Shown: one piece after another, positions 1 through 64,000 of the stretch
Layout: the number at the start of each line of letters is the position of its first letter
How positions within the stretch are numbered: position 1 is the stretch's first letter
From: a virus
Taxonomy: Duplodnaviria > Caudoviricetes
Virus record (IMG/VR): IMGVR_UViG_3300043672_000039
Location: 1-64,000 of that record
Length of the DNA stretch: 64,000 nt
Strand: one strand, 5' to 3'
Position numbers and translations under genes: made by a program
The notes under the pieces: model-generated
Told to the model about the DNA's origin: nothing
Databases searched by the model: none
What the model saw: only the letters and a program-made list of their open reading frames with translations

Positions 1-1
1 C

Positions 2-1291
2 CTACTTGCCCGGGAAGTCACCGGAAAAGTTTCTCATTATCGTTTGGCCGGTCCTGAGATGCTGGACATTTTCAGTCGGGATGATCGTTTCCCATCCTTT
101 GAAGACTGCGCTGCGTTTTTCAGCTTTCAAAAAGGGAACGGAACGCTTCACGGCAGCAAAGGCGTGGGGCGGGACATCTATGAACTTGCTGGCATGGTGG
201 ATCGCACTCGTAACGAAGTCGTGGATCGACTTGTTATGGCGGGCAAGACCATGTTCCAAGGGGACATAAAACGGATTCACACTTTTAAAATGTCGGTGCT
301 CGGTTCGACCGTCATCGTTCCGAACGGCTGGACCTTTCTCGAAGCGAAAGTGGACGGCAACGTTGAGCCCTTCCTCAAACTCGATTCTTATTTCAACCAG
401 ATCGTCGATCAACTGGTTGGCGCGGTTTCCCCGCCCAATGTTGAAGGCGAAGCTTTTCGTTCGCCCGCCGGATGGAATTTGCTCGCGCAGCGTCAGGAAG
501 AAGGCCGGGATACGCGCATCGCGCGGTTTTTGGAGCAGTTTACGAATCTAATTGGTATGATGCAGAAACGCATTTGCGATTCTGACACGGTCGATGATGA
601 CGCGAAGGCCGCGCAAAAAGATTTGCTCAAGGAAATGACGCGAGAGGAAGTGGACGAGCTTGCGAAACAGCCGGTCGCGGGCACCATCAAGGATTTGACT
701 CCGATTGAGCGTCAGGCTATCGCCATGATCTCAGTTTCGAAGAAGGGCAACCCGCTTTACAATCAGCGGCAACTCGAAGTCGAGGAACTTACTGCGGGTC
801 CGGGCGTTGATTATATGCGCCGCGTGTTGCTGCCGGATTCTGATCCTACGGAGCAGGCGGAACAGCAACGCCAGCAGCAACTCGAAATCGTTCTGCTCTC
901 TGGCGGTCAAGCGGTGCCGGTCAGCGGTCGCGATAATCATACGATTCATCTTCAGGTGGTGATGCCGTCCGCGCAGCAAATGGCGCAGCATATTTTGGAA
1001 GGAAAGTTTTCTGCGGCGACGATGGAAGCGTTCGGGGCGCACATCAACGAGCATTACAACCGCGCCCGAGAGCAAGGCGTCAAAGCCGAAGACCCGTTTA
1101 TGAAACAGGTTGCCGATTTCGTGAAAAATCTCGGACCGGCCCTCGCGCAGTTGAAGCAGGTCGAGGAAGACGCCGCGAAGCTCGCCGAAGAATCCAATAT
1201 GCTCGAACAGGAGCACCTGAAGGACGGAAGCGGAGACCCAAGTCTCGCGCTACCTCCGGAAGCGGAAGCTCCTCCTCCCGGAACAATGTAA
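2..1291 (+). CDS. Putative portal (head-tail connector) protein, 5'-truncated by window edge
   Basis: Frame open from position 2; helical Gln-rich C-terminus; sits upstream of scaffold-like and capsid genes as podovirus portals do. Confidence 0.6.
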   Translation, partial: LLAREVTGKVSHYRLAGPEMLDIFSRDDRFPSFEDCAAFFSFQKGNGTLHGSKGVGRDIYELAGMVDRTRNEVVDRLVMAGKTMFQGDIKRIHTFKMSVLGSTVIVPNGWTFLEAKVDGNVEPFLKLDSYFNQIVDQLVGAVSPPNVEGEAFRSPAGWNLLAQRQEEGRDTRIARFLEQFTNLIGMMQKRICDSDTVDDDAKAAQKDLLKEMTREEVDELAKQPVAGTIKDLTPIERQAIAMISVSKKGNPLYNQRQLEVEELTAGPGVDYMRRVLLPDSDPTEQAEQQRQQQLEIVLLSGGQAVPVSGRDNHTIHLQVVMPSAQQMAQHILEGKFSAATMEAFGAHINEHYNRAREQGVKAEDPFMKQVADFVKNLGPALAQLKQVEEDAAKLAEESNMLEQEHLKDGSGDPSLALPPEAEAPPPGTM

Positions 1292-1306
1292 TTTTTAAAT
1301 CCCCCT

Positions 1307-1615
1307 ATGGAAATCACCAACGAAGGTCTGGTCTGGACATCCGACGACGAAGCGAACTGGAACAGTTTTCTTCAAACGAACTCCGGCAAGCGATTGATTC
1401 CCAAGCTCGCGGAATACGCGCCGATTTTGCTCGACGGAGCCCATGCAAATAAAACTCTCGTCCGTAACGGCGAGCTTCGCGGTTTTCAGATCGCAATTTC
1501 TCGGTTGCTTGAAATGACCCACTCGCAGCCGCTTCCTCCGCAGAATGTTACACCATATCCGGATTTGGAAGACGACAAGCAATGGGCCGACGGATTGAAA
1601 ATAGAGAAGAAATAA
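1307..1615 (+). CDS. Hypothetical protein (102 aa), head module
   Basis: ATG after AT-rich leader; tight packing between portal and scaffold-like gene. Confidence 0.7.
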   Translation: MEITNEGLVWTSDDEANWNSFLQTNSGKRLIPKLAEYAPILLDGAHANKTLVRNGELRGFQIAISRLLEMTHSQPLPPQNVTPYPDLEDDKQWADGLKIEKK

Positions 1616-1616
1616 T

Positions 1617-2990
1617 ATGCCTACTGAAAAAACCCCCGCAGCCGCTCCCGGATTCGTTGATCTCGGGAAGAAAAACGCAGACATCGCGCAGAAGCTCATC
1701 AACCAAGATAATTTGGTGAATGCGCCGATTGAAACCGCTCCCGCGAGCGAAGCTCTCGACAAGCTCGCCGCAGAAGCGAATAAAAAAGGCGAAGCCGCCG
1801 CAGCCGGAGAAATTCCGCCCGAGGTAACGCCGAAAGAGACGCCGCCCGCCAAAGAAACTCCCCCGGCGAAAGAAACTCCGGCGGATGAGGCAAAAGCCAA
1901 GGCGGATGCTGAAGCCGCGAAGCTTCGGTCGGAAACCGAGTCGAAAACGAAAGCCGAAACGGAATCGGTGGATAAAATTTTCAAAGACTCCCCGCAATTG
2001 CCGCCCGGCACCAGTCCGAAGGCCGCAGACGCTTTTTCGAGCGTTAAGATCAAAGCGGCGCAGGAAATTAGCGCCCGCGACGCCGAAATCGAAAAACTTC
2101 GGAAGGAACGCGAGGAGTTGGCCGAAAAATTGAAAAATCCGATTCCTCCGGAACTGGAAAAGGAATTAATCGACCACCGGACGTGGCGAGCGAAGCTCGA
2201 CGTTGAACACGACCCCCGGTTCAAAGGATTCGACAAGGACGTGACTGACGCGCAGGATTTCATCTACGCGCAGTTGAAAAAGTCGCCCGCCGTCACTCCG
2301 GAAATCATCGAGCAGATCAAAAAGCTCGGCGGACCGGAAAACGTGGACATGAGTAAGCTTTTCGACGCCGCAAAAGACCCGGCGATGCAGAGACTCGTGG
2401 AATCCAAGGTCGCCGATATCGAGATGGCGAAATTCAAAAAAGAACAGCATCTCAAGACGGTCAAGGACAACATCGAAGTTTACATGGCGGACCGGAAGAA
2501 ACATTTCGAGGCCAGCGTCAATCAGCACACCGTTGAGACGCAGAAACGCGTGGACCCCATGCTCCGCCAGCTTGATTGGGTTGCAGAGAAGCCCATCGAT
2601 CCTAAAGCGGACGCCGCCACTCAGAAAGAAGCTCAGGAGCACAATGCGTTTGTCGCTCAGACGAAATCGCAACTCGCGGAGGCTCTGAAGGATGATTCAG
2701 CGGATATGCGAGCTATTCTGCTCGTGGGTATGGCTCAGCTTTTCTATCTTCAGAGGAGCAACGCGGCGCTGAAACAAAAGTTCGATGCCAACGAAAAAGC
2801 ACTCGCCGAAATCACCGAGAAATACGACAAGGTGAAACGGTCGAGCACTTCTCGACTCAGCGAATCTGCGGCTCCGGCCAACGGCATCGCGCCGGTCAAA
2901 TCGAAAGATCAATTCAACGTTCATCCGGGGGATGCTATCGACACAATCGCCAAGCAAGTAATGGCGGAACGTGCCGCTAAATCCACCTGA
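1617..2990 (+). CDS. Putative capsid scaffolding protein (coiled-coil, 457 aa)
   Basis: Highly charged helical protein, N-terminal PKETPPAKETPPAKETP repeat, position between portal and MCP. Confidence 0.5.
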   Translation: MPTEKTPAAAPGFVDLGKKNADIAQKLINQDNLVNAPIETAPASEALDKLAAEANKKGEAAAAGEIPPEVTPKETPPAKETPPAKETPADEAKAKADAEAAKLRSETESKTKAETESVDKIFKDSPQLPPGTSPKAADAFSSVKIKAAQEISARDAEIEKLRKEREELAEKLKNPIPPELEKELIDHRTWRAKLDVEHDPRFKGFDKDVTDAQDFIYAQLKKSPAVTPEIIEQIKKLGGPENVDMSKLFDAAKDPAMQRLVESKVADIEMAKFKKEQHLKTVKDNIEVYMADRKKHFEASVNQHTVETQKRVDPMLRQLDWVAEKPIDPKADAATQKEAQEHNAFVAQTKSQLAEALKDDSADMRAILLVGMAQLFYLQRSNAALKQKFDANEKALAEITEKYDKVKRSSTSRLSESAAPANGIAPVKSKDQFNVHPGDAIDTIAKQVMAERAAKST

Positions 2991-3898
2991 TGTTTACGGA
3001 GCATTATTCAGACCGGACGGCAGGAGCGGAGATAGTCCCCTCCCCTCCTCCGTCCGCAATCGCCACTTTTTCCAAAAAAGTGATGGTCGTGCTTCCGTGG
3101 CAGAAACAGGTTTCTCCACTCACGGCGTTTTGTGTCTCAAAACTGATTGATCGCCGCCGCGCGACTTCGATCTTGAATTTTGGAGACGCGTTCGTCGTTC
3201 ACTCCCGGAATAGCTGCGCTGATGTTTTTCTAAGCTCGCCGTGTGATTATATGCTCACGCTTGACGACGACATGATAGTTCCGTTCGGTGACGCGACATG
3301 GTTCAACGCCATGACGAAATTCAATCTTCCGGAACCCTTCGCCAGTCTGAATGCTCTCGACCGTTTGATGTCTCATGGAAAAACTCTTGTTGGTGCGCTG
3401 TATTTTGGGAGGCATCCTCACGGCCCTCCGGTTTATAGTGAAGGTGCCGCTAAGCACGAAGCGGACTACTCCCGGCGTGGACCCCACAACTTAATCAAGC
3501 CGACAAAATGGGTTGGCACCGGTTGCATGCTGATTCATCGCTCAGTGTATGAAGATATCGAGAAACGTTTTCCTCGGCTCGCGCGTGGTCCGAATAAAAA
3601 AGGCGGACAGTGGTTTACGTCTTCGGAAGTGAGCCTCGTTGACAAGCTCGACACAATTAAGGACGCGCTTTCCGGCCCGCTCACATCAGAGAAGGCTTAC
3701 AAAGCTTTGGAATTGGTCGAAGCAGCGATTACGAACGCGAAATATGAGAATACGCTCGGGTGCGGCGAAGACGTTTCTTTCTGTTTACGCGCCGCCGCCG
3801 CAGGGCATACTTGTTATATTGACATGGGGCTAATCTGCGGGCATCTAGGCCATTGTGTTTATGGTCCGGGTAACACAAGTCCCGCACCTTTAAAATGA
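2990..3898 (+). CDS. Glycosyltransferase, GT-A/GT2-like
   Basis: RN...DYMLTLDDDM (DxD), GALYFGR, GTGCMLIHRSVY, GEDVSFCLRA..AG, GHLG motifs typical of phage GT2-like proteins. Confidence 0.85.
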   Translation: MFTEHYSDRTAGAEIVPSPPPSAIATFSKKVMVVLPWQKQVSPLTAFCVSKLIDRRRATSILNFGDAFVVHSRNSCADVFLSSPCDYMLTLDDDMIVPFGDATWFNAMTKFNLPEPFASLNALDRLMSHGKTLVGALYFGRHPHGPPVYSEGAAKHEADYSRRGPHNLIKPTKWVGTGCMLIHRSVYEDIEKRFPRLARGPNKKGGQWFTSSEVSLVDKLDTIKDALSGPLTSEKAYKALELVEAAITNAKYENTLGCGEDVSFCLRAAAAGHTCYIDMGLICGHLGHCVYGPGNTSPAPLK

Positions 3899-4440
3899 CT
3901 CGGCAAGAAAAAGTAAAATATAACAAGCGGTGGCGAGAAGAAAACCCTGAAAAATTTAAGGCGCAATGCGCTCGGCATAGGACACGATATGCGGCGAAGC
4001 GTCGAGAATATAATAAATTGTGGAGAACGGCGAATCGGGAAAAGGCGAGAAAATGCGCTCGTGCATGGCGGTCTAAAAATAAAGACGCTCTTAGAGCTTA
4101 TCAACGGAGATGGCAAAAGATTAGACGGGCTTCCGACCCCGCGTATAGAATTCTTGGATATACTCGAAATAGATTGTGCGAGCTTTTGGGACAGGATCGA
4201 TCTTCTAAAACAAAAGAATTGATTGGCTGTTCCTTAAAGGAATTGAAACAGCACCTTCAGACTCAGTTTCAAGCTGGAATGACGTGGGAGAATTATGGAA
4301 AAGAAGGCTGGGTGGTAGATCACATCGTTCCATGCGCCCGTTTTGATTTTAATATCGACTCTCAACTAAGGGCTTGCTTTCATTACACCAATTTGCAACC
4401 GCTTTGGGAATTAGATAATTGTGAAAAGGGAGCAAGATGA
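3895..4440 (+). CDS. HNH homing endonuclease
   Basis: Basic N-terminus; GMTWENYG..W.VDHIVPC..F...CFHYTNLQPLW..DN. Confidence 0.85.
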   Translation: MTRQEKVKYNKRWREENPEKFKAQCARHRTRYAAKRREYNKLWRTANREKARKCARAWRSKNKDALRAYQRRWQKIRRASDPAYRILGYTRNRLCELLGQDRSSKTKELIGCSLKELKQHLQTQFQAGMTWENYGKEGWVVDHIVPCARFDFNIDSQLRACFHYTNLQPLWELDNCEKGAR

Positions 4441-5174
4441 AGTTGCCGATTCCCACGAACAAGATATTGATTGCGTTAATGTTTTGGGAAGGAGACCGGG
4501 AGCCCGCGATGAAGCTCGCGCGACTTATCGCGGATTTGGAACCGGTGCGCTGTGATAAAGCGGATTTTCTTTTTGTGTCTCGGTTCGATTCAAAACATGA
4601 TGACGTAACTGTCCGGCACGTATCTAGAAAATTCAACGTTTACACGCACACTTCTAAGCGGCGGGGAACCGGCTGGCCTATGGGGTGCAATGCAATCTTC
4701 TTTGGTATGTTGGAATGGGCGTATCATAAAATGGCGGCAGGGATGGTGCCGCATTACAAATCGATTTTGGTGCTCGGCGCTGATGGGGCCCCGTTCAAAG
4801 TCGATTGGCTCACTTCTTTCGTTAACAGCCAACGTCCGGATGTTTTTATGTCCGGGGCGCTCATCCTCGACCCGGTAAACGGACATGACCACATTAACGG
4901 AGATTGCGCGTTGCTTTCCGGCGACTTGAAATTTTTAAAATGGCTGACTCTCGGGATCGGGGATGTCTCTGCTCATGCGGGTTGGGATTGGGTGCTATCG
5001 GAGGACTTCCGCCGTTGGGGATGGCAGAATCTTCCGTTTGTGAAAAGTGTTTGGAATCGGCAGGGACGATTTACGCAAACCGATTGGGATTCCGAAATCT
5101 CGGACGGGACGGTCTGGTTGCATGGGGTGAAAAATTATGATTTGCAAAACTTGGTGAGGAAAAATCTCCTATGA
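4437..5174 (+). CDS. Putative glycosyltransferase-like protein (245 aa)
   Basis: GT-A-like alternating beta/alpha pattern, GWPMGCN, LGADG (DxD-like position), terminal WLHGVK; neighbour of epimerase. Confidence 0.5.
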   Translation: MKLPIPTNKILIALMFWEGDREPAMKLARLIADLEPVRCDKADFLFVSRFDSKHDDVTVRHVSRKFNVYTHTSKRRGTGWPMGCNAIFFGMLEWAYHKMAAGMVPHYKSILVLGADGAPFKVDWLTSFVNSQRPDVFMSGALILDPVNGHDHINGDCALLSGDLKFLKWLTLGIGDVSAHAGWDWVLSEDFRRWGWQNLPFVKSVWNRQGRFTQTDWDSEISDGTVWLHGVKNYDLQNLVRKNLL

Positions 5175-6106
5175 AAGAAATCTCCGTCGTTTGCGGTGCT
5201 AATGGATACGTTGGCCGAAATCTGGTGAAATACCTTGTCGAGCGGGGGCATGAGGTTCGCGCTGTAAGCCGCTCCGGAGAACAGAGAGAAGATTGCCGCC
5301 ATATGTTCGGAGATTTAACGGAACCGGAATTTTGCAAACGCGCGACGGCGGACGCGACGTGGGTTTATAATCTTGCGGCCAACGTAGGCGGCATCGGCTA
5401 CATCGGAAAGCAAAACGCGAACTGCATGGCGTCCGTTCTCATCAATACAAACCTCCTTCGAATCGCCGCTAAGAACAGCAATCTTGGGGGATATTTTTTC
5501 GCTTCGTCCTCGTGCGTCTATCCTAGCTGGATTAGTCCACTTAAAGAGGATTTAGCTCACCCAAGTCGAGACAATGGTTACGGATATGAAAAATTCTTCA
5601 GTGAAAAAATGTGCGAAGCGTTCCATGAGGATTTTGGTGTTCGCGTTCATATTGCGAGATATCATACGATTTATGGACCCGGCGACTGGCGCGGTTCGGC
5701 GCGTGATCATTTTCCTTCGGCTCTGTGTCAGAAGGTGGTGAATGCAAAACTTTCCGGCGTAAACGAAATCAATATCTGGGGCGACGGGTCTCAAACTCGA
5801 AGCCTTCTCTACATCGATGACTGCGTCGAGGGCACTCATCGGATAATGCAAAGCGATTGCCATATGCCGATTAATTTGGGGACGAGCACCCCGGTTTCGG
5901 TAAACAGTTTGGTGACGCAATTGGAAGATATTGCGGGTATCGATCTTTTGAGGTTTTACGCAAAGGATGCGCCGGTTGGATGCACTCATAAAACTTCGGA
6001 CAACTCGTTCATTAAGGCTCGGTTGAACTGGGAACCGACAACGCAATCAGACACGGGCCTTCGCAGATTGTATGCGGATTGCTACGACCGGGCATTAAAG
6101 AAATGA
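5171..6106 (+). CDS. NAD-dependent nucleotide-sugar epimerase, GDP-mannose 3,5-epimerase-like (extended SDR)
   Basis: GANGYVG Rossmann motif, NLAANVGGIGYI, FASSSCVYP, YGYEK (YxxxK), IWGDGSQTRS..YIDD. Confidence 0.85.
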   Translation: MKEISVVCGANGYVGRNLVKYLVERGHEVRAVSRSGEQREDCRHMFGDLTEPEFCKRATADATWVYNLAANVGGIGYIGKQNANCMASVLINTNLLRIAAKNSNLGGYFFASSSCVYPSWISPLKEDLAHPSRDNGYGYEKFFSEKMCEAFHEDFGVRVHIARYHTIYGPGDWRGSARDHFPSALCQKVVNAKLSGVNEINIWGDGSQTRSLLYIDDCVEGTHRIMQSDCHMPINLGTSTPVSVNSLVTQLEDIAGIDLLRFYAKDAPVGCTHKTSDNSFIKARLNWEPTTQSDTGLRRLYADCYDRALKK

Positions 6107-6810
6107 ACGAAGACACGCTAGTTGCCGCCTGCGCTTACACCGGAGACCAACATCAGGTCATCGCTGCGCTGTCTCAGTATTTGCATCACGACACGCGATT
6201 CGTGGTCTTCTCTCCGGAGAATTCTCCGGCCCACGTAATCTACCCCGGCGTCGAGCGGCGTTTCGTAGGCACGGCTTCCTACATCGGGCAAGGGTCTTTG
6301 GATCGCCAGCGGGAGCACCTGCGGATTCTGCTTCAGTATCCTCACAAGTATTTTTTGCTTCACGATTCGGATTCGTTTTGTCTCTCGGCAAAAATCCCGC
6401 AGCATCTCTATAAATTTTCGGAAAATACGATCTGGTCGAACGAAGTGACGGAGCCGCGCCCGCATGAGTCTCCGTATCCGAAGATCGCGATGCAGCCGCC
6501 GTATTTTCTATCGCGTCCGGTGATCGAGAAGATGCTTGCGGTTGCCGACAGAGTCCGGGCTCATCCCATCACGCCTTACATCGATTGGTGGATGCTGGCG
6601 GTATCGAGCGAAGCCGGGCTTTATCACAAGCCGTTTACCTCGCTGGAGCACACCCCGAGGACGGAAGAACCTTGCCGGGAGTCCGACTCATGGAAAGTTT
6701 TGGAATACCGAATTAAATACATGGGGGCAATGTTTATGCACCCGATTAAGACCCCGCAGCAATTGCAGATGTGCATCGACGCGCGAAAATTTTATGAACA
6801 TGAATCCTAA
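6103..6810 (+). CDS. Putative glycosyltransferase-like protein A
   Basis: ATGA overlap with epimerase stop; HDSDSFCL DxD motif; paralog of next gene. Confidence 0.55.
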   Translation: MNEDTLVAACAYTGDQHQVIAALSQYLHHDTRFVVFSPENSPAHVIYPGVERRFVGTASYIGQGSLDRQREHLRILLQYPHKYFLLHDSDSFCLSAKIPQHLYKFSENTIWSNEVTEPRPHESPYPKIAMQPPYFLSRPVIEKMLAVADRVRAHPITPYIDWWMLAVSSEAGLYHKPFTSLEHTPRTEEPCRESDSWKVLEYRIKYMGAMFMHPIKTPQQLQMCIDARKFYEHES

Positions 6811-7534
6811 TACCCTCGTGGCAGTTTCGGCTTACGCGGGCGATTTATCGCAGGTAGAAAACAATATGCCGTATTACGTTCATCACGGATGCCAAGTCGC
6901 AATCTTCTCTCCGGAAGACGCGCCGATTGACCGAGTTGAGCAGCCGGGTGTGGTGTGCTACGTCGCTGGAAAAAAAGGCTGGATCGGAAAGCATACGCTC
7001 GAACGCCAGCGGCTATTTCTCGAAGGGTTGCTGCGTTTTTCACAAGAGAATTTTTTGTTCAACGACTCCGACTCGTTCTGTCTGTCGCCCCGGCTCCCGG
7101 ACTACCTCTACGCAAACAGGGATGTCATCTGGTCGAATGAAGTGCTCGATACGAACCCCGCGCCTTCTCACCTTCCGAAGCTCGCGTTGCAGCCGCCGTA
7201 TTTTCTTTCGCGCCGGACGATTGAGGGAATGTTAAGGGCCGCGCAAAATCTTCCTACTTCATACTACGCTGGAGCTTCTGGGTTCGGCGAATTACCGGTG
7301 CCGACCGAGTGTATCGACCACTGGATGTTGCAAGTCGCCTGCGGCTCCGGGTATCCGCATCATAATTTTTTCACGGGCGCTAGTTTCGAAACAGGAACGG
7401 ACCACGGTGCGCGGGAGATGGAAAACTTAGTTGCGCATCATGGACGAGTCTTGATACACTCTGTTAAGACAAAAAATGTTTTAGATCGACTTGCCGCCGC
7501 ACATGCAAACTACCGCCGAACACATGGTCAGTAA
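6794..7534 (+). CDS. Putative glycosyltransferase-like protein B
   Basis: NDSDSFCL, IWSNEV, QPPYFLSR shared with upstream paralog; ATG at 6794 or 6800. Confidence 0.55.
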   Translation: MNMNPNTLVAVSAYAGDLSQVENNMPYYVHHGCQVAIFSPEDAPIDRVEQPGVVCYVAGKKGWIGKHTLERQRLFLEGLLRFSQENFLFNDSDSFCLSPRLPDYLYANRDVIWSNEVLDTNPAPSHLPKLALQPPYFLSRRTIEGMLRAAQNLPTSYYAGASGFGELPVPTECIDHWMLQVACGSGYPHHNFFTGASFETGTDHGAREMENLVAHHGRVLIHSVKTKNVLDRLAAAHANYRRTHGQ

Positions 7535-7997
7535 GATTTGTAGCAAGTGTAAAACAGCCAAGGCACCTTCAGATTTCAATCTGGATAAGTCCTCCAAGGA
7601 CGGGCATAGATTTTCGTGCCGGGCATGTGATTCGGAGGGGTTTGAAAAATATCGGGAGAAACACCGAGAAAAGCTTAATTCGGAACAGCGAAGTCGCAGA
7701 TCAAAAAATCCAGAATTTTATAGACGAGTTGTTTCTCGAAGTGATTTGAAACGGAGGTTTAATTTGACCCCCGAAGAAAAACAGAAACTAATCGCTCAGC
7801 AAGGGAATTGTTGCGCGATTTGCCGCGAACCTTTTAAATCTTCTTTTCATACCCATGTGGATCATATCCATGGATCGAGTCCGGTAATTCTTCGAGGTAT
7901 CCTTTGTTCAAATTGTAACGCCGGTTTGGGTCAGTTTAAAGACTCACAATTTAATCTTCATCAGGCAATTTTGTATCTTCAAAAATCTCAAGGTTGA
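7503..7997 (+). CDS. Endonuclease VII-like (HNH) homing endonuclease
   Basis: CSKC..C..C Zn motif, CAIC...HVDHIH...RGILCSNCNAGLGQFKDS. Confidence 0.85.
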   Translation: MQTTAEHMVSKICSKCKTAKAPSDFNLDKSSKDGHRFSCRACDSEGFEKYREKHREKLNSEQRSRRSKNPEFYRRVVSRSDLKRRFNLTPEEKQKLIAQQGNCCAICREPFKSSFHTHVDHIHGSSPVILRGILCSNCNAGLGQFKDSQFNLHQAILYLQKSQG

Positions 7998-8023
7998 CGG
8001 TTTCTTATACCCGGGTGACTGTT
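7994..8023 (+). promoter_or_regulatory. Candidate phage promoter TTGACG-N15-GTGACTGTT upstream of major capsid gene
   Basis: Motif recurs at nine gene starts; here 134 nt upstream of MCP ATG. Confidence 0.65.
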
Positions 8024-8157
8024 GGATTGGAAGCTAAAATCTTCTCTGCACCGCTTCCGACAGAGAGTGCCTAAAGGCTGTTTGGCCACAGCAGGTCCGA
8101 AAAACAAACAGTTTTAACCCGTTCCCGAAATGGGAACAAATCGAAAGTAGATACTTT

Positions 8158-9456
8158 ATGGCCTTTTTCTGTGATGATCCCAGTGCAATCAGCGACATAG
8201 CCTCAAAAGACACAAATCGAATTGTGGGCACTATCGCGAAGGCGCTTGCTGCAAACTCAGTTTATATGAACGTCATCGGCGGCGGAGTTTTTCCGTCCGG
8301 CGTGTCAGATGCAATAAGAAGTGTCGTGCAAATGCAGGCCGCTCCCGGTGATTCGCTGGCAATCCCGACCTTCGTTTGTGATACCGAAATCTGCGGTCAG
8401 ACCGGCATTCAGGATTTGACGGACACCGTCGAATTCACTTTGCGCCTTGAGTCGTTCCGTGGGCGCGGTCCCAACATCTGCGTCAAGAAAGGTTACGCGG
8501 CTTTCAAAGGTTCCTACGTCATGGCGGAGGACTCCCTCAAGAAGCTCGTCACCCAGTATATCAACTCGGACGTTCGCGCCCAGTTGTATCTGCGCTCGGC
8601 TTCGAAATTCACCGCGAACGCCAACTACGATTTCGACTCCCTGTTTACCGGGGGTCTCGAAACTGATCTCGGTGTGAAGTTCGCGCCACTGTTGCCCACG
8701 GGTCCAATGACCTTCAAGGCTCTGCACTACATCGCCCGCTACCTGCGCGAAGTTCTTTTCGGCGAGTGGTATGCGCAAGATCAGGGCATGCCTCATTTCC
8801 GTTTCATCGGTGGCGCGGATCAGGTCGAATATTTTCGGTCTGAAGTCGGCGTCCAGAATGTGATGGTCGCTCTTACGACTGGCGGATATAAGCTGGGTGA
8901 AACCACGCTGACCGCTTACTCGTTCGAACAGTCTCCGGCTTACCGGGGTATCGCTTTCGGTGTTGATCAACGTCCGTTGCGTGCAACCGGTTTCAACCCG
9001 GACGGCACCCTCGCGCTGGTTGACCCGGTGACGATTGTCAGCAACCCGGCGCGTAACACCGCCTTCGCCAAACCGAATCCGGCGTGGCTGAATGCTGACT
9101 ACGAAGTCGGCGTGCTCATCGCTGACGGCTCCTTCGAGCGCCTCGTGCCCGAGAAGTATGTCGGTGAAGGAAGTTTCAAATTTGCCCCGCAACTGCACAT
9201 GGGCGAACTCGAATGGCATTACATTGTGGACAACCAATGTAATCAGTGGGGCGATTTTGGTTGGCATAAATACCAAATCACCCGGGCATATCGCCCGCTC
9301 CGTCCTCAACACATTATTCCTATCCTCTACAAACGGTGCCGCGCTGATCTCGGCCTCATCGCTTGTGCGGATAGTCCTTCGTCCAGCTTCTCAGGTTCCG
9401 ATAGTTTCTCGACTATCGGCGTGTGCGGCGACGACGAATCGCCCGTGATTCACTAA
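8158..9456 (+). CDS. Major capsid protein (432 aa)
   Basis: Size, position after scaffold/GT block, strong codon bias, dedicated promoter motif and downstream terminator. Confidence 0.75.
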   Translation: MAFFCDDPSAISDIASKDTNRIVGTIAKALAANSVYMNVIGGGVFPSGVSDAIRSVVQMQAAPGDSLAIPTFVCDTEICGQTGIQDLTDTVEFTLRLESFRGRGPNICVKKGYAAFKGSYVMAEDSLKKLVTQYINSDVRAQLYLRSASKFTANANYDFDSLFTGGLETDLGVKFAPLLPTGPMTFKALHYIARYLREVLFGEWYAQDQGMPHFRFIGGADQVEYFRSEVGVQNVMVALTTGGYKLGETTLTAYSFEQSPAYRGIAFGVDQRPLRATGFNPDGTLALVDPVTIVSNPARNTAFAKPNPAWLNADYEVGVLIADGSFERLVPEKYVGEGSFKFAPQLHMGELEWHYIVDNQCNQWGDFGWHKYQITRAYRPLRPQHIIPILYKRCRADLGLIACADSPSSSFSGSDSFSTIGVCGDDESPVIH

Positions 9457-9483
9457 CACTTCGCGTTAGGGGGAAGCGAACTC

Positions 9484-9515
9484 AGGCGGGGTGGGGAAAC
9501 CCATCCCGCCTTTTT
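9484..9515 (+). terminator. Rho-independent terminator after MCP
   Basis: AGGCGGGGTGGG-GAAA-CCCATCCCGCCT stem followed by T-run. Confidence 0.85.
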
Positions 9516-9530
9516 AGGATAGAAAATTAG

Positions 9531-9965
9531 ATGCGCAAAATGAGGTTTTCTGATACCCTCTCGGACATGACTACGAAAGAGAAACTGTTGGAATTTCAGA
9601 AAGATTTTCCGGACGCGAACTACTCCGAATTGGCGCGTAAAGCGGGGTGTTCAAACGTAAACGCGCAGGTTCATTTGGACCCGGTGTATCGAGCGAAAAA
9701 TCGGGTGTCCAACCGTGATTTTTTACGAAAGAGATGTGAAAAAACCAAGCGGCTTTTGGTGGAATTTTTAGGCGGGTGTTGTTACACATGTGGGTATGAT
9801 ACCGATTTTCGTGCCCTCGATTTTCATCATAAAGACCCGTCACAAAAAGTTGCGCAGATTACCAATCTGTTGTCCGGTAAAATAGAAAACGCAATCGACG
9901 AAGCCCGTAAATGCGTTCTTCTCTGTTGCCGTTGTCACCGGGAGCTTCACGCAAAGGAAATTTAA
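9531..9965 (+). CDS. HNH endonuclease with N-terminal HTH
   Basis: NYSELARKAG HTH; CYTCGY...ALDFHH...EARKCVLLCCRCHRELH. Confidence 0.85.
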   Translation: MRKMRFSDTLSDMTTKEKLLEFQKDFPDANYSELARKAGCSNVNAQVHLDPVYRAKNRVSNRDFLRKRCEKTKRLLVEFLGGCCYTCGYDTDFRALDFHHKDPSQKVAQITNLLSGKIENAIDEARKCVLLCCRCHRELHAKEI

Positions 9966-9966
9966 T

Positions 9967-11004
9967 ATGGCAGACGACCAAAATACAGATTACAAACAGG
10001 CGGATTCCCAGTATAATATTCTGCGGAAGATTCTCGCGCGACTCAATCTCGGCATTTCCACGTCCGGTGGTGGAGGCGGCGGAGGCGGGGGCGGAGCAGT
10101 CACTATCGCCGACGGCGCGGATGTCGCGGAGGGCGCGAAGGCGAACGCTGCCGCAACCGACTCAACTTCGGCGTGGTCGGTTGTTTCTCTGCTTAAGGGG
10201 CTTTATGCAAAGCTCTCCGGAACCTTGACGGTCGGCGGCACCGTGGCGGTTAGCAATTTACCCGCGACTCAGCCGGTATCCGGCACAGTTGCAGTTTCTA
10301 ATTTTCCCGCGACTCAACCCGTTTCTGGCACAGTTGCGGTGTCATCTATCGGCGCGGGAGCCGCAGTCATCGGGCACGTCATTGCCGATACTGGATCGAC
10401 AACCGCAGTCACCGGAAACGTCGCGGTGACGAGCGCCGGGCTTACGAATATCGACGTTGCGTTGAGCACTCGGCTTAAACCGGCGGACACACTCGCGGCG
10501 GTCACAACTGTTACTACTGTCTCCGCGCTCACGAGCGGGAATGTGGGTGGGTTCACCAACGTCCAAAAAGATACGACTGCGGTCAGCACTACCCCGGCGT
10601 ATTCCATTGGGGATGCTGTTGGCGCTAAACGGACGTTTGCGAATGCCGTCCGGGTTTCCGGCGGCTCTGGAGTGCTACAATCCGTTACTATTCTCGACCG
10701 CGCAAATCAAAAAGCGGGTATGACGCTTTTCATTTTCGATGCCGACCCGACGAACGCAACGATTACGGACAATGCCGCGTTTGTATTCAGCACGGACGAT
10801 TTGAAAGTGATCGCGCAGATTTCAATTGCTGCGGGGGATTATGTCACTACGAACAGCAAAGCGGTAGCCATCGTTTCCGGGCTCTCAATCCCGGTGAAAG
10901 CGTCCGGCTCCGCGAGCTTGTTCGCGGCTCTCGTCACGACCGGCACGCCGACTTTTGTGGCGACGACCGACGTTCAGTTGACCCTAGGAATTCTCCAAGA
11001 CTAA
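9967..11004 (+). CDS. Putative virion structural protein, Ala/Thr/Val/Gly-rich
   Basis: Poly-Gly stretch; 15-aa repeat GTVAVSN(L/F)PATQPVS at 10237-10347; beta-rich C-terminus. Confidence 0.6.
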   Translation: MADDQNTDYKQADSQYNILRKILARLNLGISTSGGGGGGGGGGAVTIADGADVAEGAKANAAATDSTSAWSVVSLLKGLYAKLSGTLTVGGTVAVSNLPATQPVSGTVAVSNFPATQPVSGTVAVSSIGAGAAVIGHVIADTGSTTAVTGNVAVTSAGLTNIDVALSTRLKPADTLAAVTTVTTVSALTSGNVGGFTNVQKDTTAVSTTPAYSIGDAVGAKRTFANAVRVSGGSGVLQSVTILDRANQKAGMTLFIFDADPTNATITDNAAFVFSTDDLKVIAQISIAAGDYVTTNSKAVAIVSGLSIPVKASGSASLFAALVTTGTPTFVATTDVQLTLGILQD

Positions 11005-11870
11005 TGCCCAACTCAGTTCTAATCAAACGTTTAAACGGCATCAAGCCGTTGTCCCCTTTGAATAAGGACTGGTTGCGTCGCATCCTCAACGCAGGCGGGG
11101 TTCGTCCGTCTCGGACGCAGTTCAAGATTAATGATCAGTTTTATAAAGAACTGGTCAACGGAGGAATTGATTCAAAGGTCATCGTTGCTAATCTTTTCCT
11201 TTCGGCGACTGATTTGCCGACCGCTTATACTCCTCTGATCGCTAATAACGGAAGCGATTCGTGGCCGGACACGGGCAGCACTGGGTCAATTGCAGACCTG
11301 ACGATTAACGGGCTCAAACGGTCGGTGGGTGGGGGCAATAATCGGTTCCTCGAAAGCGGGGTTCTTCCGGGCAATTTTATGACTTCCGGCTCTGGTCACG
11401 GAACTGTTTACGTCACCGAGGATAGTAAAACGGCGAATGAAGTTGAATGGGGTTGTGCAAACGGCGCGGGCACGAATGACATTCGTATGTTTGCGCACTT
11501 GAGCGATAATAACACCTATGCGTATTTTTTCGCGCAAACACGATTGCTGACGGCTTCTGTTACCACGGGAAATTTAACCGGATATCTCTGCGCTTCTCGA
11601 ACGACTACGACTCGTTCCGATATCTATTTCGCCAATTCCTCTACCGTGCATGCCAGTGTCGCAAATGATACCGGAACTTGCACGACTGCGCCGTCTGCAA
11701 TTGTGGGAATGAAAATTTATGCGGATTCTCAAAATGGAACGGTAAGCGCATTCAGTAATAAACGGTTAAGTGCCGTAACCTTCGGAACGGCTCTTACCGC
11801 AGCCGAATCCCTCATCCTTTTCAATGCCATTCAAAATGCCCGAAAAGCATTCGGTGGCGGATTTGCATAA
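11004..11870 (+). CDS. Putative virion/fibre protein (288 aa)
   Basis: Overlapping stop/start; Thr/Ser/Asn-rich beta-type composition. Confidence 0.55.
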   Translation: MPNSVLIKRLNGIKPLSPLNKDWLRRILNAGGVRPSRTQFKINDQFYKELVNGGIDSKVIVANLFLSATDLPTAYTPLIANNGSDSWPDTGSTGSIADLTINGLKRSVGGGNNRFLESGVLPGNFMTSGSGHGTVYVTEDSKTANEVEWGCANGAGTNDIRMFAHLSDNNTYAYFFAQTRLLTASVTTGNLTGYLCASRTTTTRSDIYFANSSTVHASVANDTGTCTTAPSAIVGMKIYADSQNGTVSAFSNKRLSAVTFGTALTAAESLILFNAIQNARKAFGGGFA

Positions 11871-12073
11871 TGAACAACGAAGTTAGTAACAAAACGCTCG
11901 GGGCAGTTGCCGCAATTAACCTATCGGTCGCGGGCCTTCGGGCTGTCTCCGATTATTTTCTTGCGCATATTGTCCCGATTCTGTCCGGTGTCGCGGTGGT
12001 TATTCAAGTCGCGATTGGTGTCGTGACTCTATACCATCTGTTGAAGAATAAAAAGAATAAAGATGAAAAATAA
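11870..12073 (+). CDS. Small membrane protein, holin-like
   Basis: 67 aa, hydrophobic helices and basic C-tail KNKKNK. Confidence 0.5.
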   Translation: MNNEVSNKTLGAVAAINLSVAGLRAVSDYFLAHIVPILSGVAVVIQVAIGVVTLYHLLKNKKNKDEK

Positions 12074-12617
12074 AGTTCTCCTCCTCAGTCTCGCTCTGTT
12101 GGCCGGGTGCTCTTACTTTCCGTTGCGCCCCGGGATCGGATTGATCCAGTCCGGTCCGAACGGCGGCGCATACGTTCGACAGTCACAAAATCCTCAAGCG
12201 GAGTCCACGCAGAAATACGAGCGGACTACGGAGACGATTCCTGCCGGGCTCACAAACGCGACCGTTCGAATTACGGAAAAGGGCGAGACGAAAATAGGTG
12301 CCGCACAAAAAGACACCGCGCGTGAAATGGCGGCAAAACTCGGCTCTCTTAAAAGCGTCGTGTGGATCGGCATCCTTGTATTTCTTTTCGGTGCCGTGAG
12401 CTTTGTTTATCCTCCGTTGAAAATCATTACGGGCGGGAGTATTACCACGAGTGCTGTTATTACCGCCGCCGGGTTGGCCCTCATTGTGCTACCGTCCCTC
12501 ATCGTTGGGCATGAGTTGCTGATTCTCGCTGTTTCGGGGGGTGCCGCCGGGCTCTACTTCTTTGCTCATAGACATGGGAATCTTAAGGGAGTGGTCGAGA
12601 CTCTCAAACCAAAATAA
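12063..12617 (+). CDS. Lipoprotein with C-terminal transmembrane helices (spanin-like candidate)
   Basis: MKNKVLLLSLALLAGC lipobox; hydrophobic C-terminal helices. Confidence 0.6.
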   Translation: MKNKVLLLSLALLAGCSYFPLRPGIGLIQSGPNGGAYVRQSQNPQAESTQKYERTTETIPAGLTNATVRITEKGETKIGAAQKDTAREMAAKLGSLKSVVWIGILVFLFGAVSFVYPPLKIITGGSITTSAVITAAGLALIVLPSLIVGHELLILAVSGGAAGLYFFAHRHGNLKGVVETLKPK

Positions 12618-13330
12618 TGGCGGCGATTTCACAGATAACGAGCGGAGTTTTACAGACTTTTTCGCAACCCCGAGTAGGGGAAACGGTTAAAATTTTTGTA
12701 TCGTCAAACACTTTGTTCAAGGTGGGCGCGTTTATTTTTATCGCAAACTCTGGGCTTTATTCGGTCGTTCTTTCGGGTTCGCACGGACAAATATCAGTTA
12801 AACTTGAACGGAAATCTTTTGATGCCGGAGCGCAGGTAAAGCAAGGATCAATAATCACTTTTGTTTCTGAAACCGCCATAGGTCCCTCGGGTCCTGCGGG
12901 CGTGACCGGACCGAGCGGAATTGCTGGCCCGGCGGGCGCTGTGGGTGCTACCGGCGCGACGGGAGCCGCAGGCGCAACCGGGGCAACCGGTCCGTCCGGA
13001 GGTGCTATTTCAATTGTAGCCGCAGAAAATCTCCCTGCTTTTATTGCTGTGACTTCGACCGGGTTCAAAGCCAATTCTTCAACAACCGCCCATTTTTCGC
13101 GCATCGTTGGTATTACTACCGCAGCTATTTCTTCTGGTTTTTCTGGGGGTGTGGTAGAAGTGGGAGAAATTCAAAATTTGGGTTGGTCTTGGATTTCCGG
13201 AGACATAATTTTTTTAAACGGACTCGGACTTTCGACGATTCCGCCAACATCCGGGTTCGTTCAAAAGATCGCCCTTGCAAAAAACTCAACAACCTTAATA
13301 GTGGAATTGGATGATCCAATTCTTTTGTGA
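12617..13330 (+). CDS. Collagen-like repeat fibre protein
   Basis: 13 Gly-X-Y triplets at 12881-12997, rich in GAT. Confidence 0.75.
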   Translation: MAAISQITSGVLQTFSQPRVGETVKIFVSSNTLFKVGAFIFIANSGLYSVVLSGSHGQISVKLERKSFDAGAQVKQGSIITFVSETAIGPSGPAGVTGPSGIAGPAGAVGATGATGAAGATGATGPSGGAISIVAAENLPAFIAVTSTGFKANSSTTAHFSRIVGITTAAISSGFSGGVVEVGEIQNLGWSWISGDIIFLNGLGLSTIPPTSGFVQKIALAKNSTTLIVELDDPILL

Positions 13331-13340
13331 AAGATAATAT

Positions 13341-13826
13341 ATGGCCTTACGCAAACCGTTAGTATTAGTCGCCGGACAAAGACAACAATTGCAATCCGCC
13401 GATACACTGGATGCGCCGCAATCGGGCGGAGATGTAATCGTGCAGACGAATGATGAGGCGGGGGCGATTGTTATCGGAACTCCGGTGTATAACGACGCTA
13501 ATGATGGAGTAAAGAAAGCGAAAGCCGACGCTTCCGGAACGAAAGATGTTATCGGTTTGGTTCGGGATGTCAGTATCACGAATGCAATCGCCGGAGCGAT
13601 TCAAACGTCTGGAGTGTTATCCGCGACCACCGGACAATGGGATGCCGCATTCGGAACTAGCGGAGGGCTTACTCGGGGAACGAGATACTATTTATCAGCA
13701 GCTACCTCTGGACTCGGGACTAGCACAGCCCCCTCGACCACGGGTCAATATGTTGTGGAACTTGGAATCGCGATTTCTACAACGGAATTATTGTTATCTG
13801 CTCCTTTCACAAGCACATTACTATGA
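13341..13826 (+). CDS. Putative capsid decoration/fibre-associated protein
   Basis: IVIGTPVY..KAKAD..VIGLV..GAIQTSG pattern resembles phage cement/DUF2190-like proteins; similar to C-terminal half of upstream gene. Confidence 0.5.
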   Translation: MALRKPLVLVAGQRQQLQSADTLDAPQSGGDVIVQTNDEAGAIVIGTPVYNDANDGVKKAKADASGTKDVIGLVRDVSITNAIAGAIQTSGVLSATTGQWDAAFGTSGGLTRGTRYYLSAATSGLGTSTAPSTTGQYVVELGIAISTTELLLSAPFTSTLL

Positions 13827-13999
13827 GTAACCGGCTTCCACTGGTGCTAGACGACTCCGGTCAAAGACAACGTCTGCAACCCGGAGATGATGTAGCGATT
13901 CCGGTCAATGACAGAGTAACTTATTTGGAGGAAAAAGTAAAAACATTAATCGAAGCTCTGGCCCTGAATGGGTTAGAACTTCCGGAGGAAATATTATGA
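13823..13999 (+). CDS. Small protein (58 aa) MSNRLPLVLDDSGQRQRLQPGD...
   Basis: Translated by hand; ATGA overlaps on both sides; N-terminus resembles upstream gene. Confidence 0.7.
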   Translation: MSNRLPLVLDDSGQRQRLQPGDDVAIPVNDRVTYLEEKVKTLIEALALNGLELPEEIL

Positions 14000-14604
14000 T
14001 TGTAGAAATATCGGGGCAGGTAGGACCGCAAATTTTAGCCGACGGAGTAAACGGAACAGTCCGTCAAGGCCGAACCGGCGCTATCGTGGTGGGAGAATTG
14101 CACGGACGATATTACGAAAACACTTTTCGAAAGAGTGTTTTCTCTGCGTCGAATCAAGCCGCACAAGCTGTTTCTGTTGCTCTAGCGACGGCGTATACTG
14201 GGCTTTGCCTTTCGAACCCTCTCGGGAGTGGGGTGAATCTTTCGCTGCTCAAAGTGAATTTTGCGCTATCAGTTGCTCCCGCCGCGATCGCCTCTCTACA
14301 TCTTATTGGAGGATTTTCAGCGGTTGCAAACGTAGCGCATACGGCCGCAGTTACTCCGACGAATAATTTTCTGGGCGGTGTCGCCCCGAATGCAAAGGTT
14401 GATTCCCAAGCAACAATTCCAACGCCAACGTATCTGTTTTCGTTATGTAACGGGTTTACTGCCGCCGCCCTGCCGAATCAAACTATGCTCCCGGTTGATT
14501 TTGAAGGGTCCTTTGTGATTCCCCCGGGCGGATTCATCGCTATCGGGGCTTTAACCGCTGTTACCGGGTTCGGTTCGTTCATCTGGGAAGAAATCGCCGC
14601 CTAA
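13996..14604 (+). CDS. Hypothetical structural protein (202 aa)
   Basis: Coupled ORF, Ala/Gly-rich beta-type composition. Confidence 0.65.
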   Translation: MIVEISGQVGPQILADGVNGTVRQGRTGAIVVGELHGRYYENTFRKSVFSASNQAAQAVSVALATAYTGLCLSNPLGSGVNLSLLKVNFALSVAPAAIASLHLIGGFSAVANVAHTAAVTPTNNFLGGVAPNAKVDSQATIPTPTYLFSLCNGFTAAALPNQTMLPVDFEGSFVIPPGGFIAIGALTAVTGFGSFIWEEIAA

Positions 14605-14621
14605 CTTTGAGGAAATAATTT

Positions 14622-15698
14622 ATGTCTGATTGCGGATGCAATAAAAATCCCCGGAATATTCTCGATTGCAACACGAACACGACCGAGTCGTGCCAGAATC
14701 CGTGCTGCTCGACGCCGACTAATTCCGCCGCGTGTGAATCACTCCCGAGTCAAATCGAGAATTTCACGCTTCAATTTTTCGGCACCGTAGTTAAGACGGA
14801 AATTGACGGGGCTGTTTCGTGGTCGCTGCCTTGCAATCTCGATGTCGGGCTCCCGAATAATCCGCGTGGCGTCGATGAGGGCCTCGCATGTTATTTCCTC
14901 CGCCTTTTCCATGATGGAATTGTAGGATTGACTGGTCCTCAAGGCGCGGCTGGAACCCCGGGCACGAACGGTCACAACGCGTATACCGTGACTCTCGCGG
15001 GATTTGCGCAACCGACTCTTGCATCTCCGGTAGTTCAAGTTGTCACGCAATACAACCCGGCGATTTTGCCCGGCATCTACGTTTACATTTCGACTTCTGG
15101 TTGGTATCTCGTCAACGAAACAGACGGGAACGGCGTCCTACTGCTCACGCTTGTTAAATCGGTTGACGGTCCGGCGGCGTTCATCGCCGCAGGAAAGCTC
15201 GTGGTTCCTAGCGGTTTTCCGGGCGCATCGATTCAGGGCGGACCCGGCCCGCAAGGTCCGCAAGGTCCGCAAGGCGTCCCGGGTAACACCTTCACAACCA
15301 CCAATGGAATTTATTTCGCCGAAGTCGGAACAGATTTCAATCTGCCGATTGTTTATGCGCAAGTGGATTTCGTAAATTCGGCTCCGCAGCTTTTGCTGCC
15401 GACTGCCGGGCTATATCTCGTGACTGTGGTCGCGGGAGTGCAAGGAGAAACCGGTGTTGCTTCTACGGACGCCGCGACTCTGAAACTTCGCAATCTAAGT
15501 TTGGGCGCGGACATCGGCGGTTCCGAACATCTGATCTCAAACGTTGCGGTTGATGAGTTTGGTCAGATCGTGATCAATATCCGGGTCCAAACAGACGCCG
15601 TGAATCAGACCATTGCTCTGTATGGGAAGTGCACTTCGGATGTAAAAATTTCAGTGGTCGCGCTGCACACCACAATGACATATGTCAAAATCGCGTAA
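14622..15698 (+). CDS. Collagen-containing virion fibre protein with Cys-rich N-terminus
   Basis: MSDCGC...CCS; two Gly-X-Y blocks (GPQGPQGPQG). Confidence 0.65.
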   Translation: MSDCGCNKNPRNILDCNTNTTESCQNPCCSTPTNSAACESLPSQIENFTLQFFGTVVKTEIDGAVSWSLPCNLDVGLPNNPRGVDEGLACYFLRLFHDGIVGLTGPQGAAGTPGTNGHNAYTVTLAGFAQPTLASPVVQVVTQYNPAILPGIYVYISTSGWYLVNETDGNGVLLLTLVKSVDGPAAFIAAGKLVVPSGFPGASIQGGPGPQGPQGPQGVPGNTFTTTNGIYFAEVGTDFNLPIVYAQVDFVNSAPQLLLPTAGLYLVTVVAGVQGETGVASTDAATLKLRNLSLGADIGGSEHLISNVAVDEFGQIVINIRVQTDAVNQTIALYGKCTSDVKISVVALHTTMTYVKIA

Positions 15699-15855
15699 AG
15701 GCAAATGCACAACTCCGGTGACACATGATCCAGACCGGATAATTGTCGGGCGATGCAAATCGGAGAAAGGCGGAACGAAAACCGTCGAACCTCCGGTGTA
15801 TTCTTTGGTAGTCCAGAACCCGACAAATGGACGCGATTTTCTCCCCGGGTCGTAG
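15682..15855 (+). CDS. Small hypothetical protein (57 aa) MSKSRKGKCTTPV...
   Basis: Translated by hand; fills the apparent intergenic gap. Confidence 0.45.
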   Translation: MSKSRKGKCTTPVTHDPDRIIVGRCKSEKGGTKTVEPPVYSLVVQNPTNGRDFLPGS

Positions 15856-15863
15856 GCGGGCAG

Positions 15864-15872
15864 GTGACTGTT
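15864..15872 (+). promoter_or_regulatory. GTGACTGTT motif
   Basis: 17 nt upstream of ATG 15890. Confidence 0.55.
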
Positions 15873-15889
15873 AGATATAGTGAACAATT

Positions 15890-16228
15890 ATGAAAGATAA
15901 AGGAATTGATTTGGCGCTTCCGGGATTCTCCGGCGGCGAGTCTCCGCTCGCGGTCTCTGACCGGGCTCCGGAATACCCCACGCTGCACTTAGAATTCATT
16001 GGTGACGATGCCATTGATTTTCCGAAAGACGGCACGGTAACTTTTCGGTATCACCGCGCGTCTGAGACCGAGTCCGACCGCAACGGAAAGGAACGCTGCT
16101 CCTATACTCTGGAAATTCAAAAACTGGTCTCTGTGGAAGCCGACAAGGACATCCGTCCTTCGAAACGCGACACCAGCACCGAGGACAATCTCGATAAGCT
16201 GATGAAAGCCAAACAGGACAGTTATTGA
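15890..16228 (+). CDS. Hypothetical protein (112 aa)
   Basis: ATG after motif and AT-rich leader. Confidence 0.7.
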   Translation: MKDKGIDLALPGFSGGESPLAVSDRAPEYPTLHLEFIGDDAIDFPKDGTVTFRYHRASETESDRNGKERCSYTLEIQKLVSVEADKDIRPSKRDTSTEDNLDKLMKAKQDSY

Positions 16229-16229
16229 C

Positions 16230-16787
16230 ATGACGAGGAAGGAACAAGTAAGAGAATGCTCTCGTCGTTGGTATTTTGCCAATAAGAAAAGGGCGAAATT
16301 TCTATGTCGTCGATGGAATAAAAGGAACAAAGAACGACTGCGGGAACTCCAACGAAATTGGAAACGCAAAAACAGGAAAAAATGTTCAGAAGCTACGCGT
16401 AGATGGCTGGACAAAAATACAATAAAGAATAGGGAAACCCATCGACGATATCTTCGTCAGCGTTGGAAAACCGATTTGTCTTTCCGACTTTTGGTTACGT
16501 TACGAAATCGAATGCGACAAGCGTTGAAGAAGAACTATAAAAGTTCCGGAACAGAGCGATTGACGGGGTGTTCCATGCGGGAATTAAAACAGTATCTTGA
16601 ATCCTTGTTTAGGCCCGGCATGACGTGGGAAAATTACGGTCCAGTTTGGCACATTGACCATCAAACCCCCTGCGTTAGATTTAATCTATCCCTGCCTGAA
16701 CAGCAACGAAAGTGTTTTCATTTTACGAATCTACAGCCCCTATTTGCGAGCGAGAATCTCAGAAAGAATAAATATGTTTCGTGTTGA
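16230..16787 (+). CDS. HNH homing endonuclease (paralog of 3895 and 61770)
   Basis: GMTWENYG..WHIDH..PC..F.L..QQRKCFHFTNLQPL. Confidence 0.85.
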   Translation: MTRKEQVRECSRRWYFANKKRAKFLCRRWNKRNKERLRELQRNWKRKNRKKCSEATRRWLDKNTIKNRETHRRYLRQRWKTDLSFRLLVTLRNRMRQALKKNYKSSGTERLTGCSMRELKQYLESLFRPGMTWENYGPVWHIDHQTPCVRFNLSLPEQQRKCFHFTNLQPLFASENLRKNKYVSC

Positions 16788-17775
16788 TGATATAGCGGAT
16801 GAGGCGAGAAAAATTATCGGGGTTTGCGACGATACAAAACTTTTCCGGTGGTGCGGCGATGCCGTTTCTATTGTCTCTAACAAAGCAGATTTGGAGGGAT
16901 GGAAGGGGTATCTCGATATCTGCTCCGCCGGGTGTTCCTGTGAACAGGGCTCTGTCTGCAATAATCCTGCCGGGTGTGGGCGACGATGTATTGCTCTGCC
17001 GCGAGAAGTCGAGACGGTAATCGGCGTCAATATCGCCGGGCAACCGGTGCTAGGGCGAGACCAGCTTTTTTCGTTCCATCTGAACGGCCCGGGAGATTTA
17101 CGAAACTCTTGCGAATGGGCTTGGTCCGACAAAGGAAATTTTCACTGCACATACAAAGATTTGATTACCCCGGCGAAACTCGTGGCGTATCTTCAGACGC
17201 GCGAGGACAATGGCAAAGTAATGACGGTCTTCGGGTATGATGTCAACGGAAACGTTCTGCGCCGAACGGAGAACGGTGTCACGATGAACGGTTGGAATAT
17301 TCCAATGATTTACGGAGTCGCGGTGCCGGGCGACGGAGCCCCCACGGTCGCGCGAATCACCGGACTTTACAAAGACATGACGGTTGGCAGCGTCCGACTC
17401 TCGACCATCGACGATTCTGGATCGACCGGCACGCTTCTTTCGGTTCTGGAGCCCGACGAAACTCTGCCGCAATACCGGCGAATTCAACTCAATCGAAATT
17501 GCAATTGGGTTCGAATCGCATATCGAAAAAATGACCCAGTTTTTCATTCTCGGTGGGATCACGTTCCAATGAAAAGCAGGCTAGCATTTTTGATTGCTAT
17601 TACCGCAAGGAAAATGTATGCGGATTTGCAAATCCCGGAAGCGCACGCTTTCGAGGCCGACGCGGCTCGTATGGAAATTGAGGCTCAGCAGATGCGAGAA
17701 GCCCCGCTATTCCATCCCGTGCAGGTCGTGGACCTGAACAATATTAAAGACAAGAACGATTATCAAATTGTCTGA
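16774..17775 (+). CDS. Putative tail adaptor / tail tubular protein A
   Basis: True start MFRVDDI at 16774; precedes large nozzle-like gene; podovirus synteny. Confidence 0.55.
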   Translation: MFRVDDIADEARKIIGVCDDTKLFRWCGDAVSIVSNKADLEGWKGYLDICSAGCSCEQGSVCNNPAGCGRRCIALPREVETVIGVNIAGQPVLGRDQLFSFHLNGPGDLRNSCEWAWSDKGNFHCTYKDLITPAKLVAYLQTREDNGKVMTVFGYDVNGNVLRRTENGVTMNGWNIPMIYGVAVPGDGAPTVARITGLYKDMTVGSVRLSTIDDSGSTGTLLSVLEPDETLPQYRRIQLNRNCNWVRIAYRKNDPVFHSRWDHVPMKSRLAFLIAITARKMYADLQIPEAHAFEADAARMEIEAQQMREAPLFHPVQVVDLNNIKDKNDYQIV

Positions 17776-17777
17776 CT

Positions 17778-19790
17778 ATGGCATCCGTCGCCGAACGTTT
17801 GATAGATTACGATGGAACGTTTTTTCGGGGGATGAAGTCGGATTCCTACCCCGGTCAACTTCCTCTCGGTTATTACTGGTCCGGATTCAATACGCTGAAT
17901 CTCGGCGGCTCGCTTTCTTGCCGACCCGGCTATCGCTGTTTGATTACTTTCCCGCAAGGAAATCTTCAAGGCTCCGCGATTTTCCGTCCGCAAATCGGTC
18001 TCGAACAAATGATGGTCGCGGTAGATGGCGTTATCTATGTTGCTGAGTGGCCGTTTTTGGAATTTCGAATTCTGCCCAATGTTCAGTTTTCGCCGCACGC
18101 CAAGCAAATTTATTGGCAGCTTACCACCCAGTCGGCGCGTCGAGTTTCTCCGGATGTATTTTCATCTGGAATTGAAGTCATTCCGCCGCGCGTCGTGATG
18201 TTCATGCAGGACGGGGGCAACACCGCGCCTGCGTGGTATGATGGGGCACAGTCCGGGCACATCCGCGACCGCGAATTCGAGACCCCGGCGGGCAGTGCAA
18301 TGATGTGGGTCGGAGATAGGCTTTGGGTTGCAAAAAGCAATCAGGTCTTCGCGTCCGATATAGGAAATCCGTTCAGTTTCCGAGAACAAGTTTATCTCGG
18401 TAGCAACACTTCATTTTATTTTGTCGGAGATGTCACCGCGATGGTTAAGACCCCGAGCATTGAGTCTCCGCAACTCATGGTGTTCACTGACAGCAATGGA
18501 TCGATTCTGCAAGCGAACATTCGCAATCGGGATTTGTGGCCGCAAACGGATAACTTCCAAATGGAAGTGATTCAGATCGGTTGCCCGAGTCAGAACGGGG
18601 TAATTTCTCATTATGGTCGCATCGTCTGGATGGCAAATCAGGGAATGATTTTCTTCGATCCCGCGACTTCCGGAAAGATTACATCCCGGCTACCGGTGCG
18701 AGATAATGAAATGCTCGTCAGCAAGATTCGTTTAAACGAAGACTTGAGCGGCGTAGCAATTGGTTCCTTCGGACAATTCTTGTGCGTTTCCGTTCCGGCA
18801 GAATCTCTTTTCAATAAGCATACGTGGGTCCTCAATCATGCCAGCTTGCAAACGCTGGAGGACGATTCTGGTCCGTCATGGGCGGGCTACTGGCTTGGAA
18901 CCCGACCGGTGAATTGGCTCTATGGAGACATCGTGGGCACCGAACGAATTTTTCATGTGAGCGCGGACGAAGACGGGAATAACCGTCTGTGGGAAGCGTT
19001 CATTCCGGACCGGCTCGATAATGGTTGCCCGATTACTTGGGCGGTTGAGACCCGAGGCTATTTTGGGCAGACGACTCAGTCGCATAAAGTCCCGGGCTCT
19101 CGCTGTCGCATGGCATGGGCAGACGTTGCGTTGATCGGGATCGAGGAAGATTTGGACCTTGGAATTTTTTATGCTCCCGGGGCTCGCGGCGCTTATATAC
19201 AAATTCTAAAGAAGCGACTTGAAGTCGAAAAAGGTAGTTTGAGTTTTGATCTTCAGATCGACATGACTACGGAATTGTTTGCGTTTAAAGCTCAGTCTCG
19301 AAAAGAACGAACGGAAGACGCAAATCAAATGTCGATGTCGGTGGAAACTGGGTCATGCGATTTGGAGAGCCCCGACAACGAAAACATTGACGAGAGCTTC
19401 CAGCTTTTGATTGTGGCACACGGACCGGCAACGATTTACTACATCCGCCCGTTTGCGTTCGCGGTCTCCGAAGATTTCTCTGGTGATCCGGATGCTTGCA
19501 TCGACGAGATTCCATTCAATACGGTTCGGTTCGATGGCACCGGTGTCCGTGCTTCTGATCTTGCTGAAGCGACGTTGGCCTTATCGACGCGACCTCTCGC
19601 GTATTACACTGCGAACAAAACGGAAATCGTCACGCAACTGGGTATGTCCGCTATCGGGACTGGATTCGCGGAAAGTATAGTCTCTCAAGAGGCGGCGGAG
19701 CGCGTAGCTCGAATCATCGCGATTAAGCAAGCGGAGTCAGAGCTTAAGCGCGACCTGCCGAAAACTCTATCTGTAGGAGAAGGATTCTAA
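17778..19790 (+). CDS. Putative tail nozzle / tail tubular protein B (beta-propeller)
   Basis: 670 aa, repeated beta-blade-like segments (WVGDRLWVAK, IGCPS..G.ISH.G.I.W), synteny. Confidence 0.6.
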   Translation: MASVAERLIDYDGTFFRGMKSDSYPGQLPLGYYWSGFNTLNLGGSLSCRPGYRCLITFPQGNLQGSAIFRPQIGLEQMMVAVDGVIYVAEWPFLEFRILPNVQFSPHAKQIYWQLTTQSARRVSPDVFSSGIEVIPPRVVMFMQDGGNTAPAWYDGAQSGHIRDREFETPAGSAMMWVGDRLWVAKSNQVFASDIGNPFSFREQVYLGSNTSFYFVGDVTAMVKTPSIESPQLMVFTDSNGSILQANIRNRDLWPQTDNFQMEVIQIGCPSQNGVISHYGRIVWMANQGMIFFDPATSGKITSRLPVRDNEMLVSKIRLNEDLSGVAIGSFGQFLCVSVPAESLFNKHTWVLNHASLQTLEDDSGPSWAGYWLGTRPVNWLYGDIVGTERIFHVSADEDGNNRLWEAFIPDRLDNGCPITWAVETRGYFGQTTQSHKVPGSRCRMAWADVALIGIEEDLDLGIFYAPGARGAYIQILKKRLEVEKGSLSFDLQIDMTTELFAFKAQSRKERTEDANQMSMSVETGSCDLESPDNENIDESFQLLIVAHGPATIYYIRPFAFAVSEDFSGDPDACIDEIPFNTVRFDGTGVRASDLAEATLALSTRPLAYYTANKTEIVTQLGMSAIGTGFAESIVSQEAAERVARIIAIKQAESELKRDLPKTLSVGEGF

Positions 19791-21502
19791 TGCGTATCGT
19801 CATTGATCCTCTCTATCTCCGGCGTCCGAAGTTGAATTATGTTTCCCCTCCGGTTTGCGAAGCTATTTTTTCTGGCTCTGGATCGCCGATTATTATTCTC
19901 GATGATATCAGCAAGCTACCCGGACCGACTGGATTGGTTTTGGGTGGTCACGGTCAGGTTCGCTTGAGTTGGAATCGCTACCCCGGCGCATTGTGTTACA
20001 ATGTTTACACTCTCGTTATTTCTCAAACGGAGCTTTCGTTCCCGTGTTCCGATATTCAAGACATCAGTCAAAGTGGAAGCTATGTGCTATTGTCGGAGTG
20101 TCATATCGATCCAACGATAGTTATTACGCAACCGGGATGCTATCGAATCTCGGCAATCACTGGTGACGGTGAATCCGATTTGAGTGATCCGATTTGCACC
20201 TGCGAGTGCCCGGATTGTTTTTGTCCGGACGGCACGGAGTTTTATCCGGATTACGAGGAGTGTCTTTGCTCTCCGCAGTCTTGCCCCCCGGGACAGGTTT
20301 GGGACCCGACGATTTGTCAGTGCGTGGGTTGCGGCTCTCAGCAATGCGCCCCGAGTTTTATTCCGGACTACGCTGACCCGTGTAACTGTATCCCGAGCCC
20401 CGGCGGACCGACGAACGTTTGTAACGAAGAACAGACCGCTACTTGCCCGGGTGATTCCGTTACCGTCCCTGCCGGAACGTTTTGCGTGCAAGCGCCGAAT
20501 CGTTTGCCCGCGACGATTGCCGCCGCTCAAGCGCAAATGAATGCAGAGGCTCTAGCCGAAGCAGAATCAGAACTTGAGTGCGATGGATGGAGAATTTGTA
20601 ACTGGGATGCTTCAGTTCGCGCGGCGATAGCTGCCGGGTTAGCGTCCGCCGGATGCACGGGAAGTGTAGCTCCGGAATGGGATGGAGTCTTCGACAAGTC
20701 TTACTCTTTCGTTGTTGGCCCAATCAACGAGGTAAAATATTTCGACAATCAATCAATCCTCGGAAATGCAGTAGCGCCCTCTGAATTCCCGGGGTATCCG
20801 GGCGGCAATTGGCAGGATATGTGTTTCACTCGGCTCTATTACAATGCCGCTTCCGGAACATGGACGCTCTCGATTGGTTGCGCGTTCGATTGCACGGGAA
20901 ATCAATACGCGTGGGTCGGGGAGATGGTCAATAACGAATCTGCGAACCCGGGCGGGATTTATACACAGACTTCCGGATTTTCTTCCGGCCCAACTACGAT
21001 TGAAGTCGTTCCCACTTCTGGTGGTCATTGCACGGGTTGCCAAGCTGTCCCGCAGAGCATTCAAAATACGGTGTTCGCGCAAGGTCCGTTTGGAGCGTTT
21101 CCAGCTTGCGGAAATTTCGCAATTACGAATGGCTCCGGAACATGGAGTCTTACTCAAAATCTCAGCACTTGCACGGAAAATTTTATTGAGATAACCGGGC
21201 AGACTTGTAATCCGAATGAGAACCCTTATGCTCTTACGGTGGATATTCCGTGGGACGATTCCGGTAACGTCGCCGCCGGGGTCCATACCGTTCAATTTCA
21301 GCTTTCGTTCAACGGAAGTTTGGTGGACTCGGAGACGCGGGACTTGGCAACCGGACCGTTCACCCCCGTTCAATTGACCGCCCCGTTGCCGGTCGGTATT
21401 GTTACAATTCGAATCGCAGTAGTTTTCCAGTGCGTCCCGAGCCCAAGCGTGACGGCGAATAACCTCGGCCCATTGTTAATAACCCCCCTCACACCACCAT
21501 AA
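19790..21502 (+). CDS. Cysteine-rich virion protein with CXCXC-like repeats
   Basis: CTCECPDCFC, CPPGQVWDPTICQCVGC and related segments. Confidence 0.65.
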   Translation: MRIVIDPLYLRRPKLNYVSPPVCEAIFSGSGSPIIILDDISKLPGPTGLVLGGHGQVRLSWNRYPGALCYNVYTLVISQTELSFPCSDIQDISQSGSYVLLSECHIDPTIVITQPGCYRISAITGDGESDLSDPICTCECPDCFCPDGTEFYPDYEECLCSPQSCPPGQVWDPTICQCVGCGSQQCAPSFIPDYADPCNCIPSPGGPTNVCNEEQTATCPGDSVTVPAGTFCVQAPNRLPATIAAAQAQMNAEALAEAESELECDGWRICNWDASVRAAIAAGLASAGCTGSVAPEWDGVFDKSYSFVVGPINEVKYFDNQSILGNAVAPSEFPGYPGGNWQDMCFTRLYYNAASGTWTLSIGCAFDCTGNQYAWVGEMVNNESANPGGIYTQTSGFSSGPTTIEVVPTSGGHCTGCQAVPQSIQNTVFAQGPFGAFPACGNFAITNGSGTWSLTQNLSTCTENFIEITGQTCNPNENPYALTVDIPWDDSGNVAAGVHTVQFQLSFNGSLVDSETRDLATGPFTPVQLTAPLPVGIVTIRIAVVFQCVPSPSVTANNLGPLLITPLTPP

Positions 21503-21507
21503 AACAA

Positions 21508-21516
21508 GTGACTGTT
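21508..21516 (+). promoter_or_regulatory. GTGACTGTT motif
   Basis: 6 nt upstream of ATG 21523. Confidence 0.65.
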
Positions 21517-21522
21517 TAATAT

Positions 21523-22347
21523 ATGGCACTAAAACCTACAAATCTTTACATTCAGATGGCACCGTTGCCCGCGACCTTCAAAGGGAGCCCGCAAGATTTC
21601 GCGGTTGCCATGGTGCAACGTATGAAAATTCTTTCGCCCAACGGAACGAATTTCATTTTCATTGGCGACGTTGAGCCTATTTCCAATGTCGGTCCGTGGT
21701 TGCGCGGCGGCACTCAATGGTGGGTCTGGGATGAGAATATCAAGCGATATGTTCCTCTCGATATCTCCGCGTCCGAGACGCGATGGTATTGGATGGGCGC
21801 GAGCACCCCGACGAGCACTCCTCCGCAAGTGTGGCTGAAGACGACGAAGGACGCGACGGACCAAGACCCGAGCCATGGCGAGCCGATTGGCTGGTATGTG
21901 TTCGATGGCACTACTTGGAATCCTTTTATCGGAATCGTGTTGAGCGGTTCGACTGCGGACCGTCCGACTGGCGGAGTTGAATATCAGCAGTATTATGACA
22001 CGGATATCGCTGTCCTTATCTGGTGGGAGCGGGGGCAGTGGAGAACGGTTTCCGGCGTTCCCGGCGATATCAAATTTACTGTGTTTGAAGTGCTGACGGA
22101 CGCTCTGCGGTTCAATCCCGGCTGGGAAGTTCTCGGTGCTGGCAATCAATCTTTTCGTGGACGTATTATCGTTCAAGCGGCGAAGGATTCAGGAACGTCA
22201 CCGGAAACGGTGCTTACGGTTGGGGCAAATATCACCCCAAGGCAAGCTCTAGAAACTTTTGGCGAAAGTGATGGGATCAAAATCGATAATGCGTCCACTT
22301 TAAAATATCCCGGGACCCTCGCTTGCTGGACTCTGGTAAAAACATAA
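21523..22347 (+). CDS. Putative tail fibre/baseplate-associated protein (274 aa)
   Basis: Trp-rich beta segments (GPWLRGGTQWWVWD, YVFDGTTWNP); tail module position. Confidence 0.55.
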   Translation: MALKPTNLYIQMAPLPATFKGSPQDFAVAMVQRMKILSPNGTNFIFIGDVEPISNVGPWLRGGTQWWVWDENIKRYVPLDISASETRWYWMGASTPTSTPPQVWLKTTKDATDQDPSHGEPIGWYVFDGTTWNPFIGIVLSGSTADRPTGGVEYQQYYDTDIAVLIWWERGQWRTVSGVPGDIKFTVFEVLTDALRFNPGWEVLGAGNQSFRGRIIVQAAKDSGTSPETVLTVGANITPRQALETFGESDGIKIDNASTLKYPGTLACWTLVKT

Positions 22348-22349
22348 AA

Positions 22350-22925
22350 ATGCAATCGGTTTTTATCTATTCATTGAACGATCCGATTTCGGGGCGGTCT
22401 CGTTACATTGGGAAAACTGCCAATCCCACAATCCGGCTAGATCAGCACATTCGAGAGTCTCGAAAAATTAAGAAAAACTACCACAGACTAAACTGGATTC
22501 GTTCTCTGGGTTCACGAAATTTAAAACCGGTGTTTGAAATTTTAGATGAGGTTCCAGCGTTGGAATGGGAATTCTGGGAATGCGAATATATTCGTCTCTA
22601 TAGAATTCTAGGTTTTAATTTAACAAACTCCACGGATGGAGGAGAGGCAGGCCCTTCTATGAAGGGAAAAAAATTATCTCTGGAACAGTGCGCGAGTCGT
22701 GTTGGTAATAAGCGGAGATTAGGAATTCCGCATACCCCGGAGAGCAAGGCCCGAATCAGCGCCGGAAGTCGAGGACACAAAAAATCTCTAGAAACGCGGG
22801 CGCGGATGAGTGCCTCTTTGCGAGGTAATACTCGTTTTGTTGGCCAGTGTTTGTCAGATTCGCACAAACAAAGGCTATTGGAAGGGCACCGTAAGTGGCG
22901 GGATTCACTCGTCAAAACCCCTTGA
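22350..22925 (+). CDS. GIY-YIG homing endonuclease with NUMOD3 repeats
   Basis: FIYSL..YIGKT; NLTNSTDGGE; HTPESKARIS and KSLETRARMS repeats. Confidence 0.9.
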   Translation: MQSVFIYSLNDPISGRSRYIGKTANPTIRLDQHIRESRKIKKNYHRLNWIRSLGSRNLKPVFEILDEVPALEWEFWECEYIRLYRILGFNLTNSTDGGEAGPSMKGKKLSLEQCASRVGNKRRLGIPHTPESKARISAGSRGHKKSLETRARMSASLRGNTRFVGQCLSDSHKQRLLEGHRKWRDSLVKTP

Positions 22926-22929
22926 ACGA

Positions 22930-23391
22930 GTGACTATTAGAAAAAGAAGCAGTGCGGTAGTCAAGCAACTTGAAGTGAACGATTTATGGCCTGTGTTGAA
23001 TCATCTGGTCGAGAACTTTCCGAGAAAGAAATTTCTCTCGGAACCGATCAACGTGGATTATCTCGCTTCGAGTTGGAGCAGCTTAATGAAAAACGGCAGT
23101 GCGGTCGCATACGCAACCTTTTTAGATTCAAAGCCCTCTGGGGTCTTGCTCGGTTTGTTGACGCCGGACTTGCACAACGGGAAACTTCAGGGGGTAGAGT
23201 TTTTCTGGACCGGAAGCAACACGCTTCCCCTTTTGGATATGTTTGAAGCAGAATGCAAAGCTCGTGGATGTTACCGGGTGGTCGCCGGACTTTGGGGGCA
23301 AGCCATCGGGCCTCGGGCTCCGGTGTTGCGCCGATTTTATCGTAGCCGGGGGTATTCGCCAGAAGCGGAATCCTTTTCGAAAGTGTTGTAA
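22930..23391 (+). CDS. GNAT-like acetyltransferase preceding ejection proteins
   Basis: GVLLGLL, EFFW, LLDMFEAECKARGC, RRFYRSRGY; probable GTG start at 22930. Confidence 0.6.
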   Translation: MTIRKRSSAVVKQLEVNDLWPVLNHLVENFPRKKFLSEPINVDYLASSWSSLMKNGSAVAYATFLDSKPSGVLLGLLTPDLHNGKLQGVEFFWTGSNTLPLLDMFEAECKARGCYRVVAGLWGQAIGPRAPVLRRFYRSRGYSPEAESFSKVL

Positions 23392-23394
23392 TTT

Positions 23395-24369
23395 ATGGGT
23401 GAAATTTTCACAGCAGCGGGGCAAGTAGCAGCGGCAGCGATGCAAGCTGCTGCGGTGCGTGAAGCTACTCAAATGCAGATCGACGCGCTTGAGCGTCAAC
23501 GGCAGTATGTTTACGCGAACCTCGACCCGAGCGTAATCGGCGGACAAGCCTATCAGGGCGATGTCAATCGCGCGTTGCAGCAGCGGAATTTGCAAGGGCT
23601 CATTGATCCGGCGTTGCTCAATCAGCGATACGCGGCGGAGAATGCAATCACTTCGCAAGGCTCCGAACTTGGACAGGAATCCGGTCGAGTTTCTCGTCAG
23701 GCTACAGATGAAGCTTTGCGCGGAACGCCGGGAATGGATTTGGTTAAGCAGAACCTCGTGGATCAGGCTTTGCAAGAATTGCAGATGGGCGCGACGTTGC
23801 CGCCTGATGTTCAGGCTGAGCTTGTGAAAGCCGGGCTTGAAAAAACCGGTATGACGACCGGCTCTGCGTCCGGTCAAGGAACCGGTGGACAAATTTTGCG
23901 GACCATTCTCGGTCGCGCCGGTCTCGAACTGAAGGCGCAACGACAGGAACAGGCCGCAAAGCTTGCGACGACTGCTCAGAATTTGGAAGGTGCGCGGCAG
24001 AATATTCTGCAATCGCTTTTTCCTCGTCTGAATGAAGTCCAATTGAACAACCTCGGCGGACAGCAAAGCATCCTAGCGCAATCAAATGCGATGATGCCTG
24101 AAGCTGGTTTGAGCGGTCACGATATTGCAAATATTTGGCTTGCGCGAGTTGGGGCAACGAATCAGCTTGCGCAAAATGCTGCAAATGCTGCCGCCGCCGG
24201 AGCACAACAGCAAGGACAAATTTGGGCGGGAGCAATTGGAGGAGCAACTCGCGCCGCCGCAGGTGCCGCGCCGTCATGGAATACTGTTAGCGGTTGGTTT
24301 GGCGGCGGAGGGGGCGGCGGAACTGGTTCTGGAAATTCAATGGACTTGGGCGGCTTTGCAACAGATTAA
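23395..24369 (+). CDS. Putative DNA ejection/internal virion protein
   Basis: Ala/Gln/Gly-rich helical protein following GNAT, as in podovirus pilot protein blocks. Confidence 0.6.
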   Translation: MGEIFTAAGQVAAAAMQAAAVREATQMQIDALERQRQYVYANLDPSVIGGQAYQGDVNRALQQRNLQGLIDPALLNQRYAAENAITSQGSELGQESGRVSRQATDEALRGTPGMDLVKQNLVDQALQELQMGATLPPDVQAELVKAGLEKTGMTTGSASGQGTGGQILRTILGRAGLELKAQRQEQAAKLATTAQNLEGARQNILQSLFPRLNEVQLNNLGGQQSILAQSNAMMPEAGLSGHDIANIWLARVGATNQLAQNAANAAAAGAQQQGQIWAGAIGGATRAAAGAAPSWNTVSGWFGGGGGGGTGSGNSMDLGGFATD

Positions 24370-24375
24370 AATTTT

Positions 24376-25050
24376 ATGCCAGTAAGCACACTCAACGGAT
24401 GGACTAGCTCGGGATTACTTCCGAGCAGCACGGTCGTTTCACAAATTCTCAGCCGCGCGGGTTCAGGGGCGCAAGCCGCTCCTCCGCCGGGCTCCGTTCC
24501 CCCGCCTGCGGGCGGTGCGGCGTCCCCTCCGCTTTTCGGCGGGCTCGGAGGCGGTGCAACTACTCCCGGGGCTGGTGGATATCAGCCGTTACCTTCCGTG
24601 CCGTCCCGTCAGCCGCCCGGGTTTGGTGGGGGAGCCGGACCCGGATACGGAGATGTGTCCGGTGGACGAGGATGGGTGAATCCGTCACTTACTCCCGAGC
24701 AAGCTTACTCTCAGTATTTGCAATGGCGAGGGTTCGCAGATACTACGACTCCTTTGCAGGCGAATATTAATGCGATGGTCGGGGCTCAGGGGGCCTTAGC
24801 GTATAGTAGCGCCGGAGACCCGAACCGAAATGGATTGAACTACGATCCATACGGCGCCACTTTGCGAGCGAATCTCGCGGCTCAAATGATGGGTGTTCAA
24901 CGTGCCTCGCCGTATGCTTATTCATATGGAACTCCGGCGGCTCACGCTCCGGCTCCTCAACCGGCGGGCGGATACGTCACCGGTTATGGGGCTCCTCCAC
25001 CTTCTCCCGGTGGTGGATTCGGATTCAGTGGCGGTGGATTCGGTTTCTAA
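24376..25050 (+). CDS. Gly/Pro-rich low-complexity virion protein
   Basis: ATG after AT-rich leader; Gly/Pro-rich composition. Confidence 0.6.
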   Translation: MPVSTLNGWTSSGLLPSSTVVSQILSRAGSGAQAAPPPGSVPPPAGGAASPPLFGGLGGGATTPGAGGYQPLPSVPSRQPPGFGGGAGPGYGDVSGGRGWVNPSLTPEQAYSQYLQWRGFADTTTPLQANINAMVGAQGALAYSSAGDPNRNGLNYDPYGATLRANLAAQMMGVQRASPYAYSYGTPAAHAPAPQPAGGYVTGYGAPPPSPGGGFGFSGGGFGF

Positions 25051-25056
25051 AAAATT

Positions 25057-26556
25057 ATGGCTGGACTAGGCGGAGCACCCGCACAACAAATTCAAGCTGG
25101 GATTGCGCCACAACCTTTGGTGACTGGTGCGCCCCCGTTGTCGCCCACACTGCTCAACGCTTTTCGTGACGGATTCATTACCGCCGACGACATCTTTGAA
25201 CGAATCAGCGCGACGACGAAGGCGAAGAAAAAGGCTGAGTTGCAAATGGCGACGGAAGCTACGTCTCCGGAATCAATTGAAGCTCGGAAACAGGTTGTAG
25301 CGGCTCAAGCGGCTCAAGCGCAGCTTGCACAACAGCAAGCCGCCGCTTCTGGTCCGCTCGTTGCTCCCCAAGCCGCACTGAGTGCCGCAGAGATTGCTGC
25401 AAAACAGCAGTTGCTTCCGGCGCAAACGGAACTGACCGCGCAGCAATTGGAAATGAATTCAAAGTTCATGTTCCCGAAAGCTTTGTATGATATCGCAACC
25501 GAGCGGTTGAAGGTCGTCAACCCGGTGAAGCGAGTCGATCCGGCGAACGGAGCCGAATACACTCAGATGTTGAACGCGGCTGGTGAAGATGTGACCCCCG
25601 GTAGCCCGGCGCATGCCACTTACTCGCGCATTGCGCAAGGTGCTTTTTCTAATCTGTCTCCCGGTGGTTCGCCGCAAGTCGCCCCGAAAGCAACCGTTGC
25701 CCCGGCGGCACCGGTAGTCGCTCCGGCGGCTGCTCCTTCGGCTATGGTTACGCCGAATGTAGCTGCTCCTGTGACTGTTTCCCCGCTCGCGGGTAATCAA
25801 ACTCGCGCGGCCTTGATGGAACATCCAGCTTTCTCCGGCGTCCCGGGTTCGACGATTGCGGCTATGTCTGATGCCGACGCTGCTGATGCCCTCGTCAAAG
25901 CAAATCGTTCCGTTCCGCCGTCGCCCTCCGTCATTCAGCCGAAAGCTCCGTCAATGGCATACACTCCCGGAGTTGGATTGCAAACCGGAATGCGTTCGAT
26001 TAAAGATCGGGCTCTCGTTCCGGCTGAAGGTGTGGAAAAACTCGCTTTGGCCTCGCAGGCCAAATCCACGGCGGACCGATTGCAGAAAGCATACGCGGAT
26101 TTGATTCAGTCTGACCCTCAATTCACCGGACTCATCAACGGCACGATTACGAAGGCGGTAGCGGGGAAACGATGGAACGAAAAAGTTGCCGCCTTCGAAC
26201 GTGAAGCTACAGCAATTCTCGCGCCAGTCGCCAAGGGAACCTATAATGAAACCGGCGTGCTGAGTGATAAAGATGTCGAGCGATACAAAAATGTGTTGCC
26301 GGATTTGCGAGATACTCCTAGAGTGGGCAACGAGAAAATGCAACGGCTCATCAACGAAGTGAATTCGGCTTACTCGAACAAAATCGAAATGTGGAAGAAA
26401 GCGGGATACGATGTCGGTAATCTTGGTGCGGATAGCTCCGCCGCGACTGCGCCGACTCCCTCAGTCACCCCTGTTGCTGGCAAGCTGGTCACGATTCCCG
26501 GGCTCGGGACTGGCACCTATGACCCGGCAACCGGTCTTTTCACCCGGACGCAGTAA
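25057..26556 (+). CDS. Putative ejection protein (499 aa)
   Basis: Ala/Pro-rich helical protein in ejectosome position. Confidence 0.55.
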   Translation: MAGLGGAPAQQIQAGIAPQPLVTGAPPLSPTLLNAFRDGFITADDIFERISATTKAKKKAELQMATEATSPESIEARKQVVAAQAAQAQLAQQQAAASGPLVAPQAALSAAEIAAKQQLLPAQTELTAQQLEMNSKFMFPKALYDIATERLKVVNPVKRVDPANGAEYTQMLNAAGEDVTPGSPAHATYSRIAQGAFSNLSPGGSPQVAPKATVAPAAPVVAPAAAPSAMVTPNVAAPVTVSPLAGNQTRAALMEHPAFSGVPGSTIAAMSDADAADALVKANRSVPPSPSVIQPKAPSMAYTPGVGLQTGMRSIKDRALVPAEGVEKLALASQAKSTADRLQKAYADLIQSDPQFTGLINGTITKAVAGKRWNEKVAAFEREATAILAPVAKGTYNETGVLSDKDVERYKNVLPDLRDTPRVGNEKMQRLINEVNSAYSNKIEMWKKAGYDVGNLGADSSAATAPTPSVTPVAGKLVTIPGLGTGTYDPATGLFTRTQ

Positions 26557-26558
26557 CT

Positions 26559-29500
26559 ATGCCGGACCCCATCTCAATAGGGGAGTCGGTTCAACTGACT
26601 CCTGACCAAGTTGCACAGTTGCAACAACCGGCGGATGCTTTTCCTGTCGGCTCGCAAACCGTTCTAAATTCAGAACAGGCCACAGAAGCTCGCAAGCAAT
26701 CCGGCCATTTCGATCCGTTCACTGATTTTACCGCAGAGCAACTTGCGGAGTTGCATCATCAATCCCCGGACTTCAAGCTTGTCGAGTCTTACGCGCCGCG
26801 CAGCGATTTGCAACAGGTGCCCGGGATGAATCAAAAGGTAGCTGACGCATATAGCATGCTCCGGCAGCGAGGAGACTTCGGGGCGCAACTCGATATCAAG
26901 AAAGTTCCCGGCCAGTTGTTCGACATCGCCAAAGGCTTTGGCAAGCAAGCTTGGAATTACGCGCAAGCGGTCGCGACCCCGGTCGGTGCCGCAATCGCGG
27001 ATGTTGCCGGTGCTTCGCCGGAAACGGTTTCTCGAATGTTCGGTGAGGGTCAACGACAAGTCGCGGAGAACGTCGCCGGAACGGAAGCCGCGTTGCAAGG
27101 TCTGGGCAAAACTGTTGGCGCGGGCTCAGAGTGGATCAAGCGCCGTCTCAAACTTTCGAAACCTCTCGCGGAATTTACGCCAGAGGAGAAAGTTGCCGAC
27201 TTGTTCGATGCGGTTCGGTCTCATAAACAGCTTCAAGAAATATCGCGCGGTCAGGGTCCGATACTTCAGACGGTTGGCTCTGAAGTTGTTAAGCAGCTTG
27301 AGGATGCCGGAACCCCTGTCCGTCCAGAGGAAGTTCAGAAGCTCGCTGCCGGTGATCCGTTCTCATGGTATTTGATGGGCAAAACTTTCTCCGGCGCGGG
27401 AGCCCTCGTTCCGGAAGCCGTCGCGTCACGCGCGGCTCAAGCCGCTCAAGCGGCGGGAAATTTCGCCGCGAAAGTTGGCGGTAAGACCGTAGAAACTGCC
27501 GCAGACGTTACCCGACTCGGGCTTGATGCCGCCGCCGTGGTTGCGCCGACTGCCGCCGCTGTTACCGGCGCGGTGAAGGGTGGAACCCACGGCCCTCTCG
27601 GCGTCGTCACTGGGGCAACCCTCGGTTACAAAGGCGGACAAGTTATTGCTAGCGGGCTCCGCAAAGGTGCGACTACGGCAGAGAAAGTCTCTCAAATCGG
27701 CGAGCAAATCTCCGGCGCTAAGCCTGTTATTTCACCCGTGGCTCAACTCGGTCGAGATGTGCTGCAATCTTCGCCTGCGGCAGTCGGGGAACTGGGAAAA
27801 GGCGTCGCGTTCGACCTTGGATTAGCCGCCGTTACCAGCGAAGAAACCCCGGAGGAACGCGCCGGGCTCGGAATCGGCACCGCCTTTGGTGCTCTCGGTG
27901 CCGGACGCCGCGTTGCCGGGCATGTGGTAAGCGGTCAGATCATCGCGCCGCGTGAATACGGCGTTAAACAAGTCACGCCGTCCTCTGGACAATTTCCGAC
28001 TCTCGACGCCATGCACACCGCCGCGATTGCGGACGCCGCCCCGGGAGTTGCCGCGCGATTGAACGCAATTCGTTTGTTTACGAAAGGCGCGTCACCGAAC
28101 ACAGACGTTTTTCTGGCGAAGGATGCGCCCGCGATGGAATCAGCGTTGACGCAACTCGGCGTTTCGCCGGAGCAGGCTAAACAAATCTCTGCGCAAGAAG
28201 GATTTTTTACCAAATCAATCCCCGGCAAGGACGGCTCGGAGCGCCGGGTGATTCTTGCGACCAATGTTGAGTCGGCCCCGCATGAATCTTTTCATGCAAT
28301 TCAAGATGTCCTCGGTGAATCAGCGAACCGAGAGATTGATAAAATGGTGCAGTCCGCTTATACACCACGCTGGGAAAATGAAGGAAATACTTATGCTCGA
28401 CGACTTGTTGGTTTGTCCGGTCTGCAAAATAAAACTTGGCGAGAAGCAATCCTCGACGCTTCCGGCTGGGGCCGTGCAGAGGCCGCAGATAAGCTTGCGC
28501 GAGATGCAGAAAATCAAATCAATACTGCTACCGGAGCCGTTGCCAAACCCTCTGACGTTTCCGCAATGGCTGAAGGAGAGTGGGGACGCCTTCTCGCTGA
28601 TGCTGCCAAGCGAAATCCCGGAGTCCCGGTTGATGAATTGCAAAATAATTTATGGCGCGACGTGCTCACTCCCCAAGAGGCTCACGATGTCGGAGACCGA
28701 TACCTCGCCCGTGAATTAGCGGCGGAGAATTTCGATGCGGTGTTTAAACACGGACTCGGCGGAGACTCTGGTTTGATTCCGAAACTCGCCCGAGTTGTCG
28801 CTAACGTCACGTCAGCCCTAGGCGGGGAGCCGCTCTCCGGTCGAACCAGTGAAATCGGAAATGTCCCTCTTAGTTATGATGTCGTCAACGCAGTTCGCGG
28901 GATACGCCCGGTTGTTGAGCCGAAGGGCAATGTTGCAAAACCAGTTATATCGACCGGGAAGTCTGCCCAAACCGTTCCGACCACTCCTGAAGCGCAGCAA
29001 CAAGCCGCAGAGGAAGCCCGAGCCATCGCCGCAGAAGCCCCGGACGTAATTCCGCCTGCGCCGACCACACCAGTTCCGCCGAAACCGGGCCAGCCTGCTC
29101 CTACCCCGCTCCCTACCGTTGCGTCACCGCGAGAACTGCTCGGCAAAATCGCCGAAGCGATTGCAACCCGCTCGGGAGTGAAGATTAATTACTCCTCGGC
29201 TCCCGGAGAGCCCGCCGCTTCGATTACCAGCACTCGACCGATTCGCCGTTCCGTCATAGAAGCCTTTCGAACCATGCCGGAAGCTGCTCGCGCATTGTGG
29301 GAGAAGAATTTTTTCCCGGAGCGCGTCATCAAAACGAAATCCGGATATCAGGTGCTAGGCTGGGCTCCGGAAGTTTTCGCGGCGAATGCGCACAAGCTCG
29401 CCGGAACTTTAATCGATGCCGGGGTTGCATCGCCCTACGAACTGAACCCGGCTGAACGTTCCTTTTCTTCGCAGGGTTGGCAGGATTTGTATAATGATGT

Positions 29501-32500
29501 CGCGACCTTCGTAAACAATCAGATGGGCGGACGGACTGGCGCGGGCGGAGAATTGAACGTCCCGAAATCGATTACCGCGCAAGGTTACACCGCTCCTGCT
29601 GTGACTGGTGCCCCGGAGCCGATTGATCAACGGAAAGCGGATTTCATCAACATGCTTTTCCATTTCAAACTTCCGGAGACCCCGCGCATTACCTCCGGCA
29701 AGCTGCCATTGAATATCGCCGGGCAGGAAGTCAGCACGGCAACTCAACCGGGACGGTTGGTGTCGCCCGTGACCCCGAGGGCTCCTTACAGTGGAGCATC
29801 CGCCGAGAAACTTGGTATTTCCGGACGAGAAATTTTGGAGACGAATCCTCTCCGAAATGAAATCGAGCAAGCCGCCGCGTCGAAGGGAATTGATATGCCT
29901 TCGATGATCGAAGCAATTCAGCGGCTCGACCTTGCGCATATCAAAGAAGTCTCTGGCGCACCAGAGTTGCCACAGTTTCGAGGGAACACTCTCACCCTTA
30001 CCGGTGGTTTTCAACCGGCATCAGAGGCAATCACCAAAATTCGAGACGAGTCGTTTTGGAATTCAATCAAAAATTACTCTGGGAAGTTTGGCGGCGGAAT
30101 TACCGGATGGGCTTTCGAAGTTGGCGCGTCTGCTAAGACTCCGCAAGACGTTCAAGCGTTCCGAGATGCGAACCGGGAGTGGGGAGAACTCGGGCGCGAA
30201 GCCATGCGAAACAAGGATTACGATTCTGCCGCGCAGTTGCTTACTAAAGCACAGGCCGCGCGTGAAGCGTTCGAGGTTGCGACCGGCCAAAAAATCGACG
30301 GCTCTGGCGGCGCTTCTGGCGCGTCCGACATGATGCGGTCGAAAGACCCGAATTACATTCCGCCAGTTTTGGAAAAACCGGAGTTGCTCGGTCAGGCGCA
30401 GCCTAAAAATCCGGAGGTTGAAAAAGTGGCGGAGGAATACCTCAAAGGTAAGTCATTCAAGCCAATGGCTCCGCGCATTGTTCCTCTCAACGCCGAAATC
30501 GCCAAGGACATCGCTGATTATTACGACCAAGCCAAGTCGGAGCCCGCAAACCCGGCGGTGTTGAACTCTTACAACGCATTATCGGCGGAAACTATCGATC
30601 AATACAAGAAAATTATCGATGCCGGATATAAAATTGAGCCGTGGACGGACAAAGGCGAGCCTTACGCCAACAGCGCGGCAATGACGGCGGATGTAAGAAA
30701 CAACAAACACCTGTTTTTCAAACCGACTGGGTCCGACATCAAGGGCGAAAACCTGATGCTGCGCCCCTCGGGCATCGAGAAATTCAATATCAACGATATT
30801 TTCCGCGCAGTGCATGACTTTTTCGGTCACGCCAAGGAGGGGCACCAGTTCGGACCGCAGGGAGAGTTGAACGCGTGGAAAGAACACTCCGCGATGTATT
30901 CGCCGGAAGCTCAAGGGGCTCTCGCGGCGGAGACTCTGGCGCAAAATAGCTGGGTGAACTTCGGAAAGCATCTACGCGATGAGGCTGGAAATGTCCCGCT
31001 CAAGGGAGCCGCAGGTTTTCAACCGTTGGCGGAGCGTCCGTTCGCTGATCAGAAAAACATTGTGATTCCGCCGAACCTCATCGATCTAGCGCGTGAGCAA
31101 GTTCCGATTGAAGACGCGCGGACGACGAGACGTTTCGTGCAAACGCTCGGCCAAGCGCAGCCCGCACGAGATGTGCATGAAGACTTTTCAGAACGTTACG
31201 ACCGACAAGGATCGTCCCTCCTCGATGAGTTTAAAAAATCCCCCCACGGGGAGATTTCTTGGGACAAAATTCCTGCGGCCCGCCTTAAAAAAATTTGGTT
31301 GGATTATGGGAAGACCGGGGTAGTGAGAGACGAGAAAGGTTTAGAGAAGATCGCCGACAAGATGTTGGACAACATCGCCCGGTTTTCTGTGACCACTGAT
31401 CTGAGTGGGCACACGCCGAATGACCCACAAATGGTGGCCGAGGGACTAGGGCATACGCTGCCATCTGGAGGGGGTGAAGAAGGAAAACCTCCGGTGAATG
31501 AGGACTTCTACAACTGGCTCGGAGATAAGTTTTCTGATTTTGGGCTTCGTCCCTTGCAGATGGCATACGAAAAAATTTACTCCGCCAAATCGGCAGAAGA
31601 AAAACTTCAAGAAATCGATAGGGCTTTGAATATCGTCCATCAACGTTCTGACCTAGCGGGAGTGTTTGTGGAGGGAGGGTCGAAAACTCTCGATGAGATC
31701 GCCTCTCAGGGGGGTTACGCTCCTCATTCCAAACCTACTAACAATGATTACATCGGATACAAAGGGCAGTTTCAACCGAAAAAAAAAGAGGAGGAATTCA
31801 AACTGCGCCCGGCCTCGTCCGGGTTCAGCAAAGCTTGGATTCTGCCGGACGGCACTCCGGTTCAGCTTGGCGGGCAATGGCATCACGATTGGTTGAACGA
31901 AGCTACCGCCATCCGGAAGCAATACGGAATCAAAAAAGGCACCGCCGACGAGGATGACACCCGCTCGGAAGCGTTGCGCAAAGGATTTTCTCGAATCAAT
32001 TACGATGCTCGCACCGGTTCTCTGACGGTGGAAGTTCGGGAGAAAGACTTGGACAACTTGCGCGGGCCGCTCACCAAGTTTATCGAAACGAATCTGCCGC
32101 AGATCGACAAGATTCAAATGTATCTGTTCGACAACAAGGTGTCTCATGTTGCCGACTCCGGGTTCGCAAACCTTTTCGACAAACCGAAGGCCGAACGCAT
32201 GGCGGCGATTCCGTTCCTATTCGCTCCCGGGGATATCACCGAGGTATCCCCCCAAGCTACTAAAGGAGCCTTGAGCGAGCAAGCTGCACCGGGGGCGATG
32301 CCGGTTCGTGGTCAGTCACAACCGAAGAAATCCGACGAACTTTATTACATAACACCGGAGAAAAATCTTCCGAATATATTGAAAGAGGGAATCAAACCGG
32401 CAAAGCCGAAAGACTTCGATGATGAACATGCCGTGTATTTATTCCCGGACAGGGCACACATGGATGATGGGGTAGCTAATTGGCTGGCAGATAGGTATCC

Positions 32501-33818
32501 GGAAGATACCCGGCTCGTTGCGATTAAAGTTGATCCGACTGGTTTAACATTTGAACCGGCGGTTGTTGATTGGGAAGTGAAGCACAAAACTACGATACCC
32601 GTTAAAAATATTCTCGGGCATGAATCGTTAGACGATTATCCGGCACCTTTTTTTCCGAATAAAAAGGCAATGAAATTTTCTGGTCAGTCTCAACCTCCCG
32701 CAGAGCAGAAAACGTTTGAAGAATTTTCTGGAAAAGAACCGCTAGGGACGATGGCTCTTTCGAACATGACAAAGGACGAAGTCTCAAACTATTATCCTGA
32801 AGCCGTCATCGCGCGAAAGAAATTCGACCCGATTCCTTCTGAGATTGCCGACTCTCCGCTCGCCAAACAGGCCGGAGACGAGACCAAGGCAATCAGCGCC
32901 TACGCTGACAAGCTCGTTGATTTCGCGAACGAATACAAAGATGACCCGAGCTTTGCAGAGGGTGCGGACTGGTATCGAAAGTTCGTGCCTCAGTTGAAAA
33001 AGCAATTTGGAAAAGATTCCTCCGTCATGGCGGAGCTTCTCGCGGCGACGAGTCCTCGGACAGATGTCGCGTCTAACTTTGCCTACGCTCTTGACGCGCT
33101 CGAAGGCATGCGCTCCGGACGGTTCGCAAAACAGGTTGCGAAGTTCGAAGAAGGATTGCGCAAACTCGAAGGCGAGAACTGGCGTCCGTGGTATGACAAG
33201 GAACTGAAGGCCGGGAACATTCCCGCGCCGCCTGCGGAGCCGACTCCGGCAGCTTTTCTCGAACACTGGATCGCGACGTATGACCTGAAGCCCCGGCAAA
33301 GCAACGGCAAACTTTATGGAACGCACTCCAATCGAATTTTGCAGGTGCTCGCGCGACGTTGGGTCGATTTGAATACCGGTCCGAAGACGCGGACCTTCGT
33401 CAGTAATTTACTCGGAACCGGTCACGATGCAACCATCGATGTCTGGGCAGACCGAACCATGCGCCGTCTCGGGTATCAGGATTTCTCCGACCGTTGGCGA
33501 ATACTCCCGCAGAACGCCGCGCCGGTTTCCGACACCGATTTTCATTTTTCCCAGAAGGCTTTTGCCGCCGCCGCCAAACGCCTCGGGATGAAACCGGACG
33601 CGTTGCAAGGTGCCCTCTGGTTTGCAGAGAAAAAGCACTGGGCAAAAAACGGCTGGGCACGACTTGACTTAGGGAGCTTTTCGAAGGAGATTACAAAAGT
33701 GCCAATGTTGCGCCGTGGTATCGAGCAACGGTCCGCCGTTAGTAAGCTGGTCCCTAAAGGCCCTGCTGCGACGACCGGCGAACTCGGTTTCAGCATTGAG
33801 CCCCGAAAGTATAAATGA
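26559..33818 (+). CDS. Giant multidomain (polyvalent) internal virion/ejection protein, 2419 aa
   Basis: HESFH zincin-like motif, HDFFGH module, ART-like module, C-terminal HhH-like module; last large gene of the tail block. Confidence 0.8.
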   Translation: MPDPISIGESVQLTPDQVAQLQQPADAFPVGSQTVLNSEQATEARKQSGHFDPFTDFTAEQLAELHHQSPDFKLVESYAPRSDLQQVPGMNQKVADAYSMLRQRGDFGAQLDIKKVPGQLFDIAKGFGKQAWNYAQAVATPVGAAIADVAGASPETVSRMFGEGQRQVAENVAGTEAALQGLGKTVGAGSEWIKRRLKLSKPLAEFTPEEKVADLFDAVRSHKQLQEISRGQGPILQTVGSEVVKQLEDAGTPVRPEEVQKLAAGDPFSWYLMGKTFSGAGALVPEAVASRAAQAAQAAGNFAAKVGGKTVETAADVTRLGLDAAAVVAPTAAAVTGAVKGGTHGPLGVVTGATLGYKGGQVIASGLRKGATTAEKVSQIGEQISGAKPVISPVAQLGRDVLQSSPAAVGELGKGVAFDLGLAAVTSEETPEERAGLGIGTAFGALGAGRRVAGHVVSGQIIAPREYGVKQVTPSSGQFPTLDAMHTAAIADAAPGVAARLNAIRLFTKGASPNTDVFLAKDAPAMESALTQLGVSPEQAKQISAQEGFFTKSIPGKDGSERRVILATNVESAPHESFHAIQDVLGESANREIDKMVQSAYTPRWENEGNTYARRLVGLSGLQNKTWREAILDASGWGRAEAADKLARDAENQINTATGAVAKPSDVSAMAEGEWGRLLADAAKRNPGVPVDELQNNLWRDVLTPQEAHDVGDRYLARELAAENFDAVFKHGLGGDSGLIPKLARVVANVTSALGGEPLSGRTSEIGNVPLSYDVVNAVRGIRPVVEPKGNVAKPVISTGKSAQTVPTTPEAQQQAAEEARAIAAEAPDVIPPAPTTPVPPKPGQPAPTPLPTVASPRELLGKIAEAIATRSGVKINYSSAPGEPAASITSTRPIRRSVIEAFRTMPEAARALWEKNFFPERVIKTKSGYQVLGWAPEVFAANAHKLAGTLIDAGVASPYELNPAERSFSSQGWQDLYNDVATFVNNQMGGRTGAGGELNVPKSITAQGYTAPAVTGAPEPIDQRKADFINMLFHFKLPETPRITSGKLPLNIAGQEVSTATQPGRLVSPVTPRAPYSGASAEKLGISGREILETNPLRNEIEQAAASKGIDMPSMIEAIQRLDLAHIKEVSGAPELPQFRGNTLTLTGGFQPASEAITKIRDESFWNSIKNYSGKFGGGITGWAFEVGASAKTPQDVQAFRDANREWGELGREAMRNKDYDSAAQLLTKAQAAREAFEVATGQKIDGSGGASGASDMMRSKDPNYIPPVLEKPELLGQAQPKNPEVEKVAEEYLKGKSFKPMAPRIVPLNAEIAKDIADYYDQAKSEPANPAVLNSYNALSAETIDQYKKIIDAGYKIEPWTDKGEPYANSAAMTADVRNNKHLFFKPTGSDIKGENLMLRPSGIEKFNINDIFRAVHDFFGHAKEGHQFGPQGELNAWKEHSAMYSPEAQGALAAETLAQNSWVNFGKHLRDEAGNVPLKGAAGFQPLAERPFADQKNIVIPPNLIDLAREQVPIEDARTTRRFVQTLGQAQPARDVHEDFSERYDRQGSSLLDEFKKSPHGEISWDKIPAARLKKIWLDYGKTGVVRDEKGLEKIADKMLDNIARFSVTTDLSGHTPNDPQMVAEGLGHTLPSGGGEEGKPPVNEDFYNWLGDKFSDFGLRPLQMAYEKIYSAKSAEEKLQEIDRALNIVHQRSDLAGVFVEGGSKTLDEIASQGGYAPHSKPTNNDYIGYKGQFQPKKKEEEFKLRPASSGFSKAWILPDGTPVQLGGQWHHDWLNEATAIRKQYGIKKGTADEDDTRSEALRKGFSRINYDARTGSLTVEVREKDLDNLRGPLTKFIETNLPQIDKIQMYLFDNKVSHVADSGFANLFDKPKAERMAAIPFLFAPGDITEVSPQATKGALSEQAAPGAMPVRGQSQPKKSDELYYITPEKNLPNILKEGIKPAKPKDFDDEHAVYLFPDRAHMDDGVANWLADRYPEDTRLVAIKVDPTGLTFEPAVVDWEVKHKTTIPVKNILGHESLDDYPAPFFPNKKAMKFSGQSQPPAEQKTFEEFSGKEPLGTMALSNMTKDEVSNYYPEAVIARKKFDPIPSEIADSPLAKQAGDETKAISAYADKLVDFANEYKDDPSFAEGADWYRKFVPQLKKQFGKDSSVMAELLAATSPRTDVASNFAYALDALEGMRSGRFAKQVAKFEEGLRKLEGENWRPWYDKELKAGNIPAPPAEPTPAAFLEHWIATYDLKPRQSNGKLYGTHSNRILQVLARRWVDLNTGPKTRTFVSNLLGTGHDATIDVWADRTMRRLGYQDFSDRWRILPQNAAPVSDTDFHFSQKAFAAAAKRLGMKPDALQGALWFAEKKHWAKNGWARLDLGSFSKEITKVPMLRRGIEQRSAVSKLVPKGPAATTGELGFSIEPRKYK

Positions 33819-33982
33819 AAGATAAAAATGAAATACAAAATTCTGAATTGGTCGCCTCTGCTCCTGTTGCTGTCTCTGGTGCTCTTGGCGGGGATTTTTG
33901 GGATGAAGTCGAAGCGCGTTCGCAAATTCGAGAAAACGCGCAGCCCGAAGTTTCAGCAAGACCCGGGGTCGAAAAGGAGTGA
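33815..33982 (+). CDS. Small hypothetical protein (55 aa)
   Basis: ATGA overlap; translated by hand MKDKNEIQNSELVASAP... Confidence 0.45.
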   Translation: MKDKNEIQNSELVASAPVAVSGALGGDFWDEVEARSQIRENAQPEVSARPGVEKE

Positions 33983-33987
33983 CTGTT
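33979..33987 (+). promoter_or_regulatory. GTGACTGTT motif
   Basis: 5 nt upstream of ATG 33993. Confidence 0.65.
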
Positions 33988-33992
33988 GATAT

Positions 33993-34691
33993 ATGGCCTT
34001 AATTGAACCCAAATTACCCCCCGCTTCCGCCGCAATCGCGCCAGAAGCCCTTCAGACGGAACAACCCCCTGCATCACCCGCCGAGCCTGCTCCGGCTTCA
34101 CCCAGTCAAGGTGGTGGACTTTCTGATGAGCTAATACAAGTCCCGGCCATGCAAGCCTTGCTTGCCGGAGCCCCTCCGGCCTTCTCTGCCAATATCAAGC
34201 AATTTGCCGCAAATCCGGTTAGCAAGCTCATCGTCGCGAACAAGGAGCCCCTGATGAAGGCCGGGATGGGATTTTACCAGTCTCTCAGCGGAGACCTCGG
34301 GGTAGTGTTCAACCAAATGTATGTGCATCCGGAGGACATTCAGGCCGCAGATAAGGCCGGGAAGCTGCTTCAGATCGCGCCGCCGTTTGACTCCGTCAAT
34401 TCTTCCGTTGCGCAGTCTGGGAAGGAGAACCCTGCTCTGAAGGTCGGGTCAATGCCCGGCGGCATGGCGATGCCGTCAATTAAGGCTCCGCCTCAATCGA
34501 CAGGGGCACCCATGGCGGCACAACCAGCCCCGCAGCGGTCATCCGGACCGGGTATGGCTCCCGCTTCGAATGCCATTCAAGCTCAAGTGATGGGACTGCG
34601 AGCGAAGAATCTGACGCCGGGCTCTCCGACGAGTGGTCCGGCTCCGGGTGCCGGACGGATTCTCAACCAAATCCTACGCCCTACGGTATAA
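33993..34691 (+). CDS. Pro/Ala-rich hypothetical protein (232 aa)
   Basis: Last + strand gene before convergence. Confidence 0.7.
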   Translation: MALIEPKLPPASAAIAPEALQTEQPPASPAEPAPASPSQGGGLSDELIQVPAMQALLAGAPPAFSANIKQFAANPVSKLIVANKEPLMKAGMGFYQSLSGDLGVVFNQMYVHPEDIQAADKAGKLLQIAPPFDSVNSSVAQSGKENPALKVGSMPGGMAMPSIKAPPQSTGAPMAAQPAPQRSSGPGMAPASNAIQAQVMGLRAKNLTPGSPTSGPAPGAGRILNQILRPTV

Positions 34692-34853
34692 GATAGGAAT
34701 CAATTTTGGCCCCGGCGGAAGTCGATACGCAATCCTCACTACATAGCAAAATTGCATTGGTTTAGGTCTACGCCTTCGAAATAACGCCGTCGGGAGGATG
34801 GAGAACCCCGCCGCCATGACGCCGATTCGCCGGAAAAAATCTCGCCGTTTCAT
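34674..34853 (-). CDS. Small protein with twin-arginine-like N-terminus (59 aa)
   Basis: MKRRDFFRRIGVMAAGFSILPTA; ATG 1 nt after Nudix stop. Confidence 0.5.
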   Translation of the reverse strand: MKRRDFFRRIGVMAAGFSILPTALFRRRRPKPMQFCYVVRIAYRLPPGPKLIPILYRRA

Positions 34854-34854
34854 T

Positions 34855-35373
34855 CTAAGTTTTTCGGACCTCACTGGGAAGTTCAATCTCGTGAGTCGCG
34901 TTAGCCCATTCCGGATTGAGAACCCAACAGACTTTTGGACCTTCACCGGGAAGATAGGTGGACACTTCGGCAACGGAATTTTCTGGGTCGAGCGCGAGAG
35001 GTATCAGCCAGTTTAAATTCGGAATGATTTCTTCCCGAGCATCGTAGAGCCATGTAAGGCGAACCTTCATTACCGGCTCATCCGTCATGGATCGCAGCAA
35101 AGACTGCCCAAAAGATTTGTAGCACCAGACAACCCAGTCTCCGCCGTCCATCTTGCAAAAGTATTTCCATTTCTCCGCCGGGATATCTGCGCCGGTTTCC
35201 TCTTTGAATTCTCGAACCATGGCATCGAGAGGAGTTTCACCCGGCTCGATGTGCCCGCCAATGCCGTTGAGTTTCCCCGCCTGCCAGCCGGGACGTTTCT
35301 TCTCGATGAGGGCCACTGTTTGTGGCTCAGAGCCTTCACTGAAAAGGAAGCCAACAACGTATTCAGTTTTCAT
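34855..35373 (-). CDS. Nudix (MutT-like) hydrolase
   Basis: GGHIEPGETPLDAMVREFKEETG Nudix box. Confidence 0.92.
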   Translation of the reverse strand: MKTEYVVGFLFSEGSEPQTVALIEKKRPGWQAGKLNGIGGHIEPGETPLDAMVREFKEETGADIPAEKWKYFCKMDGGDWVVWCYKSFGQSLLRSMTDEPVMKVRLTWLYDAREEIIPNLNWLIPLALDPENSVAEVSTYLPGEGPKVCWVLNPEWANATHEIELPSEVRKT

Positions 35374-36404
35374 CGATTGATTACCAAGTGCCCTTTCAAA
35401 ATCTTTTTGTCCGATTTGAGATACGGCGTGTAATACCCTCGGGTAAAATACCGGTTAAACTCCACTCTACATCGGGTAACTGCACCATCGTCCGGGTTAA
35501 CTTTAAATTCAAGAATCGCACCGCCTACTTCCATACGCAATCGTTTTTTTCTCGCAAAAACCGTTTGGCTTTGGAATCCGGGCATACTGATCACATGCAC
35601 ATTGCGTTCTTGCATGTAGTTACTCACATGGTAGTGCCCCTGAATAAGGATCGCAGGTTTCTCTCCCCCCTCCAATGCCTCAACTTGTTTCTGACCGGTA
35701 TAGGATCGCGCGTAAGCGGAGCCGCCGCCGGGGTGTTGAATCTTGATGATGGTGGACGCGCCGGTTTGCTTGTTCTTCAACTCGACATCGGCCTCGACGT
35801 GCCCGATATATTCCAAATCGGTGCGGCCTTGGTCTTTGGCGAGGTATCCAATGTAGCCGCCGATGTTAAACCCGGGAGCAAGCCACGACTCGTGATCATC
35901 ACCGGTGATAAAATAGGTCTTAATTCCCTTGCGTTGAGGATACTTATCCACCATATACTGTGCCTGTCCGTCAATAGTCGTTTCAAATACGCTCGCACCG
36001 TTGATACGCGCGACATACCCATCAATAGGATTCCCCGCATGAAAAACAGTAGTGATGCCTTCCTTAGCAAATAAATCATACTGATTGTGTAGCTCAGTAA
36101 GGCACTCCTCTTTGCAGCAAAGGTGAGTGTCGGAGACGAGCCCGTAGCGAATCCAGTCACCACAGTCCACATTTTTCAGCGGGAGATATCCGAATTCCGG
36201 CGGTGCGAGCTTCGCTTCTTCGGCGAGCTTCGGTATCGTGGGGTCGATTTCGCCCGGCTTGCCGAGTTGTTTCGCCTTGTTGATGACGGAGTCGTAACTC
36301 CTAGCTAGGGTTGCCGCTATCACTTTGCTGGTTGCTCCCGCCGCGCGAAGGGCGACGAGCTTTGCGGTTTCTTCGACCGTCCACGGACCTGTATTTAGTT
36401 TCAT
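35370..36404 (-). CDS. Calcineurin-like metallophosphoesterase with N-terminal HTH/Myb-like domain
   Basis: SDTH, AGNPIDG, TGDDHE, HPGGG, GHYH; N-terminal WTVEE..L..LR..G. Confidence 0.85.
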   Translation of the reverse strand: MKLNTGPWTVEETAKLVALRAAGATSKVIAATLARSYDSVINKAKQLGKPGEIDPTIPKLAEEAKLAPPEFGYLPLKNVDCGDWIRYGLVSDTHLCCKEECLTELHNQYDLFAKEGITTVFHAGNPIDGYVARINGASVFETTIDGQAQYMVDKYPQRKGIKTYFITGDDHESWLAPGFNIGGYIGYLAKDQGRTDLEYIGHVEADVELKNKQTGASTIIKIQHPGGGSAYARSYTGQKQVEALEGGEKPAILIQGHYHVSNYMQERNVHVISMPGFQSQTVFARKKRLRMEVGGAILEFKVNPDDGAVTRCRVEFNRYFTRGYYTPYLKSDKKILKGHLVINR

Positions 36405-37011
36405 TTTTGTTGGTATTCGGACTTGTTGGGAATGGGATACCGGCATTCAAAGCCTGTTCACGTTGTGCGAGCCATTCTAACATTTTAATCGGAAGTTCTC
36501 CCTGAAAAACTTGATCGAACGCGATGATCGCTTCAGCGGGGGACGTGCCCATGCCCGCGATGGTATTCTCCGGCGAGCCAGTGACATCGCCGAGGAACGC
36601 TACCCATCCGGTGCCGTCAGAAGTTTTCTGAAGGATGGGGCGGAAACGAAAATGCGGGGACACGACTTCTTGCGCGGCGGCGGACTGATGCTTGAGCAAT
36701 TCGATATTGTGATTCTGGATCAACTCCGCGCGGTGTTCCATGTCGTGCTGAAATTTCATTGAGAATCGGGCGGGGTCCGTGATGATGCTATCGAGCCGGT
36801 TGCAAACATTGATGAAGGTCGCTTCAGCGGAATCGAGCACGTTACCACTTGGGTCGGAAGCTCCGGGAATTTTCTCCATATCCCGGAGAGGATTGAGCAA
36901 CACCCCCATCAGCGTCCCCGCAATCGAGAGCAGGCTATTGATCTGAGTCGATGTGGTAGCGTCAGGGTGCGGTAAATTTTGGCTCAGGGCTAATTGATCT
37001 TTAGGACTCAT
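36301..37011 (-). CDS. Hypothetical protein (236 aa) with HicB-like C-terminal segment
   Basis: WVAFLGD..TIAGMGTSPAEAIIAF; overlaps downstream gene by about 100 nt. Confidence 0.55.
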   Translation of the reverse strand: MSPKDQLALSQNLPHPDATTSTQINSLLSIAGTLMGVLLNPLRDMEKIPGASDPSGNVLDSAEATFINVCNRLDSIITDPARFSMKFQHDMEHRAELIQNHNIELLKHQSAAAQEVVSPHFRFRPILQKTSDGTGWVAFLGDVTGSPENTIAGMGTSPAEAIIAFDQVFQGELPIKMLEWLAQREQALNAGIPFPTSPNTNKNETKYRSVDGRRNRKARRPSRGGSNQQSDSGNPS

Positions 37012-37508
37012 ACATGCTTAAGATGTTTCTTGGCCCAATGCCAGAGCCAAATTGCGTCAATTGCATCATCCGAGAGGGTAACCGATTTCCATCGCGGATA
37101 CAACAAGTAAAGTGACGCCGCCATCATTTCTTTGGTAGCGCCGCCATGCCCGGTAGCAAATTTTTTCAAGGTGCCGGTAGGAACACATTCGATTATAACA
37201 CCGCTCCGCGCACCAAAAGCGCACCACACCGCCGCCCGAAAGCTCGACCAAAGCTGAACCTGATAGGTTGAGGAAGCAAACTGCACGTCTTCAAAAATCA
37301 CTATATCAGCTTTACACTCATTCAGTTGAGAATAAAGGCTCATTACGCGCGGATCACATCTTCGAGTCATTCTCGTCTTACCGTATTCAGTAATCATTTT
37401 ACGAGATGCGAGTTTCCACGTTCCGGCATACTCCGGTTTTGAATCCATGTCTATCCCCATGGCGTAACCAGTATCGGTGCCTAAATCAAGTGCGAGGATT
37501 TTCTTCAT
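37008..37508 (-). CDS. RuvC-like Holliday junction resolvase
   Basis: ILALDLGT, VIFED, TLKKFATGHG.ATK, DDAIDA. Confidence 0.85.
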   Translation of the reverse strand: MKKILALDLGTDTGYAMGIDMDSKPEYAGTWKLASRKMITEYGKTRMTRRCDPRVMSLYSQLNECKADIVIFEDVQFASSTYQVQLWSSFRAAVWCAFGARSGVIIECVPTGTLKKFATGHGGATKEMMAASLYLLYPRWKSVTLSDDAIDAIWLWHWAKKHLKHV

Positions 37509-38221
37509 TCGAGTTTCTTGCTGCGCATCAGTTCGTTTCGGATTTTGCGCAGCGCCTTTGAATGAGTGCTCTGAGCCGCCGAGCGGGTTGTCGCCGTCAG
37601 GTCTCCGATTTGCTGAAAGTTTAGGTGCCCCCGGTAAACTAAATCGATGACCATTTGTTCTTGCTCGGTAAGTTTTTTCTTGATGATGTCTTCGACGATC
37701 TTCAGGCGTTCTCGAAAATCTATACTTCTGAAATCAGCTTCCTCATGGGGCTCAATTACGTGTTCGAAAGCTGGTTTGAAATTCCAATCCTCATACTCGT
37801 TTAGCTCAAGTTCAGGGTCCGTAAGTCCACCGCCCGGAAGAAACACTGCCGCCCAACCATTGTGCAAATATTTTGTGGTTTCTTCCTCATGCAAGCTCGA
37901 ATGTTTTACAACATCAATCGTTTTCCAATAGTCACTTATCTCACCACGGATGGCAATTTTTGAGAACGCCATGAAACGCAGCGTGCCGGGCCGGAAACGT
38001 TTTGCAGACCGGCGAAGCGCGAGATAGCACAGACTGAACAACTCGTCGTCAGCGATTTTGTTCCGGCACACGCGTTTCGAATAGAGAAAAGCGTCTCGCA
38101 TGGTGTGCAGCACGAGCGAGTTTATGTCGTCATCGTTCTTGTCGTGCTGGATTTTGCGGGCGAGATCGAATTCCTGATCGCGCGTGAAAACATCGGGAGG
38201 CAGTGATTCAAGTAGCTTCAT
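37505..38221 (-). CDS. Phage-encoded sigma70-family RNA polymerase sigma factor
   Basis: FTRDQEFDLARKI (region 1.2), LCYLALRRSAKRF.P..LRF..F...IRGEI (region 2), LTEQEQMVIDL.Y..LNFQQIG...KALRKIR (region 4). Confidence 0.85.
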   Translation of the reverse strand: MKLLESLPPDVFTRDQEFDLARKIQHDKNDDDINSLVLHTMRDAFLYSKRVCRNKIADDELFSLCYLALRRSAKRFRPGTLRFMAFSKIAIRGEISDYWKTIDVVKHSSLHEEETTKYLHNGWAAVFLPGGGLTDPELELNEYEDWNFKPAFEHVIEPHEEADFRSIDFRERLKIVEDIIKKKLTEQEQMVIDLVYRGHLNFQQIGDLTATTRSAAQSTHSKALRKIRNELMRSKKLE

Positions 38222-40415
38222 TGGGGACGGTAAAAATTGAAACGGTTTGAGGCTCCGGCGCGGAGACCTGCGGGGGTGCCGCAACTTGGGTTGTCCGGCT
38301 GAATTTCCAGACGCGGGTATTGATTGGCCCGGTCTCAGCCGTGCATTGCATCAAACCTTCTTTCTGAATCTGTTCGAGATAGCGGGAGACCTGCTCTAGT
38401 TTGATCGAATGAAGGACGTATTCATTCAAGGGATTCGTCGCGAGCATCTTGATGAGCTTTGATACCGAGCCGCGCCATTCTGTTAGGTCCGGCTGACCGT
38501 CGAACAACTCTTGCAGCGATTCGATCAACAATTCTTTGAAGGGTGCGCTTGGGTTGCTCTGCTGAGATTGCTCAAGCAACGTTTGCTCTTGAAAGGACGC
38601 GAATCCGTAACGTGAGTCCCGCTCAATTTCCTCCGGCGCTATCCAATCGATGAGCCAGCGTAGGAAGTAGGGTAGCTCCGCCTGAATGAGTTGTTTCGTT
38701 TCCGCGCGGCTCGGGAATTTGAACCGGGACGCCGCCGCGCATTTGAATAAGCACGTCTTGTCGAGGGAGGAATTGTCCATCGGTCCGACGATTCGACTGC
38801 TAACAAAGTCTAAGTTAGTCGTGCAGCCGATTCGCCCCATCCATTCGGTCATCCCGGAGACCTGAAATTTTTCGTTCGCCAAGTGCTGCTGATTCGCCGC
38901 CGTCTTCTTGAACATCGCATGGAGCTTGGCGTTTGCAGTCGGGGAGTTTGACGGCGTATCATCATCAAGACACCAATGGGGGACGTGCATCAAGTGCGAA
39001 TTGAACACCGAGCCCTCGACAAGGTAATCAGACGCATCGATGAACCCGCCAACCGCGACGCCGATTATTTGCCGGTTGATGAGAGTCTTTCCAATGCCGA
39101 CACCGCCCATCAAGAACATATTTTGTCCGGGCATCGGGTTCTGAAACCACGAGGAGCAATAGTAGTATTGAAACCACGCTAGGAAGTGCGGAAGTTGTGA
39201 CGCCGGGTCGAACAGTGCGTCAAGCAACTTCGAAAGGAACGGGAATTTTCCTTGCTCTCCCCACTCTTGAGCCCCCTCCGCAGGTGCCGTGGGCTTGTGG
39301 ATGTAAGTATTGAGCATCCGCTCACCGAGAAAGTCGAGGGGTCCAGACGCGCGGAACACAAATGGGACTGCGGCCTTGATACGGTTGTGATTGAAAATGT
39401 GGCTCAGTGCTTTGTCGAGCGGAGATACGCCGGACTTGTCCGCTTTATTACTCAGCGCACAATCGACCTTCAGGTAATTGGTAATTTCTTTTTCACCTAG
39501 CGACGCATACATTCCCCGAATCTTTCGCCAAACCCTTTTGGAATCCCACCAGACATCCATGGTTGCCTTAGTGATGCTGCTCTCAGAGAATTGCTTTACG
39601 AAATCGTTACCGAGGATATCCGCCCACGTCGAAAATGGTTTGGCGGCATGCGCAGAAAAAGAAAACATGCCGGTCGGTTTGACGATTGCAGAGAGGGGCG
39701 ATGTGCTTTCCGGAATCCAGAAGCTTGGGCCTTGCGACTCGACCGCGAATTCACCCGGCCAGTTCATGTTCGGGTATTTTTCCTTCAACGCTTTTTCAAC
39801 GATGTCGAGCGGGATATCGGTTTCGTTCGCAGGCCGGAAACGAAACTTGCGCCCGCAGTCCACGAAGAACGCTTGCAACGCGGGCTCGGAAATTTGCGGA
39901 AGATTCGTCGCTTTCCAAACGCAACCATTGCAAAGCAGACGGCTTGGGGCTTGGAATGCGGGGGCATCAAATGCCGGTAACATATCGAGTTGCAACCATT
40001 TAATCGCGGCTTCGAGAACGAAGGCGCAAAAAGCGTATTCATCAACGAGCAGGGGGCGGGGGAGTATCCAGACGAGTCGAACATTGCCGCCGAGGGAACG
40101 TTCGACCCACTGTGGGGGATACGGCATCGCGGCGATAGCCTCAGAGACTCTGGCGTCCGGGATATTAACATCGTAGTCAGCGGCAAAGGCATGGATTTTA
40201 TGAGGACTGTTCTCCTTGCCCGGGCGCATATTCGCATTAATCGCTTCGATCCCGCTATAAAAAGAATGATTAGTTGCAGGATTGGCATACCACGCCTGTC
40301 GATCTTCTTTACTTCCCCGAATTTGTGCAGTTATTTTTTCTGTGGGAATGAATTCCCACGGAATACTGGGTATGACGGACTGTTCTGTAAGATTTTTTGC
40401 AGCAAAGAATATCAT
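38208..40415 (-). CDS. Primase-polymerase / helicase (DNA primase-helicase)
   Basis: N-terminal AFAADYD...SLGGNVRLVW prim-pol-like region; GGVGIGKT Walker A and LDDD Walker B. Confidence 0.8.
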   Translation of the reverse strand: MIFFAAKNLTEQSVIPSIPWEFIPTEKITAQIRGSKEDRQAWYANPATNHSFYSGIEAINANMRPGKENSPHKIHAFAADYDVNIPDARVSEAIAAMPYPPQWVERSLGGNVRLVWILPRPLLVDEYAFCAFVLEAAIKWLQLDMLPAFDAPAFQAPSRLLCNGCVWKATNLPQISEPALQAFFVDCGRKFRFRPANETDIPLDIVEKALKEKYPNMNWPGEFAVESQGPSFWIPESTSPLSAIVKPTGMFSFSAHAAKPFSTWADILGNDFVKQFSESSITKATMDVWWDSKRVWRKIRGMYASLGEKEITNYLKVDCALSNKADKSGVSPLDKALSHIFNHNRIKAAVPFVFRASGPLDFLGERMLNTYIHKPTAPAEGAQEWGEQGKFPFLSKLLDALFDPASQLPHFLAWFQYYYCSSWFQNPMPGQNMFLMGGVGIGKTLINRQIIGVAVGGFIDASDYLVEGSVFNSHLMHVPHWCLDDDTPSNSPTANAKLHAMFKKTAANQQHLANEKFQVSGMTEWMGRIGCTTNLDFVSSRIVGPMDNSSLDKTCLFKCAAASRFKFPSRAETKQLIQAELPYFLRWLIDWIAPEEIERDSRYGFASFQEQTLLEQSQQSNPSAPFKELLIESLQELFDGQPDLTEWRGSVSKLIKMLATNPLNEYVLHSIKLEQVSRYLEQIQKEGLMQCTAETGPINTRVWKFSRTTQVAAPPQVSAPEPQTVSIFTVPNEAT

Positions 40416-40891
40416 GGAAAATTTAGCTGTAAAGAACATCTTAACCCGAGAGTTTTGGCGGCTAAATCATAAGCTTTCGCGGCCATCTTTTCAGATAAAA
40501 AATTACCGAGATTTTTGTCTTTCCGATTTAGGCATATATGCGAAGCCCATTTTTGGCGGTCCGAATTCCAACTAACACCCCGATATTTGGATGTCGCAAA
40601 ACGTTTTTTGCTGCAATGACCGTGCGCGTTTTCTAGATGTGTTGCGGGCAACAAATTTTTACGACGATTATCTAATCCATCCCCATTTTTATGATTCACT
40701 CGCGAGAACCCCGAAATAAAATGATGTAAATATTGCCCCGAAGATCGCTTTGTGCGGGGGTCCCATATGGCGCGTTTTGCGTAGCTGGTATGTGTGCGTA
40801 AGGATACCGACCAATTATACTCCATCGTCCGTAAATAATCAATACTATCCACAATCGCGAATTTTCCTTGAGTGAGCGGGATTCGTTTCAT
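40412..40891 (-). CDS. HNH-AP2 homing endonuclease
   Basis: IPLTQGKFAIVD, VNHKNGDGLDNRRKNL, SKYRGVSW...AAKAYD. Confidence 0.9.
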   Translation of the reverse strand: MKRIPLTQGKFAIVDSIDYLRTMEYNWSVSLRTHTSYAKRAIWDPRTKRSSGQYLHHFISGFSRVNHKNGDGLDNRRKNLLPATHLENAHGHCSKKRFATSKYRGVSWNSDRQKWASHICLNRKDKNLGNFLSEKMAAKAYDLAAKTLGLRCSLQLNFP

Positions 40892-42871
40892 TTATTTACA
40901 ATAAAAAGACACAACTTTAGCTTCGGCGGCAATTGGGCATCCCTCAAGCCAGCCCGGGCATACTGACATTATTTTTTCCACATCCGTCGCCGTAACAGAG
41001 GGATCGACTTCAAGAATCGCCTCATCATGCGCCGTGAAAAGGACCGTATCAGGACCAAAGGCATCCTCTAGAGCGACGAGATGGTGCCCGAATACGTCCC
41101 GCGCGGTAGCTTGGACGAGGTTCTCACATAAAATCCCACCGTAATAGGGCTTACGTCTGCCATCTGATTCTGCTGTAAAAATCGTTCGCTTTACCGGCTT
41201 TCCATTTTCATCCGGCTCGATTCGAATACTCGCCCGAACCCCCCGATATGTCATGCAGCGTCCGCTTGGCATCTTCATTACAAAGTCAGAAGCAATCGAG
41301 CGTTTAAACGATTGGTCGAGATCGCTCCAAAGTTTAGTCAACAGCGGGCTTTTTTCCCGAAACTCTTTCACAATTTCTTTACTACGCTTGCCGTAACCGG
41401 AAACCTTTTTCACTTCTCCGGTCACGGGGTCCAGAGATTCAATCCATTCCGGGTCGTCTTTTGTTATATCGATTCCGCCTGCCGCCGCGATTGTGATAAA
41501 TTTTTTCCACGCGGCCTGATAACCTAGGCCGAGAACCATGATCTTAATCAATTTGTAGTAGTCACTGTCCTTGTCCATTCTCCCGGTCGCGGCGTATCCC
41601 ATGTTAGCCCGGGCAAATGCTTCATACACTGATAACCCCCCTCGTATCATGTCGAGTAATTTTTGATTACCCGTAATCCACGCAAGAACCCGAGGTTCAA
41701 TCTGTGACAGGTCCGAAGTGATCATTTTTTTCCCGGGACGAGGCACCAGCAGAGAACGAAAATCAAGAGAGTATTTTACCCATTCCGAAAGCTCGCCCGT
41801 TTTCTTTTTTGCACTCAACGCGGAATCGATTCGGGCTTCATTAGTTTCCATTAACCCTAGTTCATTCACTAGTAGAGGTTTCTTACGCGGATTTTGAAGG
41901 TTGATTTTTTCCGCTCCCGACCATCGGCCCGTATGCGCACCAAAAAATTTTAATCCGAAAGGCATCGTGCCGTCGTCTCGCAACCGTTCTTTCATCAACA
42001 TGAAAGTTTTATATAACTTGTTCACACTGCGCCAAGATGATAGCGCGGAAATCCATTTGTGCGTCTTGCCGTAAGTTGTTTCCCACTCCTCAAATGCTTC
42101 CTCCCCCTCGTTCGCCTTCACCGGGGGCGAGGGAATACCGACGCGGCGGCACATTTCCGCAATACACTTCGTCGAAGTCGGCTTAGTGTTGAATTCATCC
42201 CACGATTCATCCTCCGCACCGGCCAGCCACGGCAGAACTTTTTCTGTATTGAGTTTTACCTCATGCGCTTGCACGATGTAATCATTCAGTAACGCGGTGT
42301 TGATTTGAATTCCGCGCATGCCTTGCGCAATCGTTTGATTGCTCAATCGTCGTTCGATCTCCGGCCATTTCGCGGAGTGATCGTTCCAAAGACGCCAGCA
42401 CCAATAAGCATCGGAGCCGCCATATTTCAGCATGTCGGAACGTTCTTTCTCCGAGAAATCCTGCGGCCAACGTTTTCCGTCCGCATTGGCGCGAACGGAT
42501 TTATCAAGTTTGATTTTGTAGAGAAATTCCACCGCGTCCGAGAGTGCTCGCCGATTGCAAAGATACGCGGTCATGTTCGCCGTGCATTCCCAACTTGAAT
42601 ACTTAATCGGAGGAGCTAATTTTCTTTTCACTAACTCGTTGAAAACGGTATGGTCGAAGTAGCTGTTATGACTGAGAAGCCTCTGTCCTTCGAGAGCCGA
42701 CCAATTAAAATCCCTCGGATGCCCGACCCATGATTGAGACCCATCACAAACGGCAAGCAAGTATGCGTCGAACATTTCATGGGCACAATATTGCTCCGCA
42801 ATCATCTGCCGCAAACCAAACTTAAGTTTGGAACTGTAAAAGGTCTCGAAATCCACGGCCACATTATTCAT
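40892..42871 (-). CDS. polA: DNA polymerase, family A (3'-5' exonuclease + polymerase)
   Basis: VDFET and HNSYFD exonuclease motifs; HTGRWSG, DLSQIEPRVL (motif A), K..VLGLGY (motif B), HDE (motif C). Confidence 0.93.
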   Translation of the reverse strand: MNNVAVDFETFYSSKLKFGLRQMIAEQYCAHEMFDAYLLAVCDGSQSWVGHPRDFNWSALEGQRLLSHNSYFDHTVFNELVKRKLAPPIKYSSWECTANMTAYLCNRRALSDAVEFLYKIKLDKSVRANADGKRWPQDFSEKERSDMLKYGGSDAYWCWRLWNDHSAKWPEIERRLSNQTIAQGMRGIQINTALLNDYIVQAHEVKLNTEKVLPWLAGAEDESWDEFNTKPTSTKCIAEMCRRVGIPSPPVKANEGEEAFEEWETTYGKTHKWISALSSWRSVNKLYKTFMLMKERLRDDGTMPFGLKFFGAHTGRWSGAEKINLQNPRKKPLLVNELGLMETNEARIDSALSAKKKTGELSEWVKYSLDFRSLLVPRPGKKMITSDLSQIEPRVLAWITGNQKLLDMIRGGLSVYEAFARANMGYAATGRMDKDSDYYKLIKIMVLGLGYQAAWKKFITIAAAGGIDITKDDPEWIESLDPVTGEVKKVSGYGKRSKEIVKEFREKSPLLTKLWSDLDQSFKRSIASDFVMKMPSGRCMTYRGVRASIRIEPDENGKPVKRTIFTAESDGRRKPYYGGILCENLVQATARDVFGHHLVALEDAFGPDTVLFTAHDEAILEVDPSVTATDVEKIMSVCPGWLEGCPIAAEAKVVSFYCK

Positions 42872-43053
42872 AGGCTGCGGCGAAGTTCGTCGATGCGGTT
42901 CTCTTGATCTTCGATAGTGCCCTGTAGTCTAGTAATTTCATCCGCCTTGGCTTGCATTTCCAAGCCGTGCTTGATGACGAGATCGCAGAGCGGGCACGTT
43001 AATTCCCAGTGCAAAATTTCTGGATGTCCTGCGTTGCAATATTCTTTACTCAT
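42868..43053 (-). CDS. Small Zn-binding/coiled-coil protein (61 aa)
   Basis: C..GH..CPLC then heptad repeats; overlap with polA start. Confidence 0.6.
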   Translation of the reverse strand: MSKEYCNAGHPEILHWELTCPLCDLVIKHGLEMQAKADEITRLQGTIEDQENRIDELRRSL

Positions 43054-43061
43054 AAGAAATT

Positions 43062-43089
43062 TGGCCGGTATTATATATAATACCGGCCA
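43062..43089. repeat. Perfect 28-bp palindrome TGGCCGGTATTATATATAATACCGGCCA
   Basis: Directly checked as self-complementary; intergenic. Confidence 0.9.
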
Positions 43090-43113
43090 GAATTATTTTC
43101 TACGGGCGGTATC

Positions 43114-43473
43114 TCATCGCGTTCGGCTGAGCGTGCAGCCGACCGTGGGTTGCCGTTGAACCTTGTTTTGGATCATCCGGCAAATCATTTGATTGAAAAT
43201 CGTTTCCAGATTCTCCAGAAACGCGCCCTTGACGAAGTTGACTTCGTCCGGAGTTGGGTCGGTCGGGCTTGCGGCCTGACCCTGCCCGAGTGCCGGATGC
43301 AGAGTGTTCGCGCTCTTGTTGCGCAACTCCCGCAAGACGTTCTCGATGTCAGCATAAAGCTCGTCGAGAAAATCCTGACCGGTGCGGGTAAATTTTCCGG
43401 CGCGATAAGTCTTCGAGCATCGCAGCGCGAAGTCCTTCGAGGCCGACTCGTTTATCATGCTGGAGACGTTCAC
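43114..43473 (-). CDS. Hypothetical protein, possible histone-fold
   Basis: Helix-RAGKFTRTG-long helix-PTVGCTL pattern. Confidence 0.5.
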   Translation of the reverse strand: MNVSSMINESASKDFALRCSKTYRAGKFTRTGQDFLDELYADIENVLRELRNKSANTLHPALGQGQAASPTDPTPDEVNFVKGAFLENLETIFNQMICRMIQNKVQRQPTVGCTLSRTR

Positions 43474-44099
43474 GATTCCACCCCCATTTCGCCATGCTCC
43501 GGACAGTGGGGTGCGCCGACATCGTCAATCCACTTCTGGGTAGTGCGGCAGACGTATCCGCATTCCGCGTCCTGACACTGGCACTTAATGAGCCGGGAAC
43601 CGGGCTTCGCTTTATTCCGAGACGGACCCCGGAAGCTTTCGAAAATGTCGCGGTCGAATTTGATCTCCTTCAAAAAGTCTTCGCCGGGCTTCGCCAAGTC
43701 CGTGTAACCATAGCCGACAGAACTGTCCCGGGGCTTCACTTCGAGCCCGAGCTTCTCCGCCATGATCTTGAATTTCTTGTTATGCATCCGGCCATTGGAA
43801 CAGTCCTTTATGCCGAGCACATTGTTTTCCGCGTGGGCCAGTTCGTGCAACAGGGTCTCGCCCATGTTGTGCTCTTTCAGATACTCCGCGCAGAGATTGA
43901 TTTCATGCACGGTTGCCTTCTTGTCTTTCGTCCGCCAATACTCCGGACCGAACCAGCCGAGGGCATTCTTTCGCCCGGTGCTCTGAATCGTCAAACAGAT
44001 TTGTTCGGGCTTAACCGTGAGCCCGAAATGTTTGATCGCTTGTGAGATGACTCGCTCCGATTCGGTTATCACCGGCACGAGGGATGAACTATTTTTCAT
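43470..44099 (-). CDS. SprT-like zinc metalloprotease with C-terminal Zn ribbon
   Basis: TLLHELAH...HNKKF; C.CQ..ECG...CPEH. Confidence 0.85.
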   Translation of the reverse strand: MKNSSSLVPVITESERVISQAIKHFGLTVKPEQICLTIQSTGRKNALGWFGPEYWRTKDKKATVHEINLCAEYLKEHNMGETLLHELAHAENNVLGIKDCSNGRMHNKKFKIMAEKLGLEVKPRDSSVGYGYTDLAKPGEDFLKEIKFDRDIFESFRGPSRNKAKPGSRLIKCQCQDAECGYVCRTTQKWIDDVGAPHCPEHGEMGVES

Positions 44100-44146
44100 A
44101 CTTTTTGCATTCTAATGATTTGGCGTTTTGCCGCATCTTCAGAACC

Positions 44147-44174
44147 AATATAACACAGATTGTTTAAACGTCAA
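44147..44174 (-). promoter_or_regulatory. Sigma70-type promoter TTGACG-N16-TATATT
   Basis: Intergenic, upstream of SprT-like gene. Confidence 0.55.
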
Positions 44175-44206
44175 GTGGGGCGGTTGTCCGCCCCACTGAC
44201 GATGAA

Positions 44207-45112
44207 TTACTCAGCCACTTCGTCAGCGGGCACCGAGGCCGGAGCCACAGACCCAGTAAGCAGGGCTCGAACAAAGTCGAGGAACGCTTCCGTATTCTTG
44301 GCCCTCGGAACACAGACCGGAATCCACGTCGAGTTGCCGCTTTTATACGGCTTCAGGATGGTGGAAGCGGAGAAGTTCATCGTAGGGTATCCCTTCTGAA
44401 GGCAACCGATTCTCCGTTCCGTGAAGAACACGCCTTTGGCCAGCGAAGTATATGACGTGCCCTTCAGCGCCCAAAGAGCCAGCGCGTATTTCTTTCCGTC
44501 CACGGCGAAACCGAAAACGGTGTCATCGTCCGCCGCAGTTGCCGGGCGTTCGATGAGCACCACCGCGTCCGCCAATGGCTCGAACCGTTTCATGCCAGCC
44601 GCTTTCTTCAGTTGGTATTCCTTGTAGTCAAGGGTGCCGCCGTAGGCTCTGACTTCTGCCTCGGTGTTGACGATGAGGTTGCTGACGCCGGGAGCATAAA
44701 CGTCCGGCTTCTCAACGTAGCGCGTGGGCCGGAAGCCCAGCACGGTGATAAACGCCGGGGCTGACGCCGCGCGGCGAACGTTGCCGGTAGCCATGTCGAT
44801 ATCCGGCGGGGTGAACAGAACAGTCGTCCGGCGAAAAACAATCGAGCCTGGGTGGAACTGATCTTTGAGGTTGCCGGTATCATATACGAGATTGACCCGA
44901 GGCAAGATTATGTCCTCAAATCCCGGGAGGGTATCGCCAAGAACAAATCCGGAGCCTTTCGCAGGCACACCCGGAGAGGGCGGAACGACTGCCGGAAGGT
45001 TGGAGGTTTGTGCGGGCTTAGCCGCGTCAACCGCCGCATTCTCTGCGGGGGTCTGGACTGGTGTAACAGGCTGTGCGCCTTTGCCGAAGGATGTATTGAA
45101 TTTGACTTCCAT
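44207..45112 (-). CDS. Putative ssDNA-binding protein
   Basis: Replication-module position, acidic tail (DEVAE), long A-rich leader indicating high expression. Confidence 0.5.
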   Translation of the reverse strand: MEVKFNTSFGKGAQPVTPVQTPAENAAVDAAKPAQTSNLPAVVPPSPGVPAKGSGFVLGDTLPGFEDIILPRVNLVYDTGNLKDQFHPGSIVFRRTTVLFTPPDIDMATGNVRRAASAPAFITVLGFRPTRYVEKPDVYAPGVSNLIVNTEAEVRAYGGTLDYKEYQLKKAAGMKRFEPLADAVVLIERPATAADDDTVFGFAVDGKKYALALWALKGTSYTSLAKGVFFTERRIGCLQKGYPTMNFSASTILKPYKSGNSTWIPVCVPRAKNTEAFLDFVRALLTGSVAPASVPADEVAE

Positions 45113-45150
45113 ACTTTTATTTTTATGTTTTTATTTTGTTTTTGGTTTTT

Positions 45151-45642
45151 TTACGCCCGATTCGACGTAAAATTTCCACGGACAAATTTACGGAAAGCAT
45201 ACTTCGCTATAATGTCATAACGATTCGCTGCTTCCATCCGTGATGAAAAATGACCCAAGAAAAACTGTCTTCCGAAAACTTGAATGTCGGCCCTCCATTT
45301 TCCGGAGACCGAATTCCATGATACCCCCTTAAAACCGCTCGTGTTATCGCGCCTTCGGGCTGTATTCATTAGATTTTGTGACGGTGAGGCGATTCTTAAA
45401 TTTTTTCTCGTGTTGTCAAGGCTATCTAAATTTTTATGATCAACCTGTATTTTCGGATTGAGAATTTTCAAAATCTGACGATGCATTAGGATGGTTTTCT
45501 TTTTACCGGCGATTCTCACGTCCCGGGCCGCGTAATACCGAGACCCGCCCCAAAGAGAATACCATTTCTTTTTAATCAAAAAGGGGAAGTCCCGTTTATT
45601 CACTTTCGCATATAGCCCTCTAGTTAGCGGGATTTTTGTCAT
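45151..45642 (-). CDS. HNH-AP2 homing endonuclease
   Basis: IPLTRG, VDHKNLDSLDNTRKNLR, NTSGFKGV...EAANRYD. Confidence 0.9.
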   Translation of the reverse strand: MTKIPLTRGLYAKVNKRDFPFLIKKKWYSLWGGSRYYAARDVRIAGKKKTILMHRQILKILNPKIQVDHKNLDSLDNTRKNLRIASPSQNLMNTARRRDNTSGFKGVSWNSVSGKWRADIQVFGRQFFLGHFSSRMEAANRYDIIAKYAFRKFVRGNFTSNRA

Positions 45643-46835
45643 TCAGAAATTGGAACAGCCTTGAGAAAAGAATACGGCGCTCCCCTTTTAACCGCTTCAG
45701 CGGTGCTCAATTCCTCTTGAAATTGTTCGACCGTGGTTTTCTTCTGCCCGCGCGGGGCTTTGTCTGAGATCGCTTTTTCAACGGCTCCGAACAGCACATC
45801 AAGGGTGCTATTATATTCGTCTTCCGTAAGATAGGCGAGAGCGATGTTTTTAAACTTGTCCTTATCAACTAATTCCCGACGCGATTGAGAAACTATTTTG
45901 TATCCGGCGGGCAACTCCGCGTCGTTGCGCAAAATTCTATCAGTCGTTTGCGAACGAAAAGAATCCGCCCAGACTTTCACCACTTGCGCAAGTCGAAGTC
46001 CGAGCAGAGTTTGTCCCGGGGCCATCACTTCGCAGGGGGTAATACTTTCCGGAATCTCGACCGGATGAAACTTTGCCCCGACTTTGCATACCATGGCACA
46101 TACCTTCGGACAACGCCCAAGATTAGCGCAGAACAAACATACGGGAACCATCGGGTTTGCGGCGGCGAAATCATCCGCGAGTTTCGCTGCCCGGGCTCTG
46201 GCGACGACAGTTTGCACCCGAAGATACAACGCAGGAATTTGATCTCGGGTAAAGGTTGCATCCGAGTTGAGCGGAATCGCTGGTTGACGAAAGAAAAATC
46301 GTATAGACTTCAATCGAGGGAATTTTCGAAAGGCCCCGAGGACGTAGGCGATACATTGCAAATTATTTTCCGCCGGTTCGACACCCCAGATTCCGAATTT
46401 GTAGTCCACCATCTCCGCGTATTCCTCGGTATGATCAATGAGCAGATTATCGACGAAGCCCGCCGTTGTCGAGTCGGTGTCTTCGAATTTACATTCATCC
46501 ACCGCAAGTTCTATTTCCTTAAACTCTTGCGGAGACCGAGGATTCCCCCCCGTCTCGGAAGCCTTTTCCCATGCGATTTCCATCAGCCGTTTTCGACCAT
46601 CGATGAAATCCGCGCACTCTGCGGCAGCAGTGTAATCATCGTCCGATAACGCATGGCTGTCTTCTCTCGTTTCTACAACGCCATGGGCGATTGTCCCCGC
46701 TATCGCGCGGATGTGAGCGGTGTTACGCGATTCGTAGCACGCGCAGGCTTCTCGATTTTGCAGCGTGCTAGGACTGAAAGGATGGTGCTTGCGTTCGATG
46801 GGCCATGTTTCCGGGGGGCGGGTTGCTTCACTCAT
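45639..46835 (-). CDS. PD-(D/E)XK Cas4-like exonuclease (DUF2800-like)
   Basis: FSPS, GTIAH, GFVD...VDYKFG, NLQ..AY, CLFC...CP. Confidence 0.85.
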   Translation of the reverse strand: MSEATRPPETWPIERKHHPFSPSTLQNREACACYESRNTAHIRAIAGTIAHGVVETREDSHALSDDDYTAAAECADFIDGRKRLMEIAWEKASETGGNPRSPQEFKEIELAVDECKFEDTDSTTAGFVDNLLIDHTEEYAEMVDYKFGIWGVEPAENNLQCIAYVLGAFRKFPRLKSIRFFFRQPAIPLNSDATFTRDQIPALYLRVQTVVARARAAKLADDFAAANPMVPVCLFCANLGRCPKVCAMVCKVGAKFHPVEIPESITPCEVMAPGQTLLGLRLAQVVKVWADSFRSQTTDRILRNDAELPAGYKIVSQSRRELVDKDKFKNIALAYLTEDEYNSTLDVLFGAVEKAISDKAPRGQKKTTVEQFQEELSTAEAVKRGAPYSFLKAVPISE

Positions 46836-46917
46836 TAGTAATTGGATGGATCATCCGGGGGTAGGGGTGGCATCAATACGATGACAAGTGTAATGCACAA
46901 AACAAAAAAGGCGTAAC

Positions 46918-47139
46918 TCATGCGATTAGTATCACATCGACCCGGTTGCCATACCCCGGGTCCGGCGTAATTTCTTGCCCGAAGTCTTCGCTATACCGTC
47001 CATCACCTTCATGCATGGCGGTAGTAATTTCCGCCTTCAACGGACGATAAGAATGATCCGGCCCGGAGCAGACAACGATAGAATTCGGCGGAGCCTTCTG
47101 AAGCAGGGCGATTAAATCTTTGGCCTTCAGAGTTTTCAT
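46918..47139 (-). CDS. Hypothetical protein (73 aa)
   Basis: ATG with ATGA overlap. Confidence 0.65.
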   Translation of the reverse strand: MKTLKAKDLIALLQKAPPNSIVVCSGPDHSYRPLKAEITTAMHEGDGRYSEDFGQEITPDPGYGNRVDVILIA

Positions 47140-47357
47140 ACGGAAAATTTCGCGTTGCTACACAGTTCCTTCATTAGCGTGTCCAGTTTGGCCAGCGCGA
47201 GCAACTCGGTCCGGCGGACGTATTGATGTGAGACGCCGAGCTTGGCCGCGACTTCCTCGCAGGACCGAATCGGCACGAGTTGATCCGCAATCTCGCGGCC
47301 ACGTTTGAGTCGGGCCTTGAACGAGGGAGAGGAGTGCGTTACGTTTGAATGAGTCAT
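47136..47357 (-). CDS. Small HTH protein (sigma region-4-like)
   Basis: RSCEEVAAKLGVSHQYVRRTE..AL.KL. Confidence 0.7.
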   Translation of the reverse strand: MTHSNVTHSSPSFKARLKRGREIADQLVPIRSCEEVAAKLGVSHQYVRRTELLALAKLDTLMKELCSNAKFSV

Positions 47358-47587
47358 CGGGCACCCCCAGTCAGCGCGGACGCCGCCGCACATTTGGCCG
47401 TATGGGTTCCTCGATACCAGACCCGCTCAATGGTAGAGAGCAAGGGTCGATCTTTGTCGGCGAGTCTTTTCGAAACCGTTCGCGGAAGCTCAAGCTCGCG
47501 AGAGTCTGCAAGCGATTTCTGTTTTGATATTGCACGTCCATTCATATTTTCAATTTTTAGATTATTCGATTTTTGGTTTTTACACAA
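47354..47587 (-). CDS. Hypothetical protein (77 aa)
   Basis: Coupled ORF; start uncertain. Confidence 0.45.
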   Translation of the reverse strand: MCKNQKSNNLKIENMNGRAISKQKSLADSRELELPRTVSKRLADKDRPLLSTIERVWYRGTHTAKCAAASALTGGAR

Positions 47588-47676
47588 CTAAAGTTTTCAG
47601 AAATCTCCAAGCCCGAAATCAAAGGTGCCCTCAATGTCGAAGCAAGGAGCGAATCGCGGATCACCTTTGGAAAGGC

Positions 47677-47871
47677 TCAGCGTCCCATTACTTGTTTGCG
47701 CATAGCGTCCCGAGCGGGTGCCCCTGTCGGACGCCAGTCCGAGTGCTCGACTGCGTTGAGCAGTCTTTTTTGGGCTTGTGCTTTTGCGGGAGTTGTCGAT
47801 TTGCTTTTGGTTCCGCCGGGCGTGGATACCCGGACCTTTCCGCCTTTGAGTTTTCGCAGAGTTACTGGCAT
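47677..47871 (-). CDS. Small basic protein (64 aa), possible DNA-binding
   Basis: MPVTLRKLKGGKVRV...KAQAQKRLLNAVEH; preceded by promoter motif. Confidence 0.75.
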   Translation of the reverse strand: MPVTLRKLKGGKVRVSTPGGTKSKSTTPAKAQAQKRLLNAVEHSDWRPTGAPARDAMRKQVMGR

Positions 47872-47878
47872 CAAACAT

Positions 47879-47908
47879 AACAGTCACCTTTCCATTCTCC
47901 GGTGTCAA
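47879..47908 (-). promoter_or_regulatory. TTGACA-N15-GTGACTGTT promoter motif
   Basis: 7 nt upstream of ATG 47871. Confidence 0.7.
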
Positions 47909-47965
47909 TTTCATACTTCATCACCTTTCCCCGCCACGAAAAAGTAGCTCCACGGGAATAAAATT

Positions 47966-48277
47966 TCAGATCGCGACCCTGTCCCATCGTTCCGGATAAT
48001 ATCGGCCCCAATACCAGTCGGCTATGGTGTCGAGCGTGCCGTAACAGTGCCCGCGATGGACCTGACCGTAAGCTTTGATCCCGAAGATTTCGCCGGTCGC
48101 GTTGTCCACCATGAATTTCCCGGAAGTTCCCCGGTCAACTTTGGTGAATTTCCGCCCCGGGCGGATGTGAGATTTGGTGTTGATTTGATTCGCTTCGCAG
48201 TTCACGTCCGAGAGGACGAGTTGCGCGAGCCCATGGCGTTCGACGAGATCGGCGAAGGCTTGAAGTTTTTCTTTCAT
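47966..48277 (-). CDS. Hypothetical early protein (103 aa)
   Basis: Own sigma70 promoter 6 nt upstream of ATG. Confidence 0.75.
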   Translation of the reverse strand: MKEKLQAFADLVERHGLAQLVLSDVNCEANQINTKSHIRPGRKFTKVDRGTSGKFMVDNATGEIFGIKAYGQVHRGHCYGTLDTIADWYWGRYYPERWDRVAI

Positions 48278-48283
48278 ATTGGT

Positions 48284-48311
48284 AAGATAGCAGAACGGCG
48301 TCGGTTGTCAA
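48284..48311 (-). promoter_or_regulatory. Sigma70 promoter TTGACA-N16-TATCTT, leaderless
   Basis: -10 element 6 nt from ATG 48277. Confidence 0.7.
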
Positions 48312-48700
48312 ATCGATTTTACGGAATCGTTCATTTCTTGCGCATAATCCGCGATGTTGGCGGCGTCCCATCCCGCGAGCCATGCCATCATGTTCCGCTC
48401 GTTACGAGGAAAAACCTCCGGCATGTGCGCAATCGTCACGCGGGGCAGGCCAGCGCCCCATGCGGCGGCACCGGCTTGAGTCGCCCGGACCATTACGCGG
48501 TTCCCGGCGAGCATCGAGACGAATCGAATACCGGCTTCCGAAAGCTGCACTAGCGCGGTATCAGAGCACCCGTCAAGCAGGGTGGAAAGCTCCTCATGTT
48601 TCGAGACGGGAAAAGTGGTAAACTGCGAGAAGGCTTCGCGCAGCGCGTTCGTTTGCGCTTTCGAGAAGGTCGCCTCTTTGGTCATCGGTAGTAATTTCAT
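48308..48700 (-). CDS. Hypothetical early protein (130 aa)
   Basis: Own sigma70 promoter 6 nt upstream of ATG. Confidence 0.75.
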   Translation of the reverse strand: MKLLPMTKEATFSKAQTNALREAFSQFTTFPVSKHEELSTLLDGCSDTALVQLSEAGIRFVSMLAGNRVMVRATQAGAAAWGAGLPRVTIAHMPEVFPRNERNMMAWLAGWDAANIADYAQEMNDSVKSI

Positions 48701-48706
48701 AAGGAG

Positions 48707-48735
48707 AAGATAACGTATCGGCGGTTAGTTGTCAA
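48707..48735 (-). promoter_or_regulatory. Sigma70 promoter TTGACA-N17-TATCTT, leaderless
   Basis: -10 element 6 nt from ATG 48700. Confidence 0.75.
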
Positions 48736-48959
48736 GCCCGGACAGCGGATTCCACCATTTCCTGCGCTATTCGGCATTTGAAACTGTGTCCAAGAAACCG
48801 GGTTTTGTCACCAATGCCGATATGCGCCCGCCATGCGTTAACATCACCGCCCGTGTTATCCGGGCGGTAAATAAAGCCGACTTCGACCCCATTCAGGCGC
48901 ATCACGCGCAGATTGGGCAGACTCCGGCTGACGACTTTGTCCCAAAAAATAGTAATCAT
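48732..48959 (-). CDS. Hypothetical protein (75 aa)
   Basis: ORF in early micro-gene cluster. Confidence 0.6.
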   Translation of the reverse strand: MITIFWDKVVSRSLPNLRVMRLNGVEVGFIYRPDNTGGDVNAWRAHIGIGDKTRFLGHSFKCRIAQEMVESAVRA

Positions 48960-49181
48960 AAAATCAAAGCGCGATGAGGTAGTCCGGCCAGTTCTTCATG
49001 AGTGGACTGGCAATGATTGGGTGCCCATAGTGGTTTTTGCGAATTTTACCCGTAGATGTAAAGTTCGCTTTGGATTTCATGCACGGCGACAATTGTTGCT
49101 CGCGAGATTTGATAACCTCTCACAGCACATAACACATTTCGGAAATTTCACTTTAATTGTTTTCATAATTTTCATGCCCTC

Positions 49182-49210
49182 AAATTAGCATGGCGCTCAA
49201 ACGTTGTCAA
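49182..49210 (-). promoter_or_regulatory. Sigma70 promoter TTGACA-N17-TAATTT, leaderless
   Basis: -10 element 6 nt from ATG 49175 of a 32-aa ORF (MKIMKTIKVKFPKCVMC...). Confidence 0.65.
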
Positions 49211-50652
49211 GGGGCAAAGTGAAGATTTTCCGGGCTGAGATCGGCGTCCGTAAGTGCGTCCAGATTGTCCAGTTTTGGCTTAAGCGCCGTGTAAATTTGG
49301 CTTTCCACGGTCTTAGCGGCGAAAATAACCCTATAAAATGAGCGGGATTTGCCACCGTGACGCGGCAACCGCCCGAATACCTGCCGCATAGTGGTCGCGG
49401 AGAACCCGGGAAACACAAGCCCAACCCGGGGGTGCTCGCCGTCCCTATCATCGAGCGAAACGGAGACCCCGCCCGCCTCGGAATTCAGAATGATATTGGG
49501 CTCCGAATTAGTCTGAAAATTCTCAATATTGACAACGCGGTTTTTCACCCCGTTTGCCGAACCGTCCACGATACAAGTAGTGTTTAAACGCTTGGAAAGC
49601 TCAGCAATTGTTTGAGCGAAATTGACGAAGACCGCGACTGAAAACCCTTTGGCGTTTAAATCCGCAACCAATTCTTCGACCACTGGCACCTTCAGCAATT
49701 CGATTTCCTGCCGAGCCCGGAGGATTTTAGTTAGCGGATGCTCCGGAGATTTGTCGGAGAGTGACGCGGATCGCAGTTGCGCAATCGATTGCGCCATTGA
49801 TTTGTAAAGCTCGTCGATTCGCCCGCCCTTGTGCAAATCATAAAGCTCTGCGGAGATATCGCAACCGGGAAAATCCGGGATGTCTATTTTACGAACCCGG
49901 ATGCCGCGTTCTGGAATGATGGAGGCACGGATTGCGGCCATGACTTCTGCTTGCTTGGCTCGCGATACTGCCCATTTGAATCCACAGCCGGGAATCCGGC
50001 GCACACCGTAACGTCCCATCCATGAGTAGAAATCCCCGAGCTTATGAAGGTCGAGTGCGTAGCCGAGTGCCCGAAGATGCAAAGGTGAAGAAGCCGGAGT
50101 TGCTGATAATCCAAGGATTTTAAGATTTCCTCTTTTAGCTGCGATAAGTAAATCTGCGTTCTGCGAGTTGAGTCCGTTGCTGCGATGGACTTCATCGAAG
50201 ATGACGAATCGAACCCCGGGATGGAAGTTGAACTTCCCGAGCCGGGCGGGTTTTTTTCTCGTTTCGAAACCATGGATTCCCCCGGGATGGCAGTAACACG
50301 GAGGGATAACTTCTCCATCGCTAAATTTACGTTGGCAATTGACGCATTGAAAATACATCTCGCGCGGTTTGGGTGTGCAATCCCAATGACCGAATTGAGA
50401 ACGTCCAGTCCGAAGGGACTCGTAATTGATAACGGACAATGTATCGCCAAAAGCTGACGCGGCTCGATGCCAAGCTGAAATGGAAATAAGGGGGCAGACA
50501 ACGAGGGTCGGAATTCGTAATTGGGATGCGACCCACGCCGCGATATAGGTCTTTCCGATACCACAGTCGGACATATCAAGCGCAGAATTAGTGGCCCTGA
50601 GAATCTCCAATAGTTTTTTCGCCGGAATTTCTTGGTGCGGTCTAAGAGGCAT
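49207..50652 (-). CDS. Superfamily 2 (SNF2/DEAD-like) helicase
   Basis: LRPHQ, GIGKT, DEVH, LSAT, GVSVSL, Q..GRL.R; Cys-rich insertion. Confidence 0.9.
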   Translation of the reverse strand: MPLRPHQEIPAKKLLEILRATNSALDMSDCGIGKTYIAAWVASQLRIPTLVVCPLISISAWHRAASAFGDTLSVINYESLRTGRSQFGHWDCTPKPREMYFQCVNCQRKFSDGEVIPPCYCHPGGIHGFETRKKPARLGKFNFHPGVRFVIFDEVHRSNGLNSQNADLLIAAKRGNLKILGLSATPASSPLHLRALGYALDLHKLGDFYSWMGRYGVRRIPGCGFKWAVSRAKQAEVMAAIRASIIPERGIRVRKIDIPDFPGCDISAELYDLHKGGRIDELYKSMAQSIAQLRSASLSDKSPEHPLTKILRARQEIELLKVPVVEELVADLNAKGFSVAVFVNFAQTIAELSKRLNTTCIVDGSANGVKNRVVNIENFQTNSEPNIILNSEAGGVSVSLDDRDGEHPRVGLVFPGFSATTMRQVFGRLPRHGGKSRSFYRVIFAAKTVESQIYTALKPKLDNLDALTDADLSPENLHFAP

Positions 50653-50692
50653 GGATTCACGGGAAATTTAAACCAGAGTCGTCCTAGGGTAA

Positions 50693-51157
50693 TCACCCTA
50701 CAGGAACCCATATCGGACCAATCAATCGAGGAGAGTAACCGATCATCGACGGCGAGTATTTTTGATGTGAGAGCCCGCGCAGCAAAGGCACGCCAGCAAA
50801 ATCGAAAGCAGCAGCGACAAGATCAGAGCAGAACCATTTTTTCTGCTCCAACGGATTCAATATCGACTTTCCATCGCGCGGCAGAAACCGCAAGCACCCA
50901 ACGAAGTCATACGGTTTCCCGCATTGACTCCCCAAAAAGGCTTGCGCGAGATATTCCTGATGCGGCGTCATCGAAACGTAGAATGCATCTACCCCGCGCC
51001 AGTCGGTTTGTTTTTTGCGATGCACTCCGTAACGCGGCCAAGCTTCGATGACGGATTCATCTTCGAGTTGCACCGCGACGTGAGCATATTTTCCCCACGT
51101 TTGCCAACGGATGAGAGTTGAAATCAGACCGTATCCTCGGAATAAAAGAATTTTCAT
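50693..51157 (-). CDS. Permuted papain-like amidase (NlpC/P60, YiiX/YebB-like)
   Basis: YAHVA (His before Cys), GKPYDF, WFCSDLV. Confidence 0.8.
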   Translation of the reverse strand: MKILLFRGYGLISTLIRWQTWGKYAHVAVQLEDESVIEAWPRYGVHRKKQTDWRGVDAFYVSMTPHQEYLAQAFLGSQCGKPYDFVGCLRFLPRDGKSILNPLEQKKWFCSDLVAAAFDFAGVPLLRGLSHQKYSPSMIGYSPRLIGPIWVPVG

Positions 51158-51161
51158 TATT

Positions 51162-51554
51162 TTAGGTTCCTTGTGGCCAAGGACAAAGCGTGGGCTCCGT
51201 CAACAAATCCGGATAGCGACTCAACGCAGTCTCGCGCACATTGATGTTAAACATCATAGCCGCCGCGTGGTCTTCATCCACAAGCCCGGCCATATAATCC
51301 TTCTGGTGCCGCATGAGCGACCGGCCCGCCCGTTCGTAAGCGGTCCGCGCAGAATCCCGAGTCTCAAAAAATTTCAACCAATTTCGAGCCGCGTATTTTT
51401 TTGCGCCCTTCGTAAGATGCGCGGCCCATCGTTCATACATCACGCCATCGAGAATGAGGGTGTAATCGAGTTTGCCGTCTTCAGTATCGCGAACGCCCGC
51501 CCCAATGCTCGCGCGTTCTCCGGAATCTTTTATCACAAATTTGATATCGTTCAT
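51162..51554 (-). CDS. dATP/dGTP diphosphohydrolase-like protein (DUF5664-like)
   Basis: DSGER..GAGVRD..GK.DYTL, GAKKYAARNW, SLMRH, EDHAAA..FN. Confidence 0.8.
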   Translation of the reverse strand: MNDIKFVIKDSGERASIGAGVRDTEDGKLDYTLILDGVMYERWAAHLTKGAKKYAARNWLKFFETRDSARTAYERAGRSLMRHQKDYMAGLVDEDHAAAMMFNINVRETALSRYPDLLTEPTLCPWPQGT

Positions 51555-51566
51555 TCTGGTAAAAAG

Positions 51567-52010
51567 TTACTCGCCAATACCCATCTTGAGGTATTCAACA
51601 GGAATCCCCATCGACAGGGCGATTTTGATTTCGGCTTGCACACCCACGGATTCTAACCAACCGTCCGCCATGAGCACAACAAGTTTCTCGGAGAGCCGAA
51701 GGTATTCGATATCGACTTTCTTCCAGAATTCCCAATCGCCGCGCATGCCAATTTCGTGCAGCGGGTGCGAGTGCGTGATGGGTGAGAAAACATTGAGCCC
51801 TTCGGACTCCATCAAATACTTCGTTGCCTTGGTCGCGGCGAGGAATCGCGCCTTCCGCACTGAAGCTTTTTTGTGCGAGTAGGGGCAGGCGAGATATGTA
51901 AGCGGATGATAGGCGGCACGCTCGTAGCAAAGACTGCGCATCGCCATCTCGCTATTAATCACTGGAGACGACGCAAGTCGATGGGCCAATTTTTTCTCAA
52001 TTGTGTTCAT
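51567..52010 (-). CDS. Nucleoside 2-deoxyribosyltransferase-like protein (DUF1937-like)
   Basis: YLACPYSH, FSPITHSH, GW.ESVGVQAEI..A..GIPV. Confidence 0.8.
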   Translation of the reverse strand: MNTIEKKLAHRLASSPVINSEMAMRSLCYERAAYHPLTYLACPYSHKKASVRKARFLAATKATKYLMESEGLNVFSPITHSHPLHEIGMRGDWEFWKKVDIEYLRLSEKLVVLMADGWLESVGVQAEIKIALSMGIPVEYLKMGIGE

Positions 52011-52186
52011 CGCACCACGGGGATTTCGCCTTCGGATTCGCCGCCGATTTTCTCGCCGGGCTTGCGCAGTCCTTCGCCGGGCCAATATGGATTCTGCCCG
52101 CCGACCGGGCTCTCCGAAGCAGCCTCGTCCTTCTTCAGGTCGCGGCCTTCGTCACCTTCGAGGATTTTGATTGCATCGTCACTCAT
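52007..52186 (-). CDS. Small acidic protein (59 aa)
   Basis: Translated by hand MSDDAIKILEGDEG...; ATGA overlap. Confidence 0.55.
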   Translation of the reverse strand: MSDDAIKILEGDEGRDLKKDEAASESPVGGQNPYWPGEGLRKPGEKIGGESEGEIPVVR

Positions 52187-52187
52187 A

Positions 52188-52595
52188 TTATTTCAGTTTC
52201 TTTGGATCGAATTTATCGATTTTGATTTCGGCCTTGCACACTTGCATTTTTCCGTTGAGAAAATACTTGTTCCAAACGTCGCCGGTTTCTTCACCCTCAC
52301 CATGGAGGGTGAATAGCACACCCGGAATTTCTTTGGAGAAACTTTTCATATCATCTTCGTGCTCATACCACTTGCACGGATCACATTGGCTACCATCCGG
52401 AAGGACGCCAAAATTATCCTCCCTCGCGGTGATCAAATCGCTTACGAGCTTGTTGAGCGAGATAACTCCTACTGGTGTTCCACAATCCGGGCAAAATTTT
52501 GCAGTGCCCCGAGGAGGATTGTGTTTGCAATTCGGAACATCGACGCGCCCCGGTTGTGCCTGCCATGTCAACTTATATACAGTGTAATATCCCAT
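52188..52595 (-). CDS. Hypothetical protein with Zn ribbon
   Basis: MGYYTVY...FCPDCG...KWYEHEDDMKSFSK..PGVLFTLHGEGEE..DVW. Confidence 0.75.
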   Translation of the reverse strand: MGYYTVYKLTWQAQPGRVDVPNCKHNPPRGTAKFCPDCGTPVGVISLNKLVSDLITAREDNFGVLPDGSQCDPCKWYEHEDDMKSFSKEIPGVLFTLHGEGEETGDVWNKYFLNGKMQVCKAEIKIDKFDPKKLK

Positions 52596-52596
52596 A

Positions 52597-53625
52597 TTAT
52601 TCCATGGATACAGTCTCACAGGCAGCGGCACGTTGCGTCGCACTCGCGGTAACGAAATCGCTGATGCTCCAGAGACGGTTACTGACTGGGGCAGTGCTGT
52701 CCTTCCAAATGCACCGGAGCTTCGGTCCGTTCTTCTGAACGGAGACCACCTTCGTCACATCGTTGTCGAGGGACCCGCTCAGTGGATCAACGGTGCCGCC
52801 GATACCGGGGCGAGCCGTTGAATGCCAGTGCGTAAACCCTTGCGCCCGGATATATTCAAACTCGTGCTTGTTAGTGACGCCGGTAATGACGATGATTCCG
52901 CCGGGCGCGAGATCAGGAATTGCCGCGTTGGCCGCGCTAACACAAGCATCAATCCAGAAACCTTCGTTGCTGCCGAATTTGTGCCAGTTGACGCCGGGAG
53001 GGAGCGCATTCGGCAGAGTCGCGAGAGACTTAATCATCTGAATGAAAATCGCTCGTGCCGGAGTGATGGGAAAAGCCGCAGTGATTTCGCCGGAGCCCCA
53101 AGCCTTGATGGTAGCGATGAACGAATCCGCGCCGGGGTTTGCTTTCACATCGGGAGTCGATGGGAACGCCGAATCTCCAAAAAATCGTTTCGACAATTCG
53201 TAGGCCGGTTGAGTCACATTGAAATTGATCGCGCCGATTGCGGTGATAATATCAACCAGCCCTCGACCGGTCAGTAGCAGCTTGGTCCCAATCCTCGCCA
53301 CAGTCGGCGAACTTGTAGGTGCCGCCGGAACAGGTTCCGGGCGAGGACTGGAAGATTGAGCCGAAGGGAAAGGACTGGCGACGGCAGCGGGCGCGGGGGA
53401 AGCACCTAGCTGCTCGCCGCCAGTTGGAGGCAAAGTTGTGAGTGTCTCGCCATTCTTTCCGGCGGGTCCGTCATACCTCTCCTCTTTCGGCATCTCCGCG
53501 CCGGTGATGAGAGGGTTGTTCAACATGCCGGTGAGTGCGCGAAGTGTCGCGCTATCATTGCTCAGTGCGGACTTGTCGAGCGGACGGACGGGTTTCGAAT
53601 TCAGGCCGAGGTCTTCTTTGTTCAT
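52597..53625 (-). CDS. Hypothetical protein, possible degenerate dNMP-kinase-like
   Basis: KLLLTGR, FG.NEGFWID, IVITGV..HEF.YI..GF.HWH resemble phage dNMP kinases; P-loop degenerate. Confidence 0.45.
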   Translation of the reverse strand: MNKEDLGLNSKPVRPLDKSALSNDSATLRALTGMLNNPLITGAEMPKEERYDGPAGKNGETLTTLPPTGGEQLGASPAPAAVASPFPSAQSSSPRPEPVPAAPTSSPTVARIGTKLLLTGRGLVDIITAIGAINFNVTQPAYELSKRFFGDSAFPSTPDVKANPGADSFIATIKAWGSGEITAAFPITPARAIFIQMIKSLATLPNALPPGVNWHKFGSNEGFWIDACVSAANAAIPDLAPGGIIVITGVTNKHEFEYIRAQGFTHWHSTARPGIGGTVDPLSGSLDNDVTKVVSVQKNGPKLRCIWKDSTAPVSNRLWSISDFVTASATQRAAACETVSME

Positions 53626-54329
53626 AAAGTTGCGAGTGCGGGTGTAGGTTGCTTCGTTTTTCCAGTGAGGAATTTTCCAATGCGGCGAAAGATCGAGTCC
53701 CGGGCCTTTGGCTTCAATTCGGCGACGGTCTCCGGCACGAAAGCTTTGCGCGGCTCCGGGCAGGTGAAAGGAATGTTTCGCTTTTGAAGTTCTGCTTCGA
53801 TTGCGGCCCGGGCGATGTCGAGATTTATTCCGCGCGTAATCAGCATTTGCTGAACCCCTTTCGACCGCGCATCCGTCAGATGCTCAATCCTGCGGAACAC
53901 TCGCAGCGTCCCGGCGCGGCGATAGATAGACCGGCGCAACCATCGCCCTAGCTGGGCCAGTTCAGCAGTCTTCATACGTGCTGCTAGTTTGGTTGCGCCG
54001 GGTTTGCGTGGCACCACAGATACGTAATGGGTCTCGCGGGCCGACTGAAAAGTTTTTCGTTCTCGGTTCGTCATCCGGCCAAGTCCGCCGGAGACGCCGA
54101 GCAATCGCTCGGTCGCGACTTCTTCCGGCATGGTATCCCGGTCGATGTCCTGCGGAGAAATATCCATCGCGGCCTGCAAAGCCTTGTCACAGGTCTCCGC
54201 GTCTTTGATAGCCCGCTCAGTCATCCCCGGATATGCGCCGTCCTCTTGGGCGCGAGCGAAGTGAACGAGCTTGTTCGCCGCTCGCAATTCGTCTTCCCGC
54301 CTCAATATTGTTTTAGTAATCAATTTCAT
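53622..54329 (-). CDS. Hypothetical protein (235 aa)
   Basis: Extended -10 (TGC-TAGAGT) 7 nt upstream of ATG. Confidence 0.7.
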   Translation of the reverse strand: MKLITKTILRREDELRAANKLVHFARAQEDGAYPGMTERAIKDAETCDKALQAAMDISPQDIDRDTMPEEVATERLLGVSGGLGRMTNRERKTFQSARETHYVSVVPRKPGATKLAARMKTAELAQLGRWLRRSIYRRAGTLRVFRRIEHLTDARSKGVQQMLITRGINLDIARAAIEAELQKRNIPFTCPEPRKAFVPETVAELKPKARDSIFRRIGKFLTGKTKQPTPALATL

Positions 54330-54643
54330 TGTGGCAACTCTAGCACAGCATCCTTCGATGACGCAACTAAAAGTTTTAATTCCGGAGCGATTATTTTTTG
54401 ATACTGCGCCTCAATTTCCTCCGCAGTCATGCGCGGATGACGGGTCCGCAAACGTGCCGGGCAGACTGCGGACAGCGGATGATCGAGCCGCCAGTAACCG
54501 TGCAGCACCGCGCGTTTGAGATCGCATGAAAAACGGTAGTTCAGGTCGAGAGCGGCATCGTAAAGCGCCGCGAGTTGAGTCCGCGAAAGCTCGGGATGAG
54601 TCAGGCCGAAAAGTTTACGGAACCAGCGGATCATATTTTTCAT
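54326..54643 (-). CDS. Hypothetical protein (MIRWFRKLFGL...)
   Basis: Coupled ORF. Confidence 0.65.
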   Translation of the reverse strand: MKNMIRWFRKLFGLTHPELSRTQLAALYDAALDLNYRFSCDLKRAVLHGYWRLDHPLSAVCPARLRTRHPRMTAEEIEAQYQKIIAPELKLLVASSKDAVLELPQ

Positions 54644-54851
54644 TTACTTCAATCGCTCGTTGAATCTCGGGGTGATCGAGGGCCGGAAGCTTGCGGTCGA
54701 AATCCGCACAAAACCAAGTGCGAAGTCCTCGCCCGTTCTTCGTGAGCCCGACTTCGAATGGTGACGCCCGAACAACGGAATACCCAAGAGATTCTGCCCG
54801 GAGGATTGCCGAGGGTCGCAGGCCGAAAAGTTTACGGAGCCAGCGGATCAT
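54615..54851 (-). CDS. Hypothetical protein (MIRWLRKLFGL...)
   Basis: Shares N-terminus with neighbour. Confidence 0.65.
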   Translation of the reverse strand: MIRWLRKLFGLRPSAILRAESLGYSVVRASPFEVGLTKNGRGLRTWFCADFDRKLPALDHPEIQRAIEVNEKYDPLVP

Positions 54852-55096
54852 GGTTCGAGTTTTGGTTCGGCGATTTTTGCAGCGGCAAACGCGGGCCTAA
54901 GAAAAGCTCCGAGCCAGAGTAAAAATAACCTTCGAGGATTATCAACCCATTGAAAATCTGGCATTGGGCAATTTTTCCACTGAGATTCGAGGGTCTTAGT
55001 GAACGTATCTATCGCAGCCTTCAACTCTGCTCGGGCCGCGTCGTGATGCTTCGTCGCAAGGTTTTTGTATTCTTCTTCGGTTAGTAGATATTGCAT
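54848..55096 (-). CDS. Hypothetical protein
   Basis: MQYLLTEEEY start; ATGA overlap. Confidence 0.65.
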   Translation of the reverse strand: MQYLLTEEEYKNLATKHHDAARAELKAAIDTFTKTLESQWKNCPMPDFQWVDNPRRLFLLWLGAFLRPAFAAAKIAEPKLEP

Positions 55097-55101
55097 GACG
55101 T

Positions 55102-55347
55102 TTAAACCCAATCAGAATTTTTGTAGTAGTGCTCCAATGCGGCGAAGTCCGTCGCGCGAACAAGAACATACGTATGACCATCGAAGGTATGTCCGAAGGT
55201 CGGTCCGCCGTTTCGTTCAAGTAGCAATTTCACGCCTTCTCTCACAGTGGCAATAGGAAGTTTCGGTTTACCGGAGACCGAAGTTGCAAGGGGCTCGAAG
55301 CGACCGCTTAGCTTGCAACCTCGGGACGGTAAATTTTTCTTCTTCAT
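55102..55347 (-). CDS. Hypothetical protein (81 aa)
   Basis: Coupled ORF. Confidence 0.55.
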   Translation of the reverse strand: MKKKNLPSRGCKLSGRFEPLATSVSGKPKLPIATVREGVKLLLERNGGPTFGHTFDGHTYVLVRATDFAALEHYYKNSDWV

Positions 55348-55841
55348 TCAATATTCCCCAACGCTTCGGAAATCGAGTCGCGCATCTGATCGAGTTGCTC
55401 TTGCTCGCCGTTCTCGTCTTCCTCGTCCAGTTCGAAAGAGAGTTCATTCAATTCTTCGATGATGGACTCCAGACAATCAATGCGCGACTGCAATAGCTGC
55501 CCGGTGTCTCCGTCTTGTAATCCCTGCGGCATGTTCTCAAGACTTCCCTGAGTTTCGTCCTTAAGGTTTTCCAAGTCGCCGACAACGCCGTCGCGATTCG
55601 ATTCGAAATCCTCCGGCGTGGTGCCTTCAATCGGCGCATCTTGAATTGCGAAGACTGCGGAGTAATACGCGGAGCGCGTCAGGTCGGAGCGGCTCGGGCG
55701 GCAGGATTTGCATCGCACATACTTTCCGCCGCGCATGAACTTCCACCAAAAATAACTGTCACCTTTGGCGATTTTCTTTTCGCACTTGGAACAGGCTCCC
55801 GGTGATTTCCTCGCTTTAGCTACTACGTTGAGTTGTGACAT
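55344..55841 (-). CDS. Zn-finger plus acidic coiled-coil protein (165 aa)
   Basis: CSKC...CKSC; very acidic C-terminal half. Confidence 0.75.
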   Translation of the reverse strand: MSQLNVVAKARKSPGACSKCEKKIAKGDSYFWWKFMRGGKYVRCKSCRPSRSDLTRSAYYSAVFAIQDAPIEGTTPEDFESNRDGVVGDLENLKDETQGSLENMPQGLQDGDTGQLLQSRIDCLESIIEELNELSFELDEEDENGEQEQLDQMRDSISEALGNIE

Positions 55842-55844
55842 ATA

Positions 55845-56153
55845 TTAGAATGAGTTTGTTTCGACGAAGTTGGTTACATCCGCGACGGGGTCCGGATCAG
55901 GTCCGCAGCGCCAGTCCCTCGTTGGGGCGGAAGGAAGTTTCGCCGGTTCGCCATAGCTCTTGCGAATCCGGCCCGGCGACACGCGTTCGAAACCGGGATG
56001 ATCTCCCCAAATCTTATGAAAACCTTCGGGCTCGCGTTTCCAATCGATTTCGTCGTAGTGGTCTCGCCATCCGGGCGAGCGGTCCGCGTCACCTTTGCCT
56101 GCGCCATGGGCTCCCATCAAGTCTCGTTGTGCTGGTCCTGAGTTGCGTGGCAT
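55845..56153 (-). CDS. Hypothetical protein (102 aa)
   Basis: ATG after AT-rich leader. Confidence 0.6.
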   Translation of the reverse strand: MPRNSGPAQRDLMGAHGAGKGDADRSPGWRDHYDEIDWKREPEGFHKIWGDHPGFERVSPGRIRKSYGEPAKLPSAPTRDWRCGPDPDPVADVTNFVETNSF

Positions 56154-56157
56154 AAAT

Positions 56158-56400
56158 TTAAATGTGGACTTCGTAGAATACTACCAGCGTTCGAATGATG
56201 CGTTCCTTTTGGTATCGCGGAAGCACGCCGAGGATAGTGGTAATTTTCTCAAGTGACGCCAGCATGTTCGAAGAACTGGCGGACTCCGGCTCAATCGCCG
56301 GATCAGCAATCGGCGTGAAGTTTGCCGGAGGGGCTCCGTCATGCCCGAATCGAATCGGTTGTTTAACGCTTCGAATATCAAGTGGCGAATGTTTTTTCAT
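56158..56400 (-). CDS. Hypothetical protein (80 aa)
   Basis: ATGA overlap. Confidence 0.65.
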   Translation of the reverse strand: MKKHSPLDIRSVKQPIRFGHDGAPPANFTPIADPAIEPESASSSNMLASLEKITTILGVLPRYQKERIIRTLVVFYEVHI

Positions 56401-56732
56401 ACGTCAGCGGCGAGAACGACTTCGCGAATGTTGTCGAAGGTGGTGCTTGGATGATCGTTGAAGGTAACGAGCCCGTTATCGGCGAGCCGAGGAAAAAGTT
56501 TATGCGCAGTTGAGGCAATTTTTTTCACAACTTCAATAGTCTCTTTGGCAACGCCGTCACCGTAGCATTTTTGGATCGCGCCGCTCAAACACCAGCAGCA
56601 TGCCCTTGGGTGATTCCATGAACTGACCACCGCATCCTCAGAAAAGAAACCTAACGCGATGCCTGCGGCGTCCCGAGCGAAGCAGCCTTTCGTCCACTTG
56701 TCCGGGCTCGTGAGTAGTTCGGAGATTTTCAT
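56397..56732 (-). CDS. DUF6197-like protein, paralog D
   Basis: W.KG..AR...WCL.GA..KCYG...FND...TTF. Confidence 0.8.
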   Translation of the reverse strand: MKISELLTSPDKWTKGCFARDAAGIALGFFSEDAVVSSWNHPRACCWCLSGAIQKCYGDGVAKETIEVVKKIASTAHKLFPRLADNGLVTFNDHPSTTFDNIREVVLAADV

Positions 56733-56740
56733 GGCGAAGC

Positions 56741-56935
56741 TTACGCGTCGAGGGTGCCGACCCACTTAACGTTTTTGATTCTCCAAATCGCCTTGCGAGA
56801 AAACTTCTTGCGCAAGAACTTGACCGCTTTGACTTCGGCGTGAACCAGCGCATGCTGTTTGGTGGTAATCAGCAGATCGCCGATATGCTGGTTCGGTTCG
56901 TAGCGGATTTCCCAGAGATGCAAACCGGAGATCAT
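56741..56935 (-). CDS. Hypothetical protein (64 aa)
   Basis: Coupled ORF. Confidence 0.5.
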   Translation of the reverse strand: MISGLHLWEIRYEPNQHIGDLLITTKQHALVHAEVKAVKFLRKKFSRKAIWRIKNVKWVGTLDA

Positions 56936-57324
56936 ACCTTTATGGTTCGGTCGAGTTGGATAATGTTGCTCGGGCTCGATTCGACTTTCGTTTTTTCAGC
57001 GGTGAATAACGCTTCCTGTTTCGCAGCCGCGATGCGAGCTTGAGTCGCGTTACGGATCGCGAGCACGCGCATCGCAACGTTCGAGATCGAGCCGAGCAGG
57101 GGTTCATACTCCTGCTTGAGTGTGAACCACGCGCCGAGAAACTCGGAGCCGTGCTGGATGAATGTGTTCGCGAGAAACTCGTGATTGCCGGTAATCTCCG
57201 CTTGATGCTCGCGCGTTTGCACATCGAGCGCCGCAAGCTCGGAAAGCCGGTCGAGGGCTCCGGCGATTTGAGACGCGAGTTGAAGGTTGAGGGGCTGGAC
57301 AGGTGTTTGTTTTGTGTTACTCAT
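56932..57324 (-). CDS. Hypothetical helical protein (130 aa)
   Basis: ATG, coupled to downstream ORF. Confidence 0.7.
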   Translation of the reverse strand: MSNTKQTPVQPLNLQLASQIAGALDRLSELAALDVQTREHQAEITGNHEFLANTFIQHGSEFLGAWFTLKQEYEPLLGSISNVAMRVLAIRNATQARIAAAKQEALFTAEKTKVESSPSNIIQLDRTIKV

Positions 57325-57415
57325 TATAGTAGGGCTCGGTGGTTGAGATCGAGGAGGGATTTGTATTTCATACGTTAGCGGGTTTTGCGGGCGGAGTTGT
57401 AAAGTTTAATCAACG

Positions 57416-57730
57416 TCATACTTTGGCCTTTCGAATAACGCGACGGATCATGGCAAACGTGGTGCTCGACAGATTGTTGAACGACGCGATACCGTAGTAT
57501 TGGTATTGGGGATACAATTCGTTGAGTGCGTTTTTGAGTTTGAGAACGACATCTATCGGCTCACCATACGGATCATCCTCTGGCGCGTAGCACTTCTGGA
57601 TCGCGCCGCGCAGGCACCAACTAACAGCGCCCGTGCAATTGCCGTGAGGCAAGGTGCCGCCATGTTTATCCATGGCGAAGTAGCGTTTGATCCACTTCTC
57701 CGGCTTGTCAAGCAGTTTGAGTAGCGTCAT
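57416..57730 (-). CDS. DUF6197-like protein, paralog C
   Basis: KWIK.YFA...SWCLRGAIQKCY...FNN...TTF. Confidence 0.8.
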   Translation of the reverse strand: MTLLKLLDKPEKWIKRYFAMDKHGGTLPHGNCTGAVSWCLRGAIQKCYAPEDDPYGEPIDVVLKLKNALNELYPQYQYYGIASFNNLSSTTFAMIRRVIRKAKV

Positions 57731-58020
57731 ACGTTGGCCTTACGCAGAAGGTTGCGGAGCTTACGAAAAGTGGTGGTGCTGGCGTTATTGAAACCTACAA
57801 TGTTGCCGCAAAACTGGGGATGCATTTTTGCGATGACTTGTTCAAGCTTCTTGCTTTGTGCATTATAGGCTGAGCCGTAGCATTTTTCAAGGGCTCCAAT
57901 CAGGCACCAACTCACGGCGTCTGGGTGTGACCCGAGGAAGACCGGGTGACCTTCTTTGTTCCGGGCAATGGAGCCTTTGATCCACTTCTTTGAATGATTG
58001 AGCAGTTTGAGGATTTTCAT
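57727..58020 (-). CDS. DUF6197-like protein, paralog B
   Basis: KWIKGSIAR...SWCLIGALEKCYG...FNN...TTF. Confidence 0.8.
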   Translation of the reverse strand: MKILKLLNHSKKWIKGSIARNKEGHPVFLGSHPDAVSWCLIGALEKCYGSAYNAQSKKLEQVIAKMHPQFCGNIVGFNNASTTTFRKLRNLLRKANV

Positions 58021-58358
58021 ACGCGGGCAGCGCGAACAACGCGCAGGATATCGTTGAAGGTGGTTTTCGGATCATCGTTGAAATCAACGATGGAGGACAT
58101 TCCCGGATAAAATTTTCTAATGGCCCTGAGAAGCCGGGCTCTCGCCCGGTGATTCGCGGCATTAAAAGAATCCCCGTAACATTTTCTTAGAGCGCCGCCC
58201 AAGCACCAGCATTGCGCAGAGTCGGACATATAATCACAACTCGTTTTGGAGAGCAAACCCGGGTCGATTTTTAAAGACCGGAGGCTGACGTAACGAGTGC
58301 GAGCGAAATACCCGCGCGTCCATCGCTGGTAACTGGTGAACAGCTTTAAAATTTTCAT
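58017..58358 (-). CDS. DUF6197-like protein, paralog A
   Basis: RWTRGYFAR...CWCLGGALRKCYG...FNDD..TTF. Confidence 0.8.
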   Translation of the reverse strand: MKILKLFTSYQRWTRGYFARTRYVSLRSLKIDPGLLSKTSCDYMSDSAQCWCLGGALRKCYGDSFNAANHRARARLLRAIRKFYPGMSSIVDFNDDPKTTFNDILRVVRAARV

Positions 58359-59161
58359 TACGATACGCTACCACCATCGCCATCAGTTGCACAACTAATA
58401 TTTACAGAAAAAATTGGTGGGCTCGATTGATCACCGATTGGTGTCGTGGGCGGATCGCCGAAATACGGTTGCGGACTCGGTGGAACCGGTGTGACGTTCG
58501 GAGGATACACCAGAGTAGGTCGTGCAGAGCCCGGCACATAGTCCGCAGGTATCAGGCTCCGCCGGTCGATGCTGCGTTCGATTGCGTCGAGTCGTTTATC
58601 AATCGAGTCGAGACGCTCGATGATCTTGGATGTGGATTTTTCAAACTCACCCGCAATCGTTTTGTATTGAGGACGCGTCTTGTCGGCACAGTCTTCGCGA
58701 AGCTGCCCTGCGGCAATGAGTGCAGCCTCAATCTGAAGCAGGGACGAGACGATGTCGTGCTCATTTTCATTGTCGAGCTTCGCGCGGTTGAAGGTGATGT
58801 TGAAATCGTCATCGGTTGGCTTTTTGTAGGCGTCACGCCGATATTTCCAGAAGCGATACACAATCATGTCGGCAAGCCGGAACGCCTGTTCATATTCATG
58901 GAGCCCGAAGACTCCCCACGTTCGTTGCTGACCACCGAGGTAGGATTTGACAAACCATTTGTTCGCGACGGCATACACGTTCGAGGCTTTACCTTCAGAT
59001 CGCCGGTCAGCGATGGCAACCTCGGACGGCGTCAGCTTGGTCTGGGGCATGCACGTTCGCAGGTTCGAGAAGGCGAGACGGATCAGGTCTTGCTGCACGC
59101 GGGTTTGAGCGAAAGAACGAGAGTCCGCCGATTCGCCCTGAGAAAATGAGTCATTTTGCAT
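58358..59161 (-). CDS. Hypothetical protein with AP2-like segment and Pro-rich tail
   Basis: NKWFVKSYLGG..RTWGVF..EQAFRLAD; ATG 7 nt after promoter motif. Confidence 0.7.
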   Translation of the reverse strand: MQNDSFSQGESADSRSFAQTRVQQDLIRLAFSNLRTCMPQTKLTPSEVAIADRRSEGKASNVYAVANKWFVKSYLGGQQRTWGVFGLHEYEQAFRLADMIVYRFWKYRRDAYKKPTDDDFNITFNRAKLDNENEHDIVSSLLQIEAALIAAGQLREDCADKTRPQYKTIAGEFEKSTSKIIERLDSIDKRLDAIERSIDRRSLIPADYVPGSARPTLVYPPNVTPVPPSPQPYFGDPPTTPIGDQSSPPIFSVNISCATDGDGGSVS

Positions 59162-59168
59162 ACAATCC

Positions 59169-59198
59169 AACAGTCACCGGGGGAGTGGGTGATGTCAA
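59169..59198 (-). promoter_or_regulatory. TTGACA-N15-GTGACTGTT promoter motif
   Basis: 7 nt upstream of ATG 59161. Confidence 0.7.
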
Positions 59199-59248
59199 GA
59201 ACGAAATTGAAGATGCGTAGGCGAGTCGGCGTTTCGCCGTGATGATGG

Positions 59249-59434
59249 GTATCTATGTTTTAGAGCGAATGCGGTGACAACTTTTTATTATCGATGTATG
59301 GACAGTTAAAGGTCTCCTGTATCTATATTAAATTAATTCACACATATATTAAAATACATCATATTAAACATCTTTAGCTGTTCATACTTCGATAATAAAA
59401 AGTTGTCGTCGTGTTCGCTCTAAAACATAGATAC
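59249..59434. repeat. 63-bp imperfect inverted repeat flanking a 60-bp AT-rich core (candidate origin/terminus)
   Basis: Arm 59249-59311 matches reverse complement of 59372-59434 (TATCTATGTTTTAGAGCGAA...GACAACTTTTTATTATCGA...). Confidence 0.85.
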
Positions 59435-59485
59435 GCATTATTTATTAGATTTATCACTTTTTATCTGCGCCCGAGCATTTTCTAG

Positions 59486-59494
59486 GTGACTGTT
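59486..59494 (+). promoter_or_regulatory. GTGACTGTT motif
   Basis: 6 nt upstream of ATG 59501. Confidence 0.7.
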
Positions 59495-59500
59495 GGATTG

Positions 59501-59641
59501 ATGGCCTCGACCAAGAAACCTGAAGACAGGCTTTTCGCAGACATGAGCCCGGAGCTTCGCAAGCTTCAAAAGCAGGCGCACAAAGAACTTCGCCTGAAGA
59601 AACGCACTGAATGGAAGCTAAAAAATCTTCAACCGCAGTAA
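59501..59641 (+). CDS. Small basic protein (46 aa) MASTKKPEDRLFADM...
   Basis: Translated by hand; follows promoter motif. Confidence 0.65.
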   Translation: MASTKKPEDRLFADMSPELRKLQKQAHKELRLKKRTEWKLKNLQPQ

Positions 59642-59826
59642 TCTTTCCCTGCCGGTATTGCGGCAACCCACTTCCGCACTTGCCGAGCGACTCACCCTCG
59701 GATTATCGAACGCGGAAATACTGCTCCGCACCGTGCCGCGCAAAGGGGAGGCGTGATTTGGTGAGAGACCTAAAGGCTGATATGCGAAGGGTCGGCGCAC
59801 TGATCCAACAGATCAACGATTTATGA
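59611..59826 (+). CDS. Small Zn-finger protein (71 aa)
   Basis: CRYCG...RKYCSAPC. Confidence 0.7.
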
Positions 59827-60788
59827 AGCGCGCTTTTCTCACCGGCGTCACGGGCCAAGACGGAAGTTATCTCTCCGAGTTGTTGCTCGGCAAAGGTTAC
59901 GAGGTTCACGGACTTGTGCGGCGCACCAGCACCTATAACCGTCAGAGGATTGCGCATCTCGAATCCAATCCAGCGTTTAAACTTCACTATGGAGACTTGA
60001 GCGAGGGCTCCTCAATCTCGCGACTGCTCAACGCGATTGAGCCGAATGAGGTTTACAATCTCGGTGCTCAATCCCACGTTCAGGTGAGCTTCTTGAATCC
60101 GGAATACACGGCAGACGTGGACGCAACAGGCACGATTCGATTGCTAGAAGCAGTGCGATGCATGCGGCATCGTCCGAGATTCTATCAGGCATCTTCAAGC
60201 GAAATGTTCGGCAAGGTCGCAGAGATTCCGCAGACTGAAACAACTCCATTCTATCCACGCAGTCCGTATGGTTGCGCCAAAGTATTTTCGTATTGGGCCA
60301 CAGTCAACTATCGCGAAGCGTATGGGCTCCACGCGAGTAACGGTATTCTGTTCAATCACGAATCCCCGCGCCGTGGCGATACGTTCGTGACTCGGAAGAT
60401 CACGCAAGCGGTCGCGCGTATTAAGCTCGGGCAACAGAAGCAACTTGCTCTCGGCAATCTCAACGCTCAGCGTGATTGGGGATACGCAGCAGACTTCGTC
60501 GAGGCAATGTGGTTGATGCTTCAGCAGGATGTGCCCGGCGATTACGTTGTGGCAACGAACGAAATGCACACCGTTGCTGAATTCTGCCAGCTTGCTTTTC
60601 ATTACGTTGGCTTGGACTGGCGCAAGTATGTCGTGCATGATCCACAGTTCGACAGGCCCGCAGAGGTTGATCAATTGCTCGGGAGTTATGCGCGTGCTGA
60701 GCGCGTGCTCGGATGGAGACCGAAGACCAAGTTTGCTGAGCTTGTTCGGATCATGGTGGATCACGATTTGATGAAGGCCGAAGCATGA
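59823..60788 (+). CDS. gmd: GDP-mannose 4,6-dehydratase
   Basis: [67 protein letters not shown]. Confidence 0.97.
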
Positions 60789-61405
60789 GCCAACATAATC
60801 GAGAACTGGTGGATAAAGCTTTAGCGACTGCAATGGCAGATCGTAGCGCATGCGTGAAGTATGAGGTTGATCAAGATCAGGCGTTCTTGTTGTATGCAAC
60901 GTTCTGTTGCGATGTTGAACGCACTGCACACGCAGTCAATGTAAAGCCTGCGGACATCATCCAAATGGCAGAGCAGGGTGGATGGAATGAGAAGCTACGC
61001 GGCATCATTGAGCTAAAGAAATCTGGCAGAGCAGGCGATGTTGAACGCGCGGTCAATCGTGCAATCAATTACGTTCAGGCTCACCGATTGCGTGAATTCC
61101 TTCAGCGTGTGCTTCAGCACATCTTTGGGCAACCATTGGAGAACATTGAAGAATGGATGTTTTCCATGCAGTATTCAAAAGGCCAAGAGGAGCCCGTAAA
61201 GAAGTTCACCACTCGACCGCTTGCGGACTTGGCAGTTGCATTGGAGAAGTGTCATTTGCTCACATATATGGCTCTGGGCGACTCAGCCTCGGAGCGCCGT
61301 GGACGCGACACCGCACCGGACGCAGACTTGAGTAGCGGAGACCTTCACGCGAAGATTGCTGCGGCGATGTCCAAAGAGGTTACGGTCACAGCCAAAGTTC
61401 TCTGA
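60785..61405 (+). CDS. Possible terminase small subunit
   Basis: N-terminal HTH-like [10 protein letters not shown]...AEQGGWNEK, helical body; position at start of late arm. Confidence 0.35.
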
Positions 61406-61753
61406 ATTCTGAACAGAGAGAAATCAAGTTAGGCTCACCTAACATTCTTCAATGTAACTACATTTCTTTGGCGTTCCTCCAATAGTTAGACTAAGCGAAA
61501 TCCGAGCGTCGGGCTCGCGTTCAGTCGATTATTGCAGCCGCCCTCCTCGACTTCACGCCCTCATAACGATACGGCTCGACGACTGTCCGCAATCCTACAG
61601 GAATGGTATTCGGCGACACGTTCCCGAGCGGGATCGACGCCCCGGAGCCCCGGCGGACCGTAAAAACGGCTCGGGGGGAAATTCGCTTGACAACTCTCGC
61701 TTAGTGGTGATACCTAGAAACGAAAAAACCGTATCGCGACCCCCTTAATTTAG

Positions 61754-61762
61754 GTGACTGTT
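61754..61762 (+). promoter_or_regulatory. GTGACTGTT motif
   Basis: 7 nt upstream of ATG 61770. Confidence 0.65.
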
Positions 61763-61769
61763 GTAATTG

Positions 61770-62402
61770 ATGTCAGAGTTTAAGGATATTTGTTCTGCGA
61801 AAAAATCGACCCCGCTAGAGAAGGATTTAAAATTTTTGGATTGGGCGATTCGGATTGTTCGACGGCGGATCACATTTCGGGAACGAAAGGTGCTTCGTAT
61901 GGCGCGATGGCGAAAAACGGCTCTGGTGAGATATCATTCCGGCGAAAATGTTGCCCGGCAGATGCGCGAACGAAAGCGCACGTTGGAACGAGCGTTTAGA
62001 CGTGTGCTTCGACGTGAATCCCGGCAAAAAATAAAAAATCAGATCGGGATCGAAAAGGCATACCGGCGCGTTTTACTCCGGCAAAATAATCAGATAGAAA
62101 TAAAACTCGCCAATCGGCTTCGCCGTCGTTTTGAGAAAGCTTTCCGGCATAGAAAATCATCTCGCATCTGTATGGAACTGACCGGCACGTCCGTTGCTGG
62201 ACTCCGGGCGCATCTTGAATCACTTTTCAAATCCGGGATGACGTGGGAGAACTACGGGTTTTGGGGCTGGCACATCGATCACATTAAACCGGTATGTTCT
62301 TTCGATTTGAAGTTGCCAGAGCATCAACGCGCCTGCTTTCATTACAGCAATCTTCAGCCTCTCTGGAAATCGGAGAACCTCGAAAAGGGTAGGAAACATT
62401 AG
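61770..62402 (+). CDS. HNH homing endonuclease (paralog of 3895 and 16230)
   Basis: GMTWENYG..WHIDHIKP..SFDL..EHQRACFHYSNLQPLW. Confidence 0.85.
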   Translation: MSEFKDICSAKKSTPLEKDLKFLDWAIRIVRRRITFRERKVLRMARWRKTALVRYHSGENVARQMRERKRTLERAFRRVLRRESRQKIKNQIGIEKAYRRVLLRQNNQIEIKLANRLRRRFEKAFRHRKSSRICMELTGTSVAGLRAHLESLFKSGMTWENYGFWGWHIDHIKPVCSFDLKLPEHQRACFHYSNLQPLWKSENLEKGRKH

Positions 62403-62439
62403 TTGTGGAAAACCCGCTCGCCGTGCTATCGTCATTCCA

Positions 62440-62577
62440 ATGAAAACTAAATTTCGTCTCGGCATTCGGTATCTCGTCTATTGGGACTTTCGGATTCGCG
62501 GCGTTTTTCTCTCTTGGGTAAGAGAGCACCGCCGAATGGTCGGGCTTCCTCCAGTCGGTTCGCCGTGGGACCAATAG
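62440..62577 (+). CDS. Small hypothetical protein (45 aa)
   Basis: Translated by hand MKTKFRLGIRYLVYW... Confidence 0.4.
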   Translation: MKTKFRLGIRYLVYWDFRIRGVFLSWVREHRRMVGLPPVGSPWDQ

Positions 62578-62583
62578 GATTTT

Positions 62584-62772
62584 ATGGCCGCACACATCTC
62601 GCCTGACACAGAATTGGAGACCGTGCCTTGCACGTATTGCGCTACGCCCACGACGATGACTGGCACCAAGCTTTGTGACCGGTGCTGGGAATTGCGCGGG
62701 CGCATCTCCCGAGACCCGGTGCTGGCAAAGAGAATGCTGGACGAGATTACCAACAATGAAAAAACGGAATGA
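62584..62772 (+). CDS. Small Zn-finger protein (62 aa)
   Basis: CTYC..PT.MTGTKLCDRCWE. Confidence 0.75.
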   Translation: MAAHISPDTELETVPCTYCATPTTMTGTKLCDRCWELRGRISRDPVLAKRMLDEITNNEKTE

Positions 62773-62932
62773 ATTTCACGTCCATCCCTTCACCGGGATT
62801 CTGTTCGGCGCTCTCATCGTCAGGCCATGGCGGACGAAGGCCCTGCCCAAGGCGCGGGTGATGCACGTCCACGTTTGGAATATTATCTCGCCGCGCGGTC
62901 GGCTGATGAAGGCAAACTTTATCCTTAACTGA
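62756..62932 (+). CDS. Small hypothetical protein (58 aa)
   Basis: ATG at 62756 overlapping previous gene. Confidence 0.45.
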   Translation: MKKRNEFHVHPFTGILFGALIVRPWRTKALPKARVMHVHVWNIISPRGRLMKANFILN

Positions 62933-62933
62933 T

Positions 62934-63140
62934 ATGAAACGAAAGTTCAAACCCCGGGCAACCCTGACGTTGCACAACTTTTCCAAACTGTCCTCCGCCG
63001 AGCGTGAAGCAGTTTTTTCATGGATGACGCGGCAACTCACGATGTTGATTCAACAGCCGGAAAGCTTTGCGGACCGATATACCGCGCGATTTCTCGTCCC
63101 GAAGATCAAGGCAACGGTCCGGCGCAAAGAAAGATATTGA
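62934..63140 (+). CDS. Hypothetical protein (68 aa)
   Basis: ATG 1 nt after previous stop. Confidence 0.6.
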   Translation: MKRKFKPRATLTLHNFSKLSSAEREAVFSWMTRQLTMLIQQPESFADRYTARFLVPKIKATVRRKERY

Positions 63141-63161
63141 TCGTCAGAGGGAGCCCGGCGA

Positions 63162-63170
63162 GTGACTGTT
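63162..63170 (+). promoter_or_regulatory. GTGACTGTT motif
   Basis: 7 nt upstream of ATG 63178. Confidence 0.65.
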
Positions 63171-63177
63171 AGATTAG

Positions 63178-63519
63178 ATGTCAGCACCAACACCGCCAAC
63201 ACAAAATGTTCGGGCCAAACCCGCTTCCGGCGACACCGATAATAATCTCCTGCGAAAAATCGACGGCATCCTCGCGACTGGCGCGGGCCTCGGCGGAGTC
63301 GATCAGTTTTCCGATACTGCTGCCCATACTGGGCTCTGGGGAATTGTCCACGCAATTACTGATGTCACAATCACGGCGATTGTGTATGCGCCGAATACGC
63401 AGGCTGGCACGGGGCTCGCGGGGAAGACCCTTTTAGCCGGGGATAGAATCTACGGCGACATCCGGAGTTTTCAAGCTGGCTCCGGCACCTTCGAACTTTA
63501 TCGGTCCGCCGTTCTCTGA
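63178..63519 (+). CDS. Putative virion protein (113 aa)
   Basis: N-terminal DTDNNLLRKI resembles 9967 protein N-terminus (DSQYNILRKI); beta-rich. Confidence 0.65.
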   Translation: MSAPTPPTQNVRAKPASGDTDNNLLRKIDGILATGAGLGGVDQFSDTAAHTGLWGIVHAITDVTITAIVYAPNTQAGTGLAGKTLLAGDRIYGDIRSFQAGSGTFELYRSAVL

Positions 63520-63671
63520 TGCAACTGCAAATCCAAAATTTACTTTTCATTGCCGGGACAGTTTTCGGCACTGCGGTTCCTCCGGGTCCGCCGCCCCCGG
63601 GCGATGAGCGAATCACCGAAGCAGGAGAATTTCGGCTCACAGAAGGCAACGATCAACGAGTGATTGAATGA
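63519..63671 (+). CDS. Small protein (50 aa) with RITEAGEFRLTEG motif
   Basis: Translated by hand; coupled. Confidence 0.6.
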   Translation: MQLQIQNLLFIAGTVFGTAVPPGPPPPGDERITEAGEFRLTEGNDQRVIE

Positions 63672-63805
63672 AGGACCCGACACCAAAACCCCCGGCTCCG
63701 GAAATAGTTTTGCGCATTACGGAACAAGGAGACGAACTGCGCTTAACGGAAGCAGGAGAGTTGAGGATTCTCGAAACGAAACCAGTCATACCGAACAAGG
63801 AATAA
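63668..63805 (+). CDS. Small protein (45 aa) with RITEQG..RLTEAGE motif
   Basis: Translated by hand; ATGA overlap. Confidence 0.6.
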   Translation: MKDPTPKPPAPEIVLRITEQGDELRLTEAGELRILETKPVIPNKE

Positions 63806-63809
63806 AATC

Positions 63810-64000
63810 ATGGCTACAAAAAAAATCTCAGAGTTAATCGCCGCCGCAGCGGCAGTCGGAACGGATCAGCATGAAGTCAATCAGGGCGGAGTCAGCAAGC
63901 GGTTGACGAATGCTCAGATTGCGACTTATATGGAGACCGCATTCGCGAGCCTTACGTTGACCGGAGGGGGTATTGCGCTTAATGCCGACGGGGGGGCCTC
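63810..64000 (+). CDS. Tail-fibre-like protein, 3'-truncated
   Basis: MATKKISEL..A..D.HEVNQGGVSKR.T, an N-terminus typical of fibre proteins. Confidence 0.6.
   Translation, partial: MATKKISELIAAAAAVGTDQHEVNQGGVSKRLTNAQIATYMETAFASLTLTGGGIALNADGGA

What the first reader, a model, noticed from the sequence alone, without database searches (positions are those of the whole stretch)
8015..63170. GTGACTGTT regulon: probable promoter of the phage sigma factor, giving near-leaderless mRNAs
A by-eye scan found the 9-mer 10 times, where about 0.5 is expected by chance on both strands: 8015, 15864, 21508, 25771, 33979, 59486, 61754 and 63162 (+), and 47879 and 59169 (-). Seven copies lie 5-7 nt before an ATG, one is 17 nt before an ATG, one heads the MCP leader and one is intragenic. 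Three copies (7994, 47903, 59193) have TTGAC(A/G) exactly 15 nt upstream, so GACTGT falls where a -10 box would at 17-nt spacing. The genome encodes a sigma70-family factor (37505-38221). Inference: that sigma keeps a host-like -35 preference, reads a new -10, and starts transcription at or near the ATG.
Basis: partly seen in the sequence, partly recalled or inferred. Interest (0 to 1): 0.8.

Follow-up and report, generated by a model that had tools for sequence, protein, structure and literature searches.

The report
Phage promoter box abutting start codons
GTGACTGTT is very probably the core (-10-type) box of this soil phage's own promoters, set so close to start codons that the messages have almost no leader and probably read by the phage's own sigma factor: a known phage strategy with a new motif.

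Summary
GTGACTGTT occurs 10 times in the window (0.22 expected) and 13 times in the 73-kb phage genome. Twelve copies lie in the roughly 5% of non-coding DNA and point at the next gene. Ten lie 5-8 nt before a start codon.

It is a promoter box. At the capsid-gene promoter of 14 of 19 related phages, TTGAC and an xACT core sit 17 bp apart (16 in one) and are the only conserved upstream columns. Transcription should then start on, or 1-2 nt before, the ATG.

Relatives lack GTGACTGTT. Each has its own version (cTGACTAT, cCGACTGT, gTAACTAT, GCACTGT and others). All encode a sigma factor that is only 19-44% identical between most genomes, while capsid proteins are 66-97% identical. The sigma residue aligned with sigma-28 R80, which contacts base -12, tracks the -12 base in 18 of 19 genomes. 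Only about 2 independent contrasts exist, so this is suggestive.

The same genomes also carry canonical TTGACA-N16/17-TAnnnT-6 nt-ATG promoters, probably read by the host sigma.

The "host-like -35" part is weak: 3 of 13 copies here and 16 of 170 sites in 13 genomes of the clade have a -35 box. No RNA 5' end is mapped.

This scan has reported the same kind of system in other phages, so this is a new member of a known kind.

The parts
8015..8023 (+). GTGACTGTT box of the major capsid gene promoter; -10 hexamer GACTGT
   Evidence: Orthologous TTGAC-N17 (N16 in one)-xAC(T) promoters in 14 of 19 genomes.
7994..7999 (+). -35 box TTGACG, 17 bp before GACTGT
8024..8157 (+). 134-nt capsid mRNA leader; its conserved blocks start about 7 nt after the box
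9485..9515 (+). GC-rich hairpin plus T-run after the capsid gene (terminator-like)
   Evidence: sequence printed
15864..15872 (+). box 17 nt before ATG 15890 (112-aa ORF)
21508..21516 (+). box 6 nt before ATG 21523 (274-aa virion-type protein)
   Evidence: Orthologues align from residue 1.
22930..22938 (+). one-mismatch copy GTGACTATT in the intergenic gap before ORF 22986-23246
25771..25779 (+). intragenic copy inside ORF 25057-26556, with no start codon nearby; function doubtful
33979..33987 (+). box 5 nt before ATG 33993 (232-aa ORF)
47879..47887 (-). box 7 nt before ATG 47871 (conserved 64-aa protein)
   Evidence: The orthologous promoter is present in about 12 relatives, each with its own -12 base.
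47903..47908 (-). -35 box TTGACA
59169..59177 (-). box heading the leftward (replication and sigma) arm, 7 nt before ATG 59155
59193..59198 (-). -35 box TTGACA
59486..59494 (+). box heading the rightward arm, 6 nt before ATG 59501 (45-aa ORF)
61754..61762 (+). box 7 nt before ATG 61770 (EndoVII/HNH-like endonuclease)
63162..63170 (+). box 7 nt before ATG 63178 (113-aa ORF)
37505..38284 (-). phage sigma-70-family factor with regions 2 and 4, nearest FliA/sigma-28. A111 (numbered from the TTG start at 38284) aligns with sigma-70 W434 / sigma-28 R80.
48707..48735 (-). canonical promoter TTGACA-17-TATCTT, 6 nt before ATG 48700
48284..48311 (-). canonical promoter TTGACA-16-TATCTT, 6 nt before ATG 48277
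44147..44174 (-). canonical promoter TTGACG-16-TATATT after a hairpin, with GTTTAAAC in the spacer; upstream of the sigma gene on the same strand

Best explanation
GTGACTGTT is the core recognition box of this phage's own promoter class. GACTGT occupies the -10 position, with A at -11 and T at -7. GT lies at -14/-13 and T at -6. Because the start codon follows 5-8 nt after the 9-mer, RNA polymerase should begin on the A of the ATG or 1-2 nt before it, which gives leaderless or near-leaderless mRNAs.

The box most likely is read by host core polymerase carrying the phage sigma factor (37505-38284). It mostly works without a -35 box. A TTGACA at 17 bp is added at the capsid promoter and at the two promoters of the replication arm.

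The sigma gene itself would first be expressed from canonical host-type promoters on the same strand (48735, 48311, 44174).

Shown: the motif statistics, its positions, the conserved promoter geometry in relatives, the sigma family membership, the second promoter class, and the residue-to-base correspondence.

Inferred: the transcription start site, which sigma reads the box, and the order of expression.
For: 1. Enrichment and placement. There are 10 copies against 0.22 expected and 13 in the genome. Twelve of 13 are intergenic and co-oriented with the next gene.

2. Promoter geometry. In 14 of 19 related genomes the capsid promoter is TTGAC(N)-17 bp (16 in one)-xAC(T)nnT. In the alignment, TTGAC and ACT are the only strongly conserved upstream columns. 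The promoter of the 64-aa gene has the same geometry in several relatives.

3. Start codons. Orthologues align from residue 1. Over 13 genomes of the clade (this one and 12 relatives), 107 of 170 genome-specific boxes have an ORF start 3-13 nt after the hexamer, with a mode of 6 nt.

4. Two copies sit back to back at the strand switch (59169 and 59486). Another follows a tRNA gene and a hairpin with a T-run (68479). No upstream transcript is therefore available to be processed at these sites.

5. Sigma link. Every relative has the sigma gene. It is 19-44% identical between genomes (one pair 70%) while capsids are 66-97% identical. Each genome has its own -14 to -12 bases. The residue aligned with sigma-70 W434 / sigma-28 R80 is A or G where -12 is G (8 of 9), Y, H, S or D where it is C (9 of 9), and R where it is A (1 of 1). 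Additional contigs agree, including a second R/A pair on a new contig. In sigma-28 that residue contacts base -12 (PMC12784957).

6. Canonical TTGACA-N16/17-TAnnnT promoters, whose -10 boxes are not genome-specific, coexist in the same genomes. This implies two specificities.
Against: No RNA 5' end, host or expression data exist.

The residue-to-base correspondence rests on few independent events. Both the sigma tree and the capsid tree are star-like: there are 1-2 contrasts on well-supported branches, and the sign test cannot reach significance.

GACTGT keeps A-11 and T-7, so with a perfect -35 the host sigma could also use three of the copies.

The sigma has a conserved region 4, yet no -35 motif is shared by the other ten copies.

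The head promoter of the arm that carries the sigma gene (59169) is itself of this class.

One copy is intragenic.
Confidence: 0.55

Rival explanations
1. The boxes are promoters, but the host primary sigma reads them as weak -10 elements (A-11, T-7). The phage sigma serves another, unrecognised promoter set.
For: GACTGT keeps the two most critical -10 bases. Capsid promoters across the clade carry a consensus TTGACA at 17 bp. The head promoter of the arm that encodes the sigma is of this class. No other over-represented intergenic motif was found that the phage sigma might read.
Against: Ten of 13 copies have no -35 box. -12 is never T, and C-10/T-9 are invariant. The -14 to -12 bases are genome-specific, whereas primary sigmas are highly conserved. 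Canonical TAnnnT promoters coexist in the same genomes. A sigma residue tracks the -12 base.
Confidence: 0.2
2. The 9-mer is an operator for a phage DNA-binding regulator that overlaps the promoters, not the polymerase recognition element itself.
For: Invariance over 9 bp plus a semi-conserved RGATT downstream is more than most -10 elements show. The site is not a palindrome, so it would need a monomeric binder, which cannot be excluded.
Against: The box occupies the -10 position exactly relative to TTGACA (17 bp) and relative to start codons. In most copies no other candidate -10 element is present. The core ACT is conserved across genomes at the same position.
Confidence: 0.1
3. The motif acts in RNA, either as a non-Shine-Dalgarno ribosome-loading signal or as the cleavage site of a sequence-specific endoribonuclease that trims polycistronic RNA into leaderless messages.
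For: The fixed 5-8 nt distance to start codons is where a ribosome-binding site would sit. No gene in this genome has a Shine-Dalgarno sequence.
Against: The capsid copy is 134 nt from its ATG and has a -35 box. TTGAC lies at a fixed 17 bp in relatives. Two copies are back to back at the strand switch, and one follows a terminator-like hairpin. Operon-internal genes lack the motif.
Confidence: 0.08

Closest known systems
Coliphage phiEco32 middle/late promoters read by the phage sigma gp36 (PMC12276001)
   Same: A phage of about 75 kb. [quoted passage not shown] That sigma recognises a phage-specific box centred near -11 (AATGTA in phiEco32).
   Different: The box sequence differs (GTGACTGTT). 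This sigma is a regular two-domain sigma-70-family protein that passes TIGR02937 and is nearest FliA, not a very distant homologue. No gp79-like cofactor has been identified. Here the promoters abut start codons.
Sigma-28 (FliA/WhiG) holoenzyme and its -10 element (PMC12784957; PDB 6pmi)
   Same: It gives the best sequence match to the phage sigma. It lacks the tryptophan dyad. In sigma-28 the residue at the W434 position (R80) contacts base -12, and that is the position that tracks the -12 base in the phage clade.
   Different: The promoter consensus is different (sigma-28 uses GCCGATAA plus a TAAA -35 box). Scores are far below the FliA family cutoffs, so the phage protein is not a FliA orthologue.
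Phage T4 late promoters (TATAAATA) read by gp55
   Same: A one-piece, -35-independent -10-type box that is repeated unchanged across a phage genome.
   Different: gp55 has no region 4 and needs gp33 and the sliding clamp. The sequence is unrelated, and T4 late mRNAs have leaders with Shine-Dalgarno sites.
Leaderless mRNAs: lambda cI from PRM, middle/late genes of Thermus phage P23-45, and many actinobacterial and Deinococcus genes
   Same: A -10 element ending about 6-7 nt before the start codon, so that the mRNA begins at AUG.
   Different: In those cases the host primary sigma and a TAnnnT box are used. Here both a canonical class and a phage-specific class have this layout.

Membership tests
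Sigma-70 family sigma factor (for ORF 37505-38284) | Region 2 and region 4 domains, scoring above a curated family cutoff | tested here: met
   TIGR02937 scores 55.8 bits against a cutoff of 42.9. Pfam Sigma70_r4 scores 31.3 against 24.1; Sigma70_r2 scores 19.5, below its cutoff of 24. A profile of 19 homologues matches FliA, RpoH, SigA and RpoD chains over regions 2-4.
Sigma-70 family sigma factor (for ORF 37505-38284) | Binds core RNA polymerase and directs initiation | not testable with these tools
   Needs biochemistry.
FliA/WhiG (sigma-28) subfamily | Score above the subfamily cutoff and a GCCGATAA-type promoter | tested here: not met
   TIGR02479 scores 47.1 bits against a cutoff of 189.6, and the motif is different. 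The protein resembles sigma-28 but is not a member.
Sigma-70-type bipartite promoter | -35 and -10 hexamers 17 +/- 1 bp apart, with A at -11 and T at -7 | tested here: met
   Fully met at 3 of 13 copies and at the capsid promoter of 14 of 19 genomes. The other copies have only the -10 part.
Sigma-70-type bipartite promoter | A mapped transcription start 5-9 nt after the -10 hexamer | not testable with these tools
   No RNA data. Indirect support only: the conserved capsid leader begins about 7 nt after the box.
Leaderless mRNA | The -10 element ends 5-8 nt before the start codon, and no Shine-Dalgarno sequence is present | tested here: met
   Ten of 13 copies. The spacing mode is 6 nt over 107 sites in 13 genomes of the clade. 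No Shine-Dalgarno sequence precedes any gene.
Leaderless mRNA | The 5' end of the RNA is at, or within a few nt of, the AUG | not testable with these tools
   Needs 5'-end mapping.
phiEco32 gp36-type promoters | AATGTA box centred at -11.5 | tested here: not met
   The box here is GTGACTGTT. The logic is the same but the sequence and sigma lineage differ.

The most novel reading that the evidence does not exclude
This clade of 70-75 kb soil phages carries fast-diverging, mutually orthogonal sigma/promoter pairs. Each phage's sigma reads its own -14 to -12 bases. The residue at the sigma-70 W434 / sigma-28 R80 position sets the -12 base (A or G for G, Y for C, R for A). All promoters of a genome, including those of incoming cassettes such as homing endonucleases, are re-tuned to the resident sigma. 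A phage tRNA-Met with initiator-like features may support translation of the leaderless messages.
Probability: 0.3. Interest if true: 0.75.

Novelty: new member of a known kind. Interest (0 to 1): 0.5.

Why it matters
The finding gives a promoter map (13 exact boxes, 2-3 near copies and 4 canonical promoters) for an uncultivated but widespread soil phage group. At least 109 contigs in IMG/VR encode a related capsid protein. The host may be Verrucomicrobiota, for which almost nothing is known about phage gene expression.

If the sigma assignment and the residue-to-base rule hold, the clade is a natural library of orthogonal sigma/promoter pairs with a simple specificity determinant. That would be useful for understanding how sigma specificity evolves and for circuit design.

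It also adds a case in which both host-type and phage-type promoters are built to make leaderless mRNAs. This says something about translation initiation in the unknown host.

Tried and rejected
1. A megablast of 12 kb against GenBank phages found no match. Searching for the sigma as a single protein in IMG/VR found nothing. The capsid gave no hit in bacterial genomes and the protein atlas gave no host clue.

2. I looked for the same 9-mer in 80 related loci. It is essentially absent (3 hits in 1.3 Mb), so the motif is genome-specific rather than a conserved clade-wide word.

3. I considered an alternative -10 register, TGn plus T(A/G)GATT downstream of the box. I rejected it because the start site would then fall inside the ORFs and because TTGACA would be 22 bp away.

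4. My own EM motif finder on upstream windows converged on AT-rich start-codon context and was useless. Broad xACT scans were too noisy.

5. Phylogenetically independent contrasts were too few, because both trees are star-like.

6. Attempts to enlarge the data set mostly failed. The sigma alignment was too divergent to scan with and the DNA polymerase found one locus. The 64-aa gene found 80 loci, but only 9 also held the sigma region.

7. CGGACCTGT, enriched in one relative, is a collagen-like coding repeat and not a promoter.

8. Rfam found nothing except the tRNA.

9. Literature searches found no description of this clade or motif.
Full report
**Observation.** GTGACTGTT occurs at exactly the ten stated places in the window, against 0.22 expected from dinucleotide-preserving shuffles (maximum 2). 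The window is bases 1-64000 of a 73,186-bp IMG/VR phage record whose ends repeat. The whole genome has 13 copies, 11 on the + strand and 2 on the - strand; the reversed word as a control gives 1.

Twelve copies lie in the roughly 3.7 kb (5%) of DNA between my ORF calls and point at the next gene. The spacer to the start codon is 5-8 nt for ten copies. It is 17 nt for 15864. Copy 8015 heads a 134-nt leader of the capsid gene, and 25771 is inside an ORF. TTGAC(A/G) lies 15 nt upstream of 8015, 47879(-) and 59169(-). This puts GACTGT 17 bp from the -35 box.

Flanks are weakly conserved: G or A before the box and RGATT after it. The other copies share no -35 motif. A one-mismatch copy, GTGACTATT, sits in the gap at 22930. 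A CCGACTGTT lies 5 nt before the ATG at 67741, outside the window.

**It is a promoter.** The capsid protein has at least 109 relatives in IMG/VR at 71-97% identity. None of the 80 fetched loci uses GTGACTGTT (3 chance-level hits in 1.3 Mb). At the same place upstream of the capsid gene, however, 14 of 19 complete or near-complete genomes have TTGAC(N), 17 bp of variable spacer (16 in one), then xAC(T)nnT. In an alignment of these upstream regions, TTGAC and ACT are the only strongly conserved columns before a conserved leader, which begins about 7 nt after the box.

The promoter of the conserved 64-aa gene (ATG at 47871) has the same geometry in several relatives. Two copies stand back to back at the strand switch (59169 and 59486). 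One follows a tRNA gene and a hairpin with a T-run (68479). At these sites no upstream RNA exists that could be processed there. These points argue against a ribosome-binding or RNA-cleavage role.

**Leaderless layout.** With GACTGT as the -10 hexamer (A at -11, T at -7), the usual start 6-8 nt downstream falls on the A of the ATG or 1-2 nt before it. The start codons are credible, because orthologues align from residue 1. I took the commonest genome-specific 7-mer in 13 genomes of the clade (this one and 12 relatives). Of 170 sites, 107 have an ORF start 3-13 nt after the hexamer. The spacing peaks at 5-8 nt, with a mode of 6. No gene in the genome has a Shine-Dalgarno sequence, and the upstream regions are A/T-rich.

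**Which sigma reads it.** ORF 37505-38284 is a genuine sigma-70-family protein with regions 2 and 4, nearest FliA/sigma-28 but far below that subfamily's cutoffs. Every related genome examined has a homologue. These sigmas are only 19-44% identical between genomes (one pair 70%) while the capsids are 66-97% identical.

Each genome has its own box:
- G003: cTGACTAT
- G007: gCGACTGT
- G010 and G014: cCGACTGT
- G016: gAGACTAT
- G012: gTAACTAT
- G002: aCACTGT
- G015, G017, G020 and G004: GCACT(G/A)T
- G005: two classes, with TTAACA or TTGACA as the -35 box

So the ACT core is shared and the -14 to -12 bases are genome-specific.

In the profile alignment with FliA, the segment K-x-x-(L/I)-R-G matches V-Q-R-I-R-G. 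That segment corresponds to T-W-W-I-R-Q of sigma-70, an equivalence I take from the known FxTYA alignment and not from a computation here. The second x, A111 in this phage, is therefore the W434 / sigma-28 R80 position.

That residue and the -12 base of the capsid promoter go together as follows:
- A or G with base G: 8 of 9 genomes. The exception, G013, has G at another promoter.
- Y, H, S or D with base C: 9 of 9.
- R with base A: 1 of 1.

Additional contigs agree, including a second R/A pair on a new contig. In the Pseudomonas sigma-28 open complex, R80 contacts the -12 base (PMC12784957), which gives a physical reason for the correspondence.

The caveat is that the sigma and capsid trees are star-like. 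Only 1-2 contrasts lie on well-supported branches (up to 6 on the best capsid tree). All go the same way, but a sign test cannot reach significance.

**A second promoter class.** The same genome has canonical promoters:
- TTGACA-17-TATCTT-6 nt-ATG at 48735(-)
- TTGACA-16-TATCTT-6 nt-ATG at 48311(-)
- TTGACA-17-TAATTT-6 nt-ATG at 65664(-)
- TTGACG-16-TATATT at 44174(-), which follows a hairpin

Three leaderless canonical promoters were found against 0.67 expected. Relatives have TTGAC(G/A)-(GTTTAAAC)-TAnnnT-5/6 nt-ATG promoters, and their -10 boxes are not genome-specific. Two distinct -10 types in one genome suggest two specificities: the host primary sigma for the canonical class and the phage sigma for the ACT class.

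The canonical promoters at 48735, 48311 and 44174 lie upstream of the sigma gene on the same strand. They could therefore provide its first expression. This is inference.

**Gene context.** The - strand arm (59155 down to 34855) holds a helicase, an exonuclease, a family A DNA polymerase and the sigma gene. The + strand arm starts with accessory genes: GDP-mannose 4,6-dehydratase, a trypsin-like protease, a serine recombinase and a tRNA-Met. It also holds two paralogous EndoVII/HNH-like endonucleases, each with its own box. It then continues into the virion genes. The dehydratase is most similar (64-68%) to genes of Verrucomicrobiota (Chthoniobacterales, Opitutia), which is a weak hint to the host.

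**Comparison and verdict.** The logic matches phiEco32: host sigma early, phage sigma gp36 later, with an AATGTA box at -11.5 (PMC12276001). It also matches T4 late promoters as a one-piece box. The leaderless layout matches what is known for some phage and bacterial genes.

Earlier follow-ups in this scan reported the same kind of system in other phages. I therefore class this as a new member of a known kind.

Confidence by claim:
- Promoter function: about 0.85.
- Near-leaderless start: about 0.7.
- Reading by the phage sigma: about 0.6.

Noticed in passing
window 11028, 18729, 41301 and 44160-44167; also genome 64608 and 67090: The palindrome (C)GTTTAAAC(G) occurs 11 times in this genome and 7-20 times in most relatives, against about 1 expected. 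It occurs 0-1 times in G005 and G008. Most copies are inside genes, but some lie in the spacer of canonical TTGACG promoters. It may be an operator or another protein-binding or modification site.
   Followed up: partly
window 8024-8157: The 134-nt capsid mRNA leader has blocks conserved across the clade (GAAGC..TAA..GCTTC, GGCCTAA, GCTG.TGGCCACAGC) that look like paired stems. No Rfam family matches it.
   Followed up: partly
L172:9359-9434 (genome 68359-68434, outside the window): A phage tRNA-Met (anticodon CAT) has initiator-like features read by hand: a U1-U72 mismatch, A11:U24, and two G:C pairs at the foot of the anticodon stem. It lies just before box 68479. An initiator tRNA could favour translation of leaderless mRNAs.
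   Followed up: partly
window 61770-62402 and L172:12491-13066 (genome 71491-72066): Two paralogous EndoVII/HNH-like endonuclease genes, probably homing endonucleases, each carry their own GTGACTGTT box. Mobile cassettes appear to be fitted with the resident promoter.
   Followed up: partly
L172:8722-8743 (genome about 67722-67743): The gene at 67741, just after the serine recombinase gene, is preceded by CCGACTGTT 5 nt before its ATG. That is the box version typical of relatives G010 and G014, so the gene may be a recently imported cassette.
   Followed up: no
L172:6630-6684 (genome 65630-65684): A canonical leaderless promoter (minus strand, driving a 64-aa ORF) and a GTGACTGTT promoter (plus strand, driving a 73-aa ORF) overlap back to back. 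The arrangement is conserved in relative G003. It resembles a small genetic switch, and a serine recombinase gene lies 1.2 kb away.
   Followed up: partly
window 37505-38284 and homologues in G001-G020: The sigma gene is one of the fastest-evolving genes of the clade: 19-44% identity between phages whose capsids are 66-97% identical. It is never preceded by its own box.
   Followed up: yes
whole window: No Shine-Dalgarno sequences were seen anywhere. Regions before start codons are A/T-rich and many genes overlap by ATGA. The GDP-mannose dehydratase gene (59823-60788) is closest to Verrucomicrobiota genes.
   Followed up: partly
window 59171-59485: The 315-bp gap between the two divergent boxes holds long inverted repeats around an AT-rich core, as earlier notes also say. 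It may be an origin of replication or a control region. I did not analyse it.
   Followed up: no

Follow-up and report, generated by a model that had tools for sequence, protein, structure and literature searches.

Introduction

Among the closest described counterparts of the protein considered here are the polyvalent proteins that phages and conjugative elements encode (Iyer, Burroughs, Anand, de Souza and Aravind 2017; PMC5512222), whose autoprocessing by an in-cis metallopeptidase is a published expectation. Some MPTase-bearing polyvalent proteins (N4 vRNAP, ArdC and TraC1) remain uncut according to the same study, and a junction or cleavage site motif for polyvalent proteins is neither named there nor was one found in the literature searched. 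Autoprocessing is also carried out by the MARTX toxins of Vibrio and its relatives, through an internal cysteine protease domain (PMC3153235, PMC6315884). This protease is activated by InsP6, cuts after Leu and acts in cis on the linkers between effectors.

Two further groups of proteins are processed at short motifs. In the polyproteins of RNA viruses, a virus protease (picornavirus 3C, coronavirus Mpro, potyvirus NIa) reads a short consensus at the borders. In phage heads, packaged proteins are trimmed at short motifs, as with the IPs and Alt of T4 by gp21 and the inner-body proteins of phiKZ by gp175, and DarA and DdrB of P1 are listed with the packaged internal proteins that are trimmed before or during maturation and delivered with the DNA.

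The protein P0001, encoded by an uncultured phage, resembles polyvalent proteins in being a giant late-gene phage protein of variable architecture that combines unrelated enzyme domains, with a putative in-cis HExxH metallopeptidase predicted to free them. It differs from them in that its zincin lacks a match to Pfam MPTase-PolyVal, in that its N-terminal 1153 aa form a family of their own, and in that a defined tetrapeptide is present at nearly every border in the P0001 family and varies in concert by lineage. P0001 fits the published polyvalent class, and the explicit junction motif and its concerted lineage variation go beyond what was described in PMC5512222. With MARTX toxins it shares the build of a huge polypeptide in which a constant part is joined to exchangeable effector cassettes; MARTX, however, are toxins that bacteria secrete and that have eukaryotic cells as their targets, whereas P0001 is a phage protein with another motif, a zincin as the suspected protease and a cleavage that is predicted. 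With RNA-virus polyproteins it shares the short consensus at every border, which in their case co-evolves with protease specificity; those systems are eukaryotic, use chymotrypsin-like proteases of the serine or cysteine type and yield replicase, whereas P0001 is cargo with a putative link to a protease. The packaged head proteins, unlike P0001, undergo trimming at a single site or a few sites by a separate prohead protease and are not built as a string of exchangeable modules.

Results

A late gene with metagenomic relatives

The stretch of DNA that was analysed, here called the window, comprises 64 kb of a virus record of 73,186 bp that is rated complete. Within it, a single ORF of 2419 aa encodes P0001:

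26559..33818 (+), gene for the polyvalent protein P0001, final gene of the + strand late arm, followed by a strand switch

Upstream, the + strand arm holds tail-fibre-like genes with collagen repeats, together with a weak match to 'virion structural protein', and beyond the strand switch lie replication genes that include DNA polymerase A and an exonuclease. Relatives keep this order, with the gene at the end of the late arm behind collagen-repeat tail-fibre-like genes. Among 50,697 phage records there were no cultured relatives of the gene (as DNA), of the N-terminal region or of the putative capsid protein, the sole part of P0001 found in cultured phages being module M2. Metagenomic relatives gave at least 354 matches in one search, and when 1.84 billion representatives were searched, the N-terminal 1153 aa were found in 214 clusters (50% identity). 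More than 200 relatives with this region are available, most of them on contigs of ~70-78 kb.

The constant region carries a zincin-like domain

The N-terminal region is collinear in all relatives, and their matches to it stop at aa 1153/1154, where aa 1153 is the final residue of the first motif copy. Its features are as follows:

26559..30017 (+), conserved N-terminal region, aa 1-1153
27378..27683 (+), Ala/Gly-rich helical stretch, aa 274-375, with a low-confidence model
27906..28928 (+), zincin-like domain, aa ~450-790, high pLDDT, three strands followed by the HExxH helix
28281..28295 (+), HESFH, aa 575-579, the single HExxH in the protein
28713..28715 (+), Glu719, invariant, candidate third zinc ligand
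29130..29990 (+), conserved domain with an SH3/WYL-like beta-barrel, aa 858-1144

The presence of an HExxH in the same protein had been remarked in the preliminary description, made from the letters of the window, and the HESFH proved to be near-invariant across the family: in 166 relatives H575 is conserved in 99%, E576 in 96% (the remainder being Asp) and H579 in 100%. Both the HExxH and Glu719 are retained in the minimal family members too. The zincin region is modelled confidently as alpha/beta, with three strands ahead of a helix, the order found in zincins; H575, E576 and H579 are positioned on this helix (575-585) and E719 on a second helix (705-731). The layout is of the gluzincin type, with the HExxH on a helix and a candidate third ligand downstream, a role that E719 would take. 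A weak match to a zincin-fold domain of anthrax LF was also obtained.

No Pfam or NCBIfam peptidase model matched the zincin region, Pfam MPTase-PolyVal gave no match to P0001 at E up to 5, and hhalign of the zincin region against the MPTase of P1 DdrB returned a probability of 0.76%, which is not significant. Searched against PDB sequences, the N-terminal profile matched designed helical proteins alone, and Foldseek searches of the PDB with the whole 1154-aa and 1200-aa models gave no match at E <= 0.001. The VIA fold searches were dominated by the helical stretches, the beta-barrel and M6, and hence barely probed M2, M4 and the zincin. A GGEPLxGRxSEIG segment (aa 755-767) contains a motif-like GQIQP in a few relatives, which is inconsistent across the family.

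Junction peptides separate the cargo modules

Downstream of the N-terminal part are six modules, and P0001 has the several unrelated domains by which polyvalent proteins are recognised. Motif copies and modules alternate:

30003..30017 (+), motif 1, GGFQP, aa 1149, family consensus FRGNTLTLxAGFQP
30018..30389 (+), module M1, helical, aa 1154-1277, in 85 of 120 relatives
30390..30404 (+), motif 2, GQAQP, aa 1278, at the end of a linker of pLDDT ~41 directly ahead of folded M2
30405..31103 (+), module M2, phrog_3170, aa 1283-1515, in 88 of 120 relatives, pLDDT >90
31011..31025 (+), AGFQP inside M2, aa 1485, in a folded loop of pLDDT ~91, not a junction
31149..31163 (+), motif 3, GQAQP, aa 1531, in a stretch of pLDDT ~32, M2 homology blocks ending at aa 1510-1520
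31164..31763 (+), module M3, accessory cassette, aa 1536-1735, in 2 of 120 relatives
31764..31778 (+), motif 4, GQFQP, aa 1736, pLDDT ~30, followed by folded M4
31779..32309 (+), module M4, alpha/beta, aa 1741-1917, in 104 of 120 relatives, pLDDT >90
32310..32324 (+), motif 5, GQSQP, aa 1918
32325..32681 (+), module M5, accessory cassette, aa 1923-2041, in 16 of 120 relatives
32682..32696 (+), motif 6, GQSQP, aa 2042
32697..33815 (+), module M6, DUF7178 (PF23802), aa 2047-2419, almost always the terminal module in the family, pLDDT >90

All seven copies of the motif that the preliminary description had listed are found exactly at these positions within the one ORF, and the distances between the six junctions and the end of the protein (129, 253, 205, 182, 124 and 377 aa) agree with the module sizes that it had estimated. 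Such a density is far from what composition would give: in 5000 shuffles of the protein, GQxQP occurred 0.035 times on average with a maximum of 2, against 5 seen, and [AG][GQ]xQP 0.22 times with a maximum of 4, against 7 seen. Seven of the 10 QP dipeptides of the protein are part of a motif, just 4 loose matches come from the 14,390 aa that the window's 50 further ORFs encode, and the motif is absent from the putative capsid protein. Codons differ among the copies (GGT/GGC/GGG, CAG/CAA and CCT/CCC/CCG), as was noted at the outset, and the selection at protein level that had been proposed on this basis is supported.

The claim that the motifs fall at domain boundaries holds for six of the seven copies, on the evidence of homology-block ends and low-confidence linkers. 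With P0001 as BLAST query, block edges cluster at aa 1149-1160, 1270-1290, 1510-1520, 1730-1740, 1880-1930 and 2030-2050 and the breaks are placed at aa 1149, 1278, 1515-1531, 1736, ~1918 and 2042, with 82 blocks beginning within 10 aa of motif 4 and 75 within ~15 aa of motif 6. In an AlphaFold model spanning aa 1220-2419, the check that had been suggested for the linkers, the five motifs at 1278, 1531, 1736, 1918 and 2042 have a pLDDT of 26-41 and the bordering domains exceed 90. M3 and M5 are poorly modelled because they have few relatives, and the linker status of three junctions therefore leans partly on the homology-block ends. The claim fails for the copy at 31011, since its AGFQP is modelled at a pLDDT of ~91 and in the searches with P0001 as query no block breaks at aa 1485, the blocks running through it. 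The junction peptides number six; the AGFQP at 31011 resembles them but belongs to a folded loop. Given that the M2 homologue in the polyvalent protein of the unrelated cyanophage Mel-JY33 (a Microcystis phage) has neither the leading motif nor the internal AGFQP loop, the motif is not part of the M2 fold.

The association extends to the family as a whole. When 121 proteins were compared all against all, 28% of block starts lay within 5 aa of [QG][FYLAM]xP (4.7% for random positions) and 28% of block ends lay 0-10 aa past it (5.1% for random positions). Segment clustering indicates that between 0 and ~12 cassettes follow the N-terminal part among relatives, and that identical cassettes occur in varying slots and copy numbers with the motif at each border; Q-[F/A]-x-P precedes nearly every cassette, and some relatives carry tandem copies of a cassette of ~100 aa. 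The domains found in these cassettes are GNAT, radical SAM, His_Phos_1 (His-phosphatase), methyltransferase, ART-PolyVal, DUF3293 and DUF7178. The minimal complete genes inside contigs encode the N-terminal part and M1 alone (1213 and 1343 aa) and terminate at the expected position of motif 2. The comparison of homologues therefore bears out the proposal that the motif is a border for cassette shuffling: exchange is found at the motif, and relatives gain, lose and reorder cassettes there.

Within P0001 itself, scans of single modules against Pfam, PHROG and NCBIfam gave matches limited to DUF7178, phrog_3170 and phrog_3842. The DUF7178 match in M6 (aa 2255-2356) scores 53.7 bits against a Pfam gathering cut-off of 27, and the helical core of this module (aa 2114-2374) shows a tentative resemblance to HhH-GPD glycosylases. 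Homologues of M2 are found in cyanophage polyvalent proteins and among mycobacteriophage genes. The start of M5, a poorly modelled module, has a weak Tpt1/ART-like match (phmmer E 0.0026 over 25 aa).

The variable position of the motif changes in concert

At borders supported by homology the core of the motif is Q-[F 60%, A 25%]-x-P, and G-F-x-P at the first junction, with weak A/G ahead, K/R just behind and then acidic residues. The position x is Q in most proteins, and there are whole proteins with E, with K/R, with A/S/T or with L/M/V. Within single proteins the identity of x reaches 0.347, compared with 0.20 after permutation (>10 SD); in some proteins this is a bias and not a rule, with for example mixed Q/S/N. 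As a control for shared ancestry, 995 columns of the N-terminal alignment were ranked for their power to predict the class of downstream x. The x of motif 1 ranks first of the 995 (MI 0.752, z 4.9); the best column of the zincin domain is 767 (MI 0.567, z 3.2), hardly higher than the next-ranked, which have MI values of 0.555 and 0.523. No clear outlier besides motif 1 was present in the mutual information between N-terminal columns and x class, and a screen for convergent change in two K/R and three E lineages found no recurrent charge-complementary column. Set against its Q sister, one K/R clade has candidate changes at aa 506 (Q->E) and aa 637 (A->D).

In the N-terminal tree, L016p and P0078, both of the K/R type, form a pair (support 0.97) whose sister clade (support 1.0) is the all-Q pair L014p/P0047; N-terminal identity between the two clades is 66-68%. 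Between them, x changes from Q or A to K or R at 5-6 orthologous junctions, while the flanking cassettes are the same and the codons varied. The x of the AGFQP loop inside M2 does not track this switch. At widely separated places on the tree are another K lineage (P0155) and three with E (P0021, P0191 and P0188), and both kinds of switch, to E and to K/R, have multiple origins.

Two forms of breakage that require no protease were considered separately. Chemical self-cleavage at Gln-Pro is rejected because whole lineages have K, R, E, A, S, L or M at x. A 2A-like ribosomal skip is rejected as well: there is no conserved upstream peptide, and it is not obvious how the ribosome would relate to an x that differs by lineage.

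Discussion

It is near certain that the peptide between the modules of P0001 is a real, selected junction code. A conserved border peptide that co-varies by lineage, as expected of a protease-processed polyprotein, is present, and since dispersed sites evolve in concert, a reader that changes alongside them is called for. The pattern fits recognition by such a co-evolving reader, most likely a protease, and the zincin of the protein itself is the prime suspect. The reading favoured here, at a probability of about 0.4, is that the in-cis zincin cuts the protein at the junction peptides, which would be its processing sites. The constant N-terminal 1153 aa, which include the Ala/Gly-rich stretch, the zincin-like HExxH...E domain and the beta-barrel domain, are followed by six cargo modules; every module border has a short linker, disordered, that contains the tetrapeptide Q/G-[F/A/S]-x-P, and the zincin would cut its own chain at these peptides to give separate modules. 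We infer that the protein would be packaged in the virion, that it would be cleaved with the zincin as the protease, and that release would take place either in the particle or following delivery into the host. Many zincins favour a hydrophobic P1' residue, and the bond between Q/G and F/A would for this reason be the likeliest to be cut. The specificity pocket of the protease would read x and, if so, sites and enzyme must change together. Counted against cutting by the zincin were the polyvalent proteins with an MPTase that remain uncut, the missing match to a peptidase model, the non-significant comparison with the MPTase of P1 DdrB, the proteins in which x is mixed and the lack of a zincin column that convincingly tracks x.

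Given that no column of the zincin clearly follows x, while the position of the junctions and the concerted change in x require a co-evolving reader without specifying its identity, the sites may be cut by another enzyme, either a host protease or a head-maturation protease that the phage encodes but that escaped recognition, which would leave the in-cis zincin as an effector or with some other task. The head proteases of T4 and phiKZ cleave packaged internal proteins at short motifs, and since most proteins of the phage match no family a protease could hide among them. This is nevertheless unlikely: no protease family was detected in the 30 neighbouring ORFs, most of which are without any match, the motif is nearly absent from the rest of the window proteome and does not occur in the putative capsid protein, and even the minimal family members retain the HExxH. 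For a host protease in particular, Q and K/R sites in sister phages are hard to explain. It is also conceivable, though rather unlikely, that the motif is never cut. It would instead be a docking site of the short-linear-motif type, with a chaperone for packaging or ejection, a component of the portal or channel, or the neighbouring module as its partner, or else a code for linker conformation that allows a 2400-aa chain to be packed and threaded. In favour of this are the invariant Pro and the charged flanks in disordered sequence, as is usual for short linear motifs, and the delivery of several polyvalent proteins in uncut form (PMC5512222); a binding partner would also be able to co-evolve with x. 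A purely conformational linker, however, needs no lineage-wide switch of x at all junctions, and both the separation of cassettes of every fold by the motif and the ending of minimal genes at the would-be junction fit the separation of units better than shared binding.

The precise coincidence of cassette gain, loss and reordering with the motif raises the possibility that it is a recombination junction alone, a shared coding stretch for in-frame swaps with no role in the protein. This is improbable. Because the copies within one gene differ in synonymous codons, DNA identity among them amounts to just a few bases and selection is seen to act on the peptide; furthermore, x has changed in concert at orthologous junctions where no cassette was exchanged. 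Codon diversity and the switch of x at unchanged junctions thus leave the recombination-only reading disfavoured.

If cutting by the in-cis zincin is taken one step further, the clade might run a true polyprotein system on a DNA-phage cargo protein, with several joint changes of specificity by the zincin and its full set of sites, a proposal that is possible but doubtful. The assignment of Q, K/R, E, A/S/T and L/M as the x states of the switched zincin-site pairs in such a system is equally tentative. Were it true, the clade would provide natural, mutually orthogonal protease-site pairs, and the cut sites of a polyvalent protein would be exact and predictable.

Polyvalent proteins are thought to be "multi-tools" of phages and plasmids against host defence, and their cutting is so far a prediction. 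The junction peptide tells precisely which sites to mutate and which neo-termini to seek, and the switches between lineages offer a built-in test of specificity, in which an enzyme of the Q type can be set against sites of the K/R type. If the protein is cut, the family would hold natural orthogonal protease-site pairs together with a catalogue of cargo modules delimited by the motif (M2, M3, M4 and DUF7178); if it is not, phage cargo proteins would have a short linear motif of a new kind, and a partner that co-evolves with it.

Minimal members of the family

Two complete relatives of the 2419-aa polyvalent protein P0001, of 1343 aa (L019:4496-8527) and 1213 aa (L020:8001-11642), consist of the N-terminal region and module M1 and nothing else, and show that the entire cargo array is dispensable. 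Both minimal proteins retain the HExxH and the first junction motif, and the gene order around them is conserved, with three upstream genes and a small downstream gene.

Besides the HExxH, the N-terminal region and its upstream neighbourhood contain the following features (window coordinates):

27378-27683, + strand: Ala/Gly/Val-rich stretch of ~100 aa, predicted with very low confidence to form long helices
28821-28874, + strand: near-invariant GGEPLxGRxSEIG (aa 755-772), C-terminal to the zincin-like domain
24376-25050, + strand: 224-aa protein, two genes 5' of the giant gene, with AGGYQP at aa 67-72

The Ala/Gly/Val-rich stretch could be a membrane-active or channel-forming part like those of ejection proteins. 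In a few relatives, the GGEPLxGRxSEIG segment carries a junction-like GQIQP. As a predictor of the lineage-specific residue class at x of the junction motif, column 767 ranks second (MI 0.567); the segment could be a pseudo-substrate or an additional site. Outside the giant protein, AGGYQP is the sole peptide resembling the first junction; it sits within a Gly/Pro-rich stretch.

Shared modules and other genes

Module M2 is held in common, at 36% identity, with the 4013-aa 'lysin' of Microcystis phage Mel-JY33 (L001:5887-17925), which contains one HExxH, adjoined by the peptide LFQGQRG, and no Q-F-x-P junctions. Elsewhere in the window are:

7491-7997, + strand: Endonuclease VII domain ORF (PF02945, E 6e-18), overlapping the 3' end of the gene preceding the putative capsid gene
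12617-13330, + strand: late protein with collagen triple-helix repeats, weak match to tail-fibre PHROGs
14622-15698, + strand: late protein with collagen triple-helix repeats, weak match to tail-fibre PHROGs
22323-22925, + strand: homing-endonuclease-like ORF amid late genes (phrog_314, E 5.5e-14)

Within module M6, the DUF7178 core (32898-33680, + strand) has apparent fold similarity to HhH-GPD DNA glycosylases and also to DUF2419, a queuine-salvage enzyme, a likeness that offers a first functional lead for this Pfam family.
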